A stretch of 63,997 bases of DNA, the filler included, from Reclinomonas americana ATCC 50394 (taxonomy: Eukaryota): the NCBI GenBank assembly GCA_048213135.1. It is 12 parts of 12 records of this genome, joined end to end, with 100 filler letters (N's around TTAATTAATTAA, not from the genome) between each part and the next. Parts side by side here need not be neighbours in the genome. Positions count along the whole stretch, not along the records: positions 1 to 15,780 come from AFZH01018099.1; positions 15,881 to 19,543 come from AFZH01018102.1; positions 19,644 to 24,647 come from AFZH01018103.1; positions 24,748 to 29,463 come from AFZH01018106.1; positions 29,564 to 34,025 come from AFZH01018107.1; positions 34,126 to 36,522 come from AFZH01018108.1; positions 36,623 to 38,906 come from AFZH01018109.1; positions 39,007 to 41,229 come from AFZH01018110.1; 4 more parts are not named here. The stretch is one strand, 5' to 3'. Shown in pieces: positions 1 through 63,997 of this stretch. Each line of letters opens with the position of its first letter. The first letter of the stretch is position 1. The notes beneath the pieces were generated by a model, which was not told the DNA's origin, made no database searches, and saw only the letters and a list, made by a program, of their open reading frames with translations. The translations under genes were made by a program, and so were the position numbers.

Positions 1-138
1 GCGCACGCACGTAAACGACAAACAAAGAGAGATGTACACAACAACACAGTGACAAACACACACACGCGCGTGTGTATGTGTGTTTGCGTGCGCGATGTTC
101 TCGACATGTGCAACTCCACACACACACTCGAACGCAAC

Positions 139-722
139 TGGTTCATCAACGAGGTCTTGCCGACACTACACGCGGAAGCCACCAACGTAGACGAGGAGGA
201 GGAGCGCGCACAAACAAACACACACACACAATGCGTTGTTGTGAGAACCGACATGACGCGATGTACACACACCCACACTCCGCCGTCCACTTGCCCGCAC
301 TCACCCCGAGTCACTGCGCACATGGACAAGCACGCACACACACACCGGAAAGTGAGAAGACGAAAAAAACATCACGCGCGCACGAAAAGTGAGTCGGGGC
401 TCAAGCGAGATGTTCTACACTTCTGCACACACACACTCTCACACACAAAAGCCACTCACCCCAGAATGATGATCTTCAGCAGCACTGCGCTCATGCAAAC
501 ACAAAAGGTAAGTTTGAAAAGTTATTATCAGCAGGGGTCAGTGCCAAACACGAGGCAAGAATAGCAAGAACCGAGCAAAGAAATAGCAAAGAGTGCAACA
601 AAAAAAGTGTCAGCAAAGAAAACAAGGAAAAACACTCGAGCGCAGACGAAACACATGTGCAGAGAGCGAGAGAGTGCGAGAGTTGGAGCAGCAAAGAACA
701 AACCCTTTTGTCGCGACGCCAT
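139..722 (-). CDS. RAB7: Rab7 small GTPase, 5' part (continues off window)
   Basis: Exons 704-722, 460-484, 305-313 and 139-165 splice to [27 protein letters not shown], the Rab7 N-terminus and P-loop. Confidence 0.9.
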
Positions 723-795
723 TTCTCCTCAGTTTTTTGTAATGCGTGTGAGTGATGCATGACAAACGAGGACAATGACGTCACTTTTATTTCAC

Positions 796-2933
796 ATGGA
801 CGACGAGGCAACGCGACCGCCACTGCCTCCGCGCTTTCGGCAATGGCAGGTGCTTGTCGTGGTCTTGCTGTACATTGGATACGCAACGTTGCGTTTCTCT
901 TTTGTGTGTGTGTGTGTGTGTGCTCTTGCATCAAAGTGACTCACAGAGAATGCAGAATGAGTTTCGCGCGCGGATCGGTGTTTGTGCTGCTGCCGACCAT
1001 GTACGATGATCCATCGATTCAAGTGCGTTGTGGATTGCGGGAGAAGATGCAGTGTGGGTGCTGATAAGTAGTTGTGCATCTGCAGCCATTTGGGTTGACG
1101 GAGGCTGGTCGGATGCTTGCTGCCGGCAATGCGGGTGTGCTCACGGGCAAGATCCTACTCGGCTTTGTCTCTGATTGCACCGGTGGCAAGGTCTGTGTGA
1201 GTGCATCTGTGCGCGCGGGATTGCTCTCATGATGAGATGTGCCAGTTTGCCACCATGACGAGTGTCGTCGGGCCGTGTCTGGCCATTCTGCTGTTTGGCT
1301 TGTCGCCGTCGCTGCCGCTGTTTGTGATCGCATGGCTGGCGTTCCGCATGTGCTCGGCGGCTGGGTGGCCGGGCCTGGCCAAGCACACACAGGCGTGGAT
1401 CTTTCCCTCGAGCTACGGCAAGGTGTGGGGACTCTATTCGACGTCGTCGCGGCTGGGCGCGGTGCTGTCGGGTGTTGGCGTTGGCGCGCTGTTGTATGCG
1501 TTTGGATTGGGGTGGCGGACTGTTGCGTACGTGTTCCTGTGGAGTGGCATGTATGTGCCTGCTCGGCTCACCTTCGAATTTCCACCCCCCCCTTTGCAGT
1601 TGTGCTTTCTCGCCTCGGCGATGCTGGCAGTGGTCTCTGTCGTCTTGTTCCTTTTTCTGCGAGACAGGCCGGAGAAGGCCGGCTTTGTTCCGTCGCCTGT
1701 GGCAGAGGCACGGCTCGCAGAGGAGGCACGGCTTGGTGCTGGTGGTGGTGGTGGTGGTGGTGGCGGCACCGATCAGCAGGAAGTGGAGATGCAGACGGTC
1801 GGTGTGCTGGCCAGAGACGAACTGCAGCAGGCTGACGAGAGCAGCGATGTCTCCACGACGCCCACCGGTTCCAAGTCGCCGTCCGACGCACAGCCTCACA
1901 GTCGGTGGGACGCCTTTTGCGAGAGCAAGGTGGTGCGCTTTGCCAAGGAGCCGCGATTCTGGTTGATGGGTACGATCGATCGATCGCGTTAGTGAGTGGG
2001 CGGGTGGATGGATGGATGAGAAGAATGACTGCGTGCGTGCAGGTTTCTTCATGGCGGCCTGCACCATTGTCTTTGAGTTTGAATCGGTGTGTCTGTTTGG
2101 TGATTGGTTGTGTGCATGAATGCGATTGTTGCTTACACCGCAGCGTTGTCGTCGAGAGCAGTACATTGCTTCGTATCTTGTTGGTGCGTTGGTGTGGCCT
2201 GATACTCGTCGCTTGTCGCTGTTTCGCTCACGTGGATGCGCGCAGCCAATTTCGATGTCGACAAGCCAGCCGCGGCCACATATGCCGCCGGTGCGTCGTC
2301 CATGCTGACACCCTTCGTTCTGTGCATCCTCCTCATTGTTACATCGGTGCAGCGTTTCCGGCGGGCGCCGGTGCCTCGGTGCTGCTCATCGGCTTCATCA
2401 TGGATCGTCTGTCGCAGCGCGGCGGCTACATCTTGATCACCATCAACATGGTGTTCAACTGTCTCGTCTCGGCGTGCCTGTGGGCCTTCCCGGTCTCCAC
2501 CGCATTTGTCGTCGTTCTCATCTTCCTGTACGGCTTCTCTGTGGGTGAGTGCGTGAGGGTGGAGTTGTGCTTGCACGCCTCCCCTCCACCAACTCACGAA
2601 TGCCACAGCGGCGCCCTACTACATTGCCATGAGTGTGTACTCGTGCCAAGCGATACCCACTGATGTCGGTGCCTTGGTCGGCTTGCTCGACGCGGTACGT
2701 GGGGTTCCCTAACCGCCCCCCTCTTGTCCCCTTCTTGATCGTATTCATTTCGTTGGCAGTTCGGTTACGGTGCCGCCATGATTTTCGATGTGTTCGGCGG
2801 CGAGCTGGCCGACACGCACGGCTTTGGCGTGCTCTTCCTCGTGTTCCTCACCTCCGGTATCGTGTCGTCGGTGATGCTGGGCTCGTTCTACGTGCTCGAC
2901 TATCGCGCTCGGAATCGTCGCCCTCACAGCTGA
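796..2933 (+). CDS. MFS sugar-phosphate/Pi antiporter, SLC37/GlpT (OPA) family, multi-exon
   Basis: Spliced motifs LYIGYATMSFARGS, GKILLGFVSDCTGGK, GWPGLAKHTQAWIFPSSYGKVWG, GLGWRT, GFIMDRL and VGLLDAFGY; many hydrophobic helices; stop TGA at 2931-2933. Confidence 0.85.
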
Positions 2934-2946
2934 GGCCAACTGCTGC

Positions 2947-5900
2947 TTAGCGGCGCGTCACTGCTGTTGCCGTTGACGCCGCTGCCGTAGCGGTTGCCGC
3001 TGGCGTTGCCGCCGTCGTCGTCGTCGTCGTGGTTGTGGTTGTCGTTATCGCCGTGGCCGACGGACGCCTGCCACCTGCGGCAGTGTCAATAGCGCCACTG
3101 CTGCTGCGACGCGCACTGCGCGAGACGCCCTCGAAGATGAACTTGGCCATCAGCGGCAGATGATCCGAGGCCACACGGCGACTCGGCCACACGACAACCT
3201 CGTCTTTCTCCACCGCACGGAACGTGTCGAGAACGCCGGCCACTCGCAGACCGCAATTACGTGCAAACAGAATGTAGCTGCGCATGCGCGAGTGTGAGAA
3301 ACAGGAGCTCTTCTGGGTGGGAGCAAGGCCGGCACGCTGCCGCAACTCGATGCAGCCGGCAAACGATTCAGCGCGATGCGTCACAGCAAGTTCGTGCCCG
3401 CCCAACATGTGCTTGTATGCGCTCTCGAAATGCAAGTCGTGGCGGCTGCTGATGGCAAGCGGCGAAGTGGAGCCCGGCACTTCTGCGGCCTCACTGAACG
3501 ACACAACCACCACGTCAGCAACACACTTCTACGAGACGAATCATGTTCGGCCACTCACCGAAACACGGGATCGCTGCTTGACAGATGGCCACCCACCAGG
3601 TACCGATAGCCGGGCGAGTCTGGCAGCAGATTGAAATCGCCGGCCAGTATCAACGGCTTGTCGCTCATTTGGCACGCCTCGCGGAACTCTACAATGTGAC
3701 GAACCAAAGCCACCAGCTGCAGGGAGTGGCTTTCAGTTGCCACGGCCGACTCACAGTCAACAGGACGCAGGTGCAGAGCAACTCAACTTGTCGCAACTGA
3801 ATGGCAGGATACCGGCCGCGCTGTCCGCTAGTCAGTTGCGCGCAGCACACCATCACCGCCTGCGCTGACTGAATGTGTCGCAGCACAGCAGTCACCACCA
3901 CGTTGGTGTGCCCGGTGGAGATGTCGCGCGCCACTCGCGGGTCGTCTGTCAGCCCTGCCACACCGTCGGCGAGAGCAAACTCGCGCACATCAACGAGTTT
4001 GAAGACCTGCCTCACGCGACAGGAGTCGTCAGCCACTCAATGAAAATGTGCACTGTAAAGACGACGCAACTTGTGGATTCCACAGGAGCGAGCAGCCGAG
4101 GTTGGGCCGACCCGGCAGAAGCACCTTCCGATTGCGTCCACGTCTGCGCACATACACACCACCGGCAAGCACGCCACCGTCGACGCTGCCACGTGCTAGC
4201 TCCTCCGTCAGCTGCGCAACGTGATTGTCTTCGGCCACGTCGTGGTCCTCGTAGCCTTGCACCTCCTGCAGGCATAGAATGTCGGGGCGGCGGATGGCGA
4301 TCTGGCGACACGACGTGCTCAGCAGAAGGAGTGCAACGAGACAACGAGACGCGTGCTCCTACCTCGGTGATGCTGTTCGTCGAGTGGAACAAAGGAGAAA
4401 TAAATACTGTCAGTAGCAGTGGCGATGACAGCAACGAGAGCAGAGACGGACGGACGCACATGCCAGCACGCCGCACGTTCCAGTCGAGCACTTGTTCCGG
4501 GTTGGGCACGTGTGGATACAACTCCTGCACAGCGTCAGCAAGCCTCACATGTGCGCGCACACGGTGGAGCACAACAGACCTTGATGGCGCGCATGTCGGC
4601 CAAAATGTTCCACGACATGACCGAGAAGTACACTGCATGATGCAAGAGGCCACGGTTATGCAAATGCACTAGCAACAACAGATTCGACACAACCCCACCA
4701 GCATCCTTTGGCACATCCAGTTCATCGATAAACTGCACGAGAGTTGAGAACAGCGTGCGAGTGGGGAGTGCGTCAAGCAGCGCAACTTTTCGCAGTTCCG
4801 GCAGCGCCTTGCGTCGACAGACGCGCATGGCCGACTTGCGCGAGTCCTTGAAAACTTGCAGCACGCGCGAGCGTTGCAGCGCCGTAGACAGCGTGTCGAG
4901 TGGGTCTGTTCCAACTTGTCAGCGCCACTCCAGCACATTGCATTATGTTAAGCACACGCACCTGGATAGTTACTGAGCCACTCTTTCAGTGGATACAGCT
5001 TGAGCAGATCACGCAGCTTGATGCTGCCGTCGCTTTCTCGCAGAATCGACAGCAGTTGCTGTGCGCAGCAGTCAGATGAAAGCCTTATGCATGCATTCAT
5101 CTATCCCCCGCCCCCAACGACGTACCGCATTGGAGAGGAGGAACGACTCGTCGAACCACGACTGGACTTGCGAGCGCAGTCGACGAAGCAGCTCGTCGTG
5201 CGACCACTTGCCAGGATCGTCAATGCCCTCGCCTGCACCGCCGGCGGCACTCGCAAGGCTGCCGGCCTGTGGACTCATGATCTGCAGCACGAAGAGAAGG
5301 TCGTTCAGTCGGTGCACGAGCGAGCATCTAATTTCATCCCACTGTGTCCACTCACAACTCCACTGAACGCCGGACTCATGACGGGCGACATGAGTGGTGA
5401 CATGGATCCGTCGCGCAGCACAATCGCCTTTCCGTTTGGCGTCAGTCGGACACACACCTACGCAAACAGAGGAAGATGAGATTTGGCGAAGCGCGCCGTC
5501 GCACGACAGTCGCGACAGACCGCCGACAAGTCGCCCTTGATCACGGAGCGGATGGTGGAGGCCGTGACGGGAGTCTTTGTCATCGACTTGAAGGGCCACA
5601 TGTGCGGCAACTCCTCCACCGGGATCTCCTTCCCGCTGCTGCATTCGAGCAGTTGCGGATTCACGTGGATCCACTCGGGCGAGAACATGCGATTGAGTGC
5701 ACGGCGCACGAAATCCTGCGTGTTGGTGCGCCCAATGAACACCGCGCCACGTCCACGCTGTCGCACGCTGATGGTGACCAGTGGCGAGGCTGCAATTCAG
5801 CACCACGCACGTGAGACGATGGAGAGCACAGTACGAGTGGCGAAGTGACAGCGGATGGAAGACAGAGAGCAGAATGAGTCATGATCTGTACCTGTGGCCG

Positions 5901-6988
5901 CCGCGCGCACGTGGTCCTCGTGCCGTGCCTCGGGTTCACGTCGCAGCAAGTGACGCACGCGTGAGAGCTGGAGAAAGTCGGCGAGCGGCACCGACTTGTC
6001 GGAAAAGTTGTACTTTTCGCACAGCTCCCGCAGCACCGGAAAGTGCGTCAGACCGCGATCACTGAACCACACTCCCAGCATGAGCTCCAGGTGCTGCAAC
6101 AGCGGGCGCGCCTTCATGTACTGCGGTTGATCAGCACACAGACAGACCCGCGATCCACGTTTATCCTGCGCGCAAGGAGAGTTGTGAGACAAGTCCGCAA
6201 AGCAACACCAAGCACAGACGCAACGGCCTTTTCGAGGGCCTCCGCCACCACCTCCACAGGCGAGCGGCGTGGAAAGTAGCGCTGACACAGCGCCGAGAGT
6301 ACCGGGTGCTCGGAAACAAACAAGCGCAGCTCGACTCGCCCGTCGGGACTGTGCGCCATGGCATCGGCCACTGCCGTGCTGTTGCCGCGTCCATCCTGCA
6401 GATCGGCGAGCACTGGAGAAGGGGGGTGAGACGGCACATGGCGCAGGTGTGGACTGGCGCGCACGGGCGCAACTGTCGTCCAGGCGGGCGGTGATCTGAT
6501 CGGCCACACGACGACCGCGCACACTCGGCGACTGCTTGGTGCCGACCGGCTGCACAAACTCCACCGTGTAGAGCGGGAAGCGCTCCAGTGCCTCGCCAAT
6601 GTCGTACACAGTGACGCCCTGTGCTCACAACGCACATGAGGACGAGGGAGATAGAGGGGCGAGGGGAGGGGAGAACGCAACAGCCGCCAGTCGCGGCAGC
6701 AGCAACTGCACAGCGATATTCTCGCCCTTCTTGTTCACCAGCACTGACAAGTCGGCACCCTTGCCGGTGTCCTCAGGCAGCTGCTCGAAGAGGCGTTCGT
6801 ACACGGCACCCACATCGGCGGCCAGTTGTCGCAGAACAGCGGGCTGACACATGGGAGTGTGAGGGGGAGTGAGGGGAGAGAGAAAGATGGGGCAGTGGTG
6901 TGCGCACCGGTAGTCCAGTGCCACCGTCCAGCATGCTGCGTCGACGAGCGCTGGCGCTGTTGCCACCGCCCCCGCAACAGGCGCCCAT
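2947..6988 (-). CDS. Multi-La-motif + CCR4/Angel/PDE12-type EEP protein, paralog A, starts MGACC
   Basis: EEP motifs SWNILA, PDILCLQEVQ, LAGDFN, CIDYILF (after splicing) and ASDHLPL. La-like units include LRSQVQSWFDESFLLSN...LSTALQRSRVLQV...VCRRKALPE. The start codon at 6988 is inferred. Confidence 0.75.
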
Positions 6989-7106
6989 GGTAGCTAAGCT
7001 AAGCAGCGAGATAGGCCGAGATATCCACGGTCGGTTGATTGGCGATCTGTGGCGAACCCTTGTGTAAACGCGAACGAGGAGAGAGTCGGGAAGCTGCATC
7101 ATCGTG

Positions 7107-7385
7107 ATGGCTTGTCGCGCTGCTGAGCGCGTGTTCAACATCGTCCGCAGCATCCCGCGCACCACTTTGTCGCGAGAAGAGCTTCTCTCTGAGCTGAAGA
7201 CTCAACGCGAAGAGTTGGCGACACTCTGCGCCGAAGAGACTCGACGTGGACTGGCCGACGCGCAGAGCCGCCTGAATGCCATTCGAGAGCGAGAGCGATC
7301 GAAATCTGATGATCATGATCCCGTTGCGGCCTCCGGATCCACGCCCACTCCGTCTCAGACTGGCACCGGTGCCACGTGTGAGTGA
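7107..7385 (+). CDS. Possible small intronless coiled-coil protein
   Basis: Short ORF with helical, charged composition (REELLSELKTQREELATL), divergent from the 6988 start. No family recognised. Confidence 0.3.
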   Translation: MACRAAERVFNIVRSIPRTTLSREELLSELKTQREELATLCAEETRRGLADAQSRLNAIRERERSKSDDHDPVAASGSTPTPSQTGTGATCE

Positions 7386-7937
7386 CGAAAAGGACCCTCT
7401 GGCCCGTGGTTAGCGCCTCGACGTTTGCGCCTTCGACCGCAGGCAGCAGCATCCGCAGTATTTCTGGCAGAGCGCGCGCGGATTTCAGTCCAGGCTGCAG
7501 CGCGAAGTGTTGGTACATTGGTGCATAATGAGCGTGAATCCAGGTGGCTAGAGTTAGTAAACTAAGACGGTCCTCGTGTGAGAACAACCAATGTCGAGAG
7601 CAAAACACGGACAGAAACCAATTTCGATTTCTGCTGGTTTTCACGTGTCCGCAGTTTTCGGTGGCGATGTGCTCGATTTCCCAGCGTCCTTGGTCAGCTA
7701 AACCTGGCCGGTGTGCAGACCTTAAACTTTCCGGTCCATAATTGCACCGAGGACGTGCTCGCTTTTCATCTTCTCGCAGACAGCACTTGCAAAAGCAAAG
7801 GGAATCTACAAACATCGATATCCGTGGTTGAAAAATGGTAATAAAAGACAGCTGTCGCTGAATGAGTGTAACATACAGTTGTTACACTCCACAATTGCTT
7901 CATTCAACATGCACATGCACGCTTCCGTGCACGGCAC

Positions 7938-10929
7938 CTAACGATCAAAATCAATTACTGCATGCATGCATGCGCCGTCAGTATGCCAGCCTCACAGCAG
8001 CAGAATCGACAGCGGCACTCACCAGCAATCGGCCACATGTACTTGTCGGTTTCGTTGACGACAAAGTAGTTTGCCGAGTCGACCCACGTGACGGTACCAC
8101 CTGGCGGCGCATCGGTGAGCCCACTTCGTAGGTAAGTGCACAGAAAGACATCGGACACGCACTCTCCAACAAGCACTCGAACACAATCATGCGGTTCGCC
8201 GCGTCGGCGTATCCGATGCTGACAGAGGCGTTGCGTGCAAAGTAATCACTGATGCACACACACACGTGAGATATACACAGGAATTCAGGAGTACGAAAAG
8301 CAGTGGATAGTAACGCACCCCTGCCCATACGCCATTCGCCTGCGCATCGCCGGATTGAAGCCTTCCTGGAGAATCTTTGGAATCACATCGCCCCTGGTGC
8401 CGTGGAACGCCAACATGGGGATCAGTGGCTCTGCGTGCCGTCGCGTGAGAGATCACAACAAAGCGCAAGGCGCAGCCGGTGGCGACGCACTTCCTTGTCG
8501 GTTACGCCGCATCTCTTCCACCACCTCGCCGTACCGCTTGCGCGTCGAGGTACTCCACACGACCATGGTAATGGCGCGGATGTTCTTCGGTGTGCCGTTG
8601 GCCCAAGAGATGTCGGCGTTCCACTGGTTGCGGACGCTCATCTCGACATCGGGCAGCCTGACATCGGGTCGTTCTGCCGAGCGCCAGCCAGCCGCCTCAA
8701 TCTCCTGCGCAATGGCGTCCAGATCTGCACATTGCGTCAGGATGCAAGCGGGGGATACCGACGACCGAGGTCGACTCACCCATGCGCGTGACTTGCCTCA
8801 CTTCCTCCGTAAAGTCCAGGGTGGCCTGCAGACGCTGTGCGGTGAGAAATACATACACAATGAACGTGCAGACGACAATGTGGTTCACCTCCATGGTGTT
8901 CGGAGCCACCTGTGCCACCGCAGTGCACTTGCCGCAAATGTACTCTGGCAGACCACCAGAGGCACACTTTTGGCGAAACAGGTCAATGCCCTGCTGTCGC
9001 GATTGCTGTCATAAAGAGTGTCAGTGCAGGCCGCGCGTGACTGTGCACGACACACAAATGAGTTGTACGCACAGCACTGAGTCGCACTCGACGCGAGGCG
9101 CGCCCACCCTCCAACTCGAGCACTACACAGAGACAAAACCACACACCGGCGTCAGAGGAGTGGGAGGAGTGGGTGGACCACAGCACGCAACGATAGATAA
9201 AGTTGCTGTCGTGTTCCTCACGGCAGTCCTTGCGGAAGACGATGGACCCGTGCGTCTTGAGCCTGCACAGTTGTTCAGTAAGGAAGCAAGAGAACTGGCA
9301 AACAGAGAGCACGGCAGCAACTCACGTTTCGTAGTCGGCATCGGACTGCAGTGATGAATGCGGAACGCGGAAGTACGGTGGACCAAAGAGCACCGGTTCA
9401 TCGCTGCGCGACTTCTCACGAGCTGGTTTGCGAGCGCGAGCGTCTGACCTGCGCTCGTCGGAGCTGAAGTGGCCAGAAGCTGGTGCTGCTGCTGCCGCAG
9501 ACGGATTGATTTCGGCCGGCTACGTGGGCCTCCTTGTCGAGTGAGCATACTCACACGTCGCCGCGAAAAACACACGCACGCACCTGGTCCAAGATGCTGC
9601 GTCGCTCCGCCGGACCTCCAAAGAGGCCTCCAGAAGCAGCAGCGCCAACGGGTGCTGGGGACCACGCTGCTGCGGCGGCGGCTGTCGGCGGTCGAACCGC
9701 CTGGACGAAGACCATCAGATCAGCACCTAACAGATCGATGCAGTCACTCTTCACTCGCTGGCACACACCTGACGGTCCGCGCGGCCTAGGCTGTCGACTG
9801 GCGCATCAAAGACCCCACCAGCTACAGAGGCAGCCGAGGGGGGGCGAACCGCACCAGGGCCCGCCTGGGAGTGACAGTCAGTGAGCGCCACACAGACTGT
9901 CAATCCTTCAACCATTCACGCAAACCTGAAGGTCCAGGCGGCCTAGTCTCTCGACCGGCGAGGCAAACAAACCACCAGAAGCAGCGCCCACCCCCACTCC
10001 CGGCTGGTGACGATCGACAAGTCAGTGCCGCTGACAAAGTCTTTCCTCTCCTCTCTCTCTCTCTCCCACACGCACCCGATGGCCCACATGGCTCAGACGG
10101 TCGACCGGTGCATCAAAGAGACCGCCTGCCCCTGCTGCTGCCGGTGAATAGTATGCTATCGAAGGCGCCACACCAGCTCCACCCGAGTACTCGTACGCCT
10201 GCGCGGAGGCTGGCGGCATAACCGGGCTGTACATGGACTGTTGCTGCGCCGACTGCTGGTATCTGTTCGCAGGCTCCGGCTCATAGTACACGTGCGGACG
10301 GCGCGCAGCGTATGGCTTGGGCGGAGGAGGGCGAGAATCCGCCAGTGCTTGCACCGTCGTCCACACATCACGTGGTTCGTGCTCCCGATCGCGCGCAGCA
10401 CACACACTGATCACGCTGCTGAGATCCGGGTACCGCTGCGACGCCACTGGCGAGCGACACTCTGGTGTTTCACCGCGCGTGATTAGAAGCACACACGACG
10501 AGCACATTTGCGTGCATGCATGAGTGCGCAACGGACAGCATCCCACGCAGTGCGCGTGCACCGCGTCTGCGACCACCACTTGAAGAACTTGGTGTAGGCC
10601 AACAACAGCACACCCTGCTCCTCTCGGTCGTACTTTGCGCGCTCTTTGCAGGCCTCTCGTAGCACCTTGACAGTCTGCATCTCTTCGTGCCACAGTTGCA
10701 CGTCGTTGGCCGACTGTCGCGAGTGATCGCGCATGTGCGTCTCCACTGTATGCGCATAGTGCATGAGCACACACACGCGCGCGCATGAAAAGAGAGAGAG
10801 AGCGGCAGAGACGCAACAGATATCGCGCACTGACGCGATGACATCACCCCAGGCATCACGCGGAACCAAGGGGATCATCTCCATGGAACCTCTCACATGA
10901 TCGTCCAACCGGCTGTACCCGTCAGCCAT
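7938..10929 (-). CDS. PARP-like (probably mono-) ADP-ribosyltransferase with exon-encoded N-terminal repeats
   Basis: C-terminal exons give LAFHGTRGDVIPKILQEGF, AYGQG, YFARNASVSIGYA, RMIVFECLL and VDSANYFVV. Upstream exons link in frame to an ATG at 10929 (inferred). Confidence 0.65.
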
Positions 10930-11084
10930 TGGCTCGCGAGTGGTGGAGTGTGAGTGAGTGTTACTAGTCCCGTCAACTTGAAATCCGGCCAAACGCGACG
11001 GGATTTGCCTTTCAAGCTCGCTAGCGCTGTGCGTGACTGTCGTTTGATTGTCGGGCATATTACACTATTCATTTCCACCTGCTG

Positions 11085-14000
11085 TCACTGACTGCCATCC
11101 GTCGGCCCGTGGAACGGTGGGAATCGGAAACGAGCTGTGCGCAGCAGTTTTGTAAAATGAGAATCACCTATCATCCCAGACCCCCCCTCCTTCGCCTGTT
11201 CTCCTCCTCACCGACAAGCGGAAGGTGATCCGACGGCTGGCACTCGTTCGGCAGCGCGCCGCCGTACAGTGACAGTGCGCGTTCCGACGGCACATCCAGC
11301 ACGGCCACGGGCCGCAGCAAGCCGTGCGAGTAGAAGATGTAGTCGAGACAGTTGCGGAATCCCATGGCAAAGTTAGAGTGCACCGGCTCGCGACCCAGCA
11401 CGCTGAAATACGAGCTGCGCATGTTGAGCGGGTGGCGGAGGCGTCCTTCGCGTCCTCCCAGGCGGAACAGGCCATCCTGCAGGGCCGCACGTGCCACCTC
11501 GTCGTCAGCAGGGAGATTGCCGTCCACCATAAAGTTGTAGCACGCGCTGCCAGGCAGCGAGTTAAAGTCACCGCACAGCACAGTTGCGACACGCGTGTCC
11601 TCGCCGTACGTGGCGCGCACGAAGCGCTGCAGATCCTCAATGTACTGCGTCAGCACCTTGACTTGTCGCAGCTGGAGATGCGGATCGCGGTGCTGGCACG
11701 AAATGTGTGTCGACACCACAATCACTCGATCACCCGACTCGCGGTGACGCAGTAAGACGCCCACTGCGACTTGCGTGACGCGCGTCAAGGCGGGGTTGCG
11801 CGAGCCCTTGGCGGCCTTCAGCAGTCGATCGCCGTAGCCGCATGTATCGAACTCTTCCGGCCACACAGACTCGCGCTCAAACACCGCGTGCTTCCAGTGG
11901 ACAGTGTTGCCGATGACGGGGCCGCGAGGGCCGACCACAAAGCCGTTGGTTCCACGCTTGCGCACTGCGGCCAGTGGAGAGTGAGGGAGAATAGAAGCAT
12001 GGCGTGGACGAGCAACAGCAGGCACGTGGGCACTCGAACCATAGGCTCCACAGTACACGGGATCGGAGCCGGCCGAGGTGCCGAGCAGCATCTGATGCAG
12101 CTGCAGCATGTGATTGTCCTCTTGCGGGTGGGTGTGGTTGACGGGCGCTTGCACCTCCTGCATGCACAGAATGTCGGGGCTGTAGAACATGATCTCGCGC
12201 ACACTGCAGGGAGGTAGAGTATATTGGATGAATATATGTGCGGTGCGGCGAGAGGATGCGCATGCAACGCAACAGACTCCACGAGCGATTCCTCCAGCTC
12301 AGACACTCAAAGCTGCTCAGGTACCCGAAGTGCTCCTGGCAGGCGAAAACAAAAGCAATCAGTTAATGAACACTGGTGCAGTGAGTGGCTTAGCAAGATA
12401 CGCATTCCACGCACAGGGTTGCTGGTCAGATGACTCTCAACTGCGCGGATATCACACGATGAGTGCCTGCGCCAACAACAGAAAACTGCGCAGCACCATT
12501 GCTGCAACGAAACTGAGATGTTGCGCCAAGATGTTGTACGTGGCCACCGAAAACGACGGACCTGCGTGCGCACGCGCTTCCGAGTGAGCTTCGAGTTGTG
12601 CGTAGTGACAAATGCATGCGTACTCACCCAACGGTGCGCTGCGCGGCTTCGGGCAGATGCTGAGCATGTTCTCCTCTGCACCAGCAATGCGCACCTGACG
12701 GAACTCCGGAGGTGGCGTGTCGCGGCGAACCCGTGGCACACTGCTGCTCTCTCCGATCACAGTCAGTCGCCGAGAACCGCGCAGAGCACGACAGATGAAT
12801 GCCACCGGATCTGCAAAGCAGCACCAAGTTTGAGCCTTCCATCACTCACTTCGCTTGCGAAAGCGCGCGTCCGGTGCCTTACCTTGCTCCCGCTGCAGCC
12901 ACTCGCGGAGCACACGGATGCCCAGCAGGTCTTCCACGGCCACGCTCCAGTCCTCCGAGTCCAGCAGCAGCGAAGCCAGGTAACGGTCGTGCAAGAGGTA
13001 GCGGTCTGTCTCGAGGAAACATGAGAAGAATCCTGGAGCGACGAAGAAAAGGCAAGCAGGCGTACCGCTCATGTACAACTCGATCTGTCGGCGCACACGA
13101 TGTGCAGCTTCTTCGGGAGACCAACGAGCCACCTCGAGTGGTGGGCTCGACAGTGCCTGCGAGGGATGCTGTGCGTGCGCATTGTATTTAGCGATGCGAA
13201 TGCAACAAAAAAATCGCAGTGTGCCTGTGGTGAGCAAGCAAGTGACGAAACGGCAATGGCATCGCGGAATGCATCATGCAGCTCATCGTCGGCTGCCCCG
13301 TGCGGCACAGGCGACCTCTCGGCCAGTTGGAGTCTGTGAAACCCTCGTCCGCGTAAGGCGTGGTGAAGGGGGTGCAAGAGGAAGAAGGGAGAGAAAAACG
13401 CAACGGTGTGATCCACTCATCGTTGGCGGACAGGATCACTGGTGGCTGGCACCCAGGTACGTCGTCAAAGCCCTCCACAATGGCGGCAACAATGTCGGAT
13501 GCTGTGATGGGCTCCGTCGCGGAGAACGAGGTGAACTCGTCCAGGCTGATCAGGCTGTCGATCGGCAGTTCGCGCTCCGGACTGTCCTCCATGATCTCCA
13601 GGAGATCCGGCTGCGGGCAAGAGTGTGTGAGTGCATGCAGCTGATAAGTGTCGTCCTTCTCTCGCCGCTGCACGCAACATATCGACTGAGGCCACGCTTG
13701 GCAAACAAGTCGTGCAGCGTCCGGCGAATGTACGTGCCGCGCGGGCACTTGCCGATGAGCAACTCTGACGATGGTGTCGGCTGAACCACTTGCACGAAGC
13801 GCGAGTCTGCGATGGGTCGTTGTGTGAACGCAGTGTGACAGCGAAAGAAATGCAGATCACGAAAAGCACTCACGTCCCACAGCGGAAATGATGAACGGCT
13901 CACGCTCCGATGCAGGGATGTAGCGCAGCGTCTGCATGATGCTCGACGTGTGGAGCATGTCGGAGAGGAGCGCCAGATTCCCTCCGTGTGATTCGCACAG

Positions 14001-14989
14001 CGCACGCAAGCGCGGGTCACGGTCCTGCTGCTGCGCGGAGAAACACGCAGCCAGTTGCATCTCCACAACACGCGCCGTCGGCACGCACAGCACCGTCGAT
14101 CCATCGGCACTCATGCGCACGCGGCCGCTCGTGTGGTTCTGCTGCCGCAAGCCAATGGCCTCCAGCACGATCTCGGCGGAGGAGAACGCGCGGCCACTGG
14201 GTGCCATCGTCGCCACACGCGTGCGACACACAATCTCCACCAGTGGCAGCTGCCGCAGGAGCACCTCGGCCGACAACGCCACTCCGTCCGCTCCCTTCTT
14301 GAACTCCTCTCGCAGCGGCACCACCGCGGCATCCACTTCGTCATCGCCTCGCTGCGCAGACGCCTCGGCGGCGGCAAACGCTGGACAAACCATCAATCGT
14401 CAGCACACTGGCATTGCAAACAGACTTCAAACAGCGTGCCTTCGTCGATCAACAAGACAATCTCGTGCGCCACTGATCGCCGACGAATGCACCGTTCCGC
14501 CGGGTAGTAGCCAATGGAGGCCGGCGGAAACGAGTCCACCGCCTCACAGATCAGTTCCTCGGTGATGTCCTTTGGATTTTTCCGACCATTGACATGAGCA
14601 CTCACTCAATCTCATCAGCTGAATGACATGCCACTCACCGACCGCAACCACTGCATCTCGCGGTGAATATCAATCGGCGCACCTGCTGCTGTCAGCACAC
14701 GGCGCAACTCTGCGCGATCCGAGCCCACTTCCACACTCTCTGCGCGACTCAGAAACACCGTCGAGTTGCGCGCCAACATCACCGAAGGCGACGCTGGTGC
14801 AGCGGCCGCAGAGGCAGCTGCCAGTGACACTGTCGTGGGCACATGTGCGTGTGTGTGTGCTGCTGCTGATGGTGGTGGTGCGGAGGAGGCGGAGGCGGCC
14901 TCAAAGGGCGCGGCAATACGACGCGCGAGCTCTCGCAGGCGACTTGAACGCTCGTCAGCGTCGCCAGTGGAAAAGTAGGAACTCGCCAT
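11085..14989 (-). CDS. Multi-La-motif + CCR4/Angel/PDE12-type EEP protein, paralog B
   Basis: EEP motifs ATYNILAQ, PDILCMQEVQ, VSTHI, LCGDFNS, CLDYIFY and PSDHLPL. La motif RVRRQIELYMS-DRYLLHDRYLASLL...ICRALRGSRRLTV...RVRRDTPPPE. Confidence 0.8.
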
Positions 14990-15274
14990 GGTCTTCTTCT
15001 TCTTCTTTCTTCGCTCTGTGGTGTCACTGTGTTTGGTTTCAAAGTCGTTTCAAAATTGGACATGCATGGACGGACAGGACTGCAGTTGCGACTCGCAAAC
15101 TTCACTCGATGTGAACTCGACGCGGAAAACTGAGTACCGTCGAGCAGCGTGTTGACCCTTGACCCTGGACGCTCGTCATGGCTGCGAGCTCCGACTGTTG
15201 ACATCGACTCCAAGACAGTGGAAGCAGAACGGGGCCGACAGTGGAAGCAGAAGTAAACCTCCTCAATGTTGCAT

Positions 15275-15780
15275 CTACAGCGGCTGCGGGCGATGCAGAG
15301 CTCCAAACACACCAGCTGTCAGCACGAGTCGATCATTGGTGCGTGCCAGCAGCTCGTTGAAACAAGCGGTCCACGACGATAGGCGAGGACGCTCCTGGCA
15401 GGCACGTCGGAGACCGAGCAGTACGTTTTGTGCCACGTCGAGGCGGCGATGCACCGAGACCACATTGGCCACGCAGAGGTTGTACAGTGTGTCCAGGTGA
15501 CGGTTCGTGGGTTCGGCGTGTTGCCGCATCCAGTCCACGGCCACCGCATACACATCCTGTGCAGATGGCGAGTCATCTGCATTCTCTGCCTCCGCCTCGC
15601 TGTCCGCCACGGCCACTGCGTGCTCCACATCGCCATGATCACCCTCATCACCACCAAGATCGATAATGCCCGTGTGCGCCGCCGCTTCTCCACCGGTGTT
15701 GCACGAGGCCGACGTTGCTGCCGTGGCCACGGCGTTGCCGACCAGGTCGGCGAGAAGCTCGCGACGAATGCCTAGCACAC
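15275..15780 (-). CDS. Hypothetical protein, internal or 3' fragment truncated by gap
   Basis: Long helical ORF 15275-15778; no family recognised. Confidence 0.35.
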
Positions 15781-15880
15781 NNNNNNNNNNNNNNNNNNNN
15801 NNNNNNNNNNNNNNNNNNNNNNNNTTAATTAATTAANNNNNNNNNNNNNNNNNNNNNNNNNNNNNNNNNNNNNNNNNNNN
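15781..15880. other. Artificial contig linker (N run + TTAATTAATTAA). The same linker occurs at 19544, 24648, 29464, 34026, 36523, 38907, 41230, 45526, 48168 and 62311.
   Basis: 100-nt blocks of N with a six-frame stop oligo in the middle. Confidence 0.98.
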
Positions 15881-18800
15881 TCGGCAACTTGCTCCGCTCG
15901 CTGACCGTTCTCATCGTGGAAGGTGTGATGGATTGCTTGTTCGCCTGCTGTACGTATTGCCGCATCACTCTCATGTCCTTTGTGCGTCTCTCCAGATCGC
16001 GAGTCGACGCAGCGCGTGTTGAAGGAGTCCATGGCACCACTGCTGCACCTATGCACCAACGACCATCGTGGTATCTCCGAGTTGGCCATTCGCACCATTG
16101 CCTCTGTCGTCGATGGAAGTTTCGCACCCGTATCGCTCTGACTGTCCAGCCGCTTGTCACTTCCGCTCACCGTCCGTGCAGAGTCGGTGGTGGAGGATGT
16201 GATTCGCTTCGAGGGCGTCCCGAAACTGATTCAACTGACCGAAAACAACTCCTCGTCGGAGCTCCTAGCGGAGCTTCTGCACACCGTGGCCAACATGTCG
16301 AAGCACTCAGGTGCTTTGTGTTCAACAGGAGACAGAATGATGCTTCGCCGACTAACCCAATTCGCGTTGCAGCATTTGCGAGGAAGAAATTCGCGCACTC
16401 TCCCATTCCCGGCATCATTTTCAATGTGTTCTCGTTACGCGGTAAGCTGTTGCATGCGGACAGTGCTTACAAGGAGTGGCTTGAGTGGGAGGGTCTGCGC
16501 TGCATCGCACAATTGGTGTTTGAGCGTTGCGTCATCCGGTTTCTCGTTGCCCATGTCCAGCCGACGCCATTGTGTTGTTGATCTGGATCTGTTGCTACCC
16601 CTAAACAGCTCACTTTGTGGAGCGCTTCTTGGAGGAGCGCATCTTCCCCATGATCATCAACCAGATTGAGGTCGGCCCTCTTGGTCACAAGGTGGAGGCC
16701 ATGACGGCACTCTCCATGTTGGTGATGGATGGTTTGTTGGTGTTGCCCGTCAAGCCAGCCACCTCGAACGCCAGCTCACTGGTGGCATTGCAGCGCGCTT
16801 CCGTCTGGCGATTCGACAGGAACTGAATTTCCTGCCCGTGGTGATTGAGCTGACGGGTTCACCCAACTCGGATTTGGCACTGGTGGCGTTGCGAACGATG
16901 GGATATTTGGTGTCGGATGGTTCGTCCGTCTCCACACGAAGAAGTCATGTTATTTATGTGCCTGAGTGTCTCTCGCCTGCACAGCTGCGGTGGTCGACTT
17001 TGTCGTCGAGTCTGGCGGCATGAACACGCTGCTCGATTACCTGCGGTTCCGCGACGAAGCGTTTCTCATCGAGGCCTGCCGCAACATTGCCTATGTGGCC
17101 ACGCACTGTTGGGTAGTCTCACTCCTTTTTGTTTGCTCCGACCTGAATACTCATGTGTACCTGCCATCACAGTGCACATGCGGCAAATGTTGGTACAAGC
17201 CAACGCCTCAACGCTACTGCTGCAGTTGATTGCCAATGGACCCAGTTCCTACCAGCCGTGGGCGCTCAAAGGAGTCGTCGCACTCTCAAACAATGGTTTT
17301 TTCCCTCGCTTCTGATTTGGGATCTCATGAGAGAGACTGTTGCAAACTGATTTTGTGTGCAGACGAATTCAAGATGCAAATCGGCCAGCGCGGAGGTCTG
17401 CCGGCACTGGTGGAATTGATGTACTCCAAGAGCGATGACCTCTGTTTCGATGCTGTCCGTGTGATTGCCAATGTGGTGCAAACTGGCGATAACTCGAGTC
17501 GATGCATTCGCTGCGGAGCCCTCGATGCGCTTTTCTCGGTTCTTAGTCGTGACGACTGTGTCGAGGCGGCCACTGAAGCCGCACGAGCGCTGTACGGACT
17601 CTTGTGCTCTGGTTCGTGTGGATGAAGCAGTGTGAAAATGATCGGCCGCTGCATGCTCACTCCTCTGTGCAGATACCGTACGGCCACGAGTGCTCCAGTA
17701 CGGGGCGGTACCGAATCTGTGCACGGTGGCATTGACGGAGGACATTGCATTCCAGCACTGGGTGATGAAGTCGCTTATTCTTCTGTCGCACAAGTCGGGT
17801 GCGTGCCGATGATGGATACGTTGCTTCCGTGCGCATGTGTATCGCTTACGCGCACTGGCAGATGAAACCTGGGCACTGGTGCACCTGGCCGGCGGCTGGC
17901 GTATGGTGTCGCTGAATCTGCGATCCGAGTTCCCCGTCATTCGCCACTTTGGCATGGACACAACCGATCGTTATGGAATCGGCGACGAGGAGATTGGCAA
18001 GGCGTGTAAGGCCCTCATTTTGCACCGTCTGTTCACGCACGTGCGCTCGCCACACGAAGCACTGCATCCGCAAGCGGTTCGGCTGATTGAGCGGTTCTCC
18101 GAGTCGAGTTGCGCACGCCCGCCTGTCTTGAACGCGGGCTGACGAATTTTTGCGGGGGTCGCTTACCAGCTGGTGTTTTGACAGGGAAAGCATGGCGAAC
18201 GTTCCGCGACGTGCCGACATACCACAGCCTGGCCTATCAGCTGGATAAGCACGGAAGCGACAGTGATCGTTCTTGCAGCATCTTCCGTACGTGGGTCAAC
18301 CTGACAGACGCTGGTGAGTCGTCTCCATGCCGCGAAACTTGCCGCTTGAGTATGACTGTGTTTTCTTGCGGTCCAGGGTTCTGCCGAGCGCTCTTTTACA
18401 AGAACAGTGCTCAAAAGACACTGCATCGCTTTGCGGATGTGGACAATCAGCTTGCCGCCGAGGCAAGACACTTGGTGTTCCGCCTGCATTACATTCTCTG
18501 CCAAGACAGTGCGTGTGAGGTCGCTCCGTCTGCTGATGTGAAATGACACGATTGGCTAACTGTCGCCACGTGCACACACAGCCAAGTACCTGGAGATGGT
18601 GTTGAACAGTGAGGTGTTCCGTTTGGCCGTGGGCTGCATTGAGCGCGACACGTTGCACATTAGCAAGTATGCCATTGGGTTGTCGGCGTTCTTTTCGTTT
18701 GCTGGTGAGTGACGAGCGGTTTGGAAACAGCGCACACTGGACGAGTGCGTCTCTCACCCGTGCTTCTGTGTGTAGTACAATGGCGGTTGCAGATGAAGCG

Positions 18801-19543
18801 CGATGATTTGCTGCGCAACTTGGCGCGCGCCATGGATATGGACGACGAACAACTCAAGAGCTTTGCTGCGTGCGCCATGGCGAATCTGGTGGAAGAGAGT
18901 TGCGGCTGGCCGCGTTGATTACGCGAGGGATGCTGATGTATTGACTGTGGTGGTGGTGCGCACAGAGGACATGGCACTGCGGATGCAGCAGCTTGGCTGT
19001 GCCAGTGCACTGCTTAGTGGACTCTATTCGACAACGTACGAGTGTCAGGTACAATGCACCCGCGGAGTGGCGAACTTTGCTCTTGTCGGTGAGTGGTCGT
19101 CGTGCATCTCGTCACCCACACACACACACGCTCATCGACCATGCGACAACGCAGCACAACTGGAGGCCGAAGTGCTGGAGATGGACGGATTGGCGCGACT
19201 TGCCGAACTCATGGTGGACTACGACGAGGATCTGATGATGTTGCGCGAGACGACACGGGCCGTGGCGAACTTGTCTGTCACAGGTTTGACGAGTGCGATT
19301 ATAGAGGAGGGCGACACATGTGTGCCTGATGTCGCCACCACGCACAGAGCGCCTTGCGGAGGAGATTCGCGATGTGGACGCCACGTCGTCGCTGATGCAG
19401 CTACTCAATCACACCGACGCCGAGGTGCGCGACAATGCCAAGTTCACACTGTCGAATATGATGGGACGCGACGGTTTGTTGTGTTTCACGTGGGGATTTG
19501 TTGGTGTGCGACTTGCGACCAACACCATGATGATGTACACCAC
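15881..19543 (+). CDS. Armadillo-repeat protein (Vac8/importin-alpha-like repeats), partial
   Basis: Repeated ARM signatures: RFEGVPKLIQL, ESGGMNTLLDYL, QRGGLPALVELM...AVRVIANV, MDGLARLAELM...TTRAVANLS. Confidence 0.75.
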
Positions 19544-19682
19544 NNNNNNNNNNNNNNNNNNNNNNNNNNNNNNNNNNNNNNNNNNNNTTAATTAATTAAN
19601 NNNNNNNNNNNNNNNNNNNNNNNNNNNNNNNNNNNNNNNNNNNCCGTCCGTCCCACACGATCGCACATTCTCCAAGCAATCA

Positions 19683-22600
19683 ATGGGAGCAGGCCGATCA
19701 GCGCCCGCCCACAGCGGAAGCGATGCAGCGCCCGTTCAACGAGAAGCGCGTGACGCAGGACCACTGACCGGCGATGCCCTGATCGCTGCGGAACTGGAAG
19801 AGTACGCCAGAGGTGATGAAGCACAAATCGCAATGTACATTGAGGTCGCCCTCTCATCTCCTCTGTCGCAGTGCCCGAGCTGTGGGAGCCAGAGGTCGTT
19901 GCCGCGTGGTTGCGCTCTGTCGGCTGCGAAGAGTTTGTCGAGAGCCTGGTGGAGTTGCGCGACAGAACTCGCCTGAGCGTTTCTGACTGCTATTTTCGCT
20001 CATCGATGCGTATAAATGCACAGCCACTTGTCTCTCGACGGGAAGCAGCTTCTCCTTCTGGGGCCGCAGGGAGTCGATCAGCTGCTGAGGTGCGTGTCGT
20101 CGACGGAGAATGCGATCATTCCTCGCACTCTCACCCATCCCGATCGATCATGTTGCCGCGAACAACAGAGACACGCGTGTGCTGTGCTCCGACGATCGCC
20201 GCGCAGCGTTGCTGGACCATGTGACGGCACTCCACGATGCGTATGAACGCGACCTGCAGCGAGTGCGTGAGGTGCGAGCGCGGCGACAGCAGAATGGTTT
20301 GTTGTTGCAGTTGTCTTCTTTCAAAGTGCTGTCAGTGCTCACTCAGTCTGTGGGTGGTCGTGAGGCAGAAGAGAGCAGTGCAGAGCAGGAGCTCAGCATC
20401 ACGCTGCGACCTGGCGTCGAGCTTCCGGATGCACAAACGACTCCGGCAGGCGCCTTGTGGTTCTATCACTGCGAGACGCGCAACTCGGACGAGGGTGCTG
20501 CGCGTACTCTGCGACGAGGTCGGTCACTCCCTTCGGCACCGTTAGTAAGCTTTGCGATTGCTGACTCTTGCTGCGATGCGTGCCGATGCGCAGAGTGGGC
20601 CAATCAACCGCAGCCATTCATGCGGCATCTCGGAGCTCGTGTGGTTCCCCTTGTTCGCTTTGATCGCAAGCAGCACTTGTCGCCACGGTTCACCACCTTG
20701 TTCAGTGGCCAGTTGTCTCGTTGCGTTGGCAAAACACTTGCTTCTCTCACACTCACGCACTTAACGACACACCCACCAACAGATCAGCCACTGGATCTTG
20801 TCTCGCTGTCCGAGTTTTTCTACACGAGTCTCGCCGTGTCGGCACGCAAGCGTGGCTCTGTTGGTTCGTACACCAAGCGTGTGAATCCATCCAGCGGCGG
20901 CCTCTTCCCCGTCGAATGCTACGCCGTGTTGCCGGTTGTGCCGGGACTCGGTACGCGCGTGCGCGCACTCGTCGATCAGCGGCAGCAGCAGGTTCGTTTG
21001 ACGTGCGGTGGTGCCGTCAACTGCGCCTCTCGGATGAGTGACTGCTATGCGTGCGTAGAGTGTGCGGCAGCCTGCTGTGTACCACTACCACAGTGTCGGG
21101 CATGCGCTGGAAGTGATACGGCCAATGCCACACGACATGTTCCTCGAGTTTCAGCGGTCCGTGTGCATCAACACGATATTATGTGGCCCTCTCCGTTCAG
21201 CCAACACTCACATGCGACCGTGCTCTCCACTTGCAGGTGCTGTGTTGGAGGACCGAGTGCGCCGTCTTTTCTACTGGTAATCACCTCCGTGCACTGGCGT
21301 GAGGTGTGGAAGTATGGCGAGCGTGCCCTGCGATACTGCCTGTTGGACGAAGGTACACGCTGCTGGGCGGCAGCGTTGTTGTGCCGCACTGATAACAACT
21401 GATACACGATGTTCGTCATAGGGCACGTACTTGGTGCCATTGGCTACGCAGCCGCTGCGCTTGGTTGGTGTGTGCGAGTTGTCAACAATGTCACTGACGA
21501 CGATGTCAGTGTGCTGATTGGCGACGAGCACAATCCGGTGGCCGATGTGGAACGCGAAAAGTCTGTGTGTGTGCTGGCTGTGTACACAACAGCAGTCGAC
21601 TCGGCTGTTTCGGAGCCGGTCTGCATGTCGGCGCAGTGGCGAGACACTCTGCTCCCCGCATATCGCAGTAGCACAGGTACAGACAACGGCCATTCTTCTT
21701 GCTCAGTGCGTTCCGTGGTGACGGCCGACAATAACAGTGCGTGTGGTGGTTTTGCAGTACTGTCCGGGCGAAAACTACCCGTGAGCGAGCGATTCACACA
21801 CTGGCCACTGGTCGACATGGCGGAGCAAGCATGTGCACAGCAGCACGTCGTTGCCGGTGATGTCGCTCCGCAGCAGAGACGACCAGATGCCGATCCCTCG
21901 GAGATGCCCGACGTGCACGTCCCACTCGTTGGTGCGCGCCATGCATGGTGCATGCCGTTTGGTATGAGATCGCTGCAGCTGACTACGATCTGGTTGTCGC
22001 ACAGATGCACGCCTGCAAAGCGTTGACGCGAGCGATTCGTTCATGCACATTGTGCGAAAACGCCGATCGGCCACCGAGTTTGTCGCGGGAGGAACGGTGA
22101 CTCTGGAGACGCTGGTGTCTGTTCTCGAAAGCATTGCGGCTCGTGACAGAGCACATGAGCGAGACTCGGTGTGGAGCGGTACGGCCAGTCAACTCCACAC
22201 TGTGCCACTCACCGTCGGCGTCGTTGTGACGCGAGTGGATGGTCTCGAAAGCGGCGTGTATGTGCTTCCGACGGGTCCGTTGCCTGTGGATTTCGACCGT
22301 CGTGTGTCGGGTGATCCCATCGTTCCCAGTTTGCCGCAGCTGCGGCTGGTGTCGTCGGTGTGTGACGGATGCCACACAGACGATTATTACACCCATGTAT
22401 CCTCTCCTCACGTGCACACCTCTCGTGTGCAGCTGAGTGAGGAGGAGGCTTCACAACTCGCGTACAGCTTGAGTTGTCGCCAGAACTTTCTGCGCAACTC
22501 ATCGTTCTGCTTGTGTTTCCTGGCTCCCATTCCTCGCAACGACGCCGTTGCGGTTGCCGAGCAGCCTGTGTCGGCGGGCGTATGGTATCGAAGGGTGCAC

Positions 22601-24403
22601 TGGACTGCTGCAGTGGCTGCGCACGTAGCCTACATCGGTATGGTTGCGGTGGATTATTATGACTTTGATTTCATGTGTCTCTCACCTGCTGTTGCAGAAC
22701 TCGAGCGTCGCGGGTTTTCCGGCACCGGTATGGGGTGCTACCTGGATGAGCGCGTGCGTAACACGTTCTCGGACTTGGTCGTGGACTACTCCGCTCAGGT
22801 TCCACTCTGCTCTGTGTGTTTCGCCTGCCTGTGTCACTTCCCCGAGTTTTTCACGTGCCTTTCTTTGTGTCTGTCCACAGTCCGACATGAGTACAGTGTG
22901 CGTCTACATGTTTGCGGCTGGTGTCGCCAATCAAGACGAGCTGCTCGAGTGCCCAGACGAGGAGCCGTTCTTCCACGTGGACCACGTTGACGCTGATACC
23001 TTGCATCTGATTCGTCGCGGTCTGCACGATCCGCGAGGTGTGTGTCTGTTGCTGTCGGGCCATCGTGACTATCGAGTGCTCATGCACCAGAGCCTGCAGT
23101 ACAACACCAGTTGGCCACCGGGCGCACTGTTGACGCCACAGAACTGCCCGCACTCGGCGCTATTGTTCCCGTGCAACAGCCGGTGTTGTCGTCCGTGCCA
23201 CTGGTGGACGAGCACGCCGAGGCGTCTCCCGTTCCGTTCGCTATGCGACCGGAGATCGAATGCCTTCGACGCGCGCTGGTGATGCTAGAGTCGGAGCCGC
23301 AAGCGACGTCGCACTGTTTGGTGCGGCAGGCGCTGTCGATCGTGGTTTCACACGCGCAGCACCTGGTTTGCTGTCATTTGTGTTGCGTCGCTCCACGCGC
23401 ACACTGTTGTCGCACCGAGGGCGGCCAATCGTGCTCACCACCGCGCAGCACACAAGGAGGCACACCTTTCGATTCGCGATTCTCTCGCCCACTACGGCTA
23501 CGCTTTGATTCGCCTGCCACCTGCCGAGCGCCAGATACTGGTGGACTTGCGACGCGCGAGTGACGAGTTTTTCAAGTTGAGCGACGAGGAAAAGTCGCAG
23601 TGTGTGCCATCGCGTGAGCATCTCGAGTTCCCACCCAATCTCGGCTACGTCACGGTGCCGGGAGTTCGCGAGTACATCAAGGTCGGTGGAGATGTGTCGG
23701 AAGATGCCGCCTCACTGTGTTCTTACACGCAATGGCAGATGCGGCCATGTGACCCACCGGCCGTGATTCCCAATCGACCACCTCAGCTGCAAGCGCTGTA
23801 TCAGGAAGCCTTTCGTGTGCTGCACGGCGTGGCATGGGGGGCGTTCACTGCGATTGTGCAGCACACAGCGGATCCGCGCGTCGGCGAACCGCCACTGTTG
23901 CCGGCGGAGACCTTTGACGCCATTCGAGAGTTCTCGTTTGAGAAGAGCAGCGTGTCGTTGATACACTACCTGCGCAACGTGCACAACCGACTGGCGTGCG
24001 AGGTACACGAAGACACCGGTATTCTCACCATTGGTGTGCTCTCCGATGTGCCAGGCCTGCAAATCGTGGACCGGCAGACTAATGAGTTTGTGGCGGCGGA
24101 GGATTTTTCGCACTCAATCGTGCAACCATTCGACTTGGCGTGAGTGCATTCTTATTCTTGCCCTGCGTCACGCGTGCCTCGTTCTCATGTGCCCTCTTCC
24201 ACCCGCCGCAGTATCTTCATCGGCAAGAAACTGCCACTGCTTGCCGCAACCTCCGAGTTTGCCGCCACACCGCATCTGGTGGTTCGTTGGTTTTCCTCTT
24301 CCTAAGGTGCTCGCCTATTTCACAATTCCATCGTTTCCTCCAGGACATTGCGCGTGGTGCCGAGCGGCAGACAATGGTGTTCCTCCTCGACATTGCCAAG
24401 TGA
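19683..24403 (+). CDS. SAM domain + tandem SagB-type nitroreductase domains + 2OG-Fe(II) dioxygenase, apparent single fusion gene
   Basis: SAM: PELWEPEVVAAWLRSVGCEEF..LDGKQLLLL. Nitroreductase: YHCETRN..EWANQPQPF, RVNPSSGGLFPVECY, HWREVWKYGERALRYC..DEGH, IVRKRRSA, GTGMGCYLD. 2OG: HEDTG, TPHL, RQTMVF. A stop-free spliced path links the modules, but the linker splicing at 23230-23450 is inferred. Confidence 0.7.
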
Positions 24404-24429
24404 CCCCGTTTAAAAACAATTTGTTGGAT

Positions 24430-24600
24430 TCATTCAGTGCCGGAGTTTTGCCGCTTGCGCTCTGGTGACGAACTCGAGTCACGAGCACCACTGGCTTGCG
24501 AGTGAGAGCGCTTGGTGGCCTGCACATGGTCTTTGGCATGCTTCACCGCCTGTGATTCGATGTATTCTCGGGCTTGTTCCTGCACCAGGGGGAATTCAGG
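24430..24600 (-). CDS. Last exon of an unidentified gene truncated by the gap
   Basis: Short ORF (VQEQAREYIESQAVKHAK...) following a (TG)n intron-like tract. Confidence 0.3.
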   Translation of the reverse strand, partial: PEFPLVQEQAREYIESQAVKHAKDHVQATKRSHSQASGARDSSSSPERKRQNSGTE

Positions 24601-24995
24601 AAAAAAACACACCGTTGACAGCAAACACACACACACACACACACACCNNNNNNNNNNNNNNNNNNNNNNNNNNNNNNNNNNNNNNNNNNNNTTAATTAAT
24701 TAANNNNNNNNNNNNNNNNNNNNNNNNNNNNNNNNNNNNNNNNNNNNCACTCTCAATTACCCGACCAACCAATCACTCACTTCTCCCCACTTGCAGGTCG
24801 GTACTCGACACGTGAAGCGGGTTTTTCTTTATTATTATTTTTGTGAAACAGAGAGAGGGGCGCTTGGGAGGGACGGACGGGGGTGGGGGAGGAGCATGGC
24901 AAGAGAAACATCGTGTCATACGAGTGTACAACGCAACGCGCATCTTGTTTGTTACATCGTCCCCCCGTCTGTCCTCTATCGATTGTTGCAATTAA

Positions 24996-26175
24996 ATGGC
25001 TGAGAACGACGACGACCACGCTGAATACAAGCAGCGTCTGGCACCTCTGAAGCGCACTGGCTGGGTGCCTGTGTGTGAGGATGGACCCGCGGGTGTGTTC
25101 ACCAGTCTCTCTCTCTCTCACACACGCTGTCTCTCACTAAATCGATCGCCAGCCAATCGCTTCCAGTCGATGTTTGGTGGCCGTCAGCCTCTCATGCTGC
25201 CCAACGATCAGTGGCCAGTGTGCACGCGATGCAACGAACCACTGACGTTCTTCTTCCAAGTTTCGAACATGTGTGTGTGTGAGAGAGAGTCAGTGAGTGC
25301 TCATTGTGTGTGTTTGTGCACAGATCAACATGCGAGAGCTGCCGGATGAGGCGCAAGTGCAGCACGGTCGCGGCATGCTGCAGCTGTTCTTCTGTGCAGA
25401 GTGCGGTGTCTACGATGGTTCCAATGGCGACGGCTATCTCATTCGCATGGTTGGTGTCGGAGAAATTCCATCCGCGCCCTTGTTCCCTCTGCGTTTCTCA
25501 GCGTATTCCGTGCTCGTTGAGCAGCTGAATCTCGACGAGTTGTTGAATGGGAATGACGAGCCGGTGGGGCAAGTCGCACCGGCGGCCCCGTTGCCGCTGG
25601 TGCTGGCCGCACGCCATGTTCGCGAGTGGGAGGCGCGTGATACGCTGCCGTGTGCGACGGAGCTGAATGAGCGGCCCGAGTTGCTGCCGGAGGGAGTCGA
25701 GCTGGACGATGTTTCGTGTGCTTGTCGCTGGTCATTGGCGAAGGGTTTCTCGGTTATTCATTGGTGGTGCGCAGGAAATGGAGGATGCCATGATGCAGTT
25801 CGGCAGTCCTGGCGATAACGTGGGAGGGTGGCCGGAGTGGGTGCAGGGCGTTGAGTACCCCGAGTGTCCCGAGTGCGAGGCACGCATGACCAAGATCGCG
25901 TTCAATGCCGACTCGGAAAAGGCACTGTCGGACTGGATGTGGGGCGATGTGGGGTCTGTGGCAAGACATTCAGCGCGTGTGGAGAGTCTGCAAGCCATCA
26001 CTCACCACGACCACCCCCCGCAGAACTGCCCAGCTGTGCCAGTGCCCGACGCACGCCAACCAGTACAAGCTCGCGGTGCGTATATTAGTAACGACCGTCG
26101 CGGGAGAGTTCTTGACACTCACACTTCCGTTGCTTTGTTGGTGTTGGTTGCGAATGACAGTGGGCTTGCCACTAG
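24996..26175 (+). CDS. DUF1963/YwqG-like protein, copy 1 (7 exons)
   Basis: SMFGGRQP..WPVCTRCNEPLTFFFQIN, GRGMLQLFFC, PGDNVGGWPEWVQGVEYPECPEC, WMWGDVG, C-terminal WACH*. Confidence 0.8.
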
Positions 26176-26405
26176 TGCTCCGAAGTGCAGCACTGATTTT
26201 CCACCACCGCTGCGTTGTCTACCATGATCATGAGCCACATTGTAGTCTGGCAGCTTTTATATTTATATTTGTGTGTTTTGGCTTTTTATCTTCATCGCGG
26301 CAGAGAACACGTGGTGTCAGCATGCAGGCACTGGAGTTCCACCCACCTTGTTTGTCTGTCCTCTGTCGTGCAACGAAATTTGAGTTCGCTGCGTTGCTTC
26401 TGTAA

Positions 26406-27609
26406 ATGGCCGAGAAAGCCGGGCGTGGTACGTTGGCAGAACGTCTGGCGCCCCTGATGCGCACCTGTTACGTTCCCGTGTGTGTGGATGGTCCACCGGG
26501 TGCGTTCCCAGTTAGCGCTTCTCTTTCTTTCTCGTCCCCCCCTTTCTCTGGTAACTGACTGCAACCACTTCGCCACGCCGCGCCAGCCAATCGCTTCCGG
26601 TCGGCGTTTGGTGGCTGCCGCCCGCTCATGCTGCCCGGCGAGCAGTGGCCAGTGTGCACACAGTGCAACATGTCACTGACATTCTTCTTCCAAGTTGTGT
26701 TCATGTCTCGCGGCTCTACCCGAGGTCGAAAAAGTACTCAAATCTTGCAGATCAACATGCGTGAGCTGCCGGAGGAAGCTCAGGCTGAATATGGTCGCGG
26801 AATGCTGCAATTCTTCTACTGCACGAGTGATGATTATGGGCCACATTACTGCGCCAAGGCCCGTGATGATCGCGAATGCTGTGTCATTCGGATGGTGAGT
26901 TTCTCTGTTTCGACTTTACACAATTTTGAAGCTGTCTCTCACGTCTCTCGCCTCACAGCTGGATCTGGACGACCTGCTGAGCGCCAACGACGAGTCAGAG
27001 CAAGTCCTGCCAGTGGCTCCGTTACCGCGATCGTTTGGCGCACGACGGGTCAGGCGGTGGGAGGAACACATCTCGCTCGCGATGGATTCGGAGGTGAAGC
27101 TGCGGCCCGAGTTGCTGCCTGCTGGAACCCGGATGGACAAAGTTTCGTGCGCGCAGACTGCGTGTCGAGCTTGTGTACCGGGTAACTGAAATCGTGTCTG
27201 TGCGAGCACAGCAGATGAAAAGAGCCACGTTGGCGTTCCAAACTCCCGGCGACAATGTGGGAGGGTGGCCGGAGTGGGTTCAGGGCGTTGAGTACCCCGA
27301 GTGTCCCGAGTGCGGTGCACTCATGACCACAGTCGTGTTCAATTCCGAGTCGGTGAAGGCTCTGCCGGACTGGATGTGGGGCGATGTGGGGTGCGTGTGT
27401 GTGAGAGAGACAGGAAGCCTACCGTGCACTCGTCACGGTGGCTCACGAGCTCTGGTTCTCGCAGAACTGCCCAACTCTGCCGATGCCCGACGCACGTCAA
27501 CCAGTACAAACTCGCGGTGAGCACGCAAAAGAGAGACAGCGCGGTAGTCGTGGAAGTGTTCCCGTACTCACTTGCGTCGGGGTGCCAACGGCAGTGGTCG
27601 TGCCACTAG
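26406..27609 (+). CDS. DUF1963/YwqG-like protein, copy 2 (tandem paralog)
   Basis: Same motifs and the same six intron positions as copy 1; ends WSCH*. Confidence 0.8.
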
Positions 27610-27796
27610 TGCCAGGGCGACGACATCAGCGATCCGCACGAACGCAGTGGTAGTGCCGATCCCGTCATCCGTTGTCTGCAATGAAGCGCACTGTTGGCGG
27701 CTATGCACTGCTGTAGTGGCTGTTTCCATCATTCCAACACTTACCACGTCACCTTGTCGTGGTCTCTCGAATATCATCACCCCCGTTGCAGCGCGG

Positions 27797-29210
27797 TCAT
27801 CCAGCATCGACCTCCGCAGTCTCGTCATCATCACCGACCAATTCGGCGCCACGCAACCGCCACAGCATGTGCTGACGGACCAGTGGCGACAAGTCAGGGT
27901 TTTCCAGCGCATCGCGCTGCTCAAGCACCCAGAGTGCCCGCGCCGTCGCTCCGAACGCTCGATGCTGCGAAAGCAGGCCAGCAGGCAGGCGCCGAGTGTG
28001 TCGATCAAACTGCAAGAGATCCTTCTGCACACGCCATCAGCAGGTGAAGATCAACAGCATCATCAGAAGCGAGTCCGCACCGAGAAGCCGCGCAGGTGAA
28101 TCAGACCGACGTTGGCACTCTCCACGCACAACGCCACCCGCACATCTCCGCCACCACAAGCCGTTGTTTCGGCACACCGATGCCAGTGCTCCACCGGGAT
28201 GGAGTTGAGGAGGCCGGCGCTGAGGACGTACCCCGCACCACCATACGGCGACGAGCTGGGCGGGTAGTGCCACTCGTCGACAGCCTCGGCGTTCTCCCGG
28301 TCCAGCACAAACTCCTGCCCGTTGTGCACCGCCGGACAGTGGGCTGGTCGTGCGGCCAGAGCGTCGGGCGACAGCACGCACGGAGCTCGCCCGTGACAGC
28401 AGCCGGCGTGGCCGAGCGGGACCACCGTGCTGTTGCTGCTTCCGCCAGCCGACGGCGTGCACGCCTGCGATCCCGGCGGCGACGTCACGTGCCCAATAAA
28501 GTAGCTGGCGCACAGCAGTAAGTGACAGCCGTCGAAACGCACACGTTCTGTGGCGACACGCCCTCACCGCTGCGTGTGATCGAGTGCATCGAGCTCCGCA
28601 CGCAGTCGCGACAGGAACACCGTCGTGTCATCGTCGACGACAACCATCCAGCGAAAGCGACCAGCCAGCGTGCGATTGAGGTGCTCCACTCCCAGCAACA
28701 CACGTCCGTCAGAGGGATTGTTGCCGAGCCTGCCGCCCAGTCAGCAGCTGTGTGGGCGATCGATTCTTGCATCGCACACTCACCAAGTCTTGCCACGCTG
28801 CTTTGCATCGAGGTCGCGCAGTCCAACGCACTGCCTCTCCGCATCGTCCACATCACCCCAGCAGGCCCAGCGATCGCGCAGAGCACCGCCCAACCACGTC
28901 TCTTGCATGCGTCGCACTCGTTTCTCGTACATTCCCCGATGCGAGATCACTCCGATGGCGAAAAAGTTGTGGTGCGGCTCTTCGCCTGTGTCTGCAGCAC
29001 TACTGCGCTCTCCCTCTCCTTCTTCTTCATCGATGCTGTCGATCTGAGAACCACGCGTGTATGTGAGGGAGACAGTGTGTGTGTGATGAAGGACACGTGT
29101 GTGTTTTCCGCTACCTGTGTGACTGGAGGAAAGAGCAGCATGCCGCACAGGGTGAGGAGTGCCAGCGCGAACACTCCCACCGCAACACCGCGTCTCCGCA
29201 ACCATTGCAT
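27797..29210 (-). CDS. Fringe/GT31-like glycosyltransferase (type II membrane protein)
   Basis: N-terminal signal anchor, RVRRMQETW, WMVVVDDDTTVF, YGGAGYVLS, GDVRVALCV. Confidence 0.75.
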
Positions 29211-29288
29211 GTACGAAAAACAAGCATAGCAGGAATTTTTATATTGTCACCTCTCCACGTCGACGTTGTCATCCCATCCTCCCCTCCG

Positions 29289-29463
29289 TCAGTGCGAGGA
29301 GCCGTCGAGTGACGGGTACTTGTCGACGTACTTGGCCAAGTGCTCCTCCAGCCGCGCTTTTTGCCGTTGCAGGGTCACCGGCAGCGGTCCGGGGCCGTAC
29401 ACGTCGGTGAACATTTCGGAGAACGGTGGCTTGGCCTCGCGTTCCGCACTGTCGCGCCCACCA
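29289..29463 (-). CDS. BCKDHA: Branched-chain 2-oxoacid dehydrogenase E1 alpha, C-terminal fragment
   Basis: AEREAKPPFSEMFTDVY...LQRQKARLEEHLAKYVDKYP matches the E1-alpha C-terminus. Confidence 0.75.
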
Positions 29464-29605
29464 NNNNNNNNNNNNNNNNNNNNNNNNNNNNNNNNNNNNN
29501 NNNNNNNTTAATTAATTAANNNNNNNNNNNNNNNNNNNNNNNNNNNNNNNNNNNNNNNNNNNNAGGTGCGCGTTCCCCCGTCCCCCCCCCCCCCTCCTCC
29601 TCCAC

Positions 29606-30363
29606 ATGCAAGTGTTGTTGTCCCCTCACACGGGTTGCGATGCAGGCGTTGAAGAATTCGCAATTCGACACGGCCGAGTGGTTCTGGACGCAAAAGGTAG
29701 CGCGCTGGTGAATGCCGTGGTGTGTGGCGTGTTGCTGACATGGTCCCCCCGTCTCGGTCAGGAATCGCTGCACTCGCTGTCCGACCTGCATCTGCCGCCC
29801 ATGGAAAAGTACGGCGAAGGCACGTGGGAGCGATGGGTGCTGCAGGAGATCGTCACCAAGGCTTGCCAGCGCATGTTCTTTATGATGAAGGTGAACGAGA
29901 GGAATGGAAGGGTGTGTGGTGGCTTTGTGTTTCGGTGTTGCCTCACCTCCGTGTGCAGGATGGAATGAAGTCGCTGCCGCGCGATGCCGTGGTCCGACGC
30001 GAAATCCTGCTGCACGCCGAACGCGAGCTGCCGCTCTGCTTGCATCACGCGCGACGACTGGACATTCTGGAGAGTGCTCCGATCGATGACGCACGCAAGC
30101 TCGGCGTCGTGCACCTGGAGCTGGCCGCCCATCCCGACACTCCCGAACCAGACCGCATGTGGCACAGGTTTGCATCGACGCGTGAGTGCGTTCCCGCAGC
30201 GTTCTCACATCATTTTCTCGATGGCCACAGACGACGTGTGGTCGAGTTCTTCTCGTGGTACCTCGAAGCCGACGAGTCCAGCCGCGTTCACGATCGCAAG
30301 GATGTGGAGCGCGCATTAGAAATCATTCGCCAGGCCATCATGACAGAGGCCGATGGCGTCTGA
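29606..30363 (+). CDS. Hypothetical helical protein, 3' part
   Basis: Spliced ORF ending AIMTEADGV*; no family recognised. Confidence 0.45.
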
Positions 30364-30602
30364 ACCGGTGAGTAAAAGAAAATGGAGCTTGTTATCGAGG
30401 ATCCATCGAAGGTGACCGGTCAAGGGTCAATGGGAACTAGTGGGCCCTCCTTGGCGTACGATGCAAGGCGAACCAGATGCGTAGAAGGGGTTGGAGGTCA
30501 AGGCTTTCCTGCTGCTGCCCTCAAGATTGGTGTTGATGTTTTGGATATGGTTGGACTTGGTCATCAAAACAGTTGTTGCTTGCTTGTTTGTGAATGTGTT
30601 AA

Positions 30603-32549
<1,947 letters not shown>

Positions 32550-32899
32550 TCTTGTTTGTGTTTGTGTCTGTGTGTTTGTGCGCGGGTGTGCTTGTTATTT
32601 TCATTGTATTCAGCTCGCCTTGCTAGTCTTCCCGTGTGTGTGTGGGTGTGTGGGTGTGTAATGAGGTGCAAACGTTGGTAAAAGAATTTGGTCACGTATT
32701 AGGATAAAACTTGTACGCAGTAGAAGCCTTCTCTTGAATGATCATCGAAAGCACGGTGAGTTGCGGGAAGCCAGGGAAAAGATTGCTTTCGCATTGTTTG
32801 TCCCTCGCATGCAGGACACATTCATTCGTTGCAGATCGTGCTGTACGCGCTCGCAACACCCACTCGCTCCCTTCATCCTTCACACACACACACACCAGA

Positions 32900-33485
32900 A
32901 TGGAGCTCGACGTGGACGCCATCATGTTTCGTCGTTGTTGTTTATCTGTCTCTGTGTGTGTGTGTGCCTGGAGGCACGCTCTCTTGTCTCGCACGCTGGT
33001 TTATTGACACACACGCGCACGCGCACACCTATTCAACCATTCACAGTGAGAAGTTGCTGGAAGTGCGCGGCAGCAGGCCGGGCAAGCAGGTCAGTCGCAT
33101 GCAAGAGCGGGGGGGAGAGGGAGAGAGAAAGAGAGTATTATATTTACTCATTTGTGTGTGTGTGAAAAAGAACGTGTCTCTTTCTGTTGCCCTTGCCCTG
33201 TGCTTGTCGTGCATGTGTGTGTGTGTGTGACTACGCGCGCGTATGTATGCTTGAATCGCCAACAGGGAATGAGACACTTACATCCACTCATACACACAGG
33301 TCAACCTCTCTGAGATTGAGATCCGCGGTCTGGTGGTCAAGAGCCGCGAGATCTTTGTGCGTTCCTCGCAGTCACACACATACACATACACAGAGAGAGT
33401 GAAGAGTGTGTGTGCTCACTCTGCTGTGTTTCACAGATGTCACAGCCGGTGCTGTTGGAGCTGGAGGCACCAATCAAGATTTGCG
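32900..33485 (+). CDS. PPP1C: Ser/Thr protein phosphatase PP1 catalytic subunit, first four exons (truncated by gap)
   Basis: Spliced [59 protein letters not shown]. Confidence 0.93.
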
Positions 33486-34125
33486 GTGTGTGTGTGAGAG
33501 AGAGAAGGAGGAAGAATGAGTGTGAGAGAGAGGAGGGGGGGAGGGAGAGGGAGGGAGAGAGTGGACGACAAAGGGGTGTTGAGAGTGATAGAGAGTCCAT
33601 TTGTGAGCGTCGTGGTTTGACTTGCGTGTGTGCGTTGTGAGGAAGCGGGAAGAGGCCAGTGCACACAGTGCGTGTGTGTGTGTGTGGATGCGCTTGTTGA
33701 AAGGAGGGGGAGGGGGCGAGAAAGTTGAGTGGAGATGTCGCTCACTCAAGCTGTGTTTGTTGTGCGTGCGCGCGTGTGTGTGTGTGTGCGAGAGAGTGTG
33801 TGCATGTGTGTTTGAGTTTGTGCGTGTGTTGAGATGGGAAGGGGGGAAGCGGGAGGGGAGTCGAGTGCCCACGCTGAGATGTCGCACGCGCGGGCGGGGT
33901 TGGAAGAGACAGCATGATGTTGCCCGTTGCATGTGTGAATATGAACATCTGATGATCTCTTGCTGTCTCCTGCTCTCGTGCACCCTCTGTCTCTCTCTGT
34001 GTGTGTGTCTGCGTGTGTGTCTCTGNNNNNNNNNNNNNNNNNNNNNNNNNNNNNNNNNNNNNNNNNNNNTTAATTAATTAANNNNNNNNNNNNNNNNNNN
34101 NNNNNNNNNNNNNNNNNNNNNNNNN

Positions 34126-35572
34126 CTCGTGACAGGAAACGCATCAGCGGCGGCTACGCAGCGACGCAAGGAGTGAGAGAGAGAGAGAGAGAATGTCTGT
34201 GCGTGTGTGACGGTCGTTGATCGCAACACACCATCGAGGACGCTGGGGAGACCGAGGCAGCCGACGCCACCGTCTGTGCCTGTGGCGAGCAGACGTCCTG
34301 GTAGATCGAGTAGAAGCTAATGTCGCCAATCTCCCGCACCGCCTGGTCGAGTGCGCTGTTGCAGTTGGCGGCCAGCGGGCCAATCGAACCCAGCTGGCAG
34401 GTGGCGACAATGTCGGCATGCGTCTTCCACGAAATGAGACTGTGGCTGAGCCAAAAGTCCACCACGGCGCGATTGTCGATCGACGGGTCCAGCCACGGAT
34501 TGCCTGGGCGAGTCACCACAGTCGGCGCCTCTCAAGTACGCATGCTGCACGTGTGTGTGAATCAAACACTCACCGAGCAAGAGACCGACCAGGTTGATTG
34601 GGTTTGTGGCGTGCGCGTCGTTGTAGCGACGGATCTGCACCGCCAGGTTTGGCACAAAGTGACCAGCAAAACCTGCACATGATGGATCCACTTTAGTCAC
34701 ATCACTCTCCTCGCAAAAGGAGAGCACAGCCGCAACACAACTCTCGCCCGCCAGATACATCGGGTTCTTCGCAAACTGCGGGAACTGCTGCAAGAAGCCC
34801 TTTACAAACACCAGCTCGTCGGCCGCCACCCGCGCGTCCTCCTGCGGAAGAAGAAAGCCGAGCACCCGCGCGTGTCAGAGAATGCCAAGAAGAGGCGACA
34901 GGAAAATAACAAAGCAGACCGTGTGATAATCCGCGGTTTGCGACGACGTGCTGAAGCCCACACCCGCAGGGCTCTCCACAAACACAATGTTGGCGATCTG
35001 GCATGCATGGACACACAAGTCAGCTCACACATGTCTGTGCATGCAGGCAGGCACCGCCGACGCAACCTGGTTCCACGCATTGCTGTTCCACTGCAAATCG
35101 CGTCCATTGCTGTGCGGCCAGAAGGGTCCGAGTTCTGTGAACGCTCGTGCGCGGATGGGAACGAACTTGTCATGAGCCCCACCATGCACGCACGCACAAA
35201 GACAAAGGCGACACACAAGGCGACAACATATCAATGAGCGAGGAGCAGCCGGGTCCACCATTGTGCCAAATGATCAGTCTGCATTGCAAAATCAATCGTC
35301 GCTGTCTGTCGTCGACACACTCGCATTCTCTTGCGGCAAGCACGCAACGGGTCGGTCTCGGGGTTGCGCTTGCTCTCCATGAACAAGAAGAAGAGCTGCT
35401 TTTGTGTGCTCTCATTGATGGTGATGTAGCCACCGTGAATGGGTGCATTGTAGCTGGCGGGCTGGCCCGGAAGCCGCACGTTGCGCACAATGTGGTCGGC
35501 ACTTGCGCTGTGACTGATCACTGCAATCACCACCAGCAGCAGTAGCAGCAGTAGTGGTAGCCGTACTGTCAT
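34126..35572 (-). CDS. Serine carboxypeptidase (S10 family), 5' part
   Basis: Signal peptide, [68 protein letters not shown]. Confidence 0.9.
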
Positions 35573-35652
35573 TGCTGCTAAGTGATAACAATGCTGTGTG
35601 GGACGGGAGGGCGGCGTAAACAAAACCAAACACACTACGGCTTTACTTTTCC

Positions 35653-36522
35653 TTACGTCTTGCCCATGTTAAGGGTGTTGTACACAAAGGCGCGAAGTCC
35701 GCGCCGCGGCAGTGAAATGGGATCGCCGACCACCGGCGGCCACAAGTATCGTTCCGAGTCGCGTTCCTCCGACACCTCCGTCATGCGCTTCTGTAGCGCT
35801 GCGGCGGCCGAGTACACGCACCACGCCACCTCCAGCAGAAACTCTGTACGTGGTGTGTGCGTGTGTGACCATGCAACAATGTGAGTAGAGGAAAAGAAAC
35901 ACAACGGCCGCACACCAACTCACCACGCCGGGCGGCTTTTGGAGATATTCCGTCTCTTCGCAGCGTTTTCAGCGGCGCCATCAGCAGCGACACGCAGTCG
36001 TCCACACGTTCTCGAGCCAGCGACATGGCCGAGCGACCACGTCGTGAGAACTCGGCCGAGTTCGTGTACAGGGACTGCGCCACAGCATTCGAGGTGCTCG
36101 CTGCCACGTTGGCACCCTCGGCGAGCTCTCCAGGCAGCGCGTCGGGGGAGCGCATGGCGGCGCTCTGGCTAACCTGCGACGACAGACCGGCGCCACTGCC
36201 ACTCGCCCCACCACCACTCGGCGACGTGACCGACCGACCGACTTCGTTGGCATCCGGCATCACCGTCCGGCCCAGCGTCAGCACCTGGTACACAGCGGCG
36301 AGCGCCGGCGTGACACGGGTACCGAGCTCCTCGAACTCGGAACCTGATCCGTCAGTGGACACGGCACCAGCCGCGTATTGCACATGCGCCGGCTGTCAAA
36401 TTGTCAGCCTTTTTGCATGCCATCTATCCCGCAACTCACCCGCAACGTCAAACGCACCTGGTGGAACAGCTGGCGCAGCTCGGGTTCGTCCGAGGGCAAG
36501 AAGCGCATCACGCAGAAGAACG
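35653..36522 (-). CDS. Hypothetical protein, 3' part
   Basis: Spliced ORFs 35781-36383 and 35653-35845; no family recognised. Confidence 0.4.
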
Positions 36523-36622
36523 NNNNNNNNNNNNNNNNNNNNNNNNNNNNNNNNNNNNNNNNNNNNTTAATTAATTAANNNNNNNNNNNNNNNNNNNNNN
36601 NNNNNNNNNNNNNNNNNNNNNN

Positions 36623-38652
36623 AGCCTCGGATTGCCCGGAGCCTCCGACACCTTGCGGTCCTTGACTGCCGGCTGGCGCCCGCGGTGTTTGCAGGGCGAG
36701 AAGTGTTGGATCGTTGACTTGATGCGCCTCGCCGTACGTACGCAACACCATCTTGTAGATGGACTCGCAGAGCACTGCAGCACGCAGCACGCCAAAATAT
36801 CAGCGCACGCAAGAGACAGAGAGACCGAGGCACACGCGAAGTGACGCACAAAAGTGTCCCTTGTGGAAGTGGACATCGGCCAGCTTGCACAAGTACACCG
36901 GGTGCTCGGCGTGATTGGTGCCGTGTAGTGTCCGCGAAATCTCCACGCACAGCTCAAACAACTGCACGGCGCGTTTGAACTGGCCACGAGAGTGTGCCAA
37001 GTGCGCCAGCGAGTCGGCACACGCCAATACTTCTTCGTTCATATCGCCGTGCTGCGTGTGTGTATGTGCGCGCGAGTGCGTGCACGAATCAGCAACGGGC
37101 ACATTCATCTACAGCGACGCGCGGGCGTGCCCACACAAACCTCCTTCCGTAGTGACTGTAGTGTGGTCTCCAGCGCCGTCTGCACCTCCTGACCTTTACC
37201 CCGCTGGCGCTTGATGATGGCCAGCTCACGCAGCACCAGACCCAACTTGGGATCGGTTTCTCGGCGAACTTTCTGCGCAGGTGCAACAAACTCGGTTCAG
37301 CGACCGCGCCGCACCACACGAATCGTTACCGCGAATGCACGCAACAGAGTACAACTCGTGGGTTCGTTCAAACAGCAACTCGGCCTTTTTGAAGTTGGCC
37401 AGCTTCTGGTAACAGTGTGCCAGCGTGTGCAGAGCGGAGGCACGGGCTTCGATGTTGTCGTCGGATTTCTCCACCAACGACAGCTCAAGCGAGGCCTACA
37501 ATGCACGGGGATTGCACGAGCACGCACGTTAGTACGCATGTACACGCACAAGGCAGCATCGAGATTCATCTCGTACACCAACAGCGACGTAACGATTTCG
37601 AGCACCTCCGTCGCCTCCACGTAGCCTCCGCGGCGATAAAACACCTCTCCCAGTAATCTCAGCACGTTGCCCGACTCCAACCTGTACTGTCGAGGCCACT
37701 GGCCGAGAATCTCACGCGCCCGCTGCAGTAAATCTTGCGCACTACCGAGACGGTCCTACTCACCGACAAAAAACGCGTCAGGCAAAGACCAAGGGGAAAA
37801 ACAAAACAACTGGGGCGCGATGACAAGACCTGTTCAACCGACACGGAGCCGAGATTCAGCAAACAGCGCGCCACACTAATGTCGTTCGGTCCGCGGAATG
37901 TCTCCAGAATCGGCAGCTCTCGATCCAAGTACTCTTCCGCATTTCGCCAGTCTTGCTGCTTGATGGCAGCCAGGCCCAGCTTGTCGAGAACCTCCACCAA
38001 CTCAGCCGCATCATCGCCAAATAATTGCTCTGCCAAACGTCCACCACTCCATGAGGCGAAGGAGAAAGAGAACGAGAGCGCTGTCGACACGACGACACTG
38101 CCAAACCTCGAATTCGCAGCGCTCGCTTCCAACTCTGCGACGCATGCGGCAAATCACGCAGCGACGAGTAGATGTTACCGAGTCTCCACAACACTTGCTC
38201 GACCATGCGATCGCGCGTGCCAAAGGCAGCCTCGCGGATGGCCAGTGCACGCAACAAATACTTTTGCGCCGACACCATGTCATGCACCGCCTCCTTGACC
38301 TGTTTCGACATCATATCCGGACGTGTGAGAAGCACATTCTTGGGGGAACGCAGAAGCACACGCGCGCACACACACACACGTACGCACCTCAGCCAATGAA
38401 ACAAGCACCGTGGCCACATCGGGGTCATCGGGCCCCAGCACCGACTCGAATATCTCCAGCGACGATCGGAATCTGCGCTCCGCATCAAAGTACTTTTTCT
38501 GCTTCAGCAGCATGTGCGCCAGGTTGTTGACGGCGACGCCCGTCTCCGCGTTCATGTAGCCAAACACTCTTTCTCGTTGCCTGAAACACCGCTTGAAGTA
38601 AACCTGCGAATACACGAGCATAAACAAACAACAAGGACAGGAGGGTACATAA

Positions 38653-38688
<36 letters not shown>

Positions 38689-38906
38689 CAGCCTCGCGCC
38701 AGTTCTCCAGTTGCATGTACACGCTGCCGAGTGCAAACAGACACGAGGCTGTCTCCTGATGCCCCGTGCGACTCTGCGCGTGTACATCTTCTAGTGAGGC
38801 CAGCGCACGCTGATAGGTGGCGGCAGCGGCCTCCAGCTGGCCGCCGGTGAAGTACACCAGAGCGAGATTGTTGAGGGTCAGCGCCACATCGGCGTGATGT
38901 GCGCCA
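36623..38906 (-). CDS. TPR-repeat protein (kinesin light chain/NPHP3-type TPRs), partial
   Basis: VALTLNNLALVY, VAVNNLAHML, LGPDDPDVATVLVSLA, GPNDISVARCLLNLG, LHGTNHAE. Confidence 0.85.
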
Positions 38907-39215
38907 NNNNNNNNNNNNNNNNNNNNNNNNNNNNNNNNNNNNNNNNNNNNTTAATTAATTAANNNNNNNNNNNNNNNNNNNNNNNNNNNNNNNNNNNNNN
39001 NNNNNNAGGAGCAGGACTTGCAACGCAGCAGACGCCCACCCCAAAAGCAAGGACGAGCGTGCTGAGAGCCAAGCTTTGCAGGCCGACTAACGTCGCCTGT
39101 TTTAGAGAGCAAGCGTACTATTGAGCTGCGTGCTGACACTGCACTTCGGCAGTTAAGTACACTAAAGTCATGTCCCTCCGTCCCCGAATACGACGATTGA
39201 TCTTGAGCGCGCTGC

Positions 39216-40651
39216 ATGCGCTTCGCTCTGCAGCAGTCCGCCCGAGTGCGGTACTGCATCGTGTGTGCACTGGCGACCAGCTGTGTGGTCGCCCTGTGGT
39301 CCGTGATCTCGTGGACAACTTCCCCTCCGCAGCAGACTCCGTGGTGGTGGAGTGGACACGACAGATACGCCTACACTGTGTCGAACGGCACTCTGTGGGC
39401 CGCCGAACTCGTCGATTCACCCAGTGCGTGTGCACGGTCCATCTCTGCGACGCATCGCGTCTTTCTGAACCTCTCGTGCACTGCAGTGCATGTGGACACG
39501 CGTCGAGTGCACTCCGACTGCCAACTGATCCTCGAGAGTGTGGAACCACACACTGGTTGGTCGACGGGAGTGGCGGCCAACTATGCGCCGCGCCTGTGGC
39601 CGAGACACCGATCGATGAGACCCACTGATTGTCGATTGTGGCGCCTGTTGCCGGAGAGTCGGCGATCGTCGGCACAGGTGGCCACTGTACGAGCGACAGC
39701 AGTGCCGCTGGTGACTCTGCTGACTGACTTTGAGTGGCCAGTCAAGGGCGAGGGATTCACTTGGGTCTGTGCTTCTCCGTGTGTGCGTGCGCGCTTCCTT
39801 GTTGTTCACCCCTCGTTCAACAGTCGCTGATGAACTGGCTGGAGTACTGCGACCTGTTCCAGTGCGAAGTGTATGTGTATGTGCCGCCGCCGGGTCCACG
39901 AGCTGCTCATCCGTTTCTGTTTTTCGAGAAGGTGAGGTCGTCCTTGGCATTCACCGTGCGTCTTTCATTTGATGCTGATTGCGAAGCAACTCGACGACAG
40001 GCGGCGGCCTTGGCGCACGTACTCAACCTGCCACAGCACACACGAGCATTGTACGTGGACATTGACATGTGGTTTCAGAAGCCCATCTCGTGTGGCCGGC
40101 TTGTGGCCGAGTTCTTTGACGAGCGGCCGACGGCGTCGGTGCTCTTCCAGTGGCACGAGTGGATGAATGCCGGCGCCGTGGGTGTGCGGCGGGCGCCATT
40201 TGCGGAGCAGTTTCTTCTCGACTGGTTCCACGAGGGCCAACGCGCGGAGACCTACTCGCTGCATGTGGGCGATCAGGTGGCATTCGGGCACCTCGTGTTA
40301 TCGCGACTGGAGAACACTGGCGATCCGAGTGTGCACGCCAAGCTGCCGCCCTACCACGGTCAGTGTGCCGTCTGCAACACCACGCACGCCACGTGCGACC
40401 GCTGCTACGAGTCTGTGGCACGCGATCGTGAGCGCATCCTCGGCCACGCCCTCTGCCTGCCGAGCGACGACCCGCGCACGGAGGCGTACTGGGGACCCGA
40501 CATGTATTGCATTCCGTGGTTCGGCGGCTACATTGCCCTGCAGTACTTGCGCGGCAATAACGACCGTGACCCGGCGAAGGCTCTCCTGTGGCACTCGGGC
40601 AGTCGCTTCTACTTTAAGGGCAGTGGAGTGCCCTTTAATTTGTGTCAGTGA
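39216..40651 (+). CDS. GT-A fold glycosyltransferase (GT34/nucleotide-diphospho-sugar transferase-like)
   Basis: Signal anchor, ALYVDID (DxD), MNAGAVGVR...FLLDW, GDQVAF. Confidence 0.7.
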
Positions 40652-41329
40652 ATCCATTCATTCATTGGAGGGTCTGGGGTCGGTGATCGGTCACAAAAAA
40701 GAATGGATCCCGGTGACCCGGACCGAAAAAGAATGGAGCTCGGCCTTAGAAAAGAATGGATCTCGCCCAAGAAGATTGGATCTCCCGGCCGGAGCTGGGT
40801 GGCTAAATCGGCGTAGTTCCGTCTGCGGACGCTTGCAGCATGCAAGCGACTATCAATACGTTCACCAAGCTCGTCTAGAGGCGCACGCGCGCACGCGGAA
40901 CACGAACCGGCCTTCGTGTTGTCGCTAGCTTTGCACCGTATCCACAGGTTTTGTCGGCTAATTCCACTCGATCAACTAATTCGGACTTACATAACCACAG
41001 CGCTTATTCATTCGTGATCACTGATGAGCTTTGCGAACGACACCGCCTCACTCATATCCATGTTCTCCGCTTCACGCTCCATGTCGTCATCGTCGCCGCA
41101 ATCGTTCATACCGTCGCTGTCGTCCACCTCCAGCACCGCGGCCGCAACCGACCCGTCGTCGCTCGCAACAATCTGACCATAGCTGATATCCACCTGCATC
41201 GGCGCCGCATCCACAACGACCGCGGATGTNNNNNNNNNNNNNNNNNNNNNNNNNNNNNNNNNNNNNNNNNNNNTTAATTAATTAANNNNNNNNNNNNNNN
41301 NNNNNNNNNNNNNNNNNNNNNNNNNNNNN

Positions 41330-42400
41330 CTGGTGAGTCGTTGTGTGTGCCACTCGTTGCCGATATGTATGTGCTCATTATTCGTGGCGTTTCAGACGGC
41401 TACCAGACAATTAATGGGTGCGTGCTAGCTTGCGTCCTTTATTGCTGCGTGTGTGGTGTGCTGACAGCGCTCTTGCTTGCGTGCAGTTCGGCGGCGCAGT
41501 TTGCCGCTGAGGAACTCGGCTTCGGGCCGATTCCACTTGCTGTGCGTGCATGCTAGTGTGTTGTGGTATGTGAGAGACGTATGGACCTTCTGATTTTCTG
41601 TTTTTTTCGCATTCGCGGAGCAGCTGCTGGTGATGACGGTGGAGTTCTCCGGTATTGTCGGATGCATGATCTGGCTGCGTTTGTCACGCGGCTTGTTGCG
41701 ACCGCGTACGATCCTCCTCACAAACTTGGTGCGCTTTTGCAGTGAGTTTCGAGGTGCAGCGTGTTGATGAGCTTACTGTGTGTGTGGTGTTAGTTCATCA
41801 TGAGTGCGCTGCCGGTGTACGCGTTCGTGTTGTTGCGGACGCAGGTTTGTTATCTGCATGAACAGGCATGTATGTGTGCACTCACCACCACGCTGATGTG
41901 CATCGCAGGCCGAGTTTTTTGTGGTGGCGGCCGTGTACGGCCTGCAAGTGGGATCCGCTCAGGCGTTTGCTCGCTCCATCTTTTCGGAGCTTATCCCCAA
42001 GTCTCTCGAGGCCGAGTTCTTTGCGTTTTTCGCCGTGACCGACAAGGGTATGGATCGATGGTTGTTGCTGCCGAGAAACAGCCTCTGCATGTGCCCATAC
42101 TGACGGTGCGATTGTGTAGGAACATCGTGGATCGGTCCGCTCACATTCGGACTGGTTAATCAGCTCACCAACAGCTACCGCCTGGCCTTCTTCTCTATCG
42201 CCATATTCTTTTTCGTCGGTGCACCGGTGCTGATGTGCGTTAATCTGGAGAAGGGACGTGCCGACGCCCGCAAGTTCCACGAGCACACTGCCGGCAGGTG
42301 CGCTGGCAACGCAGTTTGCAATCCCACCACTGTTTCTCACGGACTTGTCGTGCAGCTCTGTGGACGCAAGTCATGAACCAGAGAGAAACACACAACACTG

Positions 42401-42401
<1 letters not shown>
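41330..42401 (+). CDS. ATG22: Atg22/UMF1-like MFS transporter, 3' part
   Basis: YGLQVGSAQAFARSIFSELIP..EAEFFAFFAVTDKGTSWIGP, VNLEKGRADA. Confidence 0.8.
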
Positions 42402-42435
<34 letters not shown>

Positions 42436-42827
42436 CTTTACTAATCCAAACAGCAATAAACTCAATCCATTAATACACCATTCCTATATCGATTATTTCC
42501 GTTTCTGATGCTCGCTCAAGATGGTGATCATCGTGCAGCTGTGATGCTGTTTGGATCAGTTAAGATCTTGCGGTTCGCGGCCACAGCGCGCTCTGTGCAT
42601 GCCGGGAACAGCGCAAGTTCGATCGCGATCGCCAGTTGCAACGTCGAAGTCCGCATTCGAATTCGCAGACAACTATGGATATCAATGCTCTATTGATATG
42701 CAGCTATAGCCAGTTGCCAGGTGCGTGTTTTGCAACTGGACCACAAACTTCGAGCCAATCGTGTAATCGCCCATCCATCAGTCGATCCGCCGTCGCGCAA
42801 CTCGGTTGTGTGTTTCAAGCAGAAGAC

Positions 42828-43549
42828 ATGGCGGGTTCTCCCGGTGTCGACATTCGCAAGCTGCAGACTGAGATTCAACGGCTATCTGCTGCCAAGTTCC
42901 ATGCCGAAGAGAGTTACGTCTCAGTCGGCCATCATGGCCATTCCCCCGCCCAGACACCACTCCCACGAACACACACACACATACACACGTACACCCGTGC
43001 ACACGTGGCACATCACGACCACCTGCTTGTCATGGTATGCACTGTCGTGCAACAGAGACAACACAGTCTCGAGAGAAAGACAGATTGCGACTTGTCTCAA
43101 GGCGCGCACGTGCAGTTGGTTTCGCACTCCACTCACTCCCCCGCACGCATTCTCACAGAGGTCGACATTCTACAAAAGGAGCTCGCCAACACCACTCGTC
43201 AGCTGACGCAAGCGCGCAGTTGCGACCTGCTTGTTGTGGTGCTTTCTCACTCCGCCAGCTTCTCGTTGGTTTGACACAATGTCGCGTTGCAGAGGCGCTC
43301 GATCGCATGGGTGGAGCAGGCGATTCGGTGCTTGCCGAGCAAGTGGAACAGCTGCAAGAGACACTACGCATGGTCAATCTCGAGTTCAGGAGAGAGGTTT
43401 ATTTTGGTGCAGACTTGTGCGAGGTGTATGTGCGTGCGTGAGATTGACCGAGCGCGTGCGTCTCTCAGGGCGAACGTGCTGTGGTGCTGGAGGCTCGTGT
43501 GAAGGAGCTGGAAGCAGCCGCTGCTCGTGGTATGCTGGCGCGAATGAAT

Positions 43550-43595
<46 letters not shown>

Positions 43596-46500
43596 GCTGT
43601 GCACGCTGATGCAGCAATGCTGTGCAGGTGGTGGCGGTGGAGGAGGTGTTGACCCACTTATGGTGGAGGAGTACCGATCACGGGTGGAGGTGGAGGCCAA
43701 GAGGGCAGCAGCGGAGTCGAGGCGTGCCGACACGGCGTCTGCTCGGGCGACCGCCGTGGAGGCGCAGCTGGCCAAGGCGCTCGAAGAAAATCGCAGTCTG
43801 GGCGATCGGGTGAAAACACTGGAGACGCAGCTTGCTCAGCAGAGCAGTCGCGTGGAGAGTGAGGTACTTGGGCGCGGCCGGCGTGTTGTTCATCGCTGAT
43901 GGCAGCAACTGGGATGCTAAGCAGCACACACTCTCGATGCAGAGGGCCGAGTTGGCGCAGAAAGTGGCAGTGCTGGAGAGGACGAATGCTTCACTCAGCT
44001 CGCAAGTGTCGGCGAATCAGCGCACGCGAGACACCGAATTGCAACGCTTGCGTCAGTCACTTACCGAAGTGCGTGCTGCCTGCTGCGGTCTCCCAGTTGT
44101 GCCACGAGTCTCACTGACGTGTGCACAGGCCGAGTCGTCGGCGAATGAACGCCAGCGACAGCTGGATTCGTACAAGAACCGCTACGAAAAGGCCGTCGCA
44201 GAGGTGCGTAGCGTTGTTTCTTACCTGCGTGCAGCTAGCAGGATGGATCTGCGTGTGACTGAATTTTTCGTGCCGTGCGCAGTTGGATTCATCCGAGAGG
44301 CTACTGAAGCTCAAGATCACGCAATTGGAGGAGCAAGTAAAGGCCGCTGAGCGCAAGGTCTGTTTTGGCAGCGACGTGCTGTCTGTTGACTGCAAGAGTG
44401 AATAGTGACTGACGTTGCGTGTGCGTCGCCCCGCAGCGTGAAGAGTCTCAACGAGCGCAGACGCAGTCTGCAGAGAGCGCTGTTTCGTGGGATGCCGATC
44501 TCTTGTTTCTATCTCTCCTTGTTTCTCACTTGCTTGCTCTGCAGTCGAGTCGCGAACAGGAACGCATTCACGAGCTGGAGGAACAAAATCGTGAGCAGGC
44601 AAACGCGTTGCAACAGCGAGATTTGCTGCTCGACGATGCACGGGCCGCCATTCAGCGAGCTGAGCAGCAGGTCGCGGCGGAACGCGATCGGTGCTCGGAG
44701 TTGGAGAAGAAGGTGATGAACACAAACAGGTGCAGGCGATCGCCACCGGTCACTGATGTGTCGTTTCCTGTTTATTTGTTCCTGGTGGAGTACAGGTGGA
44801 GCTGGGGCGTACGGAGGTGGAGCAAGAGAAGGAGGCCCGCGAGGATCTTGAAGATCGATTGAGGACCACCAAGGAGCTGTTGACCGTGGCCATGGCAGAA
44901 AGCGAGAACCTGAGGAGGAAGGTGGCCGATGTCGAAGACGAGTTGGAAGCCGTGACCACTGACCAGCGCAGCGCGGAAACTCAGTCTGCCCAGATCCAGG
45001 CGGCACAAGAGGCTGCCAAGTTGCGTCGACACGCAACGACGCTCGATGCTTCATCTGCGATTGCTCATGGTTCCTGCAACAATGTGACAGTCGTCGGTTG
45101 GAATCTATGCAAGCCGAGATCACTGCCGTAACCGACAAGCTGGCGAGCACGGAGGCTGCACTCGAGAGTGCTCAGAGGGAGGCGGAGACGTGCCGGAAGG
45201 AGTTGGAGGCGGCGCGGCGGGAAACCGAGAATGCGAAGAAGAATGTGGAATCTGCGTCTCGCGATAAGGAGCGTGACATGAAGCAGGTGAAAGTTCATGT
45301 CTTGTTGACACCGTGTTTTTTTGTGTGTGTGTGTGTGTGTGTCATTGCCTCCTCGTTCTCACTTCGACGTCGATGCACAGTTGCAAGAGCGCCTCTCTGT
45401 ACAGGAGACTCAGTTGAACAGCATCCGTAAGAAGCTGGAGTTTCGTTAAACAGTCACCTATTTTCCACGGTGGTCGGTAATACTGACTCGCGAATGGTGT
45501 CGCCAGGGAGGCCGATGAAACACTCNNNNNNNNNNNNNNNNNNNNNNNNNNNNNNNNNNNNNNNNNNNNTTAATTAATTAANNNNNNNNNNNNNNNNNNN
45601 NNNNNNNNNNNNNNNNNNNNNNNNNCCGCGCGTGTGTGTGAGAGAGAGGCGCCATGTTGCTGGTAGAGTGTGTGCTCAAGCCGATACGTGTGCACAGGCG
45701 TTGGAGCACACCATTGAGGATTTGCGTGCTCGAGAGGTGAAGCATGCGAAGGATTACAGTGGATTGCAAGGTTTGTGAGTGCGTGCCCATGGCATGGATG
45801 AGCGGCGTGGTGGCTGATGAGACCCCAGAGGTGTACGATCGAACACAGATGGAGCTGCAGGCGCGCACTTCCGACCTCGAAAAGACACTGGCGAAGAAGA
45901 AGGAGCTGCAAACGCGTCTGCAGGAGGTCGAGTGCCTGTGCATGTGTTGCAGTTCTGCTGTCCGCGACTTATATATATTTCTCTTCGATTGGTGTGCTGC
46001 AGACGCAAGCAAACCTCGATTCCAGTTTGAAGGAGGCACGCGAGCAACTCGACCGCGCCAATCGCCTGGAGAAGAAGCTGGCGCGAACGCTGGCGGTGTA
46101 CGAGAAATCAGTGGTGAACGCTTTTGTGAGTTCGGCCGTGTGGCGTGGACTCTTTGAGAGCCACTCGCAGCGATTGGATAAGTCGGTAAGTTGGAGTGGG
46201 AGGAAGGAAGTGCGTGCTCCAGTTTCGCTGTCAGATGATTCACTCCTTGTCGCAGCTGGCCGATCTTGACGTCGCGCAAAACGAAATGCGTCAGGCGCGC
46301 GAGGCGCAGGCCAGGGCGGAGGATGAGTTGGCGCGAGAGAAGCAAGTGGCGTCGATCAATCTGAAGAAGAACAAGCATCTCACCAGGTGCGCCGTTCAAA
46401 GCGGTCATCGATCTCACTTCCTCGTGCATTTTTAATTCTTGTGTCCATGCAGAGAGTTGCAACAGCAATTGCAACAGGAGGTTGAGATGCGACGTGTGCT

Positions 46501-47189
46501 GGAGGCTGAAGCCGAATTCCTCCGAACCGGCGTGGTGCGCGACAGCAAATCCGGGCATTTGGCAGAGGGCACTGAAGACAAGGCCACGCTGATCAAAGAG
46601 AACAATGTGCTGGTTGCTCGTCTGGGCGAGATTCAGAACGACAAGTGGCGACTCGAGGAGGAATTGCGCCGATACCAGGCCACCATCTCGCAGCTGCACA
46701 CGGTGCGTTGCACGAGTACATTTCGTTTTCTGCCCTTGGTCTTCAAACTCATCGTTTGTTGAGCGCAGGACCTGGACCGCAAGACACAGCTTGTCGATCA
46801 CTACGTGCAAAAGGAGAAGCTGGCGGTGATGAGCCCCAAGAAGCGCCTGGAAGCCGCTGCCGACGGTGGTGGCGAGGGCTCCGGTGGCTTCCTGTCATCC
46901 CTCTTCAACCGCAAGAAGCACAAGGACGAGCAGACGCTTCAGCTGCAGACGCTGTACGAGGAGGCCACATTGCAGAACACGCACTTGCAGGTATGTGTGT
47001 GTGTGTATGTGCTTCTCTCCCTGTGCACCGGCAGCCGCACCCACTCGTGTGCGTCGCCCGCAGCAAAACATGACAATTCTGGGTGACGAAGTGCAACGAC
47101 TGAGCGACGAGAACCGAACTCTTCGGGAGCAGCTGCAGACTCTCTCAGCAGCAGCAGGAGCACGGTCACCAAACTCGCGTCCCGCCTGA
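42828..47189 (+). CDS. Long coiled-coil protein, GRIPAP1/CCDC186-like (spans the gap at 45526)
   Basis: Heptad-rich exons; C-terminal DLDRKTQLVDHYV...LQTLYEEATLQNTHLQQNMTILGDEVQRL resembles the GRIPAP1 tail. Continuity across the gap is inferred. Confidence 0.65.
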
Positions 47190-47296
47190 GAGGCCCGACA
47201 TACCTGCTGCGCGTTGCTCACCTCACGCACTCGGCGACTGCGAATTCTGTGAAGTAAAATTTCTGAGTGTTTTTTTTTATTCGCGTGCGCGCGTTG

Positions 47297-47803
47297 ATGA
47301 ATGCCCATGGAGTGGTGTGGACCGATGACCAACGCGCCGACTTTAGTGCCTTCGAGGTGCGACTGCGGCACAAGTACTCGTCGGCGAGGAGAGAACACAT
47401 CAAGTTCACAAGTTGCGCGCGCACACAAACATCCACATGCATACTCTCCCTCTCTCACACACACAACGCAGTCAAGTCAATCGTGCTGCTGGTGGTGATT
47501 GGTGCACTCTCCGTCCGCGCTGCATGGGTGATACACAGCTCCAGCGAGGTCTGTGTGGAAACGCACTCACTGGGCCTTCTCACTAGCTCACGCGCATCAC
47601 AGATCTCTGCATCGCTAGTGCTGCAGGCGTGTGCCATCCCCGCAGCGCTGCTAGTTCTATGGATGTACATTCGCGCCATGCACTTCCACGCGGACGCGCG
47701 AGTGTGCGATCCGCAAAAGTTTGTCGATTACACCAACGCCAGTCTGCGCTCGCTGGAGCTTCGATTTGATCCGCTGAGTGGTTCCGTGCGACCTCTCAGA
47801 TAG
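47297..47803 (+). CDS. CNEP1R1/TMEM188/Spo7-like nuclear envelope phosphatase regulatory subunit
   Basis: DQRADFSAFEVRL, two TM segments, RVCDPQKFVDYTNASL..LRFD, same layout as CNEP1R1. Confidence 0.65.
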   Translation: MNAHGVVWTDDQRADFSAFEVRLRHKYSSARREHIKFTSCARTQTSTCILSLSHTHNAVKSIVLLVVIGALSVRAAWVIHSSSEVCVETHSLGLLTSSRASQISASLVLQACAIPAALLVLWMYIRAMHFHADARVCDPQKFVDYTNASLRSLELRFDPLSGSVRPLR

Positions 47804-47843
47804 CTACCCTCGCATCGCAAACACAACAAGTAAACCGTGCGCT

Positions 47844-47886
<43 letters not shown>

Positions 47887-47895
47887 ATTCGCTCG

Positions 47896-48167
47896 ATGCT
47901 GCGATCACGAGCAGTTGTTGTCGGCGCAATGGTGCTGTTGTTTGCGCTGGTGCTGTTGTACGTGGGTGGACCGATGATGATGGTGATGATGAGTGGACGA
48001 GGGATGCATGCGCAGTCGCTACCGTGTCCCCGAGTGCGGTTACCGCCACCGATGCCGGCGCCGAGTGAGCGCGATGTGGCAGTGGCGCGTGTGGTGCTGG
48101 ATGCGACCAGACTTGTGTTGCAAGGTGATGAACCGCGTGCGGCGTGGACGTTTGAGAAGCATGCGTT
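47896..48167 (+). CDS. Type II membrane protein, 5' fragment
   Basis: MLRSR followed by a hydrophobic anchor and Pro-rich stem; truncated by gap. Confidence 0.45.
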
Positions 48168-48440
48168 NNNNNNNNNNNNNNNNNNNNNNNNNNNNNNNNN
48201 NNNNNNNNNNNTTAATTAATTAANNNNNNNNNNNNNNNNNNNNNNNNNNNNNNNNNNNNNNNNNNNNTCGACGTTGATTGGCCCGTGTCGTCATCTTTGG
48301 CCATTGCACGGCGACAGTGCATACGCAACAGTAGTTCATTATGTTGCAGAGTTGCGGCAGTGAAAAGATTTCACAGCGAGGTCAAATCACAAAATGTCCT
48401 GCAACCGACTTCGACTTTGATCTCACCTCGGAGACACCAA

Positions 48441-51400
48441 ATGCTGAGCAGCGTTCTGCGATGGAGTGCACAACAGCTCTCCACGCCATCCTCGACGTCG
48501 AAAGCATCGTCAGCGATGATGACGACACTGATGACGCAACCACTTCGATGGCATCTCTCTCGGCGAGGATTCATCGAAATGAGAACCACACTGCCCGACA
48601 ACCCCGGTAGGAGCAGCAGGCACATTACTCACACACAGACACACTCTCTTCTCTCACACGCGCACACACATGCACGCAGGCGATGCACTGAAAAAATACG
48701 GCAAGGATCTGACCGAAGTTGCATACTTCTCTCTCTATTCCCCCACCTTCTCTCTCCCGCCACTCACACCTCCACTCACTCAGTTGGCGGAGAACGGCAA
48801 ACTCGATCCGGTGGTGGGTCGCGACGAAGAGATTCGCCGCACTCTGCAGGTGCTCGCCCGTCGCACCAAGAACAACCCGGTGCTCATCGGGGAGCCGGGC
48901 GTGGGCAAGACGGCGATCATCGAGGGCCTCGCGCAGCGTATTGTCAAGGGCGAGGTACCGGACAGCATTAAGAACCGGCGAGTGATTGCGCTGGATTTGG
49001 GCTCGTTGGTCGCCGGCGCCAGTTACCGCGGAGAGTTTGAGCAGCGACTCAAGTCGGTGCTGCGCGATGTGCAACAGGCCGAGGGCAAGATGCTGCTGTT
49101 CATCGACGAGTTGCACACGCTTGTGGGCGCTGGAGTGCGTTGCTGCCGAGTTGTCGCGATTGGTTCCGGTGAGGGAAACTGACTGTGCATGCAGGCTGCT
49201 GAAGGATCAATGGATGCGTCAAACATGCTAAAGCCGGCACTGGCGCGTGGCGACTTGCACTGCATCGGTGCAACGACGCTCAACGAGTATCGCAAGGTTT
49301 TGAGCGTTCGCGGTGTGTCAAGGGTGGAACCTGTCTCCTGACAACCACCACGCACACAGTACATTGAGAAAGATGCCGCGCTGGCGCGGCGATTCCAGAC
49401 CGTGTTCGTGCCAGAGCCGTCGGTGGAGGCCACCATTAGCATCTTGCGTGGATGTTGCGCCTCTTTCCTCTGTCAACTCTTGCCACCCCGAAGTGACGCT
49501 TCTTCGATGCTCGTGTGCAGTGAAGGAGCGCTACGAAGTGCACCATGGCGTGCGAATCGCCGATGGCGCACTGGTGGCCGCCGCTGTGCATTCGCACAAG
49601 TACCTGTCGGAGCGCAAGCTGCCTGACAAGGCCATTGACTTGGTGGACGAGGCGGCCAGTCGCCTGCGTCTGCAGTTGCGTGGATCTTTATCATCGATCA
49701 TGCTCGCTCTCCCTCACTTCACACACACACACACCGCAGGCAAGAGAGCAAGCCAGAGGACATTGATCAGCTGGATCAGGTCATCATCACGCTGAAGATT
49801 GAGCGCGAGGCGCTGAAGAAGGAGAGTGATCGAGCGTCGCTGGAGCGTCTCGATCGCGTCAATTCCGAACTGCGCCAGAAGCAAAACGAAATGGACCGCC
49901 TCATGAAAGTGTGGCAGGAGGAGAAGTTGCTTGGAGAGCTTCTCGTCGCTTCTTGTTGTTCTATCCCTGTTCTCACGCATATGCACAGGAAGCGCATCAA
50001 CGAACTGAAGGAGTCCAAGGCGGCACTGGAACGCGCCAAGGCCGAACTGGAACGAGTGCAGCGCACCGGCAACTGGCAGCGAGCCGGCGAGCTCAAGTAC
50101 TCGGAGATTCCCAAGCTGGAGCAGGCGCTGAAGCATGAGTTGCGTGCAAGTCAACTACACGAGGAGCATGTTTCTCTGTGTTCTCACATGCTTCGCAGAG
50201 AATCGGATGAGCTCCGGATGCTGAGCGATGTGGTGACGGAAAAGGACGTGCTGCGCGTGATTGCCAAGGCCACGGGTATTCCAGTCGAGGTGTGTGCGAG
50301 AGAGACGGCCGGCCATGTCAACCCTTTCCCTTTCTCGTCGCTCATCAAACAAACACAGAATTTGATGATGGGCGAGAAGGAGCGCTTGTTGCAAATGGAA
50401 AACATGCTCAGCAAGCGCGTCGTGGGGCAAGACGAGGCCATCAAGGCGATCAGGTGAGGCTCACTACCGAATTGTTATTTATTGCGTCTCTAGTTTTTTT
50501 CTGTTGTCTCATCGCCGTCGTCCCAGCAATGCAATTCGCGTGTCGCGTGCCGGTTTGCATGCACACAATCGCCCGCTGGGCTCCTTCTTGTTCCTCGGCC
50601 CAACGGGTGTCGGCAAGACCGAATTGTGCAAGGCACTGGCGCAGTTCCTCTTCAACGACGACAATGCCATGGTCCGCATCGACATGAGCGAGTACATGGA
50701 GCGCTTCTCCGTGTCGCGCCTCGTCGGTGCACCACCGGTACGCAATGTGTTTGCGTAGTGTGGCAGAAGTGAATTGTCGTCGCTCACGCGCCAACAAACT
50801 TGCAGGGCTACGTCGGCTACGAGGAGGGTGGCACGCTGACCGAGGCCGTGCGTCGCCGACCGTACCAACTGGTGCTGTTTGACGAGTTCGAAAAGGCGCA
50901 CCGCGAGGTCTCCAACATTCTGCTGCAAGTCATGGACGAAGGCCACTTGACCGACAGTCAGGGCCGGCGAGTCGACTTCAAGAACACCCTCATCATTCTC
51001 ACCAGCAACATTGGCGCACATTCGCTGACCCCCGACTTGTCGGTACGCATTCTTCTTCTTCTTTCGCCATGTTCACTGGCACTGACTGAACGGTGTTGTG
51101 GCGATCGATGACAGGATGCGGAAGTAAAGTCGACGCTGATGGATGCCGCGCGCAACTTCATGGCCCCCGAATTCTTCAACCGTCTCGACGAAGTGGTCGT
51201 CTTCAATCGCCTAAAGTTCGAGCACATGGATCGCATCATCGACGTTCAAATGCGCAGTTGCGATACTCACACAACCAGTGTGGCCGATGCTGGGCATGTT
51301 TACTGATGGAGACCGTGCGTGAACAGATATTCGCGGAATGCTGGCTGATCGACACATTGACGTGGAGCTGGACAAGCCCGCTCGCGAATTCCTGGCTCGC

Positions 51401-51744
51401 GTTGGCTTTGAGCCAGCATATGGCGCTCGGCCACTGAAGCGCGCCATTCAGGTACACATTGCTGCTGTGGAAGTTGACCTTGGCCGGTCTTGTCTCTCGC
51501 TCACACGCCGCCGTCGCTGTGACACCAGGAACACCTGCTGAATCCGCTCGCGGCTCGTCTGCTGCAAGGCGATGTGCTGGAGAACGATCTGGTGCGCGTT
51601 CTGGTGGACCCTGTTGACCGCAAGCAACTGACGTTTGAGATTGAGCACCGCGGTGAGCCTGCCGGCAAGGCCGACGGCAAGTCCGCGTCGAGCTCGTCCA
51701 CCAAATCGAATGGCTCCGTCCAGGAGGCCGAGATCGTGTCTTGA
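48441..51744 (+). CDS. HSP78: Mitochondrial ClpB/Hsp78 disaggregase (15 exons)
   Basis: Presequence-like N-terminus with no ClpB N-domain. Motifs [56 protein letters not shown]. Confidence 0.93.
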
Positions 51745-51806
51745 TCGGCATCGACACCCGCAGCATGCATAGAATGAGAAAACCATCGCCGTGAATGACA
51801 ATGCAC

Positions 51807-54161
51807 TCATGACGGATTTGTGGAGGCGGTGGGCGCGGGTGTGGGTGCGGGTCGACGGCTGAGATACTTGGCGTGTTGTGGCGCCATGACCGCACAGTCA
51901 ATGTTGAGCAGGGCACAGGCGCACGAGGTGGCGCGCTCCAGTACACCACGCTTGAGTGCACATGTCTCCCACACGCCTGCTGGTTTCTCGACAGCAATCA
52001 GTTCGCACATGCAAGGAAGGCGAGGTGAGGTCACTCGTTCAAACGAACCAGACTCGCGCATGTCGCCAACGGTGCCTGCCACCACATCAATGCCAGTCCA
52101 CCACTCCCCGCGCCGGTGCGCGACTCGGAGGCCTTGCAGGGTGCTGCATGAAGAGTGCAGCGTCAGTGGTCGGCGCAGAGAAAGGAATTGTAGTTGTCAT
52201 GTTGCTCACCTCGGCCAATCCATGCCGGCCGACTCGGCAAGCAGACGCACGTGGTCTTCGAGAGCCGCAACAAACACATTCACCGCCCCATCTGCGACCT
52301 CGGAACGCTGCAGGAGTGGCGAGTGAGAACAGACACGGACTGACTGTCTCTTTGTCAACGCGAACCAGTGCATCGTCGCGACACAATCGCGTCACCAGTG
52401 CCATTTCTGCACTGCCACCACCAGTGATGCACTGCAGACACGGAGCCTGTCAACATTGAACGGGATCACAGTTCGTGCGATGGCAGGTGCAAGAGTACCT
52501 GAAAACCACCGGTGCGGCGCTCAAACATGACCAGCGACAGCGCATCATGCATGGCACGACGGACCTCGGCAGCAGCGCTGTCGGTGGGAGCGCAGAGCAC
52601 CAGTGTCGAAAACACTGGTGCGCGGCCGTCGCTGACCTGCTCCACCTCCACGCGCCACTGCGACTCCTCAACACGCATCACTCGGATACACACCGGCGTC
52701 AGCTTGGACTCGAGACGATCGCCGGCGTCGGTGAGTGCACTCTGTGTTTTGAAAATGAAAGACAGTTGCCATCCGCGACAAGTGCCGTGCGCGCCAGACC
52801 TCGGTGAGTATCACACCCGCGGTGCACAGGAGTGCCAGCCGATCCAGCTCGGCATGGGACACACCGCCAAACACGTGAATGCCGTGCGCCTCGAACACTG
52901 CCTGCGTCTCAGCGGTGACCACCTGCGCCACACATGACGACCGATCAGCAACTCCTCCCCGCACCCACAGGCTAAGCAAGTGCCGCAACAGAGCCCACAA
53001 AAGCCGCAGCGACACCGAGTTCCGCCAGCCGTGCACACACGCTACGCAGTGCTTCTGTTCTCGCGCCACTGCCAAGGAAGGAACGACGGTGGGCATCAGC
53101 ATCTTATGATCATACATGCATGCGGATCCCCAACCTGTCGGGCGCACTGGCACTCTCCCATATGTGCCGCTCTGATCGCGCCGACGGCGCCGCGATGGAG
53201 GCACTCAGGCTTCGAATGACAACAACGTGACTCGGTTCGGTGGCCACGCTGCTGGCACGTGTCAGCGCGATGATCGTGGTATCTTGCTTTTTGACCGAGA
53301 TAAACGCAACGCCACCACGGCTGCGCCTGCCTTCACGCGGTCGATGCAAACGCCGTGAAACACACGCGACTCGTCCACCTGCCCGCCCACACGCTGCGCA
53401 AGAAACACACAATCACTGTCGTCCACATCGTCCAGCTCGAGAAGCGGGCACACCGCCTCGCACAGCAATGCCGCCAGATGCACACGCCACGGCGCAGCGA
53501 CCTTGGTGGCCAGACACGACATGGCCAGTCGCTCGACCGCCGATCGTGCACCAGCCTTTGAAGAAGACGAGGAAGCAGTGGCTGGAGTCAGTGTCTCGCA
53601 GGCACACAGTCGACGACACAGTTCCCACAGCGATGCAATCACTCGTGCCGGGCGCCACGAGTCGCGGCGGATGAGCTCCTTCCCGCCCATGCACAGTGCA
53701 ATGGCCAACAACGCCACCGAGGTTGTTCCGTCACCCACTGCATGCATGCATCGTCAGCCAGATTGCAATGAGTGTGCCTCCCCAGCGATCGATGCACACC
53801 TTCGCGTTCCTGTGCGAGCGCTGCCTCGCGTACGAGTTGCGATGCCGGGTGGCGCAGATCGATAGAACGCAACACTGTCGCACCGTCGCTGGTGAACACC
53901 ACTGATCCGAGTGGATCTGAGAGTGACAGAACGAGGATTAGCTGCAGCCTCCTTCTATGTGTGTATGTGTGTGCATGCAAGAGACAACGTGCCGGTAAGT
54001 GCTTTGAGCATGGCGTGCGGGCCGAGGAGCGTCCACAGCACTTGTCGCACGCGTCGCAACTCTCGCTCCATCCACTCATCGAGATCGGCCACTGCAGCAC
54101 CCTCGCTGGTGGTGCCGACCGCGGGGAGGAGTAGGCGCGTGTCGGGGTGCACGAGCTCCAT
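51807..54161 (-). CDS. Chaperonin-like BBS protein (BBS10/MKKS/BBS12 group)
   Basis: LLGPHAMLK, TSDGATVL..HP, VGDGTTS, GGQVDESRVFHG, TLVLCAPT, GGGSAEM, LLNID. Too divergent to be a CCT subunit; subfamily not resolved. Confidence 0.7.
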
Positions 54162-54220
54162 TGTCGACGCAGCGCGGATTAACTTTGTTTTTCGTTGAAT
54201 TCATTGACGGTTCGTTTTCT

Positions 54221-56188
54221 TCACGACGATGGTTGGGCGGCGGTGCTGCGCGGGAGACGAATGTCGGTGGGCGAGCGGACAGCAACACCTCGCTGCTGGC
54301 AGGCGGCAGTCAGGCGGCGTTTGATTACGGTTAGATCACGCTCGCCGACCGCCGCTGCGTCTTCGACATCGCTGCCACTCACGGCCACCACCAGCAGAGG
54401 ACCGCTCGAGCGCGTGAGAGAGACCTGCAGGTCGGCAGCCGATGGCGGCTCGTCCTCCACTCCTCCTATCGATCGCACACATACACACGCGCAGCGTCAG
54501 TGCCATCAGCATGGGGGAATGGTTGCGGCCAAGCAAGACAACGCAACCCTCGGACAAGATGACCACGGCGGCGCCACAGTCGCGCTCGTGCAAATGGTGA
54601 GGCGGAACAATGTCGACGTCGGCGGGCACATTCGGAGAGGTGACGAGCTCTTGCGCCACGCAGTCCTCGTGTACCATCACCGCCACCTCCGTGGCCGCAT
54701 GCACCTCGAGCAGACGCTCAATGCACTGTTCCACCGTCACGACGACTGCCTCACGGATTGTCAGCAAATCGACGCACATCTCCAGCCAAGGACGTACACA
54801 CAAGGCACTCAACGATCGGAGCGATTCGTGTCAATCAGCCACACACTGCTGGTGCCCTCTGGCCGGTCGGCATCGTCCTCGGCATCAGCAGCGGGCGGCG
54901 GAGCGGGAATCTCCTCAAACACCTCGTGAAGCACGTGAGCTGTGCTCGTCGTCAGCATCGATGAAGAAGAAGAAGTCAGCTAGGGGGGACTGCGACACGC
55001 AGACAACCGCACCGACTGTAGGATCCAGCCGATACTGCTGCTGCAGGTGACATTGCGAGGCGACACCAGACAAGCACCAGTCCAGCACACTCTCCGACAG
55101 AGCCGACACCAGATCGATCTGCGACTGCGGTATGCCACTCGACGGTACCAGTCGCGGTCGGGGACCTTGCACAGAACCAGCGCACACAAATTGCACCACT
55201 GTTTGTTCGCAGAGGAAGGAGATTAGTGAGCTCGAGTGAATGGTGTGAAAGAACACCACACCGAACGTACCATCGTGTCCGGCAGAAAGCTGCCAGCAAT
55301 TATTGCGCAAGTTGAGCATGGCGTGCGAGAATGACTACATCGACACAGAGAGTTCTACGCACCGGTACCATGCCCAGCGGCACGCTGCATTGCGAGGCGC
55401 CGTCGAGAATCACACGGTACACGGTGCCGGACTGAGGCAGTTGACGCGCCATGTGTCCGAGGTCGGCCAGAGTGACAAAGAAGATGCGAGCGGTGGACAG
55501 CGCACGGTCCAGCTGATCGTCATGACGACGCTGCGCGAGGATAACAGATAATGTCAGCTACTCCTATCAACAGAAAGACCACCGATCTCGCGTCACACCT
55601 GTCGCAGCGCTCCGGTCGACAACACACGACCTCCGCGGTAGAGAGACTCTGCACCAATGAATAAAAAAAGTAACACTGAGTCACCGTGCGACTGCGAGTG
55701 CTCTACGAATGGGGACTGATCACGTACCAAAGTACGACATGTGGGCGTCGGAGAGTGTGTCGTGCACGAGGCGCACCACATGCAGCTTGGAGGCAGCATC
55801 GGGAGCCTCTTTGAAGAACATGCTCGCCAAGTTGTCCACAGTGGCATTGGTCGGGCCAGTGACAATGACGCGGTCGTGATGGAACGCCCAGGTGAACAGC
55901 GACAGGATTGCCGTCAGGACCGACGACTTGCCTGGCGATACACACGCACACGCCTGTGAGTGAGCAACACTTGCGCTTGCACTTCTTCTCTGGCACACGC
56001 ACCTGTGCCTGGCGGTCCAGTGATGGCGACCAGGTTGTGCATCAGGGCCGCCTCCAACGCACCCAGCTGCGACTCATCAAACACGGCTTGATCGATCGAA
56101 CTCGCAGACGCCGGCTCCACCACGGCCGACGACTCGCCAAGTGCTACAGCGTCCAGAGAACCAGTGAGTGCGGGGTCACCCACAGCAC

Positions 56189-56246
<58 letters not shown>

Positions 56247-59204
56247 GACGCAACGAGTAGTTCGGAAGCGCGTTAACAGGCGCCACGGAACATCGGCCGA
56301 GTCAATGGCGAGCGACAGCAGCTCACGCAACGGCGTATCGGCTGCTAGTCCACTGGATCCGCTGACGTGGAGTCGGAGGCGCCTTTCGGCCGCCTCACGC
56401 GCCAACGTGCTCAATGATTTGGTCTTTGTTGGAGAAGCGAGGGGCACGTTAACACAAGGCAATGAACACCCCTTGAGGGGGAAAGACGCTGACACTAGCT
56501 CACCTGGCCACTGATAATGTTGCGAGTGTTGGTTGGCAGGTCGAGGTGCAGAATGTTGCGAATGGCGAACAGCATGGCCACCGTCTCGTGACGGTCCGTG
56601 TTGATCAAGCGACGCTCGTGAACCGGGTAGCGGCCACAGCGAGCGGCCACATTTGCCGCCTGCGTGTTTCCACACAGACAGTCAGTCAGCAACAATGACA
56701 TCAACGCGGTGGAATGGACTCGACGCACCTCTGGGGGCATTCCGTTTCCAATGTCAATGTGCAACTCGAGTGTGCGCAGACTGGCCACGTATCGACACAA
56801 ATGCTGTGCAGTGGCGGGTGAGCGACATGGGATGAGAAACAAGGGTGATTGTTGGCGCTGCTGCCTGTCACCTTGAAGCACACGTTGCGCGCCACGGTGG
56901 TCAGTCGCGCCTCACTGTCGCGGAACACAACATCACGCGGCAGTCCACGGCGAACAAACTCCTCGTGCACCCACGTGAGCGGCTGCACGTCCTCCGAGGC
57001 GTACACAATGAGATCGCGCGACAGTGGTCGGTGTTGCCAGAGATTGCTGCGGTGCACAAGATGGTTGAGGGAGAGCGAGAGATGACCGACGACTGCGCTG
57101 CACACACCGGTCCTGATTCATCATGCTGCGCACTTGGCTTTTGAGGTCGGTCGCCGACTTGAACCCGAGCTGAATCAACAGACTCGTGAAGCCAATCTCC
57201 CGAGAGGGCTTGTGCTGCGAGTCGCCACATCTCTCAGCACTTCAAGCAACATCGCACTGCGCGTGTGAATGGATGGTCACGACGCACCTGTCGCTGCATC
57301 AAGTGCTGCCACGCCACCTGCGTGTCGAACACGGATCGCAGAACAATTCTGTACTGCTCCAGCAGTGCACCTGCGTCAGCACGGCAGTCGTGAATGACCT
57401 GTGGGGGGTCACATGTGCGCGCAGTCAGCTTGTATGCACTCACAACACGAGCTCATGAACACTGACCTTGGTGTAGGCCGGACTCTCCAACAGCCACCGC
57501 AGAGTGCTGGTGGGCTCGGACAGCATGCGCGGCTCAGTGGAAATGTCAAACAGGTACACGTTGCCACGCGGATCCGACAGTTGCAGCAGACAGAGTGCGC
57601 CGCTGGTCGTGGAAATAGTATACCAGCAAGAAATCAACACCGATGCATGATTGTGCACACCAGATGCATGTGACGACTCACGTGTACGACAGATTGACTC
57701 CCTCACAGTCCCACCCGAGCACGTCGTACTGCTGCAGATGCGAAGCCACAATCTCACATCGCGCGTATGAGTCCACCAGGAACAGCTTCCCGTAGATCCC
57801 TGACATTGGTTGCGACAGGTTGTCCACCAGCATCTTCTCCCACTCCTGCCGATCGTCCTCCGGCTGTACACAAATAAAATGAGTGTCGATAGCACTGCCA
57901 CCAACACTGGCATCAAAGCACAACGCACTCTCGGTGGCGACGACAGAGACGATACGACTGAAGCGGCTGTCATCATGCCGGAATTCAACGGCGCCGGCAC
58001 ACTGTGAGGTCGCGACTGTGCCGACACGCCACCACCACCACCACCGCTGCCGCCATTGACGCCGCGCGGCGAATGCGACAGTGGAGAGGGACCGCCGCCA
58101 GAGCCACCACCAGCGCCAGCACCACCGCTGCCCGGCGGCGAGCCCATGGGATTGAACGAGTACATTGGTGGCGACGGTTGCGGCGGCGGCCTGCCCATCA
58201 TCATGCCCGGCGGTCCAGCTCCTGCGGGATAGTACGGCGCTGGCAGATGCATGGGCTGGCGCGAGGGCGACGGCATACCACCGGGCATGCCGTACGGCAT
58301 GTGACCGAAGGAGCCGGGGGGTGAGAACGCCATGGGCACGTACAGCGGCTGCCCCGGATTGTAGCCGGGAAACCAGAGTGGCGAGCCGACCGACGGTCGC
58401 ATGGAGGAGGCCCCCGGCGACGACGGCATATGCATCGGCATGGATGGCGAATACACAAAGTCAGTCGGCGTACGCGTGGCCGGTGAACCCACAGCCGGAC
58501 CCCGCGATGACGGCGACTGCTGCTGAGTCGGCATCGGAAGCTGCGACGGTGCACGCGAATACACTTGTCGCGGCTGCTGCTGCTGCTGCTGCTGTGGCTG
58601 CGACGGAGGCGCACGCTGCTCCTGCGGCTGCTTCACCACCTGCAGCGACACAGCAGCTGGTGGAGGCGACGCTGGCGGCAGCGGCGACGGAGAAGCCGCA
58701 GGAGGAGGAGGAGACGCCGGCGGTCCGGGCGACGTTGGCGGCCGCGGACTCACCGACACCATCCACGCCGGCGTCCGTCCCTGCGACCACACCGACTGCA
58801 CCTTACTGCACGTGCACACACATCATAAGCCATCACCACCACCACACGGAGCTCATCGCGCACACACAGTGAGTCGCACGCACCCACGCGCTGGCACCGG
58901 CTGCACCGGCTCATCCTCTCCATTCTCACCATCCTCATCAGCATCATCGTCCCCGCCACTGCCCGCGGTTGCAGCAGCTGCTGCTGCAGCAGTTGCTGCT
59001 ACGCTCGCCGCATGTGCACTGGCATGCGCAGCAGCACGCAGGTTGCGGCGACGCGATCGTCGGCGACCTGCGCAAAAAGAGGGAAGCCATCGTCAGTCAC
59101 ATTCTCGCATCTCTCTCTCTCTCTCTCTGTCTCACTTGCTGTTGTCTGTGACACTACGTGTGTGCTTGTGGGTGAGAGAGAGAGAGAGCCCTGACGCAAC
59201 CCAT
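54221..59204 (-). CDS. Pro-rich N-terminus + EXD1/Egalitarian-like DEDDy 3'-5' exonuclease + degenerate UPF1-like SF1 helicase
   Basis: Exonuclease: GWDCEGVNL, LCLLQL, YLFDI, KVIHDCRAD, FDTQ, WQHRPL..YASEDV. Helicase: FDESQ, GPPGTGKS, PTNATVDN, ILDGASQ, QYRL, VSLTRS. Confidence 0.75.
56192..56244. repeat. (CA)n microsatellite inside an intron. Similar tracts near 900, 38655, 43550, 45325 and 47845.
   Basis: Direct dinucleotide runs. Confidence 0.95.
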
Positions 59205-59434
59205 ATGTGCTGTCTGCGAGTCTGCAGGTGCGCGCGCGCGTCAGCAAAACGCACACGCACACACAGACACAGACAGGCTTTCTCCTCTCGTCACGCTCTG
59301 CTCACGCGCGCTGTGCACACACACAGAGACAGACAGAGACGGAGAGAGAGAGAGAGACAGGCGCACAAACGCAGACAAAAGTCGATGAGAGAATTTCACC
59401 TGCTGTCGGATTGATTGGTGTGGTGTGTGTTGAG

Positions 59435-62310
59435 ATGGCGAGTGCGAGCGGAAATCGCACTCTGGTGCCCTCCTTTGACTTGCACCTCAATCATAACATT
59501 CTTGAGGGACTCGCCGTCGTTGGCAAATGTTACGCACACAAGCAAACACTAAACAAACTGACTGATTGTCACGACAAAACGCACACACACTCTGTCTCTC
59601 TGTCTTGCACTGTCACTCGCAGCGTGCGTGTGTGTTGTGTGCTCTCTCTCTCACACACACACACCTCTTTTCTCTGTGTGTTGTGTTGGATCTCTCTCTG
59701 ATCACTCACATGTCAAGTTTGTTTTTTCGCGCGCAGATGATGGAACTCACCCGATCCTCACTTGCGCCACCTCCGGCTGCAAGGTGTTCATGCACAACCC
59801 GCATGCGCAACCCGACAAGACCACTTTCCTCACCAATGCCAGTTGAGTCTGTGCGAGAGAGAGACAACTTGAAAGACACACTCTCTCAATCACTCTTCCT
59901 CCTTCTCCTCCTTCTTCTCCTCCTCCATCTTCTTGTCTTGTTCTTCTTCTTCTTCTTCTTCTTCTTCTCCTCCTCCTCCTCCTCTTCCTCCTCCCTTCTC
60001 CCTTCTCCCTTGCCCTCGTCTCACTCTTGCGCCACAGTTCAATACCTCAACATCAACAGACCTGTGACGGCAATGGCTGTCGGCGCACCCAACGTGAACT
60101 CGTCACACGATGCACTCTTTGTGGGCATGGGCACCAACTTGATGGCGTTGCGTGGTCTTCCCCCCCCACACACTCTCCATTGTCGTCGCCAAGTGGTGCT
60201 CAAACGTCTTGCCCGCAGGTACGACGTGGAGCGCAATCAGGATTTGTTCTATCGCGATGTGCAGGATGGCGTCGGCGGCCTGGTGTTTGGACGCATTGGC
60301 AATCGGCCGATTCCGCTCATCATTGCCGGCGGCAACTGCTCGGTGCAGGGGTTCGACTACTCCGGCAACGAGTCGTACTGGACGGTGACGGGCGACAATG
60401 CCTCGGCGCTGACGCTGATTGACGTGAATCGCGATGGCGAGAACGAGCTGGTCGTCGGCACCGACGACTTTGTCATTCGTATCTTCCAGAACGACGATGT
60501 GGTGGCGGAGACGGTACGCGAATGACCCCCGACATTAGCGTTGTGCACACACGTCGTCGCCTGAAGAAAAGAATGCTGTACAGGTGGAAACCGATCGCGT
60601 GGTGGATCTGTGCTCCATCCAGGGACCACGATACGGCTACGCGCTGGCCAACGGCACCGTGGGTATCTACGAGGCCGATCACCGCGTGTGGCGTGTGAAA
60701 TCCAAGAGCAGTGTGCTGTCGGTGGTCGGCTTTGACCTCGACGGCGATGGCGTGCCGGAGATCATCTCCGGCTGGAAGAGCGGCAAGTTCGAAGTGCGCA
60801 ACCAGGGCACTGGCGAAGTGGTCTACAAGGATCACTTTTCACGAGCCGTCGTCAAAGTGCTCACTGCCGACTACCGAATGGACGGCAACTTTGCCGTCAT
60901 TTGCTGCACCTCCGAGGGAGAGAGTTGCGTGGCGACAGTTGCCGCAGTGATATCGAAGTGCGGCCGCTCAACTCTGCTATTATTGTGTTTCAGTCAAGGG
61001 TTTCCTGCCGGCCACCGAGGAGCAGGCTGCCGAGCTCATGGACAATGCACAAGAAGAGGAGCAGCTCAAGGCTCTCAACCAGCACAAGCAGGTGCGCTTA
61101 TTATGCAGAGGGACTGGAGACGACTCACCTGCTCACCTTCCTCTCTCTCTCTCTGTGTGTGCGTGTGCAGGAACTCATGTACGAGTTGCGTTCGTACGAG
61201 GAGAATCTGCGGAAACTCAAGGCCGGCGAGAGGAGTGCTGGCCTGGTCCCGCATGACACTCACGTCGGCTGTGCTCTCGTCGTTGCGTGTGTGCTGGTGG
61301 TTACTGTTACTTCCTTTCCCTATCTCACCATCCGTGTGCACACAGGGCGATCCATCGAGACGCATTGTCGAGGCAGTGATTGAGAGCACTCCAGGCACGG
61401 TGATCAAGGCAGCCGTGTTGTTTGCGGAGGGATTGTTTACGGGCGAGAGCTTCTTCTCTTGCCCGCGGGAGCCGACGAACCAGCTGCGCATTCCCATCAA
61501 GCCGGAGCGTGATGTGGGATGCACCATGTTTATTCAGGCCATGGTCGGCACACGCATGGGAACGCAGTTCCACGTGTTTGAGTTGGCCTTGCTGGTTCCC
61601 AAATTCTGTGTGTACGTGTTGGAGCCGCGCGAGGCCGTCAAGAGGCCACGCTCGTCGGTTGCATTCAGGCTCACACAGCGGAATCAACGAGTTTCGTGTG
61701 TTGTCGCCCGCCGTCTACTCCCTTTGAACGAGTGACACGCTCAACCAATTGTTGCAGATTGGCTTGTGGTTGGAGCGCAGCTTTGGTGTGCCTGCTGCTT
61801 CACTCCCGGACTCAGACGCAATCGACATTTCGCTGCGATCGATGCGCGACGGCACCGTCGTCGTCATGCAGTTCACCACCGACCGCTTGACCATATACGT
61901 GGATCGCATGGATGTGGCCGCCGATATTGTGCAAGACATGTGTGAGGCGTTTGAGATTGATGAGCTGGAGAGCGAAGTCGACTTTCCCGAGGAAATGGAG
62001 CGCTTCCGCACTCTGCTGCAGGAGGTCTGTGTCTGATACATATTTGTGCCAGGTACGGCATTCTTTCTGCTTGCTGACTCGTGTTCGATGGCAGGTGGAC
62101 GAGTTCAACGCGGCACGCCTGAAGATGAATGCCGAAATGGCCGACAGCTCACAACTCATCAAGACGCTCGTCATCAAGGCCGAAGACGCACGCATTCTCG
62201 GCGACATGAAGCTGATGAAGCAGATGTACGGCGACTTGCACGACCTCAACCGCGAACTCATGGGCGAGTACCAGAAGCGAGCCAACAATCATGCCGAGCT
62301 GCTGCGCCAG
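59435..62310 (+). CDS. BBS2: Bardet-Biedl syndrome 2 protein (BBSome core), truncated by gap
   Basis: GKYDGTHP, YDVERNQDLFY, GGNCSVQGFD, WTVTGDN, YALANGTVGIY, FDLDGDGVPE, DYRMDG, KAEDARILGD. Confidence 0.95.
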
Positions 62311-62410
62311 NNNNNNNNNNNNNNNNNNNNNNNNNNNNNNNNNNNNNNNNNNNNTTAATTAATTAANNNNNNNNNNNNNNNNNNNNNNNNNNNNNNNNNN
62401 NNNNNNNNNN

Positions 62411-63830
62411 AGGGGAGGAGGAGACAAGGAAAAGAGAGAAGCAGGGAAAAGGTAGACGGAAGAGGAGAACTGCTGTACCGTACATCCGCCTTGGCCGTAC
62501 AGCAGAGAGAGAGAGAGAGAGAGATGGAACGCACCAGCGTCTGGTCAGCGTAATACGGCGCGACAGGACCGGTGGTCAGCTGTCGATCGAGTCCGCCCAT
62601 GAAGCCAGTGTGCTCGGCCAGATTGATCTGCGTGGCATGCAAAGAGAAACAAAGGCATCAGATCATGTCTCACAACATCAGAGGCTGCGCATGCGTGTCA
62701 CCTTCCAGCCGAGCGAGAACAAAAACTCCTGGTAGTCCGCCGAACCGCCCTCGTTCATCAAAATCTCGGACTGGTTCTCCTGCCCGCGGCCCACATACAC
62801 CACACCAATCTTCCACGTCTCACGCCTGCGGCCTGTTAAGAGGAATGCACGAGCAAGTGACATGAGAAAAAAGGAAAACGCAACTCAGCCAGTCGATCCA
62901 GACTCTTCAATGTGCGCTCCAAACGGTCGCCGGCCTCCAGCGTCCGCGTGTGCGAAAACTCGGTGGCGGCCGTGAGACCAACATGCGAGCTGAGCAACCG
63001 TCCAATCTGCCACTTGCACGTCGCCGTGTCCTTTTCGGGTGGTACAGGTGGCGTCGCCGGACTGCACCGAGCAACACACAAGGTGAGAGCGAGGGGCACA
63101 GTCGGCACTGAAAGTCACGGGTGACGCACGCTTGTGTTGTGCTCGGCATGCGAATGCCATCGCGCTCGCCCGACTGCTGCGCACGGATCACGTCGAGGAA
63201 CTTGTCGGGCGCCCAGGCGATGCGCGAACTCATGCACGGTTTTCTGCCACCACCACAATCAACAGTGAGTGGAGAAAATGGTGCAGCACAACAGTGAGCA
63301 AGAGAAAGACTCACCCCGACAGCTCAGCCTCCAGGAGATCCGGTGCTGAGTTGGCCGAGTGTGCCGTCAAGAACGCTGCGTCTCTTCTCGCGCACTCTTC
63401 GATAAAGCTCTCCGGGCACGGAACCCACGTGCGAGAGGTCGCTGTGGGGCATGTCAGGCCTCCGACGCAAGATCAACCGAGGCACGACGACGACGCAACG
63501 AGCAGGATGGTGGAAACGCAGATTCCACGCGAAACGACCGGTGCCGTCGCGGAACACCAAGGTCAGCTCGCCCTTGTCTGGTCGATCAATGATCGACACC
63601 ACTGTTTGGTGCCGGTACGTGAATCGGCGCAGGCGCGTCTCATCTGCAGTCATGATTGAGTAAGTGCTGTCGTTGATGACGACCTTCCGCAGCATCACAC
63701 TCACCGACACCAATGTCGGCCACCAGCGTCGAGAGATTCACGGGCCCCTCTTCGGAGGGGAAGTGGCCGAGTTTGTTCATCACGTTGTACAGCAGGGAGC
63801 GGCCGGCGTCCTGCGCAAATCACAGCGGTG
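62411..63830 (-). CDS. RALGAPA: Ral GTPase-activating protein alpha-like (Rap-GAP domain), internal fragment
   Basis: RDGTGRFAW, LKSLD..RETWKIGVVYV..GQE, GGSADYQEFL.SLGW, HTGFMGGL, PYYA. Confidence 0.8.
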
Positions 63831-63997
63831 AGAAGAGCAAGGGGGAAAGGGGGAAGAGGGCGAGAGAGAAAGGGGAGAAGGGGGAAAGGGGAAGGGACGG
63901 GGAAGGGAGAAGAGCAAGGGGGAAGGGGTGAGGGGAAAGGTGGATAGAGTAGGGGGAAGAGCAAGGGGGAAGAGCAAAGGGGGAAGAGCAAAGGGGG
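63830..63997. repeat. Purine-rich low-complexity repeat (GGGGAAGAGCAA-like), intronic pyrimidine tract on the minus strand
   Basis: Imperfect tandem units visible directly. Confidence 0.8.

What the first reader, a model, noticed from the sequence alone, without database searches (positions are those of the whole stretch)
138..62884. Abundant +1-shifted 5' splice sites (GT-T-GCG/GAG/ACG/TCG): a second donor class
Seen: in conserved genes where protein homology fixes the junctions, many introns start with the organism's normal donor motif plus one extra T, so the conserved G sits at +6 instead of +5. BBS2: 59529 T|GTTACG, 59842 A|GTTGAGT, 60147 C|GTTGCGT, 60924 A|GTTGCGT, 61282 C|GTTGCGT, 61691 A|GTTTCGT (6 of 9 introns). 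Hsp78: 48718, 49454, 49675, 49926, 50139, 51257 (6 of 14). PRMT1: 31773, 32421 (2 of 4). Further cases occur in Rab7 (138), SLC37 (888), PP1, the carboxypeptidase, both EEP genes and RalGAP (62884). Conserved residues (GKYDG, ILRGLKE, LDFEG) require cleavage at GT, not at TT. Known: +1-shifted U1 pairing at GUUAAGU-type sites was described in humans by Roca and Krainer as a rare class. Inference: here it is a mainstream donor class, implying an altered U1 or U6 ACAGAGA register, a variant snRNA, or modified factors such as U1C, Prp8 or METTL16-dependent U6 m6A.
Basis: partly seen in the sequence, partly recalled or inferred. Interest (0 to 1): 0.9.

Follow-up and report, generated by a model that had tools for sequence, protein, structure and literature searches.

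The report
Second splice-donor class: GT plus extra T
In this intron-rich protist-like genome, roughly a third to a half of introns begin with GTTGCGT, which is the usual donor motif pushed one base downstream by an extra T; such a site is a rare oddity in humans but seems routine here.

Summary
GTTGCGT occurs 44 times against 16.9±4.3 in shuffles. Among all 7-mers it is the most sense-biased in gene regions, 36 sense to 3 antisense.

A spliced aligner with no donor model placed 26 junctions in BBS2, ClpB/Hsp78 and PRMT1. Fifteen start GTT, and 13 of those 15 have G at +6 against a background of 0.23. PP1 and Rab7 add one GTT donor each. A self-trained gene model gives 71 GTT donors among 193 GT donors.

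These introns match ordinary ones in length and branch motif, and they are not repeats. The GTT logo is the normal logo (G|GTGCGT) moved by one base. G at -1 is lost, only T serves as the extra base, and the GCG core sits at +3 or +4 and hardly ever further.

This fits one snRNA contact read in two registers, like the human +1 shifted U1 register, but as a major class. No RNA reads, genome or snRNA genes were available, so the mechanism is inferred. With a canonical U1 5' end the shifted duplex is predicted to be weak.

The parts
59529..59535 (+). BBS2 intron donor GTTACGC (GTT class)
   Evidence: 39 of 45 homologs place the junction here; slide 0 is clearly the best position, 76.4 against 71.4 or less
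59842..59848 (+). BBS2 donor GTTGAGT
   Evidence: 38/45 homologs
60147..60153 (+). BBS2 donor GTTGCGT
   Evidence: 44/45 homologs, with the GC donor 3 nt downstream allowed as an alternative
60924..60930 (+). BBS2 donor GTTGCGT
   Evidence: 44/45 homologs
61282..61288 (+). BBS2 donor GTTGCGT, weakly placed
   Evidence: 16/45 homologs, a plurality in a poorly conserved stretch; chosen by the self-trained gene model
61691..61697 (+). BBS2 donor GTTTCGT
   Evidence: 44/45 homologs
48718..48724 (+). ClpB/Hsp78 donor GTTGCAT (no G at +6)
   Evidence: 4 of 9 spanning homologs, a plurality
49297..49303 (+).
   Evidence: 11 of 26 spanning homologs, no rival above 1; slide 0 is best
49454..49460 (+). 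ClpB donor GTTGCGC
   Evidence: 8/26 spanning homologs, next alternative 2
49675..49681 (+). ClpB donor GTTGCGT, contested
   Evidence: 6/33 against 4 for GTGGATC at 49680
49926..49932 (+). ClpB donor GTTGCTT (no G at +6)
   Evidence: 10/38; 6 homologs read through and 2 chose GC at +3
50139..50145 (+). ClpB donor GTTGCGT, not fixed by homology
   Evidence: 2/40 spanning homologs, 10 read through; chosen by the self-trained gene model only
51257..51263 (+). ClpB donor GTTGCGA
   Evidence: 41/74 against 10 for the GC donor at 51260
31773..31779 (+). PRMT1 donor GTTGCGT (345-nt intron)
   Evidence: 26/40 homologs; 11 chose GC at +3 with the acceptor also moved by 3
32421..32427 (+). PRMT1 donor GTTGCGT, followed by a second TGCG (GTTGCGTTGCG)
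   Evidence: 22/40 homologs; an unnamed relative, P0278, aligns over its whole length (residues 3-349 of 349) without a gap at either GTT junction
32926..32932 (+). PP1 donor GTTTCGT
   Evidence: Read by eye: exon 1 (26 nt) joins EKLLEVRGSRPGKQ. The next three exons map contiguously on solved PP1 chains
132..138 (-). Rab7 donor GTTGCGT after ...VGKTSLMNQ
   Evidence: Read-through gives LRSS instead of the Rab7 continuation (that motif is recalled, not tested). The downstream exon lies outside the window
888..894 (+). MFS (SLC37-like) donor GTTGCGT
   Evidence: Gene model only; MFS_1 Pfam match on a neighbouring exon
62878..62884 (-). Rap/Ran-GAP-like gene donor GTTGCGT
   Evidence: Gene model only; weak Rap_GAP Pfam match on the next exon
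34735..34741 (-). S10 carboxypeptidase donor GTTGTGT
   Evidence: Flanking exons match Peptidase_S10 profile positions 112-143 and 145-176, end to end; gene model
60514..60519 (+). Comparator: normal donor acg|GTACGC in BBS2
   Evidence: 45/45 homologs
31499..31504 (+). Comparator: normal donor ctg|GTGCGT in PRMT1
   Evidence: 38/40 homologs
1..63997 (.). All 44 copies of GTTGCGT in the window
   Evidence: sorts them as 25 predicted donors, 7 'in exon' (one of these, 32421, is a homology-placed donor), 4 in introns, 5 outside scored genes (one is the Rab7 donor at 138) and 3 antisense.

Best explanation
These are ordinary U2-type GT-AG introns whose 5' splice sites come in two discrete registers. 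The recognised core is G-N-U-G-C-G-U. If N is G, the GU lies at core positions 2-3 and the site is the normal G|GUGCGU. If N is U, the only GU lies at positions 1-2, and cleavage falls one base further upstream relative to the core, giving |GUUGCGU.

The most likely reader of the core is the 5' end of U1 snRNA. It would pair the same way in both cases, so that in the GUU class it is shifted by +1 relative to the cleavage site: +1G faces C9, +3U faces A7, +6G faces C4 and +7U faces A3. The scissile bond is then set later, by the U6/U5/Prp8 stage, at the GU.

Shown here: the class exists, it is abundant, it shares length and branch signal with normal introns, and it has exactly the displaced logo.

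For: 1. Abundance and strand bias. GTTGCGT has 44 copies against 16.9+/-4.3 in shuffles. At 36 sense to 3 antisense it is the most asymmetric of the 1459 7-mers tested (p 3.6e-8). GGTGCGT follows at 25:2.

2. Junctions placed by homology without donor weights. Fifteen of 26 start GTT. PP1 and Rab7 add one each.

3. Displaced logo. The GTT class reads +4 G 62%, +5 C 70%, +6 G 73%, +7 T 61%. The normal class reads +3 G 70%, +4 C 43%, +5 G 71%, +6 T 57%.

4. Loss of G at -1. G is at -1 in 15/71 GTT donors against 73/122 normal donors (Fisher p 2e-7). In the homology set it is 1/15 against 10/11 (p 2e-5). A at -1 (34%; 8 of 15 in the homology set) mirrors A at -2 in normal sites (35%). This is expected if U1 C9 is taken by +1G and U10 faces -1.

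5. Only T serves as the extra base. Sense:antisense counts are GTAGCGT 2:1, GTCGCGT 6:5, GTGGCGT 17:6 and GTTGCGT 36:3.

6. Only two spacings. The first GCG sits at +3 in 39 predicted donors, at +4 in 36 and at +5 in 3. In the donor-blind parse the counts are 30, 15 and 3.

7. Same intron type. The branch-like motif CT[GC]A[CT] is found at -45..-8 in 66% (GTTGCG), 61% (other GTT) and 66% (normal) of introns, against 12% of exon windows. Median lengths are 67 and 68.5 nt. Only 2 trivial similarities occur among 229 introns.

8. Precedent. Shifted and +3-bulge U1 registers are proven in human cells (Tan et al. 2016, PMC4856993, passages read).
Against: - There is no RNA evidence, no snRNA gene and no whole genome.
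- Everything rests on one 64-kb window, which is itself 12 joined pieces.
- With the canonical U1 5' end (AUACUUACCUG, as printed in Tan et al. 2016), nearest-neighbour folding gives a mean of -2.4 kcal/mol for GTT donors against -5.6 for normal ones. The shifted register is also not the predicted optimum, because +5C mismatches. Either U1 here is not canonical or other factors carry the recognition.
- In all sense GTTGCGT copies, -1 is mostly C or T (15 C, 11 T, 7 A, 3 G). So G is depleted rather than A selected.
- The gene model is imperfect. It recovers 16 of 22 homology-placed introns, and 11 of 22 when donor-blind. Its 36 'GC' donors are probably mostly errors.
- The self-trained counts are partly self-reinforcing.
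- Homology fixes junctions only to within about 1-3 nt without the GT-AG rule.
Confidence: 0.58

Rival explanations
1. Bulge register. U1 pairs canonically with the exon end and +1/+2, one of the two U residues (+2 or +3) bulges out, and pairing resumes at +4. This is the human 'bulge +3 (or +2)' register.
For: The sequence GUU-GCGU cannot by itself tell bulge from shift. The register is proven in human cells (Tan et al. 2016, Fig. 1C legend). It keeps the strong +1G:C8 and +2U:A7 pairs.
Against: In this register -1 would still face C9, yet G at -1 falls to 21% (6% for GTTGCG) from 60%. Bulged A, C or G are not enriched.
Confidence: 0.15
2. A dedicated or non-canonical snRNA. Either the U1 5' end here is complementary to UGCGU, or a second U1 (perhaps with a matching U6) reads GUUGCGU in a normal register.
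For: C is strongly preferred where canonical U1 has a pseudouridine: +4 C 43% and +5 C 70%. Predicted pairing with canonical U1 is weak. The GTT class has the higher information content.
Against: The U1 5' end is near-invariant among eukaryotes (general knowledge, not tested here). A second U1 in the normal register would still favour G at -1, and that preference is lost. No snRNA was found in the window.
Confidence: 0.13
3. The UGCGU core is bound by a protein or other factor just inside the intron, and U1 pairing is minor.
For: Predicted U1 duplexes are weak. TGCGT alone is sense-biased, 183:91.
Against: Only two adjacent spacings occur and the count drops sharply beyond +4. The loss of G at -1 tracks the register.
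Confidence: 0.08
4. These are GC-AG introns that start 3 nt further on (GTT|GCGT), with GTT belonging to the exon.
For: The 3-nt shift keeps the reading frame. It took 11 of 40 votes at 31773 and 10 of 74 at 51257. The donor-blind parse often chose GCGT... donors.
Against: GC donors were allowed in the aligner, yet GT won 44/45 at both 60147 and 60924, 26:11 at 31773 and 41:10 at 51257. GTTACG, GTTGAG and GTTTCG donors have no GC there. It would also require every such exon to end in GTT in all three phases; the phases of GTT introns are 29, 26 and 16.
Confidence: 0.03
5. Chance, compositional bias or mis-set junctions, with no second class at all.
For: There is only one window, no transcripts, and an imperfect gene model.
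Against: 0 of 100 shuffles reach the count. Strand bias is 36:3. Four unrelated conserved genes show the sites. The branch motif is present as in normal introns.
Confidence: 0.03

Closest known systems
Human +1 shifted-register 5' splice sites (Roca and Krainer 2009). The paper is not held; it is known here through Tan et al. 2016, PMC4856993 (passages read), and the review PMC9311317 (passages read)
   Same: A GU is followed by U at +3. The rest of the consensus is displaced by one base, with G at +6 and U at +7. Cleavage is at the GU, not where the U1 register would point.
   Different: In humans these sites are rare exceptions: all validated noncanonical registers together are 1.5% of 201,541 sites (Tan et al. 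2016). Here they are about a third to a half of donors. The displaced core is UGCGU, not UAAGU, so with a canonical U1 the helix would be broken at +5.
Human 'bulge +3 (or +2)' register (Roca et al. 2012). The paper is not held; it is cited in Tan et al. 2016, Fig. 1C legend
   Same: There is one extra nucleotide after GU relative to the consensus.
   Different: G at -1 is depleted here and only T is tolerated as the extra base. Both points speak against a simple bulge.
Non-canonical U6 register at the STAT3 tandem donor (Kramarek et al. 2024, PMC11162779, abstract read)
   Same: It shows that U1 position need not set the cleavage site and that U6:5'ss pairing can be flexible. The GTT class needs exactly this.
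   Different: That is a single human exon studied by mutagenesis. Here it would be a genome-wide habit, untested.
GC-AG and U12-type introns
   Same: They are minority donor classes that coexist with GT-AG in the same genes.
   Different: Cleavage here is at GT. There is no ATATCC-type donor. The branch motif is the ordinary CTRAY kind, shared with normal introns.
Lineage-wide non-canonical splice sites in the tunicate Fritillaria borealis (PMC13326754, passages read)
   Same: A whole genome has departed from the standard 5' splice-site pattern, and the question of the U1 register is open.
   Different: In that genome the GT/AG dinucleotides themselves are lost. Here GT-AG is kept and only the register changes.

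Membership tests
+1 shifted-register 5' splice sites | GU at +1/+2, U at +3, and the remaining consensus displaced by one base (G at +6, U at +7) | tested here: met
   Logos. G at +6 in 13/15 homology-placed and 52/71 modelled GTT donors, against a background of 0.228
+1 shifted-register 5' splice sites | Cleavage at the GU, one base upstream of where the U1 register points | tested here: met
   GT junctions win the homolog votes. The +1 slide is worse in 8 of 15, gives the identical mRNA in 3, is about equal in 4, and is never clearly better. No RNA proof
+1 shifted-register 5' splice sites | Exon-side preferences move with the register (-1 no longer faces C9) | tested here: met
   G at -1 in 15/71 against 73/122 (p 2e-7). 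Homology set 1/15 against 10/11. A at -1 is only moderately enriched
+1 shifted-register 5' splice sites | U1 snRNA shown to pair in the shifted register (suppressor U1, mutational analysis) | not testable with these tools
   No U1 gene is available. The duplex predicted with canonical U1 is weak
Bulge +2/+3 register 5' splice sites | Canonical pairing of the exon end and +1/+2 is retained, so G is favoured at -1 | tested here: not met
   G at -1 is depleted: 2/35 for GTTGCG donors and 3/36 for all sense GTTGCGT copies
U2-type GT-AG spliceosomal introns | GT...AG ends and a YTRAY-like branch motif near the 3' end | tested here: met
   All aligner-placed junctions have AG acceptors. CT[GC]A[CT] is present in 61-66% of introns against 12% of exon windows
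GC-AG introns | Cleavage before GC | tested here: not met
   The GC alternative 3 nt downstream loses 1:44, 11:26 and 10:41
U12-type introns | Donor of the [AG]TATCCTT type and a TCCTTAAC-type branch site (motifs recalled) | tested here: not met
   Donor hexamer tables hold no such motif. The enriched branch-region words are CTGAC and CTCAC
Introner-like repeated introns | Introns form sequence families | tested here: not met
   2 short chance hits among 229 introns

The most novel reading that the evidence does not exclude
This lineage has re-tuned 5' splice-site recognition into a two-register code. A U1 with a non-canonical 5' end matched to UGCGU, or a second U1/U6 pair, would read G|GUGCGU and |GUUGCGU about equally well. 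That would make +3 U donors routine, and it would be the first eukaryote in which register slippage is a normal, selected mode of intron definition.
Probability: 0.2. Interest if true: 0.85.

Novelty: new variant of a known kind. Interest (0 to 1): 0.72.

Why it matters
Position +3 of the 5' splice site is a purine in nearly all studied eukaryotes (general knowledge). Noncanonical U1 registers are treated as rare human exceptions, 1.5% of sites in Tan et al. 2016. A genome in which a third to a half of introns use the displaced site would matter in three ways:
- It would be a natural experiment on how U1, U6 and Prp8 agree on the cleavage site when the pairing register and the GU disagree.
- It would show how much slack the active site allows between GU and the ACAGAGA helix.
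- Gene finders trained on one donor matrix will mis-set such junctions by 1-3 nt. My donor-blind parse often chose GCGT... donors, which are probably the GC site 3 nt downstream of these GT sites.

Tried and rejected
- RNA evidence: the look-up of sequencing runs listed no RNA holder (none was listed, which does not mean none exists).
- Whole genome: none is held, so U1 and U6 could not be sought.
- Rfam on the window: nothing at gathering thresholds. At E<=1 there was only a chance mir-297 hit on a TG repeat.
- Relatives: the one metagenome scan with a PRMT1 exon gave 80 loci, the best at 74% identity. None was a close relative and none was analysed further.
- Third homolog search, on an Arm-repeat exon: it found nothing, so that 17-intron gene rests on the model alone.
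- Donor-blind gene model: it recovers only 11 of 22 homology-placed introns. I therefore used it only for enrichment, not for exact counts.
- Duplex folding with canonical U1: it did not reproduce the shifted register.
- Sliding-junction test: it showed homology alone cannot fix junctions to the base.
- Literature: searches for GTTGCGT, GUUGCGU and GUUGCG as whole words, GTGCGT with intron and splice, 'shifted register' with 'splice site', and a mixed U1/protist query found no report of such a donor class. Subscription-journal papers are mostly not searched, and Roca 2009 and Roca 2012 are not held.
- Rejected readings: introner families, U12-type introns, GC-AG introns, and TT-start introns.

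Full report
WHAT THE WINDOW IS

The window is GC-rich, about 57%, and densely packed with genes that carry many short introns. It is not one contiguous stretch. It consists of 12 pieces of 1.6-15.8 kb joined by 44 N + TTAATTAATTAA + 44 N linkers, so adjacency across linkers means nothing.

Pfam and homology searches identify these genes:
- a truncated Rab7 (minus strand, 1-494) and an MFS/SLC37-like transporter;
- two genes with endonuclease/exonuclease/phosphatase domains and an Arm-repeat gene;
- PRMT1 and a truncated PP1;
- an S10 carboxypeptidase and a TPR gene;
- ClpB/Hsp78, a chaperonin-like gene and a helicase-like gene;
- BBS2 and a Rap/Ran-GAP-like fragment.

The organism is not identified. 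The best BBS2 match is 64% identical, and the best PRMT1-exon match is 85%, to an unnamed record.

CHECKING THE OBSERVATION

All cited positions carry the stated bases; 138 and 62884 are minus-strand sites.

To place junctions without assuming any donor motif, I wrote a protein-to-genome spliced aligner. It allows any GT or GC donor and any AG acceptor at equal cost.

BBS2, 45 homologs:
- Eight junctions are firm, with 38-45 votes each. Five of them start GTT: 59529 GTTACGC, 59842 GTTGAGT, 60147 and 60924 GTTGCGT, and 61691 GTTTCGT.
- A sixth GTT donor, 61282, is only a plurality (16/45).

PRMT1, 40 homologs:
- There are four junctions, and two start GTTGCGT: 31773 with 26 votes and 32421 with 22.

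ClpB/Hsp78:
- There are thirteen junctions, and seven start GTT.
- Five are reasonably supported: 48718, 49297, 49454, 49926 and 51257.
- One is contested (49675, 6 against 4).
- One is not fixed by homology (50139, 2 of 40).

PP1 and Rab7:
- PP1's first four exons give one more GTT donor (32926 GTTTCGT, read by eye) and three normal donors. Exons 2, 3 and 4 map end to end on solved PP1 chains.
- Rab7 shows GTGAGTG twice and GTTGCGT once, at 138.

Totals:
- Aligner-placed set: 15 of 26 junctions start GTT.
- Strict set, without the three weak aligner sites (61282, 49675, 50139) and adding only the two tool-confirmed PP1 junctions (33090 and 33357): 12 of 25.
- Counting everything, including sites read by eye: 17 of 33.

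IS IT MORE THAN CHANCE?

- GTTGCGT occurs 44 times against 16.9±4.3 in dinucleotide shuffles, and none of 100 shuffles reaches 44.
- I assigned gene strands from coding potential alone, using a small two-strand generalised HMM. I then ranked all 7-mers by sense/antisense asymmetry in 55 kb of genic sequence. GTTGCGT comes first at 36:3 (p 3.6e-8 among 1459 words tested). GGTGCGT, the normal donor with its preceding G, is the next splice-like word at 25:2.
- At the 808 sense-strand GTT sites not used as donors, G at the sixth base has frequency 0.228. It is 13/15 in the homology set (p 3e-7) and 52/71 in the model set.
Two cited sites do lack the G: 48718 is GTTGCA and 49926 is GTTGCT.

HOW COMMON IS THE CLASS?

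- The donor-blind HMM recovers only 11 of the 22 BBS2 and ClpB/Hsp78 introns placed by one best homolog per gene, so it serves for enrichment only. Even so, its top donor hexamers are GTGCGT (22) and GTTGCG (14) among 221 introns. GTT donors are 47 of its 158 GT donors.
- I then let the model learn a hexamer table from its own predictions, starting from a flat table. Recovery rises to 16 of 22. The parse gives GTTGCG 35, GTGCGT 29, GTGAGT 14 and GTTTCG 9 among 229 introns, with GTT donors 71 of 193 GT donors. One predicted intron overlaps a linker.
- These model counts are partly self-reinforcing. The 36 'GC' donors are probably mostly errors.
- A fair statement is one third to one half of donors.

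ARE THEY ORDINARY INTRONS?

Yes, by three measures:
- Median length is 67 nt against 68.5 nt.
- A branch-like CT[GC]A[CT] lies 8-45 nt from the 3' end in 66% of GTTGCG introns, 61% of other GTT introns and 66% of normal introns. It occurs in 12% of exon windows.
- The introns share no sequence beyond the signals: 2 trivial hits among 229. They are not a repeated element.

WHERE EXACTLY IS THE CUT?

A sliding test with no dinucleotide rule shows that protein homology fixes junctions only to within about 1-3 nt, for normal donors as much as for GTT donors.

Sliding by +1 would mean cleavage at G|TT, the place a canonical U1 register would indicate. Across the 15 GTT donors it is:
- worse in 8, including the conserved Y of GKYDG at 59529 and the L of GLKE at 49454;
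- identical in mRNA in 3;
- within 0.6 score units in 4.

The frame-neutral alternative is a GC donor 3 nt downstream. It was allowed in the aligner and lost 1:44, 1:44, 11:26 and 10:41. It also cannot apply to GTTACG, GTTGAG or GTTTCG.

MECHANISM

The GTT logo (+4 G 62%, +5 C 70%, +6 G 73%, +7 T 61%) is the normal logo (+3 G 70%, +4 C 43%, +5 G 71%, +6 T 57%) moved by one base. Three further observations bear on how the site is read.

1. The preference for G at -1 disappears.
   - G is at -1 in 60% of normal donors and 21% of GTT donors (Fisher p 2e-7), and in 2 of 35 GTTGCG donors.
   - In the homology set it is 10/11 against 1/15.
   - A at -1 (34%; 8 of 15 in the homology set) matches A at -2 of normal sites (35%).
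   - This is what a whole-helix shift predicts, with U1 C9 taken by +1G and U10 facing -1. It is the opposite of what a +3 bulge with canonical exon pairing predicts.

2. Only T is enriched as the extra base. Sense:antisense counts for GT-N-GCGT are A 2:1, C 6:5, G 17:6 and T 36:3. This fits +3U pairing with A7.

3. The GCG core sits at +3 (39 donors) or +4 (36) and almost never further (3 at +5). The donor-blind parse gives 30, 15 and 3. There are two discrete registers rather than a motif at a flexible distance.

In short, the recognised word is G-[G/T]-TGCGT, and the cut falls 5' of whichever GT is present. This works like the human +1 shifted register. That register and the +3 bulge register are documented in Tan et al. 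2016 (PMC4856993, passages read) and in the review PMC9311317 (passages read).

WHAT DOES NOT FIT

With the canonical U1 5' end, nearest-neighbour folding gives a mean of -2.4 kcal/mol for GTT donors against -5.6 for normal ones. It does not choose the shifted register, because C at +5 breaks the helix.

The strong C at that position (70%) is unexplained by canonical U1. The possibilities are that U1 here differs, that a second snRNA exists, or that proteins and U6 carry more of the recognition.

U6 would also have to accept one extra base between the GU and its ACA pairing. A flexible U6 register has been proposed for one human exon (PMC11162779, abstract read).

None of this could be tested. 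No snRNA gene lies in the window, no genome is held and no RNA run was listed.

NOVELTY AND VERDICT

Full-text searches found no report of GTTGCGT-type donors as a class, within a library that lacks most subscription papers.

In humans, all validated noncanonical registers together make up 1.5% of 5' splice sites (Tan et al. 2016). Here the displaced register is a major mode.

I rate this a new variant of a known kind. The shifted-U1 mechanism is the best reading but unproven (about 0.58). Interest is 0.72.

Noticed in passing
window 15781-15880, 19544-19643, 24648-24747, 29464-29563, 34026-34125, 36523-36622, 38907-39006, 41230-41329, 45526-45625, 48168-48267, 62311-62410: Each gap is 44 N + TTAATTAATTAA + 44 N, a spacer with stops in all six frames. 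The window is therefore 12 separate pieces (1.6-15.8 kb) strung together. Genes are cut at the joints (PP1 stops at 34025, for example), and gene order across the joints is not real.
   Followed up: yes
window 305-313, minus strand: There is a 9-nt micro-exon in Rab7 that supplies the D and S codons and parts of the flanking G codons of the P-loop ([13 protein letters not shown]). Both the micro-exon and the preceding exon are followed by a GTGAGTG donor.
   Followed up: partly
window 15928-19543, plus strand: The Arm-repeat gene is modelled with 17 introns and exons of 123-129 nt, about one repeat per exon. Nine of its modelled donors start GTT. A homolog search with one exon found nothing.
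   Followed up: partly
whole window: Intron lengths are very tight: the 5th to 95th percentiles are 56-90 nt and the median is 68. A few long exceptions exist (196 and 208 nt in BBS2, 345 nt in PRMT1), rich in CT, CTT or CA repeats.
   Followed up: partly
window 31216 and 31568, plus strand: Two firmly placed PRMT1 introns end in TAG rather than the usual CAG.
   Followed up: no
whole window, donor +4 (normal) and +5 (GTT class): C is strongly preferred (43% and 70%) at the position that would face a pseudouridine in a canonical U1. Canonical pairing does not explain this.
   Followed up: partly
window 32421-32431, plus strand: The PRMT1 donor reads GTTGCGTTGCG, so the TGCG core is present twice in tandem.
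   Followed up: no
whole window, all sense GTTGCGT copies: G just before GTTGCGT is rare (3 of 36), while C and T are common (15 and 11). This looks like avoidance of GG-TT rather than selection for A.
   Followed up: partly

What the first reader, a model, noticed from the sequence alone, without database searches (positions are those of the whole stretch)
2947..14989. Two neighbouring paralogs with tandem La-like motifs fused to a CCR4/Angel-type EEP nuclease
Seen: both genes carry at least three La-motif-like units ahead of an EEP domain. Paralog A: LELMLGVWFSDRGLTHFPVLREL (~5940-6100), FVRRALNRMFSPEWI (~5570-5725), LRSQVQSWFDESFL...RRKALPE (~4795-5200). Paralog B: VEMQLAACFSAQQQDRDPRLRAL (~13925-14075), YIRRTLHDLFAKRGL (~13520-13745), VRRQIELYMSDRYLLHDRYL...VRRDTPPPE (~12700-13115). 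Known: La motifs normally occur once, followed by an RRM, and bind RNA 3' ends (oligo-U or poly-A); CCR4, Angel and PDE12 EEPs are deadenylases or 2',3'-cyclic phosphatases. I do not know this architecture from characterised proteins. Inference: a lineage-specific RNA 3'-end binding and trimming system, possibly heterodimeric and possibly acting on Pol III RNAs such as U6.
Basis: partly seen in the sequence, partly recalled or inferred. Interest (0 to 1): 0.75.

Follow-up and report, generated by a model that had tools for sequence, protein, structure and literature searches.

The report
Tandem La-like repeats fused to deadenylase-type nuclease
Two diverged sister genes in a draft algal-type genome each join a row of degenerate La-type RNA-binding modules to a CCR4/PDE12-type RNA-trimming nuclease, an unstudied design that is also found, in clearer form, in haptophyte algae.

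Summary
On the minus strand of one contig (1-15780) lie two intron-rich genes, A (about 7316-2947) and B (14989-11085). They are collinear paralogs: 26.8% identity over 919 columns, E=1.6e-54. Each ends in an EEP nuclease domain, closest to PDE12 and yeast Ccr4. B keeps 8 of 8 conserved active-site residues; A keeps 7 of 8 (His to Gln).

In both genes a single open frame runs from the end of the last La-like unit into the first nuclease motif, so the parts are fused.

Pfam's La model does not detect the N-terminal units. Profiles built from Pfam-verified La motifs of the nearest relatives do:
- Unit 3: hhalign 96%, P=1e-9.
- Unit 1: 87%, P=4e-6.
- Unit 2: weak, P=7e-4.

An AlphaFold model of B unit 1 has La motifs as its top 8 of 48,161 structural matches, though Z is only 5-6 and the model depends on its alignment.

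The architecture is not unique to this lineage. Fourteen haptophyte or metagenome proteins, plus one with three canonical La motifs (P0022), carry La plus EEP. I found no publication on it.

The canonical La 3'-end pocket is mostly lost here. The heterodimer and U6 ideas remain untested.

The parts
2947..7316 (-). Paralog A, curated model of 15 exons, about 1027 aa. The N-terminal exon(s), the exon 6/7 and 10/11 junctions and the C-terminal tail are uncertain.
   Evidence: Own splice-aware model plus homology curation. There is no transcript evidence.
6103..6507 (-).
   Evidence: 10.2 bits against the it1 profile with 0 of 1000 decoys reaching it. hhalign P=0.004 for the A+B pair.
5722..6102 (-). 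A unit 1 (LLQHLELMLGVWFSDRGL...), La-motif-like.
   Evidence: 16.2 bits against the profile of haptophyte units plus unit 3; decoy maximum 5.9 in 1000. hhalign 87%, P=4.1e-6 for the A+B pair.
5300..5721 (-). A unit 2 (FVRRALNRMFSPEWI...), weakly La-like.
   Evidence: hhalign 26.6%, P=6.9e-4, with 0 of 40 shuffles reaching it. HMM scores do not stand out from decoys.
4796..5206 (-). A unit 3 (LRSQVQSWFDESFL...RRKALPE), the best La-motif-like unit in A. It is split over 3 exons.
   Evidence: 17.5 bits against the haptophyte La-unit HMM; decoy maximum 6.6 in 1000. hhalign 96.4%, P=1.1e-9 for the A+B pair.
4535..4918 (-). A single open frame holding both the end of unit 3 (RRKALPE) and the first EEP motif (FSVMSWNILAD).
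   Evidence: ORF list. The family HMM matches 4828-4589 at E=2.8e-4.
3133..4630 (-). A EEP nuclease domain, interrupted by several short introns. 7 of 8 conserved active-site residues are kept; the family's His in TTHL is Gln here.
11085..14989 (-). Paralog B, curated model of 13 exons, 927 aa. The exon 5/6 junction (13460-13169) and exon 9 are uncertain.
14079..14473 (-). B unit 0, a possible extra La-like unit.
   Evidence: Collinear with the haptophyte first unit in alignment A3. hhalign P=0.004. The model there has pLDDT below 60.
13742..14078 (-). B unit 1 (VEMQLAACFSAQQQDRDPRLRAL...), La-motif-like.
   Evidence: hhalign 87%. The AlphaFold model of residues 83-168 of exon 3 has La motifs as its top 8 of 48,161 chains, Z 4.9-5.8.
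13461..13741 (-). B unit 2 (YIRRTLHDLFAKRGL...), weakly La-like.
12704..13123 (-). B unit 3 (VRRQIELYMSDRYLLHDRYL...RRDTPPPE), the best La-motif-like unit. It is split over 3 exons.
   Evidence: 23.0 bits and 25.3 bits with 0 of 1000 decoys reaching either. BLASTP to the second La motif of P0022 gives E=3.8e-4.
12452..12841 (-). A single open frame in B holding the end of unit 3 and the first EEP motif (FSVATYNILAQ).
   Evidence: ORF list. The family HMM matches 12748-12506 at E=6.1e-6.
11121..12556 (-). B EEP nuclease domain; 8 of 8 conserved active-site residues are kept.
   Evidence: Pfam E=4.9e-10. PDB search: PDE12 at E=2e-18. Residue table.
7996..8430 (-). Intervening PARP-like gene fragment. 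It is not part of the La-EEP genes, but it separates them.
   Evidence: Model. Pfam PARP E=0.0027 on a 36-aa exon, below the curated cut-off.

Best explanation
Each gene encodes one long protein. At the N-terminus sits an array of three to five degenerate La-motif-type winged-helix units. In the same reading frame follows a Mg-dependent EEP 3'-exonuclease of the CCR4/PDE12 clade. Both are distant members of a La(xN)-EEP family otherwise seen in prymnesiophyte haptophytes.

Most likely mechanism (inferred): the La-like array holds an RNA or RNP in cis, and the EEP domain removes nucleotides from its 3' end, most plausibly A-tails. The protein would thus be a self-targeting deadenylase or 3'-trimming enzyme that needs no CCR4-NOT-type adaptor.

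B looks fully catalytic. A has one conserved active-site His replaced by Gln and a much longer branch in the EEP tree, so it may be weaker or regulatory.

Shown: the domain content, the fusion, the paralogy and the family relationship.
Inferred: RNA binding by the units, the substrate and the direction of trimming.
For: - Fusion: one ORF spans the end of unit 3 and the first EEP motif in both genes, and the family HMM matches across that junction.
- Paralogy: E=1.6e-54, collinear.
- EEP domain: Pfam hit. PDB ranking is PDE12 2e-18, Ccr4 1.3e-14, CNOT6/6L about 1e-8, Nocturnin 1.6e-6, Angel2 6e-6.
- Active site: 8 of 8 (B) and 7 of 8 (A) family-conserved residues.
- La-likeness by HMM: against the haptophyte unit HMM, unit 3 scores 23.0 (B) and 17.5 (A) bits, against a decoy maximum of 6.6 in 1000.
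- La-likeness by hhalign: unit 3 96.4%, unit 1 87.0%, unit 2 26.6%, with 0 of 40 shuffles reaching any of them. Against the three canonical La motifs of P0022 alone: unit 3 90.1%, unit 1 63.4%.
- One BLASTP alignment runs from B unit 3 through the EEP domain onto P0022's third La motif and EEP, E=1.2e-28.
- Structure: La motifs are the top 8 of 48,161 chains for the model of B unit 1.
- Family: the tree puts A, B and P0022 with the 13 haptophyte-clade rows (P0001-P0008, P0010-P0012, P0014, P0015), apart from plant and insect CCR4-type outgroups, with 96/95 support.
- Background: La motifs of most LARPs bind single-stranded poly(U/A) through a conserved pocket (abstract of PMC12288881, seen in the listing).
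Against: - Pfam's La model finds nothing in the window's units.
- Of the six pocket positions, only B unit 3 keeps three, plus a Phe to Tyr change. The other units keep two or fewer.
- Unit 2 is not distinguishable from decoys by HMM.
- The structural match has modest Z (4.9-5.8). It comes from a model of mean pLDDT 61.6 built on an alignment dominated by haptophyte La sequences, so it is not independent. The single-sequence model was unusable (pLDDT 38.7), and Foldseek found nothing at E<=0.001.
- Gene models rest on my own splice prediction and on homology; no RNA run was listed.
- No biochemical evidence exists for any family member.
Confidence: 0.55

Rival explanations
1. The N-terminal units are relics of La motifs that no longer bind RNA 3' ends. 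They would serve as protein-docking or scaffold modules, playing the part that the LRR domain plays in Ccr4, while the EEP domain acts as a deadenylase recruited through partners.
For: Pocket residues are mostly replaced. Pfam La fails. The N-terminal exon of B has no detectable relative among 1.84 billion representatives apart from one unrelated repeat protein, which points to fast and relaxed evolution.
Against: The overall La-like pattern is kept over five units in two paralogs that have diverged to 27% identity, which suggests selection on the fold. B unit 3 keeps Gln, Tyr and Asp at pocket positions. The haptophyte relatives keep the pocket nearly invariant in their second La motif (Q212, Y216, D225, F227, F247).
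Confidence: 0.25
2. The EEP domain is not a deadenylase. It would instead be a phosphodiesterase or phosphatase of another specificity: 2',5'-oligoadenylate cleavage as in PDE12, 2',3'-cyclic phosphatase as in Angel, or a nucleotide phosphatase as in Nocturnin.
For: The best solved relative is PDE12, whose depositor name is 2',5'-phosphodiesterase 12. Members of the CCR4 clade differ widely in substrate (recalled).
Against: Yeast Ccr4 is the next hit at E=1.3e-14. Angel2 and Nocturnin are far weaker. Fusion to RNA-binding-type modules argues for an RNA substrate.
Confidence: 0.12
3. Gene-model artefact: the La-like region and the EEP region are separate genes, or one or both loci are decaying pseudogenes in a poor draft assembly.
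For: The window is a chain of short draft contigs. The models needed 12 to 14 introns each, several of them uncertain. A lacks one conserved His and has the longest branch, 3.65.
Against: A single stop-free ORF bridges unit 3 and the EEP start in both paralogs. Curated introns restore family motifs exactly, for example LDYI in A and SDHLPLVARFRF in B. The same order of parts is seen in 14 database proteins and in P0022.
Confidence: 0.06

Closest known systems
Haptophyte La(xN)-EEP proteins (P0001 Prymnesium parvum, P0002 Haptolina ericina, P0014 Emiliania huxleyi, P0029 Chrysochromulina tobinii; UniProt name 'HTH La-type RNA-binding domain-containing protein', JGI name 'mRNA deadenylase ... 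Ccr4') and P0022
   Same: The order of parts is the same: several La-type units, then an EEP domain. The EEP domains group together against CCR4-type outgroups with 96/95 support. The linker-to-EEP junction is shared. B aligns from unit 3 to the C-terminus with P0022 at E=1.2e-28.
   Different: The relatives' La motifs pass Pfam: 7 of 7 scanned, 6 of them with two stretches, and P0022 scores 120 bits. The window's units do not. The window's genes sit outside the sampled haptophyte clade on long branches, and here there are two diverged copies. None of these proteins is characterised; no paper was found.
CCR4 / CNOT6 / CNOT6L and PDE12 (EEP deadenylases)
   Same: Same catalytic fold and the conserved Asn, Glu, His, Asp, Asn, Asp, Asp-His set.
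   Different: No LRR domain was found in the 18 ORF pieces, so docking to CCR4-NOT through Caf1 is not expected. The N-terminus is a La-like array instead.
Genuine La and LARP1/4/6/7 (La-motif RNA-binding proteins)
   Same: Profile-level similarity of units 3 and 1 to La motifs, and a La-type fold match for B unit 1.
   Different: There are several units in tandem instead of one, and no RRM was detected after them. The pocket residues are mostly not kept. The array is fused to a nuclease. The LARP survey PMC7928011 describes La+DUF3223 as the atypical case; the word 'nuclease' has 0 occurrences in its main text. Its supplementary tables were not seen.

Membership tests
La motif (Pfam PF05383) | Match to the Pfam La profile at or above the gathering score | tested here: not met
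   0 of 18 raw ORF pieces at E<=1. 0 of 3 window rows of A3, against 10 of 10 haptophyte rows. Only unspliced pieces could be submitted. Units 1 (B exon 3, A exon 5) and 2 (A exon 6) were contiguous and still gave no hit. Unit 3 is split by introns and was tested only with an intron read through.
La motif (Pfam PF05383) | Profile-to-profile similarity to verified La motifs | tested here: met
   hhalign against haptophyte units: unit 3 96.4% (P=1.1e-9), unit 1 87.0% (P=4.1e-6), unit 2 only 26.6% (P=6.9e-4), with 0 of 40 shuffles reaching each. Against P0022 motifs alone: 90.1%, 63.4% and 0.9%.
La motif (Pfam PF05383) | La-type winged-helix fold | tested here: inconclusive
   Only B unit 1 was modelled with usable confidence. 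La motifs rank 1-8 of 48,161 chains, but Z is 4.9-5.8, the model's mean pLDDT is 61.6, and the alignment was dominated by La-bearing relatives. Foldseek found nothing.
La motif (Pfam PF05383) | Six conserved 3'-end pocket residues (human La Q20, Y23, Y24, D33, F35, F55; the list is recalled, and positions 33, 35 and 55 agree with the chain numbering) | tested here: not met
   B unit 3 keeps Q, Y24 and D33, with F35 changed to Y. A unit 3 keeps Q only, with W at position 24. All other units keep two or fewer.
La module proteins (genuine La / LARPs) | An RRM directly after the La motif | tested here: not met
   No RRM family among the Pfam hits of the 18 ORF pieces at E<=1. Each unit is followed by another La-like unit or by the EEP domain.
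EEP superfamily, CCR4/PDE12 clade (Pfam PF03372) | Pfam Exo_endo_phos match | tested here: met
   B: 40 bits against a cut-off of 24.5. A: only sub-threshold pieces, because introns split the domain. The in-box family HMM gives A 54.8 and 46.1 bits.
EEP superfamily, CCR4/PDE12 clade (Pfam PF03372) | Conserved catalytic and metal-binding residues | tested here: met
   B 8 of 8. A 7 of 8, with the family's His (P0001 H584, His in 11 of 12 rows of A1) replaced by Gln.
Ccr4 proper (CCR4-NOT subunit) | N-terminal leucine-rich repeats that dock on Caf1 | tested here: not met
   No LRR family among the Pfam hits of the ORF pieces. The N-terminus is the La-like array.
Haptophyte La(xN)-EEP family | EEP domain groups with the family, and the order of parts is collinear | tested here: met
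   Tree support 96/95 for the group of A, B, P0022 and the haptophyte clade against outgroups, though A and B sit on long branches outside the 97/97 core. The family members are the best database hits: E=5e-27 and 1e-24, against 5e-12 for plant CCR4 homologs.

The most novel reading that the evidence does not exclude
The La(xN)-EEP proteins would be a separate, adaptor-free class of RNA 3'-end trimming enzyme in haptophyte-related algae, in which a tandem array of La motifs reads the 3' tail and hands it to a built-in deadenylase. That would make them a natural 'Rosetta stone' for the functional link between La-motif proteins and deadenylation. In this genome the pair would have split the work: a catalytic copy (B) and a His-to-Gln copy (A) acting as a regulator or partner.
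Probability: 0.15. Interest if true: 0.7.

Novelty: new variant of a known kind. Interest (0 to 1): 0.55.

Why it matters
La motifs are known as single modules that bind RNA 3' ends. In LARP1 and LARP4 they engage poly(A), and LARP4 protects mRNAs from deadenylation (abstracts of PMC11259064 and PMC11565960, seen in the listing).

A protein that strings several La-type modules together and fuses them to a CCR4/PDE12-type 3' exonuclease reverses that logic. It is a testable natural experiment on how recognition of a 3' end is coupled to its removal.

The window also shows how far such modules can drift. They are invisible to Pfam, yet recoverable through intermediate relatives. That is a caution for domain censuses of LARPs in protists.

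Tried and rejected
- RNA evidence: no RNA holder was listed for 5100-15099. No genome is held for the window.
- Gene modelling: an iterated splice-PWM gene model ran away to 34 exons per gene and was discarded. Later dynamic-programming runs disagreed on several junctions, so I curated by homology.
- Sequence searches with B exon 3: phmmer (168 aa) against 1.84 billion representatives returned 1 hit (P0021, a 2003-aa DUF7127 repeat protein), judged unrelated. The ESM Atlas gave no usable hit for A exon 6 or B exon 3.
- Metagenome scan with B EEP: 178 pattern matches, none confirmed.
- Structure: the single-sequence AlphaFold model of B exon 3 had pLDDT 38.7 and was unusable. Foldseek on the second model gave 0 matches at E<=0.001.
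- Alignments: A2 misplaced A exon 4 and was not used. In-box MAFFT with full-length relatives smeared the short query.
- BLASTP of unspliced B unit 3 (intron read through) against P0022 gave E=0.16, not significant.
- The stretch upstream of unit 0 ('unit -1') gave nothing: 16 of 40 shuffles reached its score.
- Earlier findings of this scan: none.
- Other: one script timed out.


Full report
**What the window is**

The window is about 60% G+C. It carries 11 spacers of the form N44-TTAATTAATTAA-N44, so it is a chain of short draft contigs. The first contig, 1-15780, holds the whole finding, so the two genes really are linked.

Reading frames on the minus strand change every few hundred bases at GT...AG boundaries. 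This is a eukaryote with many short introns. No genome is held for the window and no RNA run was listed.

**Gene models**

I built a small splice-aware model. It used codon log-odds from 25 high-GC3 ORFs (3919 codons) plus splice-site weights. I then curated it against the paralog and against relatives. An iterated version over-predicted introns and was dropped.

The final models are:
- A: 15 exons, 7316-2947, about 1027 aa.
- B: 13 exons, 14989-11085, 927 aa.

Of the 23 curated introns, 22 end in CAG and 5 start with GTTGCG.

Several curated introns restore family motifs exactly:
- A 3346-3278 gives ...CIDYILF.
- A 4070-4007 gives ...LLWNPQVFKL.
- B 12273-12204 gives LSWRNRSWSLVREIMFYSPDIL.
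- B 11211-11135 gives SDHLPLVARFRF.

These junctions remain uncertain: the N-terminus of A, A exons 6/7 and 10/11, B exons 5/6 and exon 9, and both C-terminal tails.

**Paralogy and position**

Spliced A and B align collinearly: 26.8% identity over 919 columns, E=1.6e-54. They are about 3.8 kb apart. The gap holds a gene on the same strand with a PARP-like exon (Pfam PARP E=0.0027, below the cut-off). The genes are therefore near each other but not adjacent.

**The nuclease domain**

Pfam Exo_endo_phos hits B at E=4.9e-10. It hits A only in sub-threshold pieces, because introns split the domain.

Against solved structures, the C-terminal 250 aa of B rank as follows:

| Structure | E-value |
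|---|---|
| PDE12 | 2e-18 |
| Yeast Ccr4 | 1.3e-14 |
| CNOT6 / CNOT6L | 3e-8 to 1e-7 |
| Nocturnin | 1.6e-6 |
| Angel2 | 6e-6 |

At eight family-conserved active-site positions, B keeps 8 and A keeps 7. A has Gln where 11 of the 12 rows of the family alignment have His.

**The fusion**

In A, ORF 4535-4918 contains both RRKALPE (the end of unit 3) and FSVMSWNILAD (the first EEP motif). In B, ORF 12452-12841 contains RRDTPPPE and FSVATYNILAQ. A family HMM matches across both junctions, at E=2.8e-4 and 6.1e-6. The La-like region and the nuclease are therefore parts of one gene, although the front of unit 3 is joined to these ORFs only through predicted introns.

**Relatives**

The only longer database relative of B's EEP ORF was a Prymnesium parvum protein, P0001. 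It carries Pfam La (two stretches, E=2e-21) plus EEP.

Searching with P0001 gave 20 proteins, of which 14 carry both domains. They come from Prymnesium, Haptolina, Emiliania, the Chrysochromulina cluster, and metagenome or Logan assemblies. All 7 of the 7 that I rescanned have La plus EEP.

A near-length search with B's EEP again put family members first (E=1e-24 and 1e-12), ahead of plant CCR4 homologs (5e-12).

P0022 (629 aa) has three canonical tandem La motifs (52.2, 40.4 and 48.0 bits against my unit HMM; Pfam La 120 bits) followed by EEP.

In an EEP tree of 19 rows, A, B and P0022 join the 13 rows of the haptophyte clade against the outgroups with 96/95 support. They lie outside the 97/97 core, on long branches (A 3.65, B 1.66).

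**Are the N-terminal units La motifs?**

Direct tests fail:
- Pfam La finds nothing in 18 ORF pieces or in the 3 window rows of A3, while 10 of 10 haptophyte rows match.
- phmmer of B exon 3 against 1.84 billion representatives gave only one unrelated protein.
- The ESM Atlas gave nothing.

Tests through intermediate relatives succeed in part. I cut the haptophyte proteins into their units (H0-H2) and built an HMM from them:
- Unit 3 scores 23.0 bits in B and 17.5 bits in A. The best of 1000 shuffled decoys scores 6.6.
- After adding the two unit-3 sequences, A unit 1 scores 16.2 and A unit 0 scores 10.2, with 0 decoys reaching either. B unit 1 scores 4.2, reached by 2 decoys. Unit 2 does not stand out.
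- A profile that also holds P0022's motifs gives the same picture.

hhalign of the A+B unit pairs against the haptophyte unit profile:

| Unit | Probability | P | Aligned columns |
|---|---|---|---|
| 3 | 96.4% | 1.1e-9 | 86 |
| 1 | 87.0% | 4.1e-6 | 63 |
| 2 | 26.6% | 6.9e-4 | 43 |
| 0 | 8.4% | 0.004 | 49 |

For each of these four units, 0 of 40 column shuffles reached the observed score. The stretch further upstream gives nothing.

Against P0022's three motifs alone, unit 3 gives 90.1%, unit 1 gives 63.4% and unit 2 gives 0.9%.

BLASTP of spliced B against P0022 gives two informative alignments:
- One from unit 3 through the EEP domain, E=1.2e-28.
- One placing unit 3 on P0022's second La motif, E=3.8e-4.

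**Structure**

B exon 3 (units 0 and 1, contiguous in the DNA) folded poorly on its own, with pLDDT 38.7. With a 13-row alignment (2 paralog rows and 10 haptophyte segments) the mean pLDDT was 61.6, and 70-85 over unit 1.

Foldseek found nothing at E<=0.001. The exhaustive aligner put La motifs at ranks 1-8 of 48,161 chains: LARP7 (twice), La (twice), LARP4, LARP1, Slr1 and Dictyostelium La, with Z 4.9-5.8 over 61-69 residues. LARP6 is at rank 10 and LARP4A at rank 21.

The Z values are modest, and the alignment itself carried La sequences. I count this as consistent with a La fold, not as independent proof.

**Pocket residues**

The list of six pocket residues of human La is recalled. The chain numbering agrees for D33, F35 and F55. 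Aligned on those positions:
- The haptophyte second motif keeps them nearly invariant.
- B unit 3 keeps Q, Y24 and D33, and has Tyr for F35.
- A unit 3 keeps Q only.
- The other units keep two or fewer.

Binding of 3' ends in the canonical way is therefore doubtful for most units.

**Literature**

The LARP survey PMC7928011 was read as the search listing and as passages found by term search. It names La+DUF3223 as the atypical architecture, and the word 'nuclease' has 0 occurrences in its main text. I did not see its supplementary tables.

Searches for La with Exo_endo_phos, for deadenylase with La motif, for tandem or multiple La motifs, and for three locus tags of family members found nothing relevant.

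**Verdict**

In detail: two units are well supported and a third is weak. A cis-acting RNA-binding and 3'-trimming enzyme is the best reading (0.55). However, the design is shared with haptophytes, the nuclease looks more like PDE12 or Ccr4 than like Angel, the La pocket is degraded, and nothing speaks to heterodimers or to U6.

It is an uncharacterised variant of known parts rather than a new kind of system.

Noticed in passing
window 15781-15880 and 10 further places (19544, 24648, 29464, 34026, 36523, 38907, 41230, 45526, 48168, 62311): There are 11 spacers of 44 N, TTAATTAATTAA, 44 N. The window is a chain of short draft contigs joined by a six-frame stop linker, so neighbourhood across a spacer means nothing.
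   Followed up: yes
window 7996-8430 (-), possibly up to 10929: A gene between the two paralogs has a PARP-catalytic-like exon (...AFHGTRGDV..., Pfam PARP E=0.0027, below the cut-off). The rest of the model is uncertain.
   Followed up: partly
window 1201-1989 (+): An ORF with a sub-threshold Major Facilitator Superfamily match (MFS_1, E=4.8e-7, 29.5 bits against a cut-off of 33.4).
   Followed up: no
introns of both genes, e.g. 6681-6619, 4070-4007, 3346-3278, 13678-13611, 12273-12204: 5 of 23 curated introns start with GTTGCG and 22 of 23 end with CAG. Introns are 38-179 bases long. This is an unusual donor preference that may help gene finding in this genome.
   Followed up: partly
P0022 (Logan assembly protein, 629 aa): It has three canonical tandem La motifs directly followed by an EEP domain. 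It is the clearest example of the architecture and branches outside the sampled haptophyte clade.
   Followed up: partly
window about 2960-3100 (-): If unspliced, the C-terminal tail of A ends in a run of 11 Thr within an Ala/Thr-rich stretch. An alternative spliced tail is Asp/Asn/Gly-rich. Neither could be verified.
   Followed up: no

Follow-up and report, generated by a model that had tools for sequence, protein, structure and literature searches.

A shifted register, where every base pair between the 5' splice site (5'ss) and U1 is displaced by one position, has been established for rare human sites (Roca and Krainer 2009, as cited in PMC4856993 and PMC9311317); according to the sections of PMC4856993 drawn on here, the model oligonucleotide for this register carries A at -1, and all validated noncanonical registers together account for about 1.5% of human 5'ss. 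Registers with a bulge at +2/+3 have also been described (Roca et al. 2012 and Tan et al. 2016, in PMC4856993). A dependence of another kind is the classic -1G/+5G compensation, or "seesaw" (Burge and Karlin 1997 and Carmel et al. 2004, in PMC8283771), and left- or right-handed 5'ss classes have been distinguished (PMC11842720).

Here, we analyzed a 64-kb window, that is, the whole stretch of Reclinomonas americana DNA under study (63,997 nucleotides, filler included). Its introns carry a canonical donor with the consensus (C/A)AG|GTG(C/A)GT in about two thirds of cases and a shifted donor, (C)A|GT-TGCGT, in about one third. As in the human shifted (+1) register, the motif of the second class lies one base downstream of the cut, which would place the +1 G in the -1 slot and leave the +2 U mismatched; the last exon base is of the A type, and cleavage, as judged from sequence alone, is at GU. 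Unlike in human genes, where shifted sites are a small part of the ∼1.5%, shifted donors make up about 28 to 33% of predicted introns, and almost all multi-intron genes in the window have them. Their core is GCGU, and that of the human shifted register is AAGU. With +2/+3 bulge sites they share an extra U after GU that precedes a normal +3 to +6 motif, but bulge sites keep the -1 G pair, whereas -1 G is down to 9% in the shifted class. As in the seesaw and in left- or right-handed 5'ss, the last exon base depends statistically on intron positions. The canonical class (AG|GTGCGT) and the CTGAC-type branch site resemble those of Micromonas (Mamiellophyceae; PMC3879977); the part of that source used here describes no one-base-shifted class, and the window is far more intron dense.

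Donor type and last exon base in three homology-checked genes

The pattern was first counted by hand, in the earlier note, over 27 introns of three genes (14 in Hsp78, 9 in BBS2, and 4 in PRMT1):

48441..51744, plus strand: Hsp78/ClpB gene; 14 introns; spliced model colinear with ClpB homologues
59435..62310, plus strand: BBS2 gene; 9 introns; runs into an N gap; colinear with 8 BBS2 homologues
30925..32549, plus strand: PRMT1 gene, conserved part; 4 introns (core donors at 31143, 31499, 31773, and 32421); colinear with 7 PRMT homologues

The canonical-type donors of these genes are as follows:

Hsp78, plus strand (first intron base): 48607 G|GTAGGA, 49135 A|GTGCGT, 50290 G|GTGTGT, 50454 G|GTGAGG, 50738 G|GTACGC, 51043 G|GTACGC, 51452 G|GTACAC
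BBS2, plus strand: 60514 G|GTACGC, 61092 G|GTGCGC, 62025 G|GTCTGT
PRMT1, plus strand: 31143 G|GTCACT, 31499 G|GTGCGT

The shifted donors, each placed by homologue alignment, are the following:

48717..48724, plus strand: A|GTTGCAT, Hsp78 intron 2
49453..49460, plus strand: T|GTTGCGC, Hsp78 intron 5
49674..49681, plus strand: A|GTTGCGT, Hsp78 intron 6
49925..49932, plus strand: A|GTTGCTT, Hsp78 intron 7
50138..50145, plus strand: A|GTTGCGT, Hsp78 intron 8
51256..51263, plus strand: A|GTTGCGA, Hsp78 intron 13
59528..59535, plus strand: T|GTTACGC, BBS2 intron 1 (208 nt)
59841..59848, plus strand: A|GTTGAGT, BBS2 intron 2 (196 nt)
60146..60153, plus strand: C|GTTGCGT, BBS2 intron 3
60923..60930, plus strand: A|GTTGCGT, BBS2 intron 5
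61281..61288, plus strand: C|GTTGCGT, BBS2 intron 7
61690..61697, plus strand: A|GTTTCGT, BBS2 intron 8
31772..31779, plus strand: C|GTTGCGT, PRMT1 345-nt intron
32420..32427, plus strand: T|GTTGCGT, PRMT1

The 14 shifted donors read GTTGCG in nine cases and GTTGCA, GTTGCT, GTTACG, GTTGAG, and GTTTCG once each. They follow A (8), C (3), or T (3) and never G, whereas 12 of the other 13 donors follow G and one follows A (Fisher p = 7.5e-7). The hand count was thus reproduced, and every donor named in it was found in place, together with the four exceptions that it had described (49135, 49297, 35066, and 59200).

The spliced models align gap-free to homologous proteins at 26 of the 27 junctions (13 of 14 in Hsp78). 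The remaining one, the last donor of Hsp78, was set to 51452 by inference and checked by frame closure only; this position was used rather than the predicted 51473 because the latter yields a 7-residue insert relative to the homologues, and the curated coding sequence with 51452 has 786 codons and a single terminal stop. Four of the verified junctions are informative as to the cut, and at each of them H|GT yields the conserved residue, whereas HG|TT does not. In Hsp78 intron 5, GT-AG borders produce a junction codon for the conserved L, and borders slid by +1 produce one for W. The same slide in BBS2 changes Y (Y/F in 11 of 12 homologues) to C at intron 1, I (I/L/V/M in homologues) to S at intron 2, and I (V/I in homologues) to S at intron 5.

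The association across the window

Introns were predicted over the whole window with a purpose-built gene finder that is blind to the -1 base and imposes GT and AG borders by construction. Of its 30 predicted introns in the three checked genes, homology confirmed 26 and showed 2 to be wrong; the other 2 stand as predictions. The introns predicted at the N terminus of PRMT1 in addition to the four core ones (30538 and 30696) are ab initio predictions only, and a predicted 393-nt intron at 59042 was rejected as a false call lying upstream of the conserved BBS2 start. The sample is this one 64-kb window, and most of the 231 introns predicted in it are ab initio calls, including all of those outside Hsp78, BBS2, and PRMT1.

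We defined the shifted type by T at +3 and G at +6 without G at +5 and compared it with donors carrying G at +5. Under this simple rule, G stood at -1 in 6 of the 64 shifted donors versus 110 of the 143 donors with +5 G (p = 1e-20), and the contingency between last exon base and donor type that the hand count had suggested therefore holds over the window. An unsupervised two-class mixture model restricted to positions +3 to +8 separated a T-G-C-G-T class (29 to 33%) from a G-(C/A/T)-G-T class; G at -1, a position unused in picking the introns, preceded 11/77 shifted and 118/154 canonical donors (p = 3.8e-20). The difference was found outside the three checked genes (5/51 shifted versus 101/133 canonical; p = 8e-17), among the 162 introns shared with a GT-only finder (3/44 versus 75/96), in the calls of the GT-only finder on its own (5/44 GTTG donors versus 108/199), in 113 obligatory introns taken as a stringent subset (2/26 versus 54/71), and in every one of the three intron phases. 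In shifted donors, -1 G (6/64) is also rarer than the coding background of 32% would give (p = 4e-5). Because G precedes 18 of 72 GTTGCG copies that are not donors, the -1 bias is a property of donors and not of the hexamer.

Introns in the window are about 70 nt long and of the GT-AG type, with a branch site that reads CTCAC or CTGAC and with CAG as the acceptor. The two classes did not differ in branch motifs, branch-acceptor distance, acceptors, or intron lengths. A YTNAY motif lies 8 to 50 nt from the acceptor in 63/73 shifted and 140/151 canonical introns, CTCAC followed by CTGAC being the commonest forms in both, and C is found at acceptor position -3 in 68/73 and 136/151, respectively. 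U12-type introns were rejected as an identity of the shifted class: RTATCCTT, the donor motif of the minor spliceosome, has 0 matches on both strands of the window, and the branch motifs of shifted introns are the same as those of canonical ones. Introner elements were rejected as well, as all-against-all blastn of the 231 intron interiors returned only low-complexity matches of ≤24 nt and overlapping opposite-strand predictions.

The two classes correspond at an offset of one base

The shifted motif CA|GTTGCGT is the canonical CAG|GTGCGT moved one base downstream relative to the cut, and the two classes correspond base for base, at an offset of one, at every informative position, with GT-AG borders in both. 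Positions +4 to +7 of shifted donors (G 75%, C 88%, G 96%, and T 68%) mirror canonical +3 to +6 (G 67%, C 43%, G 92%, and T 69%), +3 is T in 93% (68/73), like canonical +2, and GCGT is the most frequent 4-mer in both classes. On the exon side, the shifted -1 profile (A 40, C 26, G 12, and T 22%) is indistinguishable from that of canonical -2 (A 37, C 28, G 19, and T 17%; chi-square p = 0.56) and far from that of canonical -1 (p = 5e-18). Scored against three profiles, the shifted -1 counts have log-likelihoods of -85.5 (canonical -2), -95.5 (coding background), and -146.3 (canonical -1). These register statistics support the proposal that H|GTTGCG corresponds to G|GTGCG displaced by one base, the +1 G standing in the slot of the -1 G. 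Judged from its bases, the signature is that of the shifted U1 register described for rare sites in human genes, present here in about 30% of introns.

The earlier note had described the pattern as a compensatory rule that frees coding sequence from the -1 G, and neither part of this description was borne out. Shifted donors are not significantly enriched in phases where -1 G is costly (p = 0.11). "Compensatory" is misleading, since in classic compensation +5G is lost with a near-invariant -1G, whereas across the classes described here donors without +5G are also without -1G. This opposite sign fits a register change and not a trade-off. The seesaw effect is present within the canonical class only, where a perfect GTG[CA]GT was found in 20/33 donors after A, C, or T versus 38/110 after G.

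Candidate readers of the shifted donors

We consider it probable, from the offset just described, that shifted donors are bound one nucleotide out of register by the reader of the donor motif, which we presume to be the 5' end of U1 snRNA; we infer the role of U1, as well as later steps by U6 and U5. The +1 G of the intron would take the slot usually held by the exon -1 G, the +2 U, facing the slot of the +1 G, would be mismatched, and the slots of canonical +2 to +6 would be taken by +3 to +7. The cut would still fall before the only GU, presumably fixed by U6 and U5 at a later stage. In a shifted donor, the last exon base would be the equivalent of canonical -2 and would therefore be A-rich and G-poor.

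No U1 gene was found in the 64-kb window, and duplexes were predicted with the standard U1 5' end. With this U1, from which the organism's own may differ, the consensus duplexes score -2.5 kcal/mol for the shifted motif (0 in the canonical register) versus -9.2 kcal/mol for the canonical one. Predicted duplexes average -0.6 kcal/mol for shifted donors after A, C, or T in the shifted register and -6.0 kcal/mol for canonical donors in the canonical register. Most real shifted donors score not below zero in any register, and the canonical register is credited for 48/73 of them because scores tie at 0 kcal/mol. C at shifted +5 (88%) can form no pair with standard U1. The claim that the +1 G replaces the -1 G in the U1 helix was thus upheld as to the register but not as to U1 as the partner, given the near-zero pairing with standard U1.

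This poor pairing would be accounted for by a lineage-specific snRNA, either a U1 with a changed 5' end (pairing, e.g., +3 G and +4 C) or two U1 variants complementary to CAGGUGCGU and CAGUUGCGU, one per donor class. In line with this, C is favored at canonical +4 and far more at shifted +5 (43% and 88%), and a hypothetical U1 with UU changed to GC reaches a mean of -5.0 kcal/mol in the shifted register, which becomes the best one for 60/73 shifted donors. To our knowledge, the U1 5' end is conserved very widely, which counts against such a change; moreover, AG|GTGCGT is also the consensus in Micromonas, for which the part of PMC3879977 used here describes no changed U1, and we regard this explanation as unlikely. 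Recognition independent of U1 pairing, with the shifted motif read mainly by U6/U5 or by a protein (U1C or LUC7 type) and the -1 bias reflecting a U5 loop or protein preference, would likewise agree with predicted U1 pairing close to zero. LUC7 proteins define 5'ss classes that differ in exon-side versus intron-side strength (PMC11842720), and U5 and U6 have been argued to act in the -1G/+5G link (PMC8283771). However, it leaves unexplained why the motif is copied base for base at an offset of one, down to the preference for A seen at canonical -2, and we find it very unlikely.

A bulged register, in which U1 (and U6) would pair -1, +1, and +2 normally while the extra U at +2/+3 bulges and +4 to +7 pair like canonical +3 to +6, accounts for +4 to +7 as well as a shift does. 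Some human 5'ss have been validated as using such a bulge (PMC4856993), among the registers it scores best for the 9 shifted-type donors after G (-5.1 versus -0.6 kcal/mol shifted), and for U6, a bulge of some sort seems unavoidable under either model. Nevertheless, it appears distinctly unlikely for the class as a whole: under this model, -1 G should be retained or favored, while the observed 6/64 lies under the coding background, the -1 counts fit canonical -2 better than the canonical -1 expected for a bulge, and the bulged base would be free to differ from T, yet +3 is T in 68/73. Finally, the hand count comprised only 27 introns and gene models contain errors, but an artefact of small numbers, wrong borders, or donors chosen by strength can hardly be at work. 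The association is kept in 204 introns outside the hand-counted genes, with the GT-only and the -1-blind finders, in obligatory introns, and in all three phases. Random border errors weaken an association and do not make one, and selection by strength would link -1G and +5G negatively, whereas the link is positive.

Beyond binding one nucleotide out of register, which is the reading that we favor, we offer as a doubtful extension that such recognition may be routine in this lineage. For a third of the introns, the reader would then be an snRNA that is dedicated or remodelled (a second variant of U1, with complementarity to CAGUUGCGU, or a U1 5' end altered so as to pair with GCGU), and U1 binding would be uncoupled from the choice of cleavage site genome-wide, the cut being set by U6 and U5 alone. 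Shifted-register donors have so far been rare curiosities in human genes. If roughly one intron in three were shifted genome-wide, hundreds or thousands of natural test cases would be available for asking how U1 binding leads to a precise cut and whether snRNAs coevolve with splice-site dialects. With a single donor matrix (-1 G, +5 G), gene finders would overlook or wrongly place about one third of this organism's introns.

Exceptions

Donors that depart from the association are listed below:

49134..49141, plus strand: A|GTGCGTT, canonical donor after A, Hsp78 intron 3; homologue alignment
49296..49303, plus strand: G|GTTTTGA, Hsp78 intron 4; +3 T and +6 G as in shifted donors, +5 being T; junction verified by homologues
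35060..35067, minus strand: G|GTTGCGT, putative donor in a serine carboxypeptidase (S10) gene; gene identified by Pfam S10 match
59194..59201, minus strand: G|GTTGCGT, predicted intron in the 5' leader region of a large minus-strand gene
54541..54548, minus strand: G|GTTGCGT, predicted intron near the 3' end of the large minus-strand gene

The donor A|GTGCGT at 49135 fits classic compensation. In the S10 gene, the donor-agnostic model took an in-frame GT 12 nt downstream (35054) and not G|GTTGCG at 35066. The G|GTTGCG at 59200 falls within low-complexity sequence that separates divergent genes, and the predicted intron with its donor at 54541..54548 has a weak acceptor (ATAG).

Intron prediction in the window

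The window has a G+C content of 53-61% and is densely packed with genes, which are broken up by very short introns. All results reported here rest on the DNA of the window and on homologous proteins. Introns were called with a purpose-written Viterbi gene finder whose score drew on a three-periodic Markov coding model, on intron composition and length, and on matrices for the acceptor and the branch site. The first usable version demanded only GT at donors and left positions -3 to +8 otherwise unscored; this GT-only finder built 28 gene models containing 243 introns, whose median length was 70 nt. An unsupervised two-component mixture on positions +3 to +8 of these donors separated a T-G-C-G-T class (29%) from a G-(C/A/T)-G-T class (71%). 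Donors were scored by this mixture in the second version, which never used exon bases and yielded 231 introns in 29 models. Since the last exon base (-1) is absent from every intron choice, selection cannot create an association between this base and the intron-side donor class, and wrong intron calls can only dilute it.

The donor type is coupled to the last exon base

The earlier note had set shifted, GTT-type donors, in which H|GTTGCG resembles G|GTGCG slid by one base, apart from the other donors, and had proposed from a hand count in three genes that the type is coupled to the base at -1. We aligned the spliced models of these genes to homologues retrieved with single-exon queries.

Genes used to check introns
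48441-51744: Hsp78, 14 introns, 13 junctions colinear with ClpB
59435-62310: BBS2, 9 introns, aligned to homologues
PRMT1: 4 verifiable introns, with 2 further predicted N-terminal ones left out of the check

The closest relatives of BBS2 were just 53-64% identical and spread over scattered eukaryotic groups; in a search of metagenomes, a BBS2 exon matched 595 patterns, none of which was confirmed. The last donor of the Hsp78 model, at 51473, caused a 7-residue insert in the homologue alignment, so the donor was reassigned to 51452 (G|GTACAC); with this donor the frame closes at 786 codons with one terminal stop, as judged by a frame check only. A predicted 393-nt intron at 59042 was a false call, as it lies upstream of the conserved BBS2 start. 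Altogether, the check bore out 26 of the 30 introns predicted in the three genes and showed 2 to be wrong; the remaining 2 are the N-terminal ones of PRMT1. The hand count of 27 introns agreed exactly with the curated set, where the 14 GTT-type donors followed A (8), C (3), or T (3) but never G and the 13 others followed G (12) or A (1) (Fisher test, p = 7.5e-7). The four exceptions that had been named, A|GTGCGT at 49135, G|GTTTTG at 49297, and G|GTTGCG at 35066 and 59200 (both on the minus strand), were also found in place, and a competing in-frame alternative exists for the one at 35066.

The coupling extended to the whole window. Under a simple class rule (canonical, G at +5; shifted, T at +3, G at +6, and no G at +5), G occupied -1 in 6/64 shifted versus 110/143 canonical donors among all 231 introns (p = 1e-20) and in 13/24 donors that fit neither class. 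The corresponding fractions were 5/51 versus 101/133 in the 204 introns outside Hsp78, BBS2, and PRMT1 (p = 8e-17), 3/44 versus 75/96 in the 162 introns identical in the GT-only finder, and 2/26 versus 54/71 in a stringent set of 113 frame-breaking introns that measure 50-110 nt, end in a YAG acceptor, and contain a branch motif. The pattern was present in every intron phase, and copies of GTTGCG that are not donors were preceded by G in 18 of 72 cases. Almost all genes with several introns had shifted donors, and the genes showed no heterogeneity in this respect (p = 0.37). Together, these counts confirm the coupling of the -1 base to the donor type.

Shifted donors carry the canonical motif displaced by one base

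Positions +3 to +6 of canonical donors carry G (67%), C (43%), G (92%), and T (69%), and positions +4 to +7 of shifted donors carry G (75%), C (88%), G (96%), and T (68%), after a T at +3 in 93%. CAG|GTGCGT and CA|GTTGCGT thus differ by one base over the nine-base motif, the latter being cut one base further upstream. GCGT is the commonest core of both classes, which also have the GAGT, TCGT, and ACGY variants in common. On the exon side, the composition at -1 of shifted donors (A 40, C 26, G 12, T 22%) was indistinguishable from that at -2 of canonical donors (A 37, C 28, G 19, T 17%; p = 0.56) and far from that at canonical -1 (G 77%; p = 5e-18). Relative to coding composition, A was enriched and G depleted at both shifted -1 and canonical -2. 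The counts at shifted -1 fit the canonical -2 profile best (log-likelihood -85.5), followed by background (-95.5) and the canonical -1 profile (-146.3). Shifted donors are, position by position, the canonical motif displaced by one base.

Shifted and canonical introns were alike in length, acceptor, branch motif, and distance to the branch site, and the donor class showed a borderline link with the first nucleotide of the downstream exon (p = 0.054). Predicted introns had CTCAC as the commonest form of the branch motif, ahead of CTGAC or CTAAC, and preferred GCAG at the acceptor (G at -4 in 88/143 canonical and 35/64 shifted introns).

Intron borders and recognition of shifted donors

A cut at HG|TT (H being A, C, or T), with the acceptor moved by one base as well, would alter the junction codon. 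Such borders were rejected, as the conserved residue was obtained only with GT-AG borders at all four informative verified junctions.

Residues encoded at informative junctions
49454: L with GT-AG borders, W with a one-base move
59529: Y with GT-AG borders, C with a one-base move
59842: I with GT-AG borders, S with a one-base move
60924: I with GT-AG borders, S with a one-base move

U12-type introns were ruled out, there being no U12-type donor in the window, as was an introner origin, since the predicted introns are not copies of each other.

Passages of PMC4856993 and PMC9311317 describe, for atypical human sites, a shifted U1 register in which every pair between the 5' splice site and U1 is displaced by one position, and the model oligonucleotide for this register in PMC4856993 has A at -1. 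Judged from the sequence, the pattern of the shifted donors is what such a register would predict. A bulge +2/+3 register, in which -1, +1, and +2 pair as usual and the extra U is bulged out, accounts for the intron side as well as the shifted register does, but it expects G to be kept at -1, where shifted donors seldom have it, and allows any base at +3, where 93% of them have T. Pairing energies are a major reservation about the shifted register. Evaluated explicitly register by register with the standard U1 5' end as printed in PMC4856993, they averaged -6.0 kcal/mol for canonical donors and -0.6 kcal/mol, in any register, for shifted donors (-2.5 for the shifted consensus), and the strong C at shifted +5 has no partner in standard U1. 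A hypothetical, made-up U1 with UU replaced by GC gave -5.0 kcal/mol for shifted donors in the shifted register. The weak pairing and the partnerless C leave room for reading by a lineage-specific U1, a second U1 variant, or U6, U5, or proteins. An Rfam scan of the window gave no family, snRNAs included, at the gathering threshold, and a chance miRNA-like match alone at E up to 1.

The interpretation in the earlier note is thus partly supported: the one-base slide is borne out by the position profiles, while pairing with U1 stays a proposal. The idea that the shift frees coding sequence is likewise a proposal, the enrichment of shifted donors by phase among the predicted introns of the window being nonsignificant (p = 0.11).

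Comparison with known donor systems

In the classic compensation, as described in passages of PMC8283771, loss of G at +5 comes together with a near-invariant G at -1. Across the canonical and shifted classes the sign is opposite, and the compensation is visible solely inside the canonical class, where a perfect GTG[CA]GT was found in 20/33 donors after A, C, or T versus 38/110 after G. T|GTGCGT was notably frequent among canonical donors. Shifted donors make up about 28-33% of the predicted introns, compared with ~1.5% of human donors for all validated non-canonical registers together, according to a passage of PMC4856993. The kind of mechanism is already known, though not on this scale. Text searches of the literature returned no description of such a shifted donor class, though the organism's own genome paper could contain one, and GTTGCG or GUUGCG in connection with introns returned only primers and unrelated RNAs.

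Other features of the window

The N gap at 62311-62410 (100 bases) contains at its middle (62345-62356) a 12-mer, TTAATTAATTAA, that carries stop codons in each of the six frames and looks like an assembly linker; the other gaps, e.g., 15781-15880, 19544-19643, and 29464-29563, consist solely of 100 N. Between Hsp78 and BBS2, the gene at 51807-54161 (minus strand) gave weak matches to Cpn60/TCP1, below the Pfam cutoff (E = 8e-8 and 9e-5), and could encode a BBS-type chaperonin-like protein adjoining BBS2. Two small adjacent plus-strand genes, 24996-26405 and 26406-27684, have a near-identical stretch (PGDNVGGWPEWVQGVEYPECPEC...) in common and are apparently tandem paralogues; one exon of each was searched and had no Pfam match. 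BBS2 introns 1 and 2 (59529-59736 and 59842-60037, plus strand), both with shifted-type donors, measure 208 and 196 nt, ~3 times the usual length, and are rich in low-complexity repeats of CT and CTT. In the large minus-strand gene at 54221-59494, a (CA)n microsatellite of ~50 nt (56195-56245) falls within a 111-nt predicted intron.
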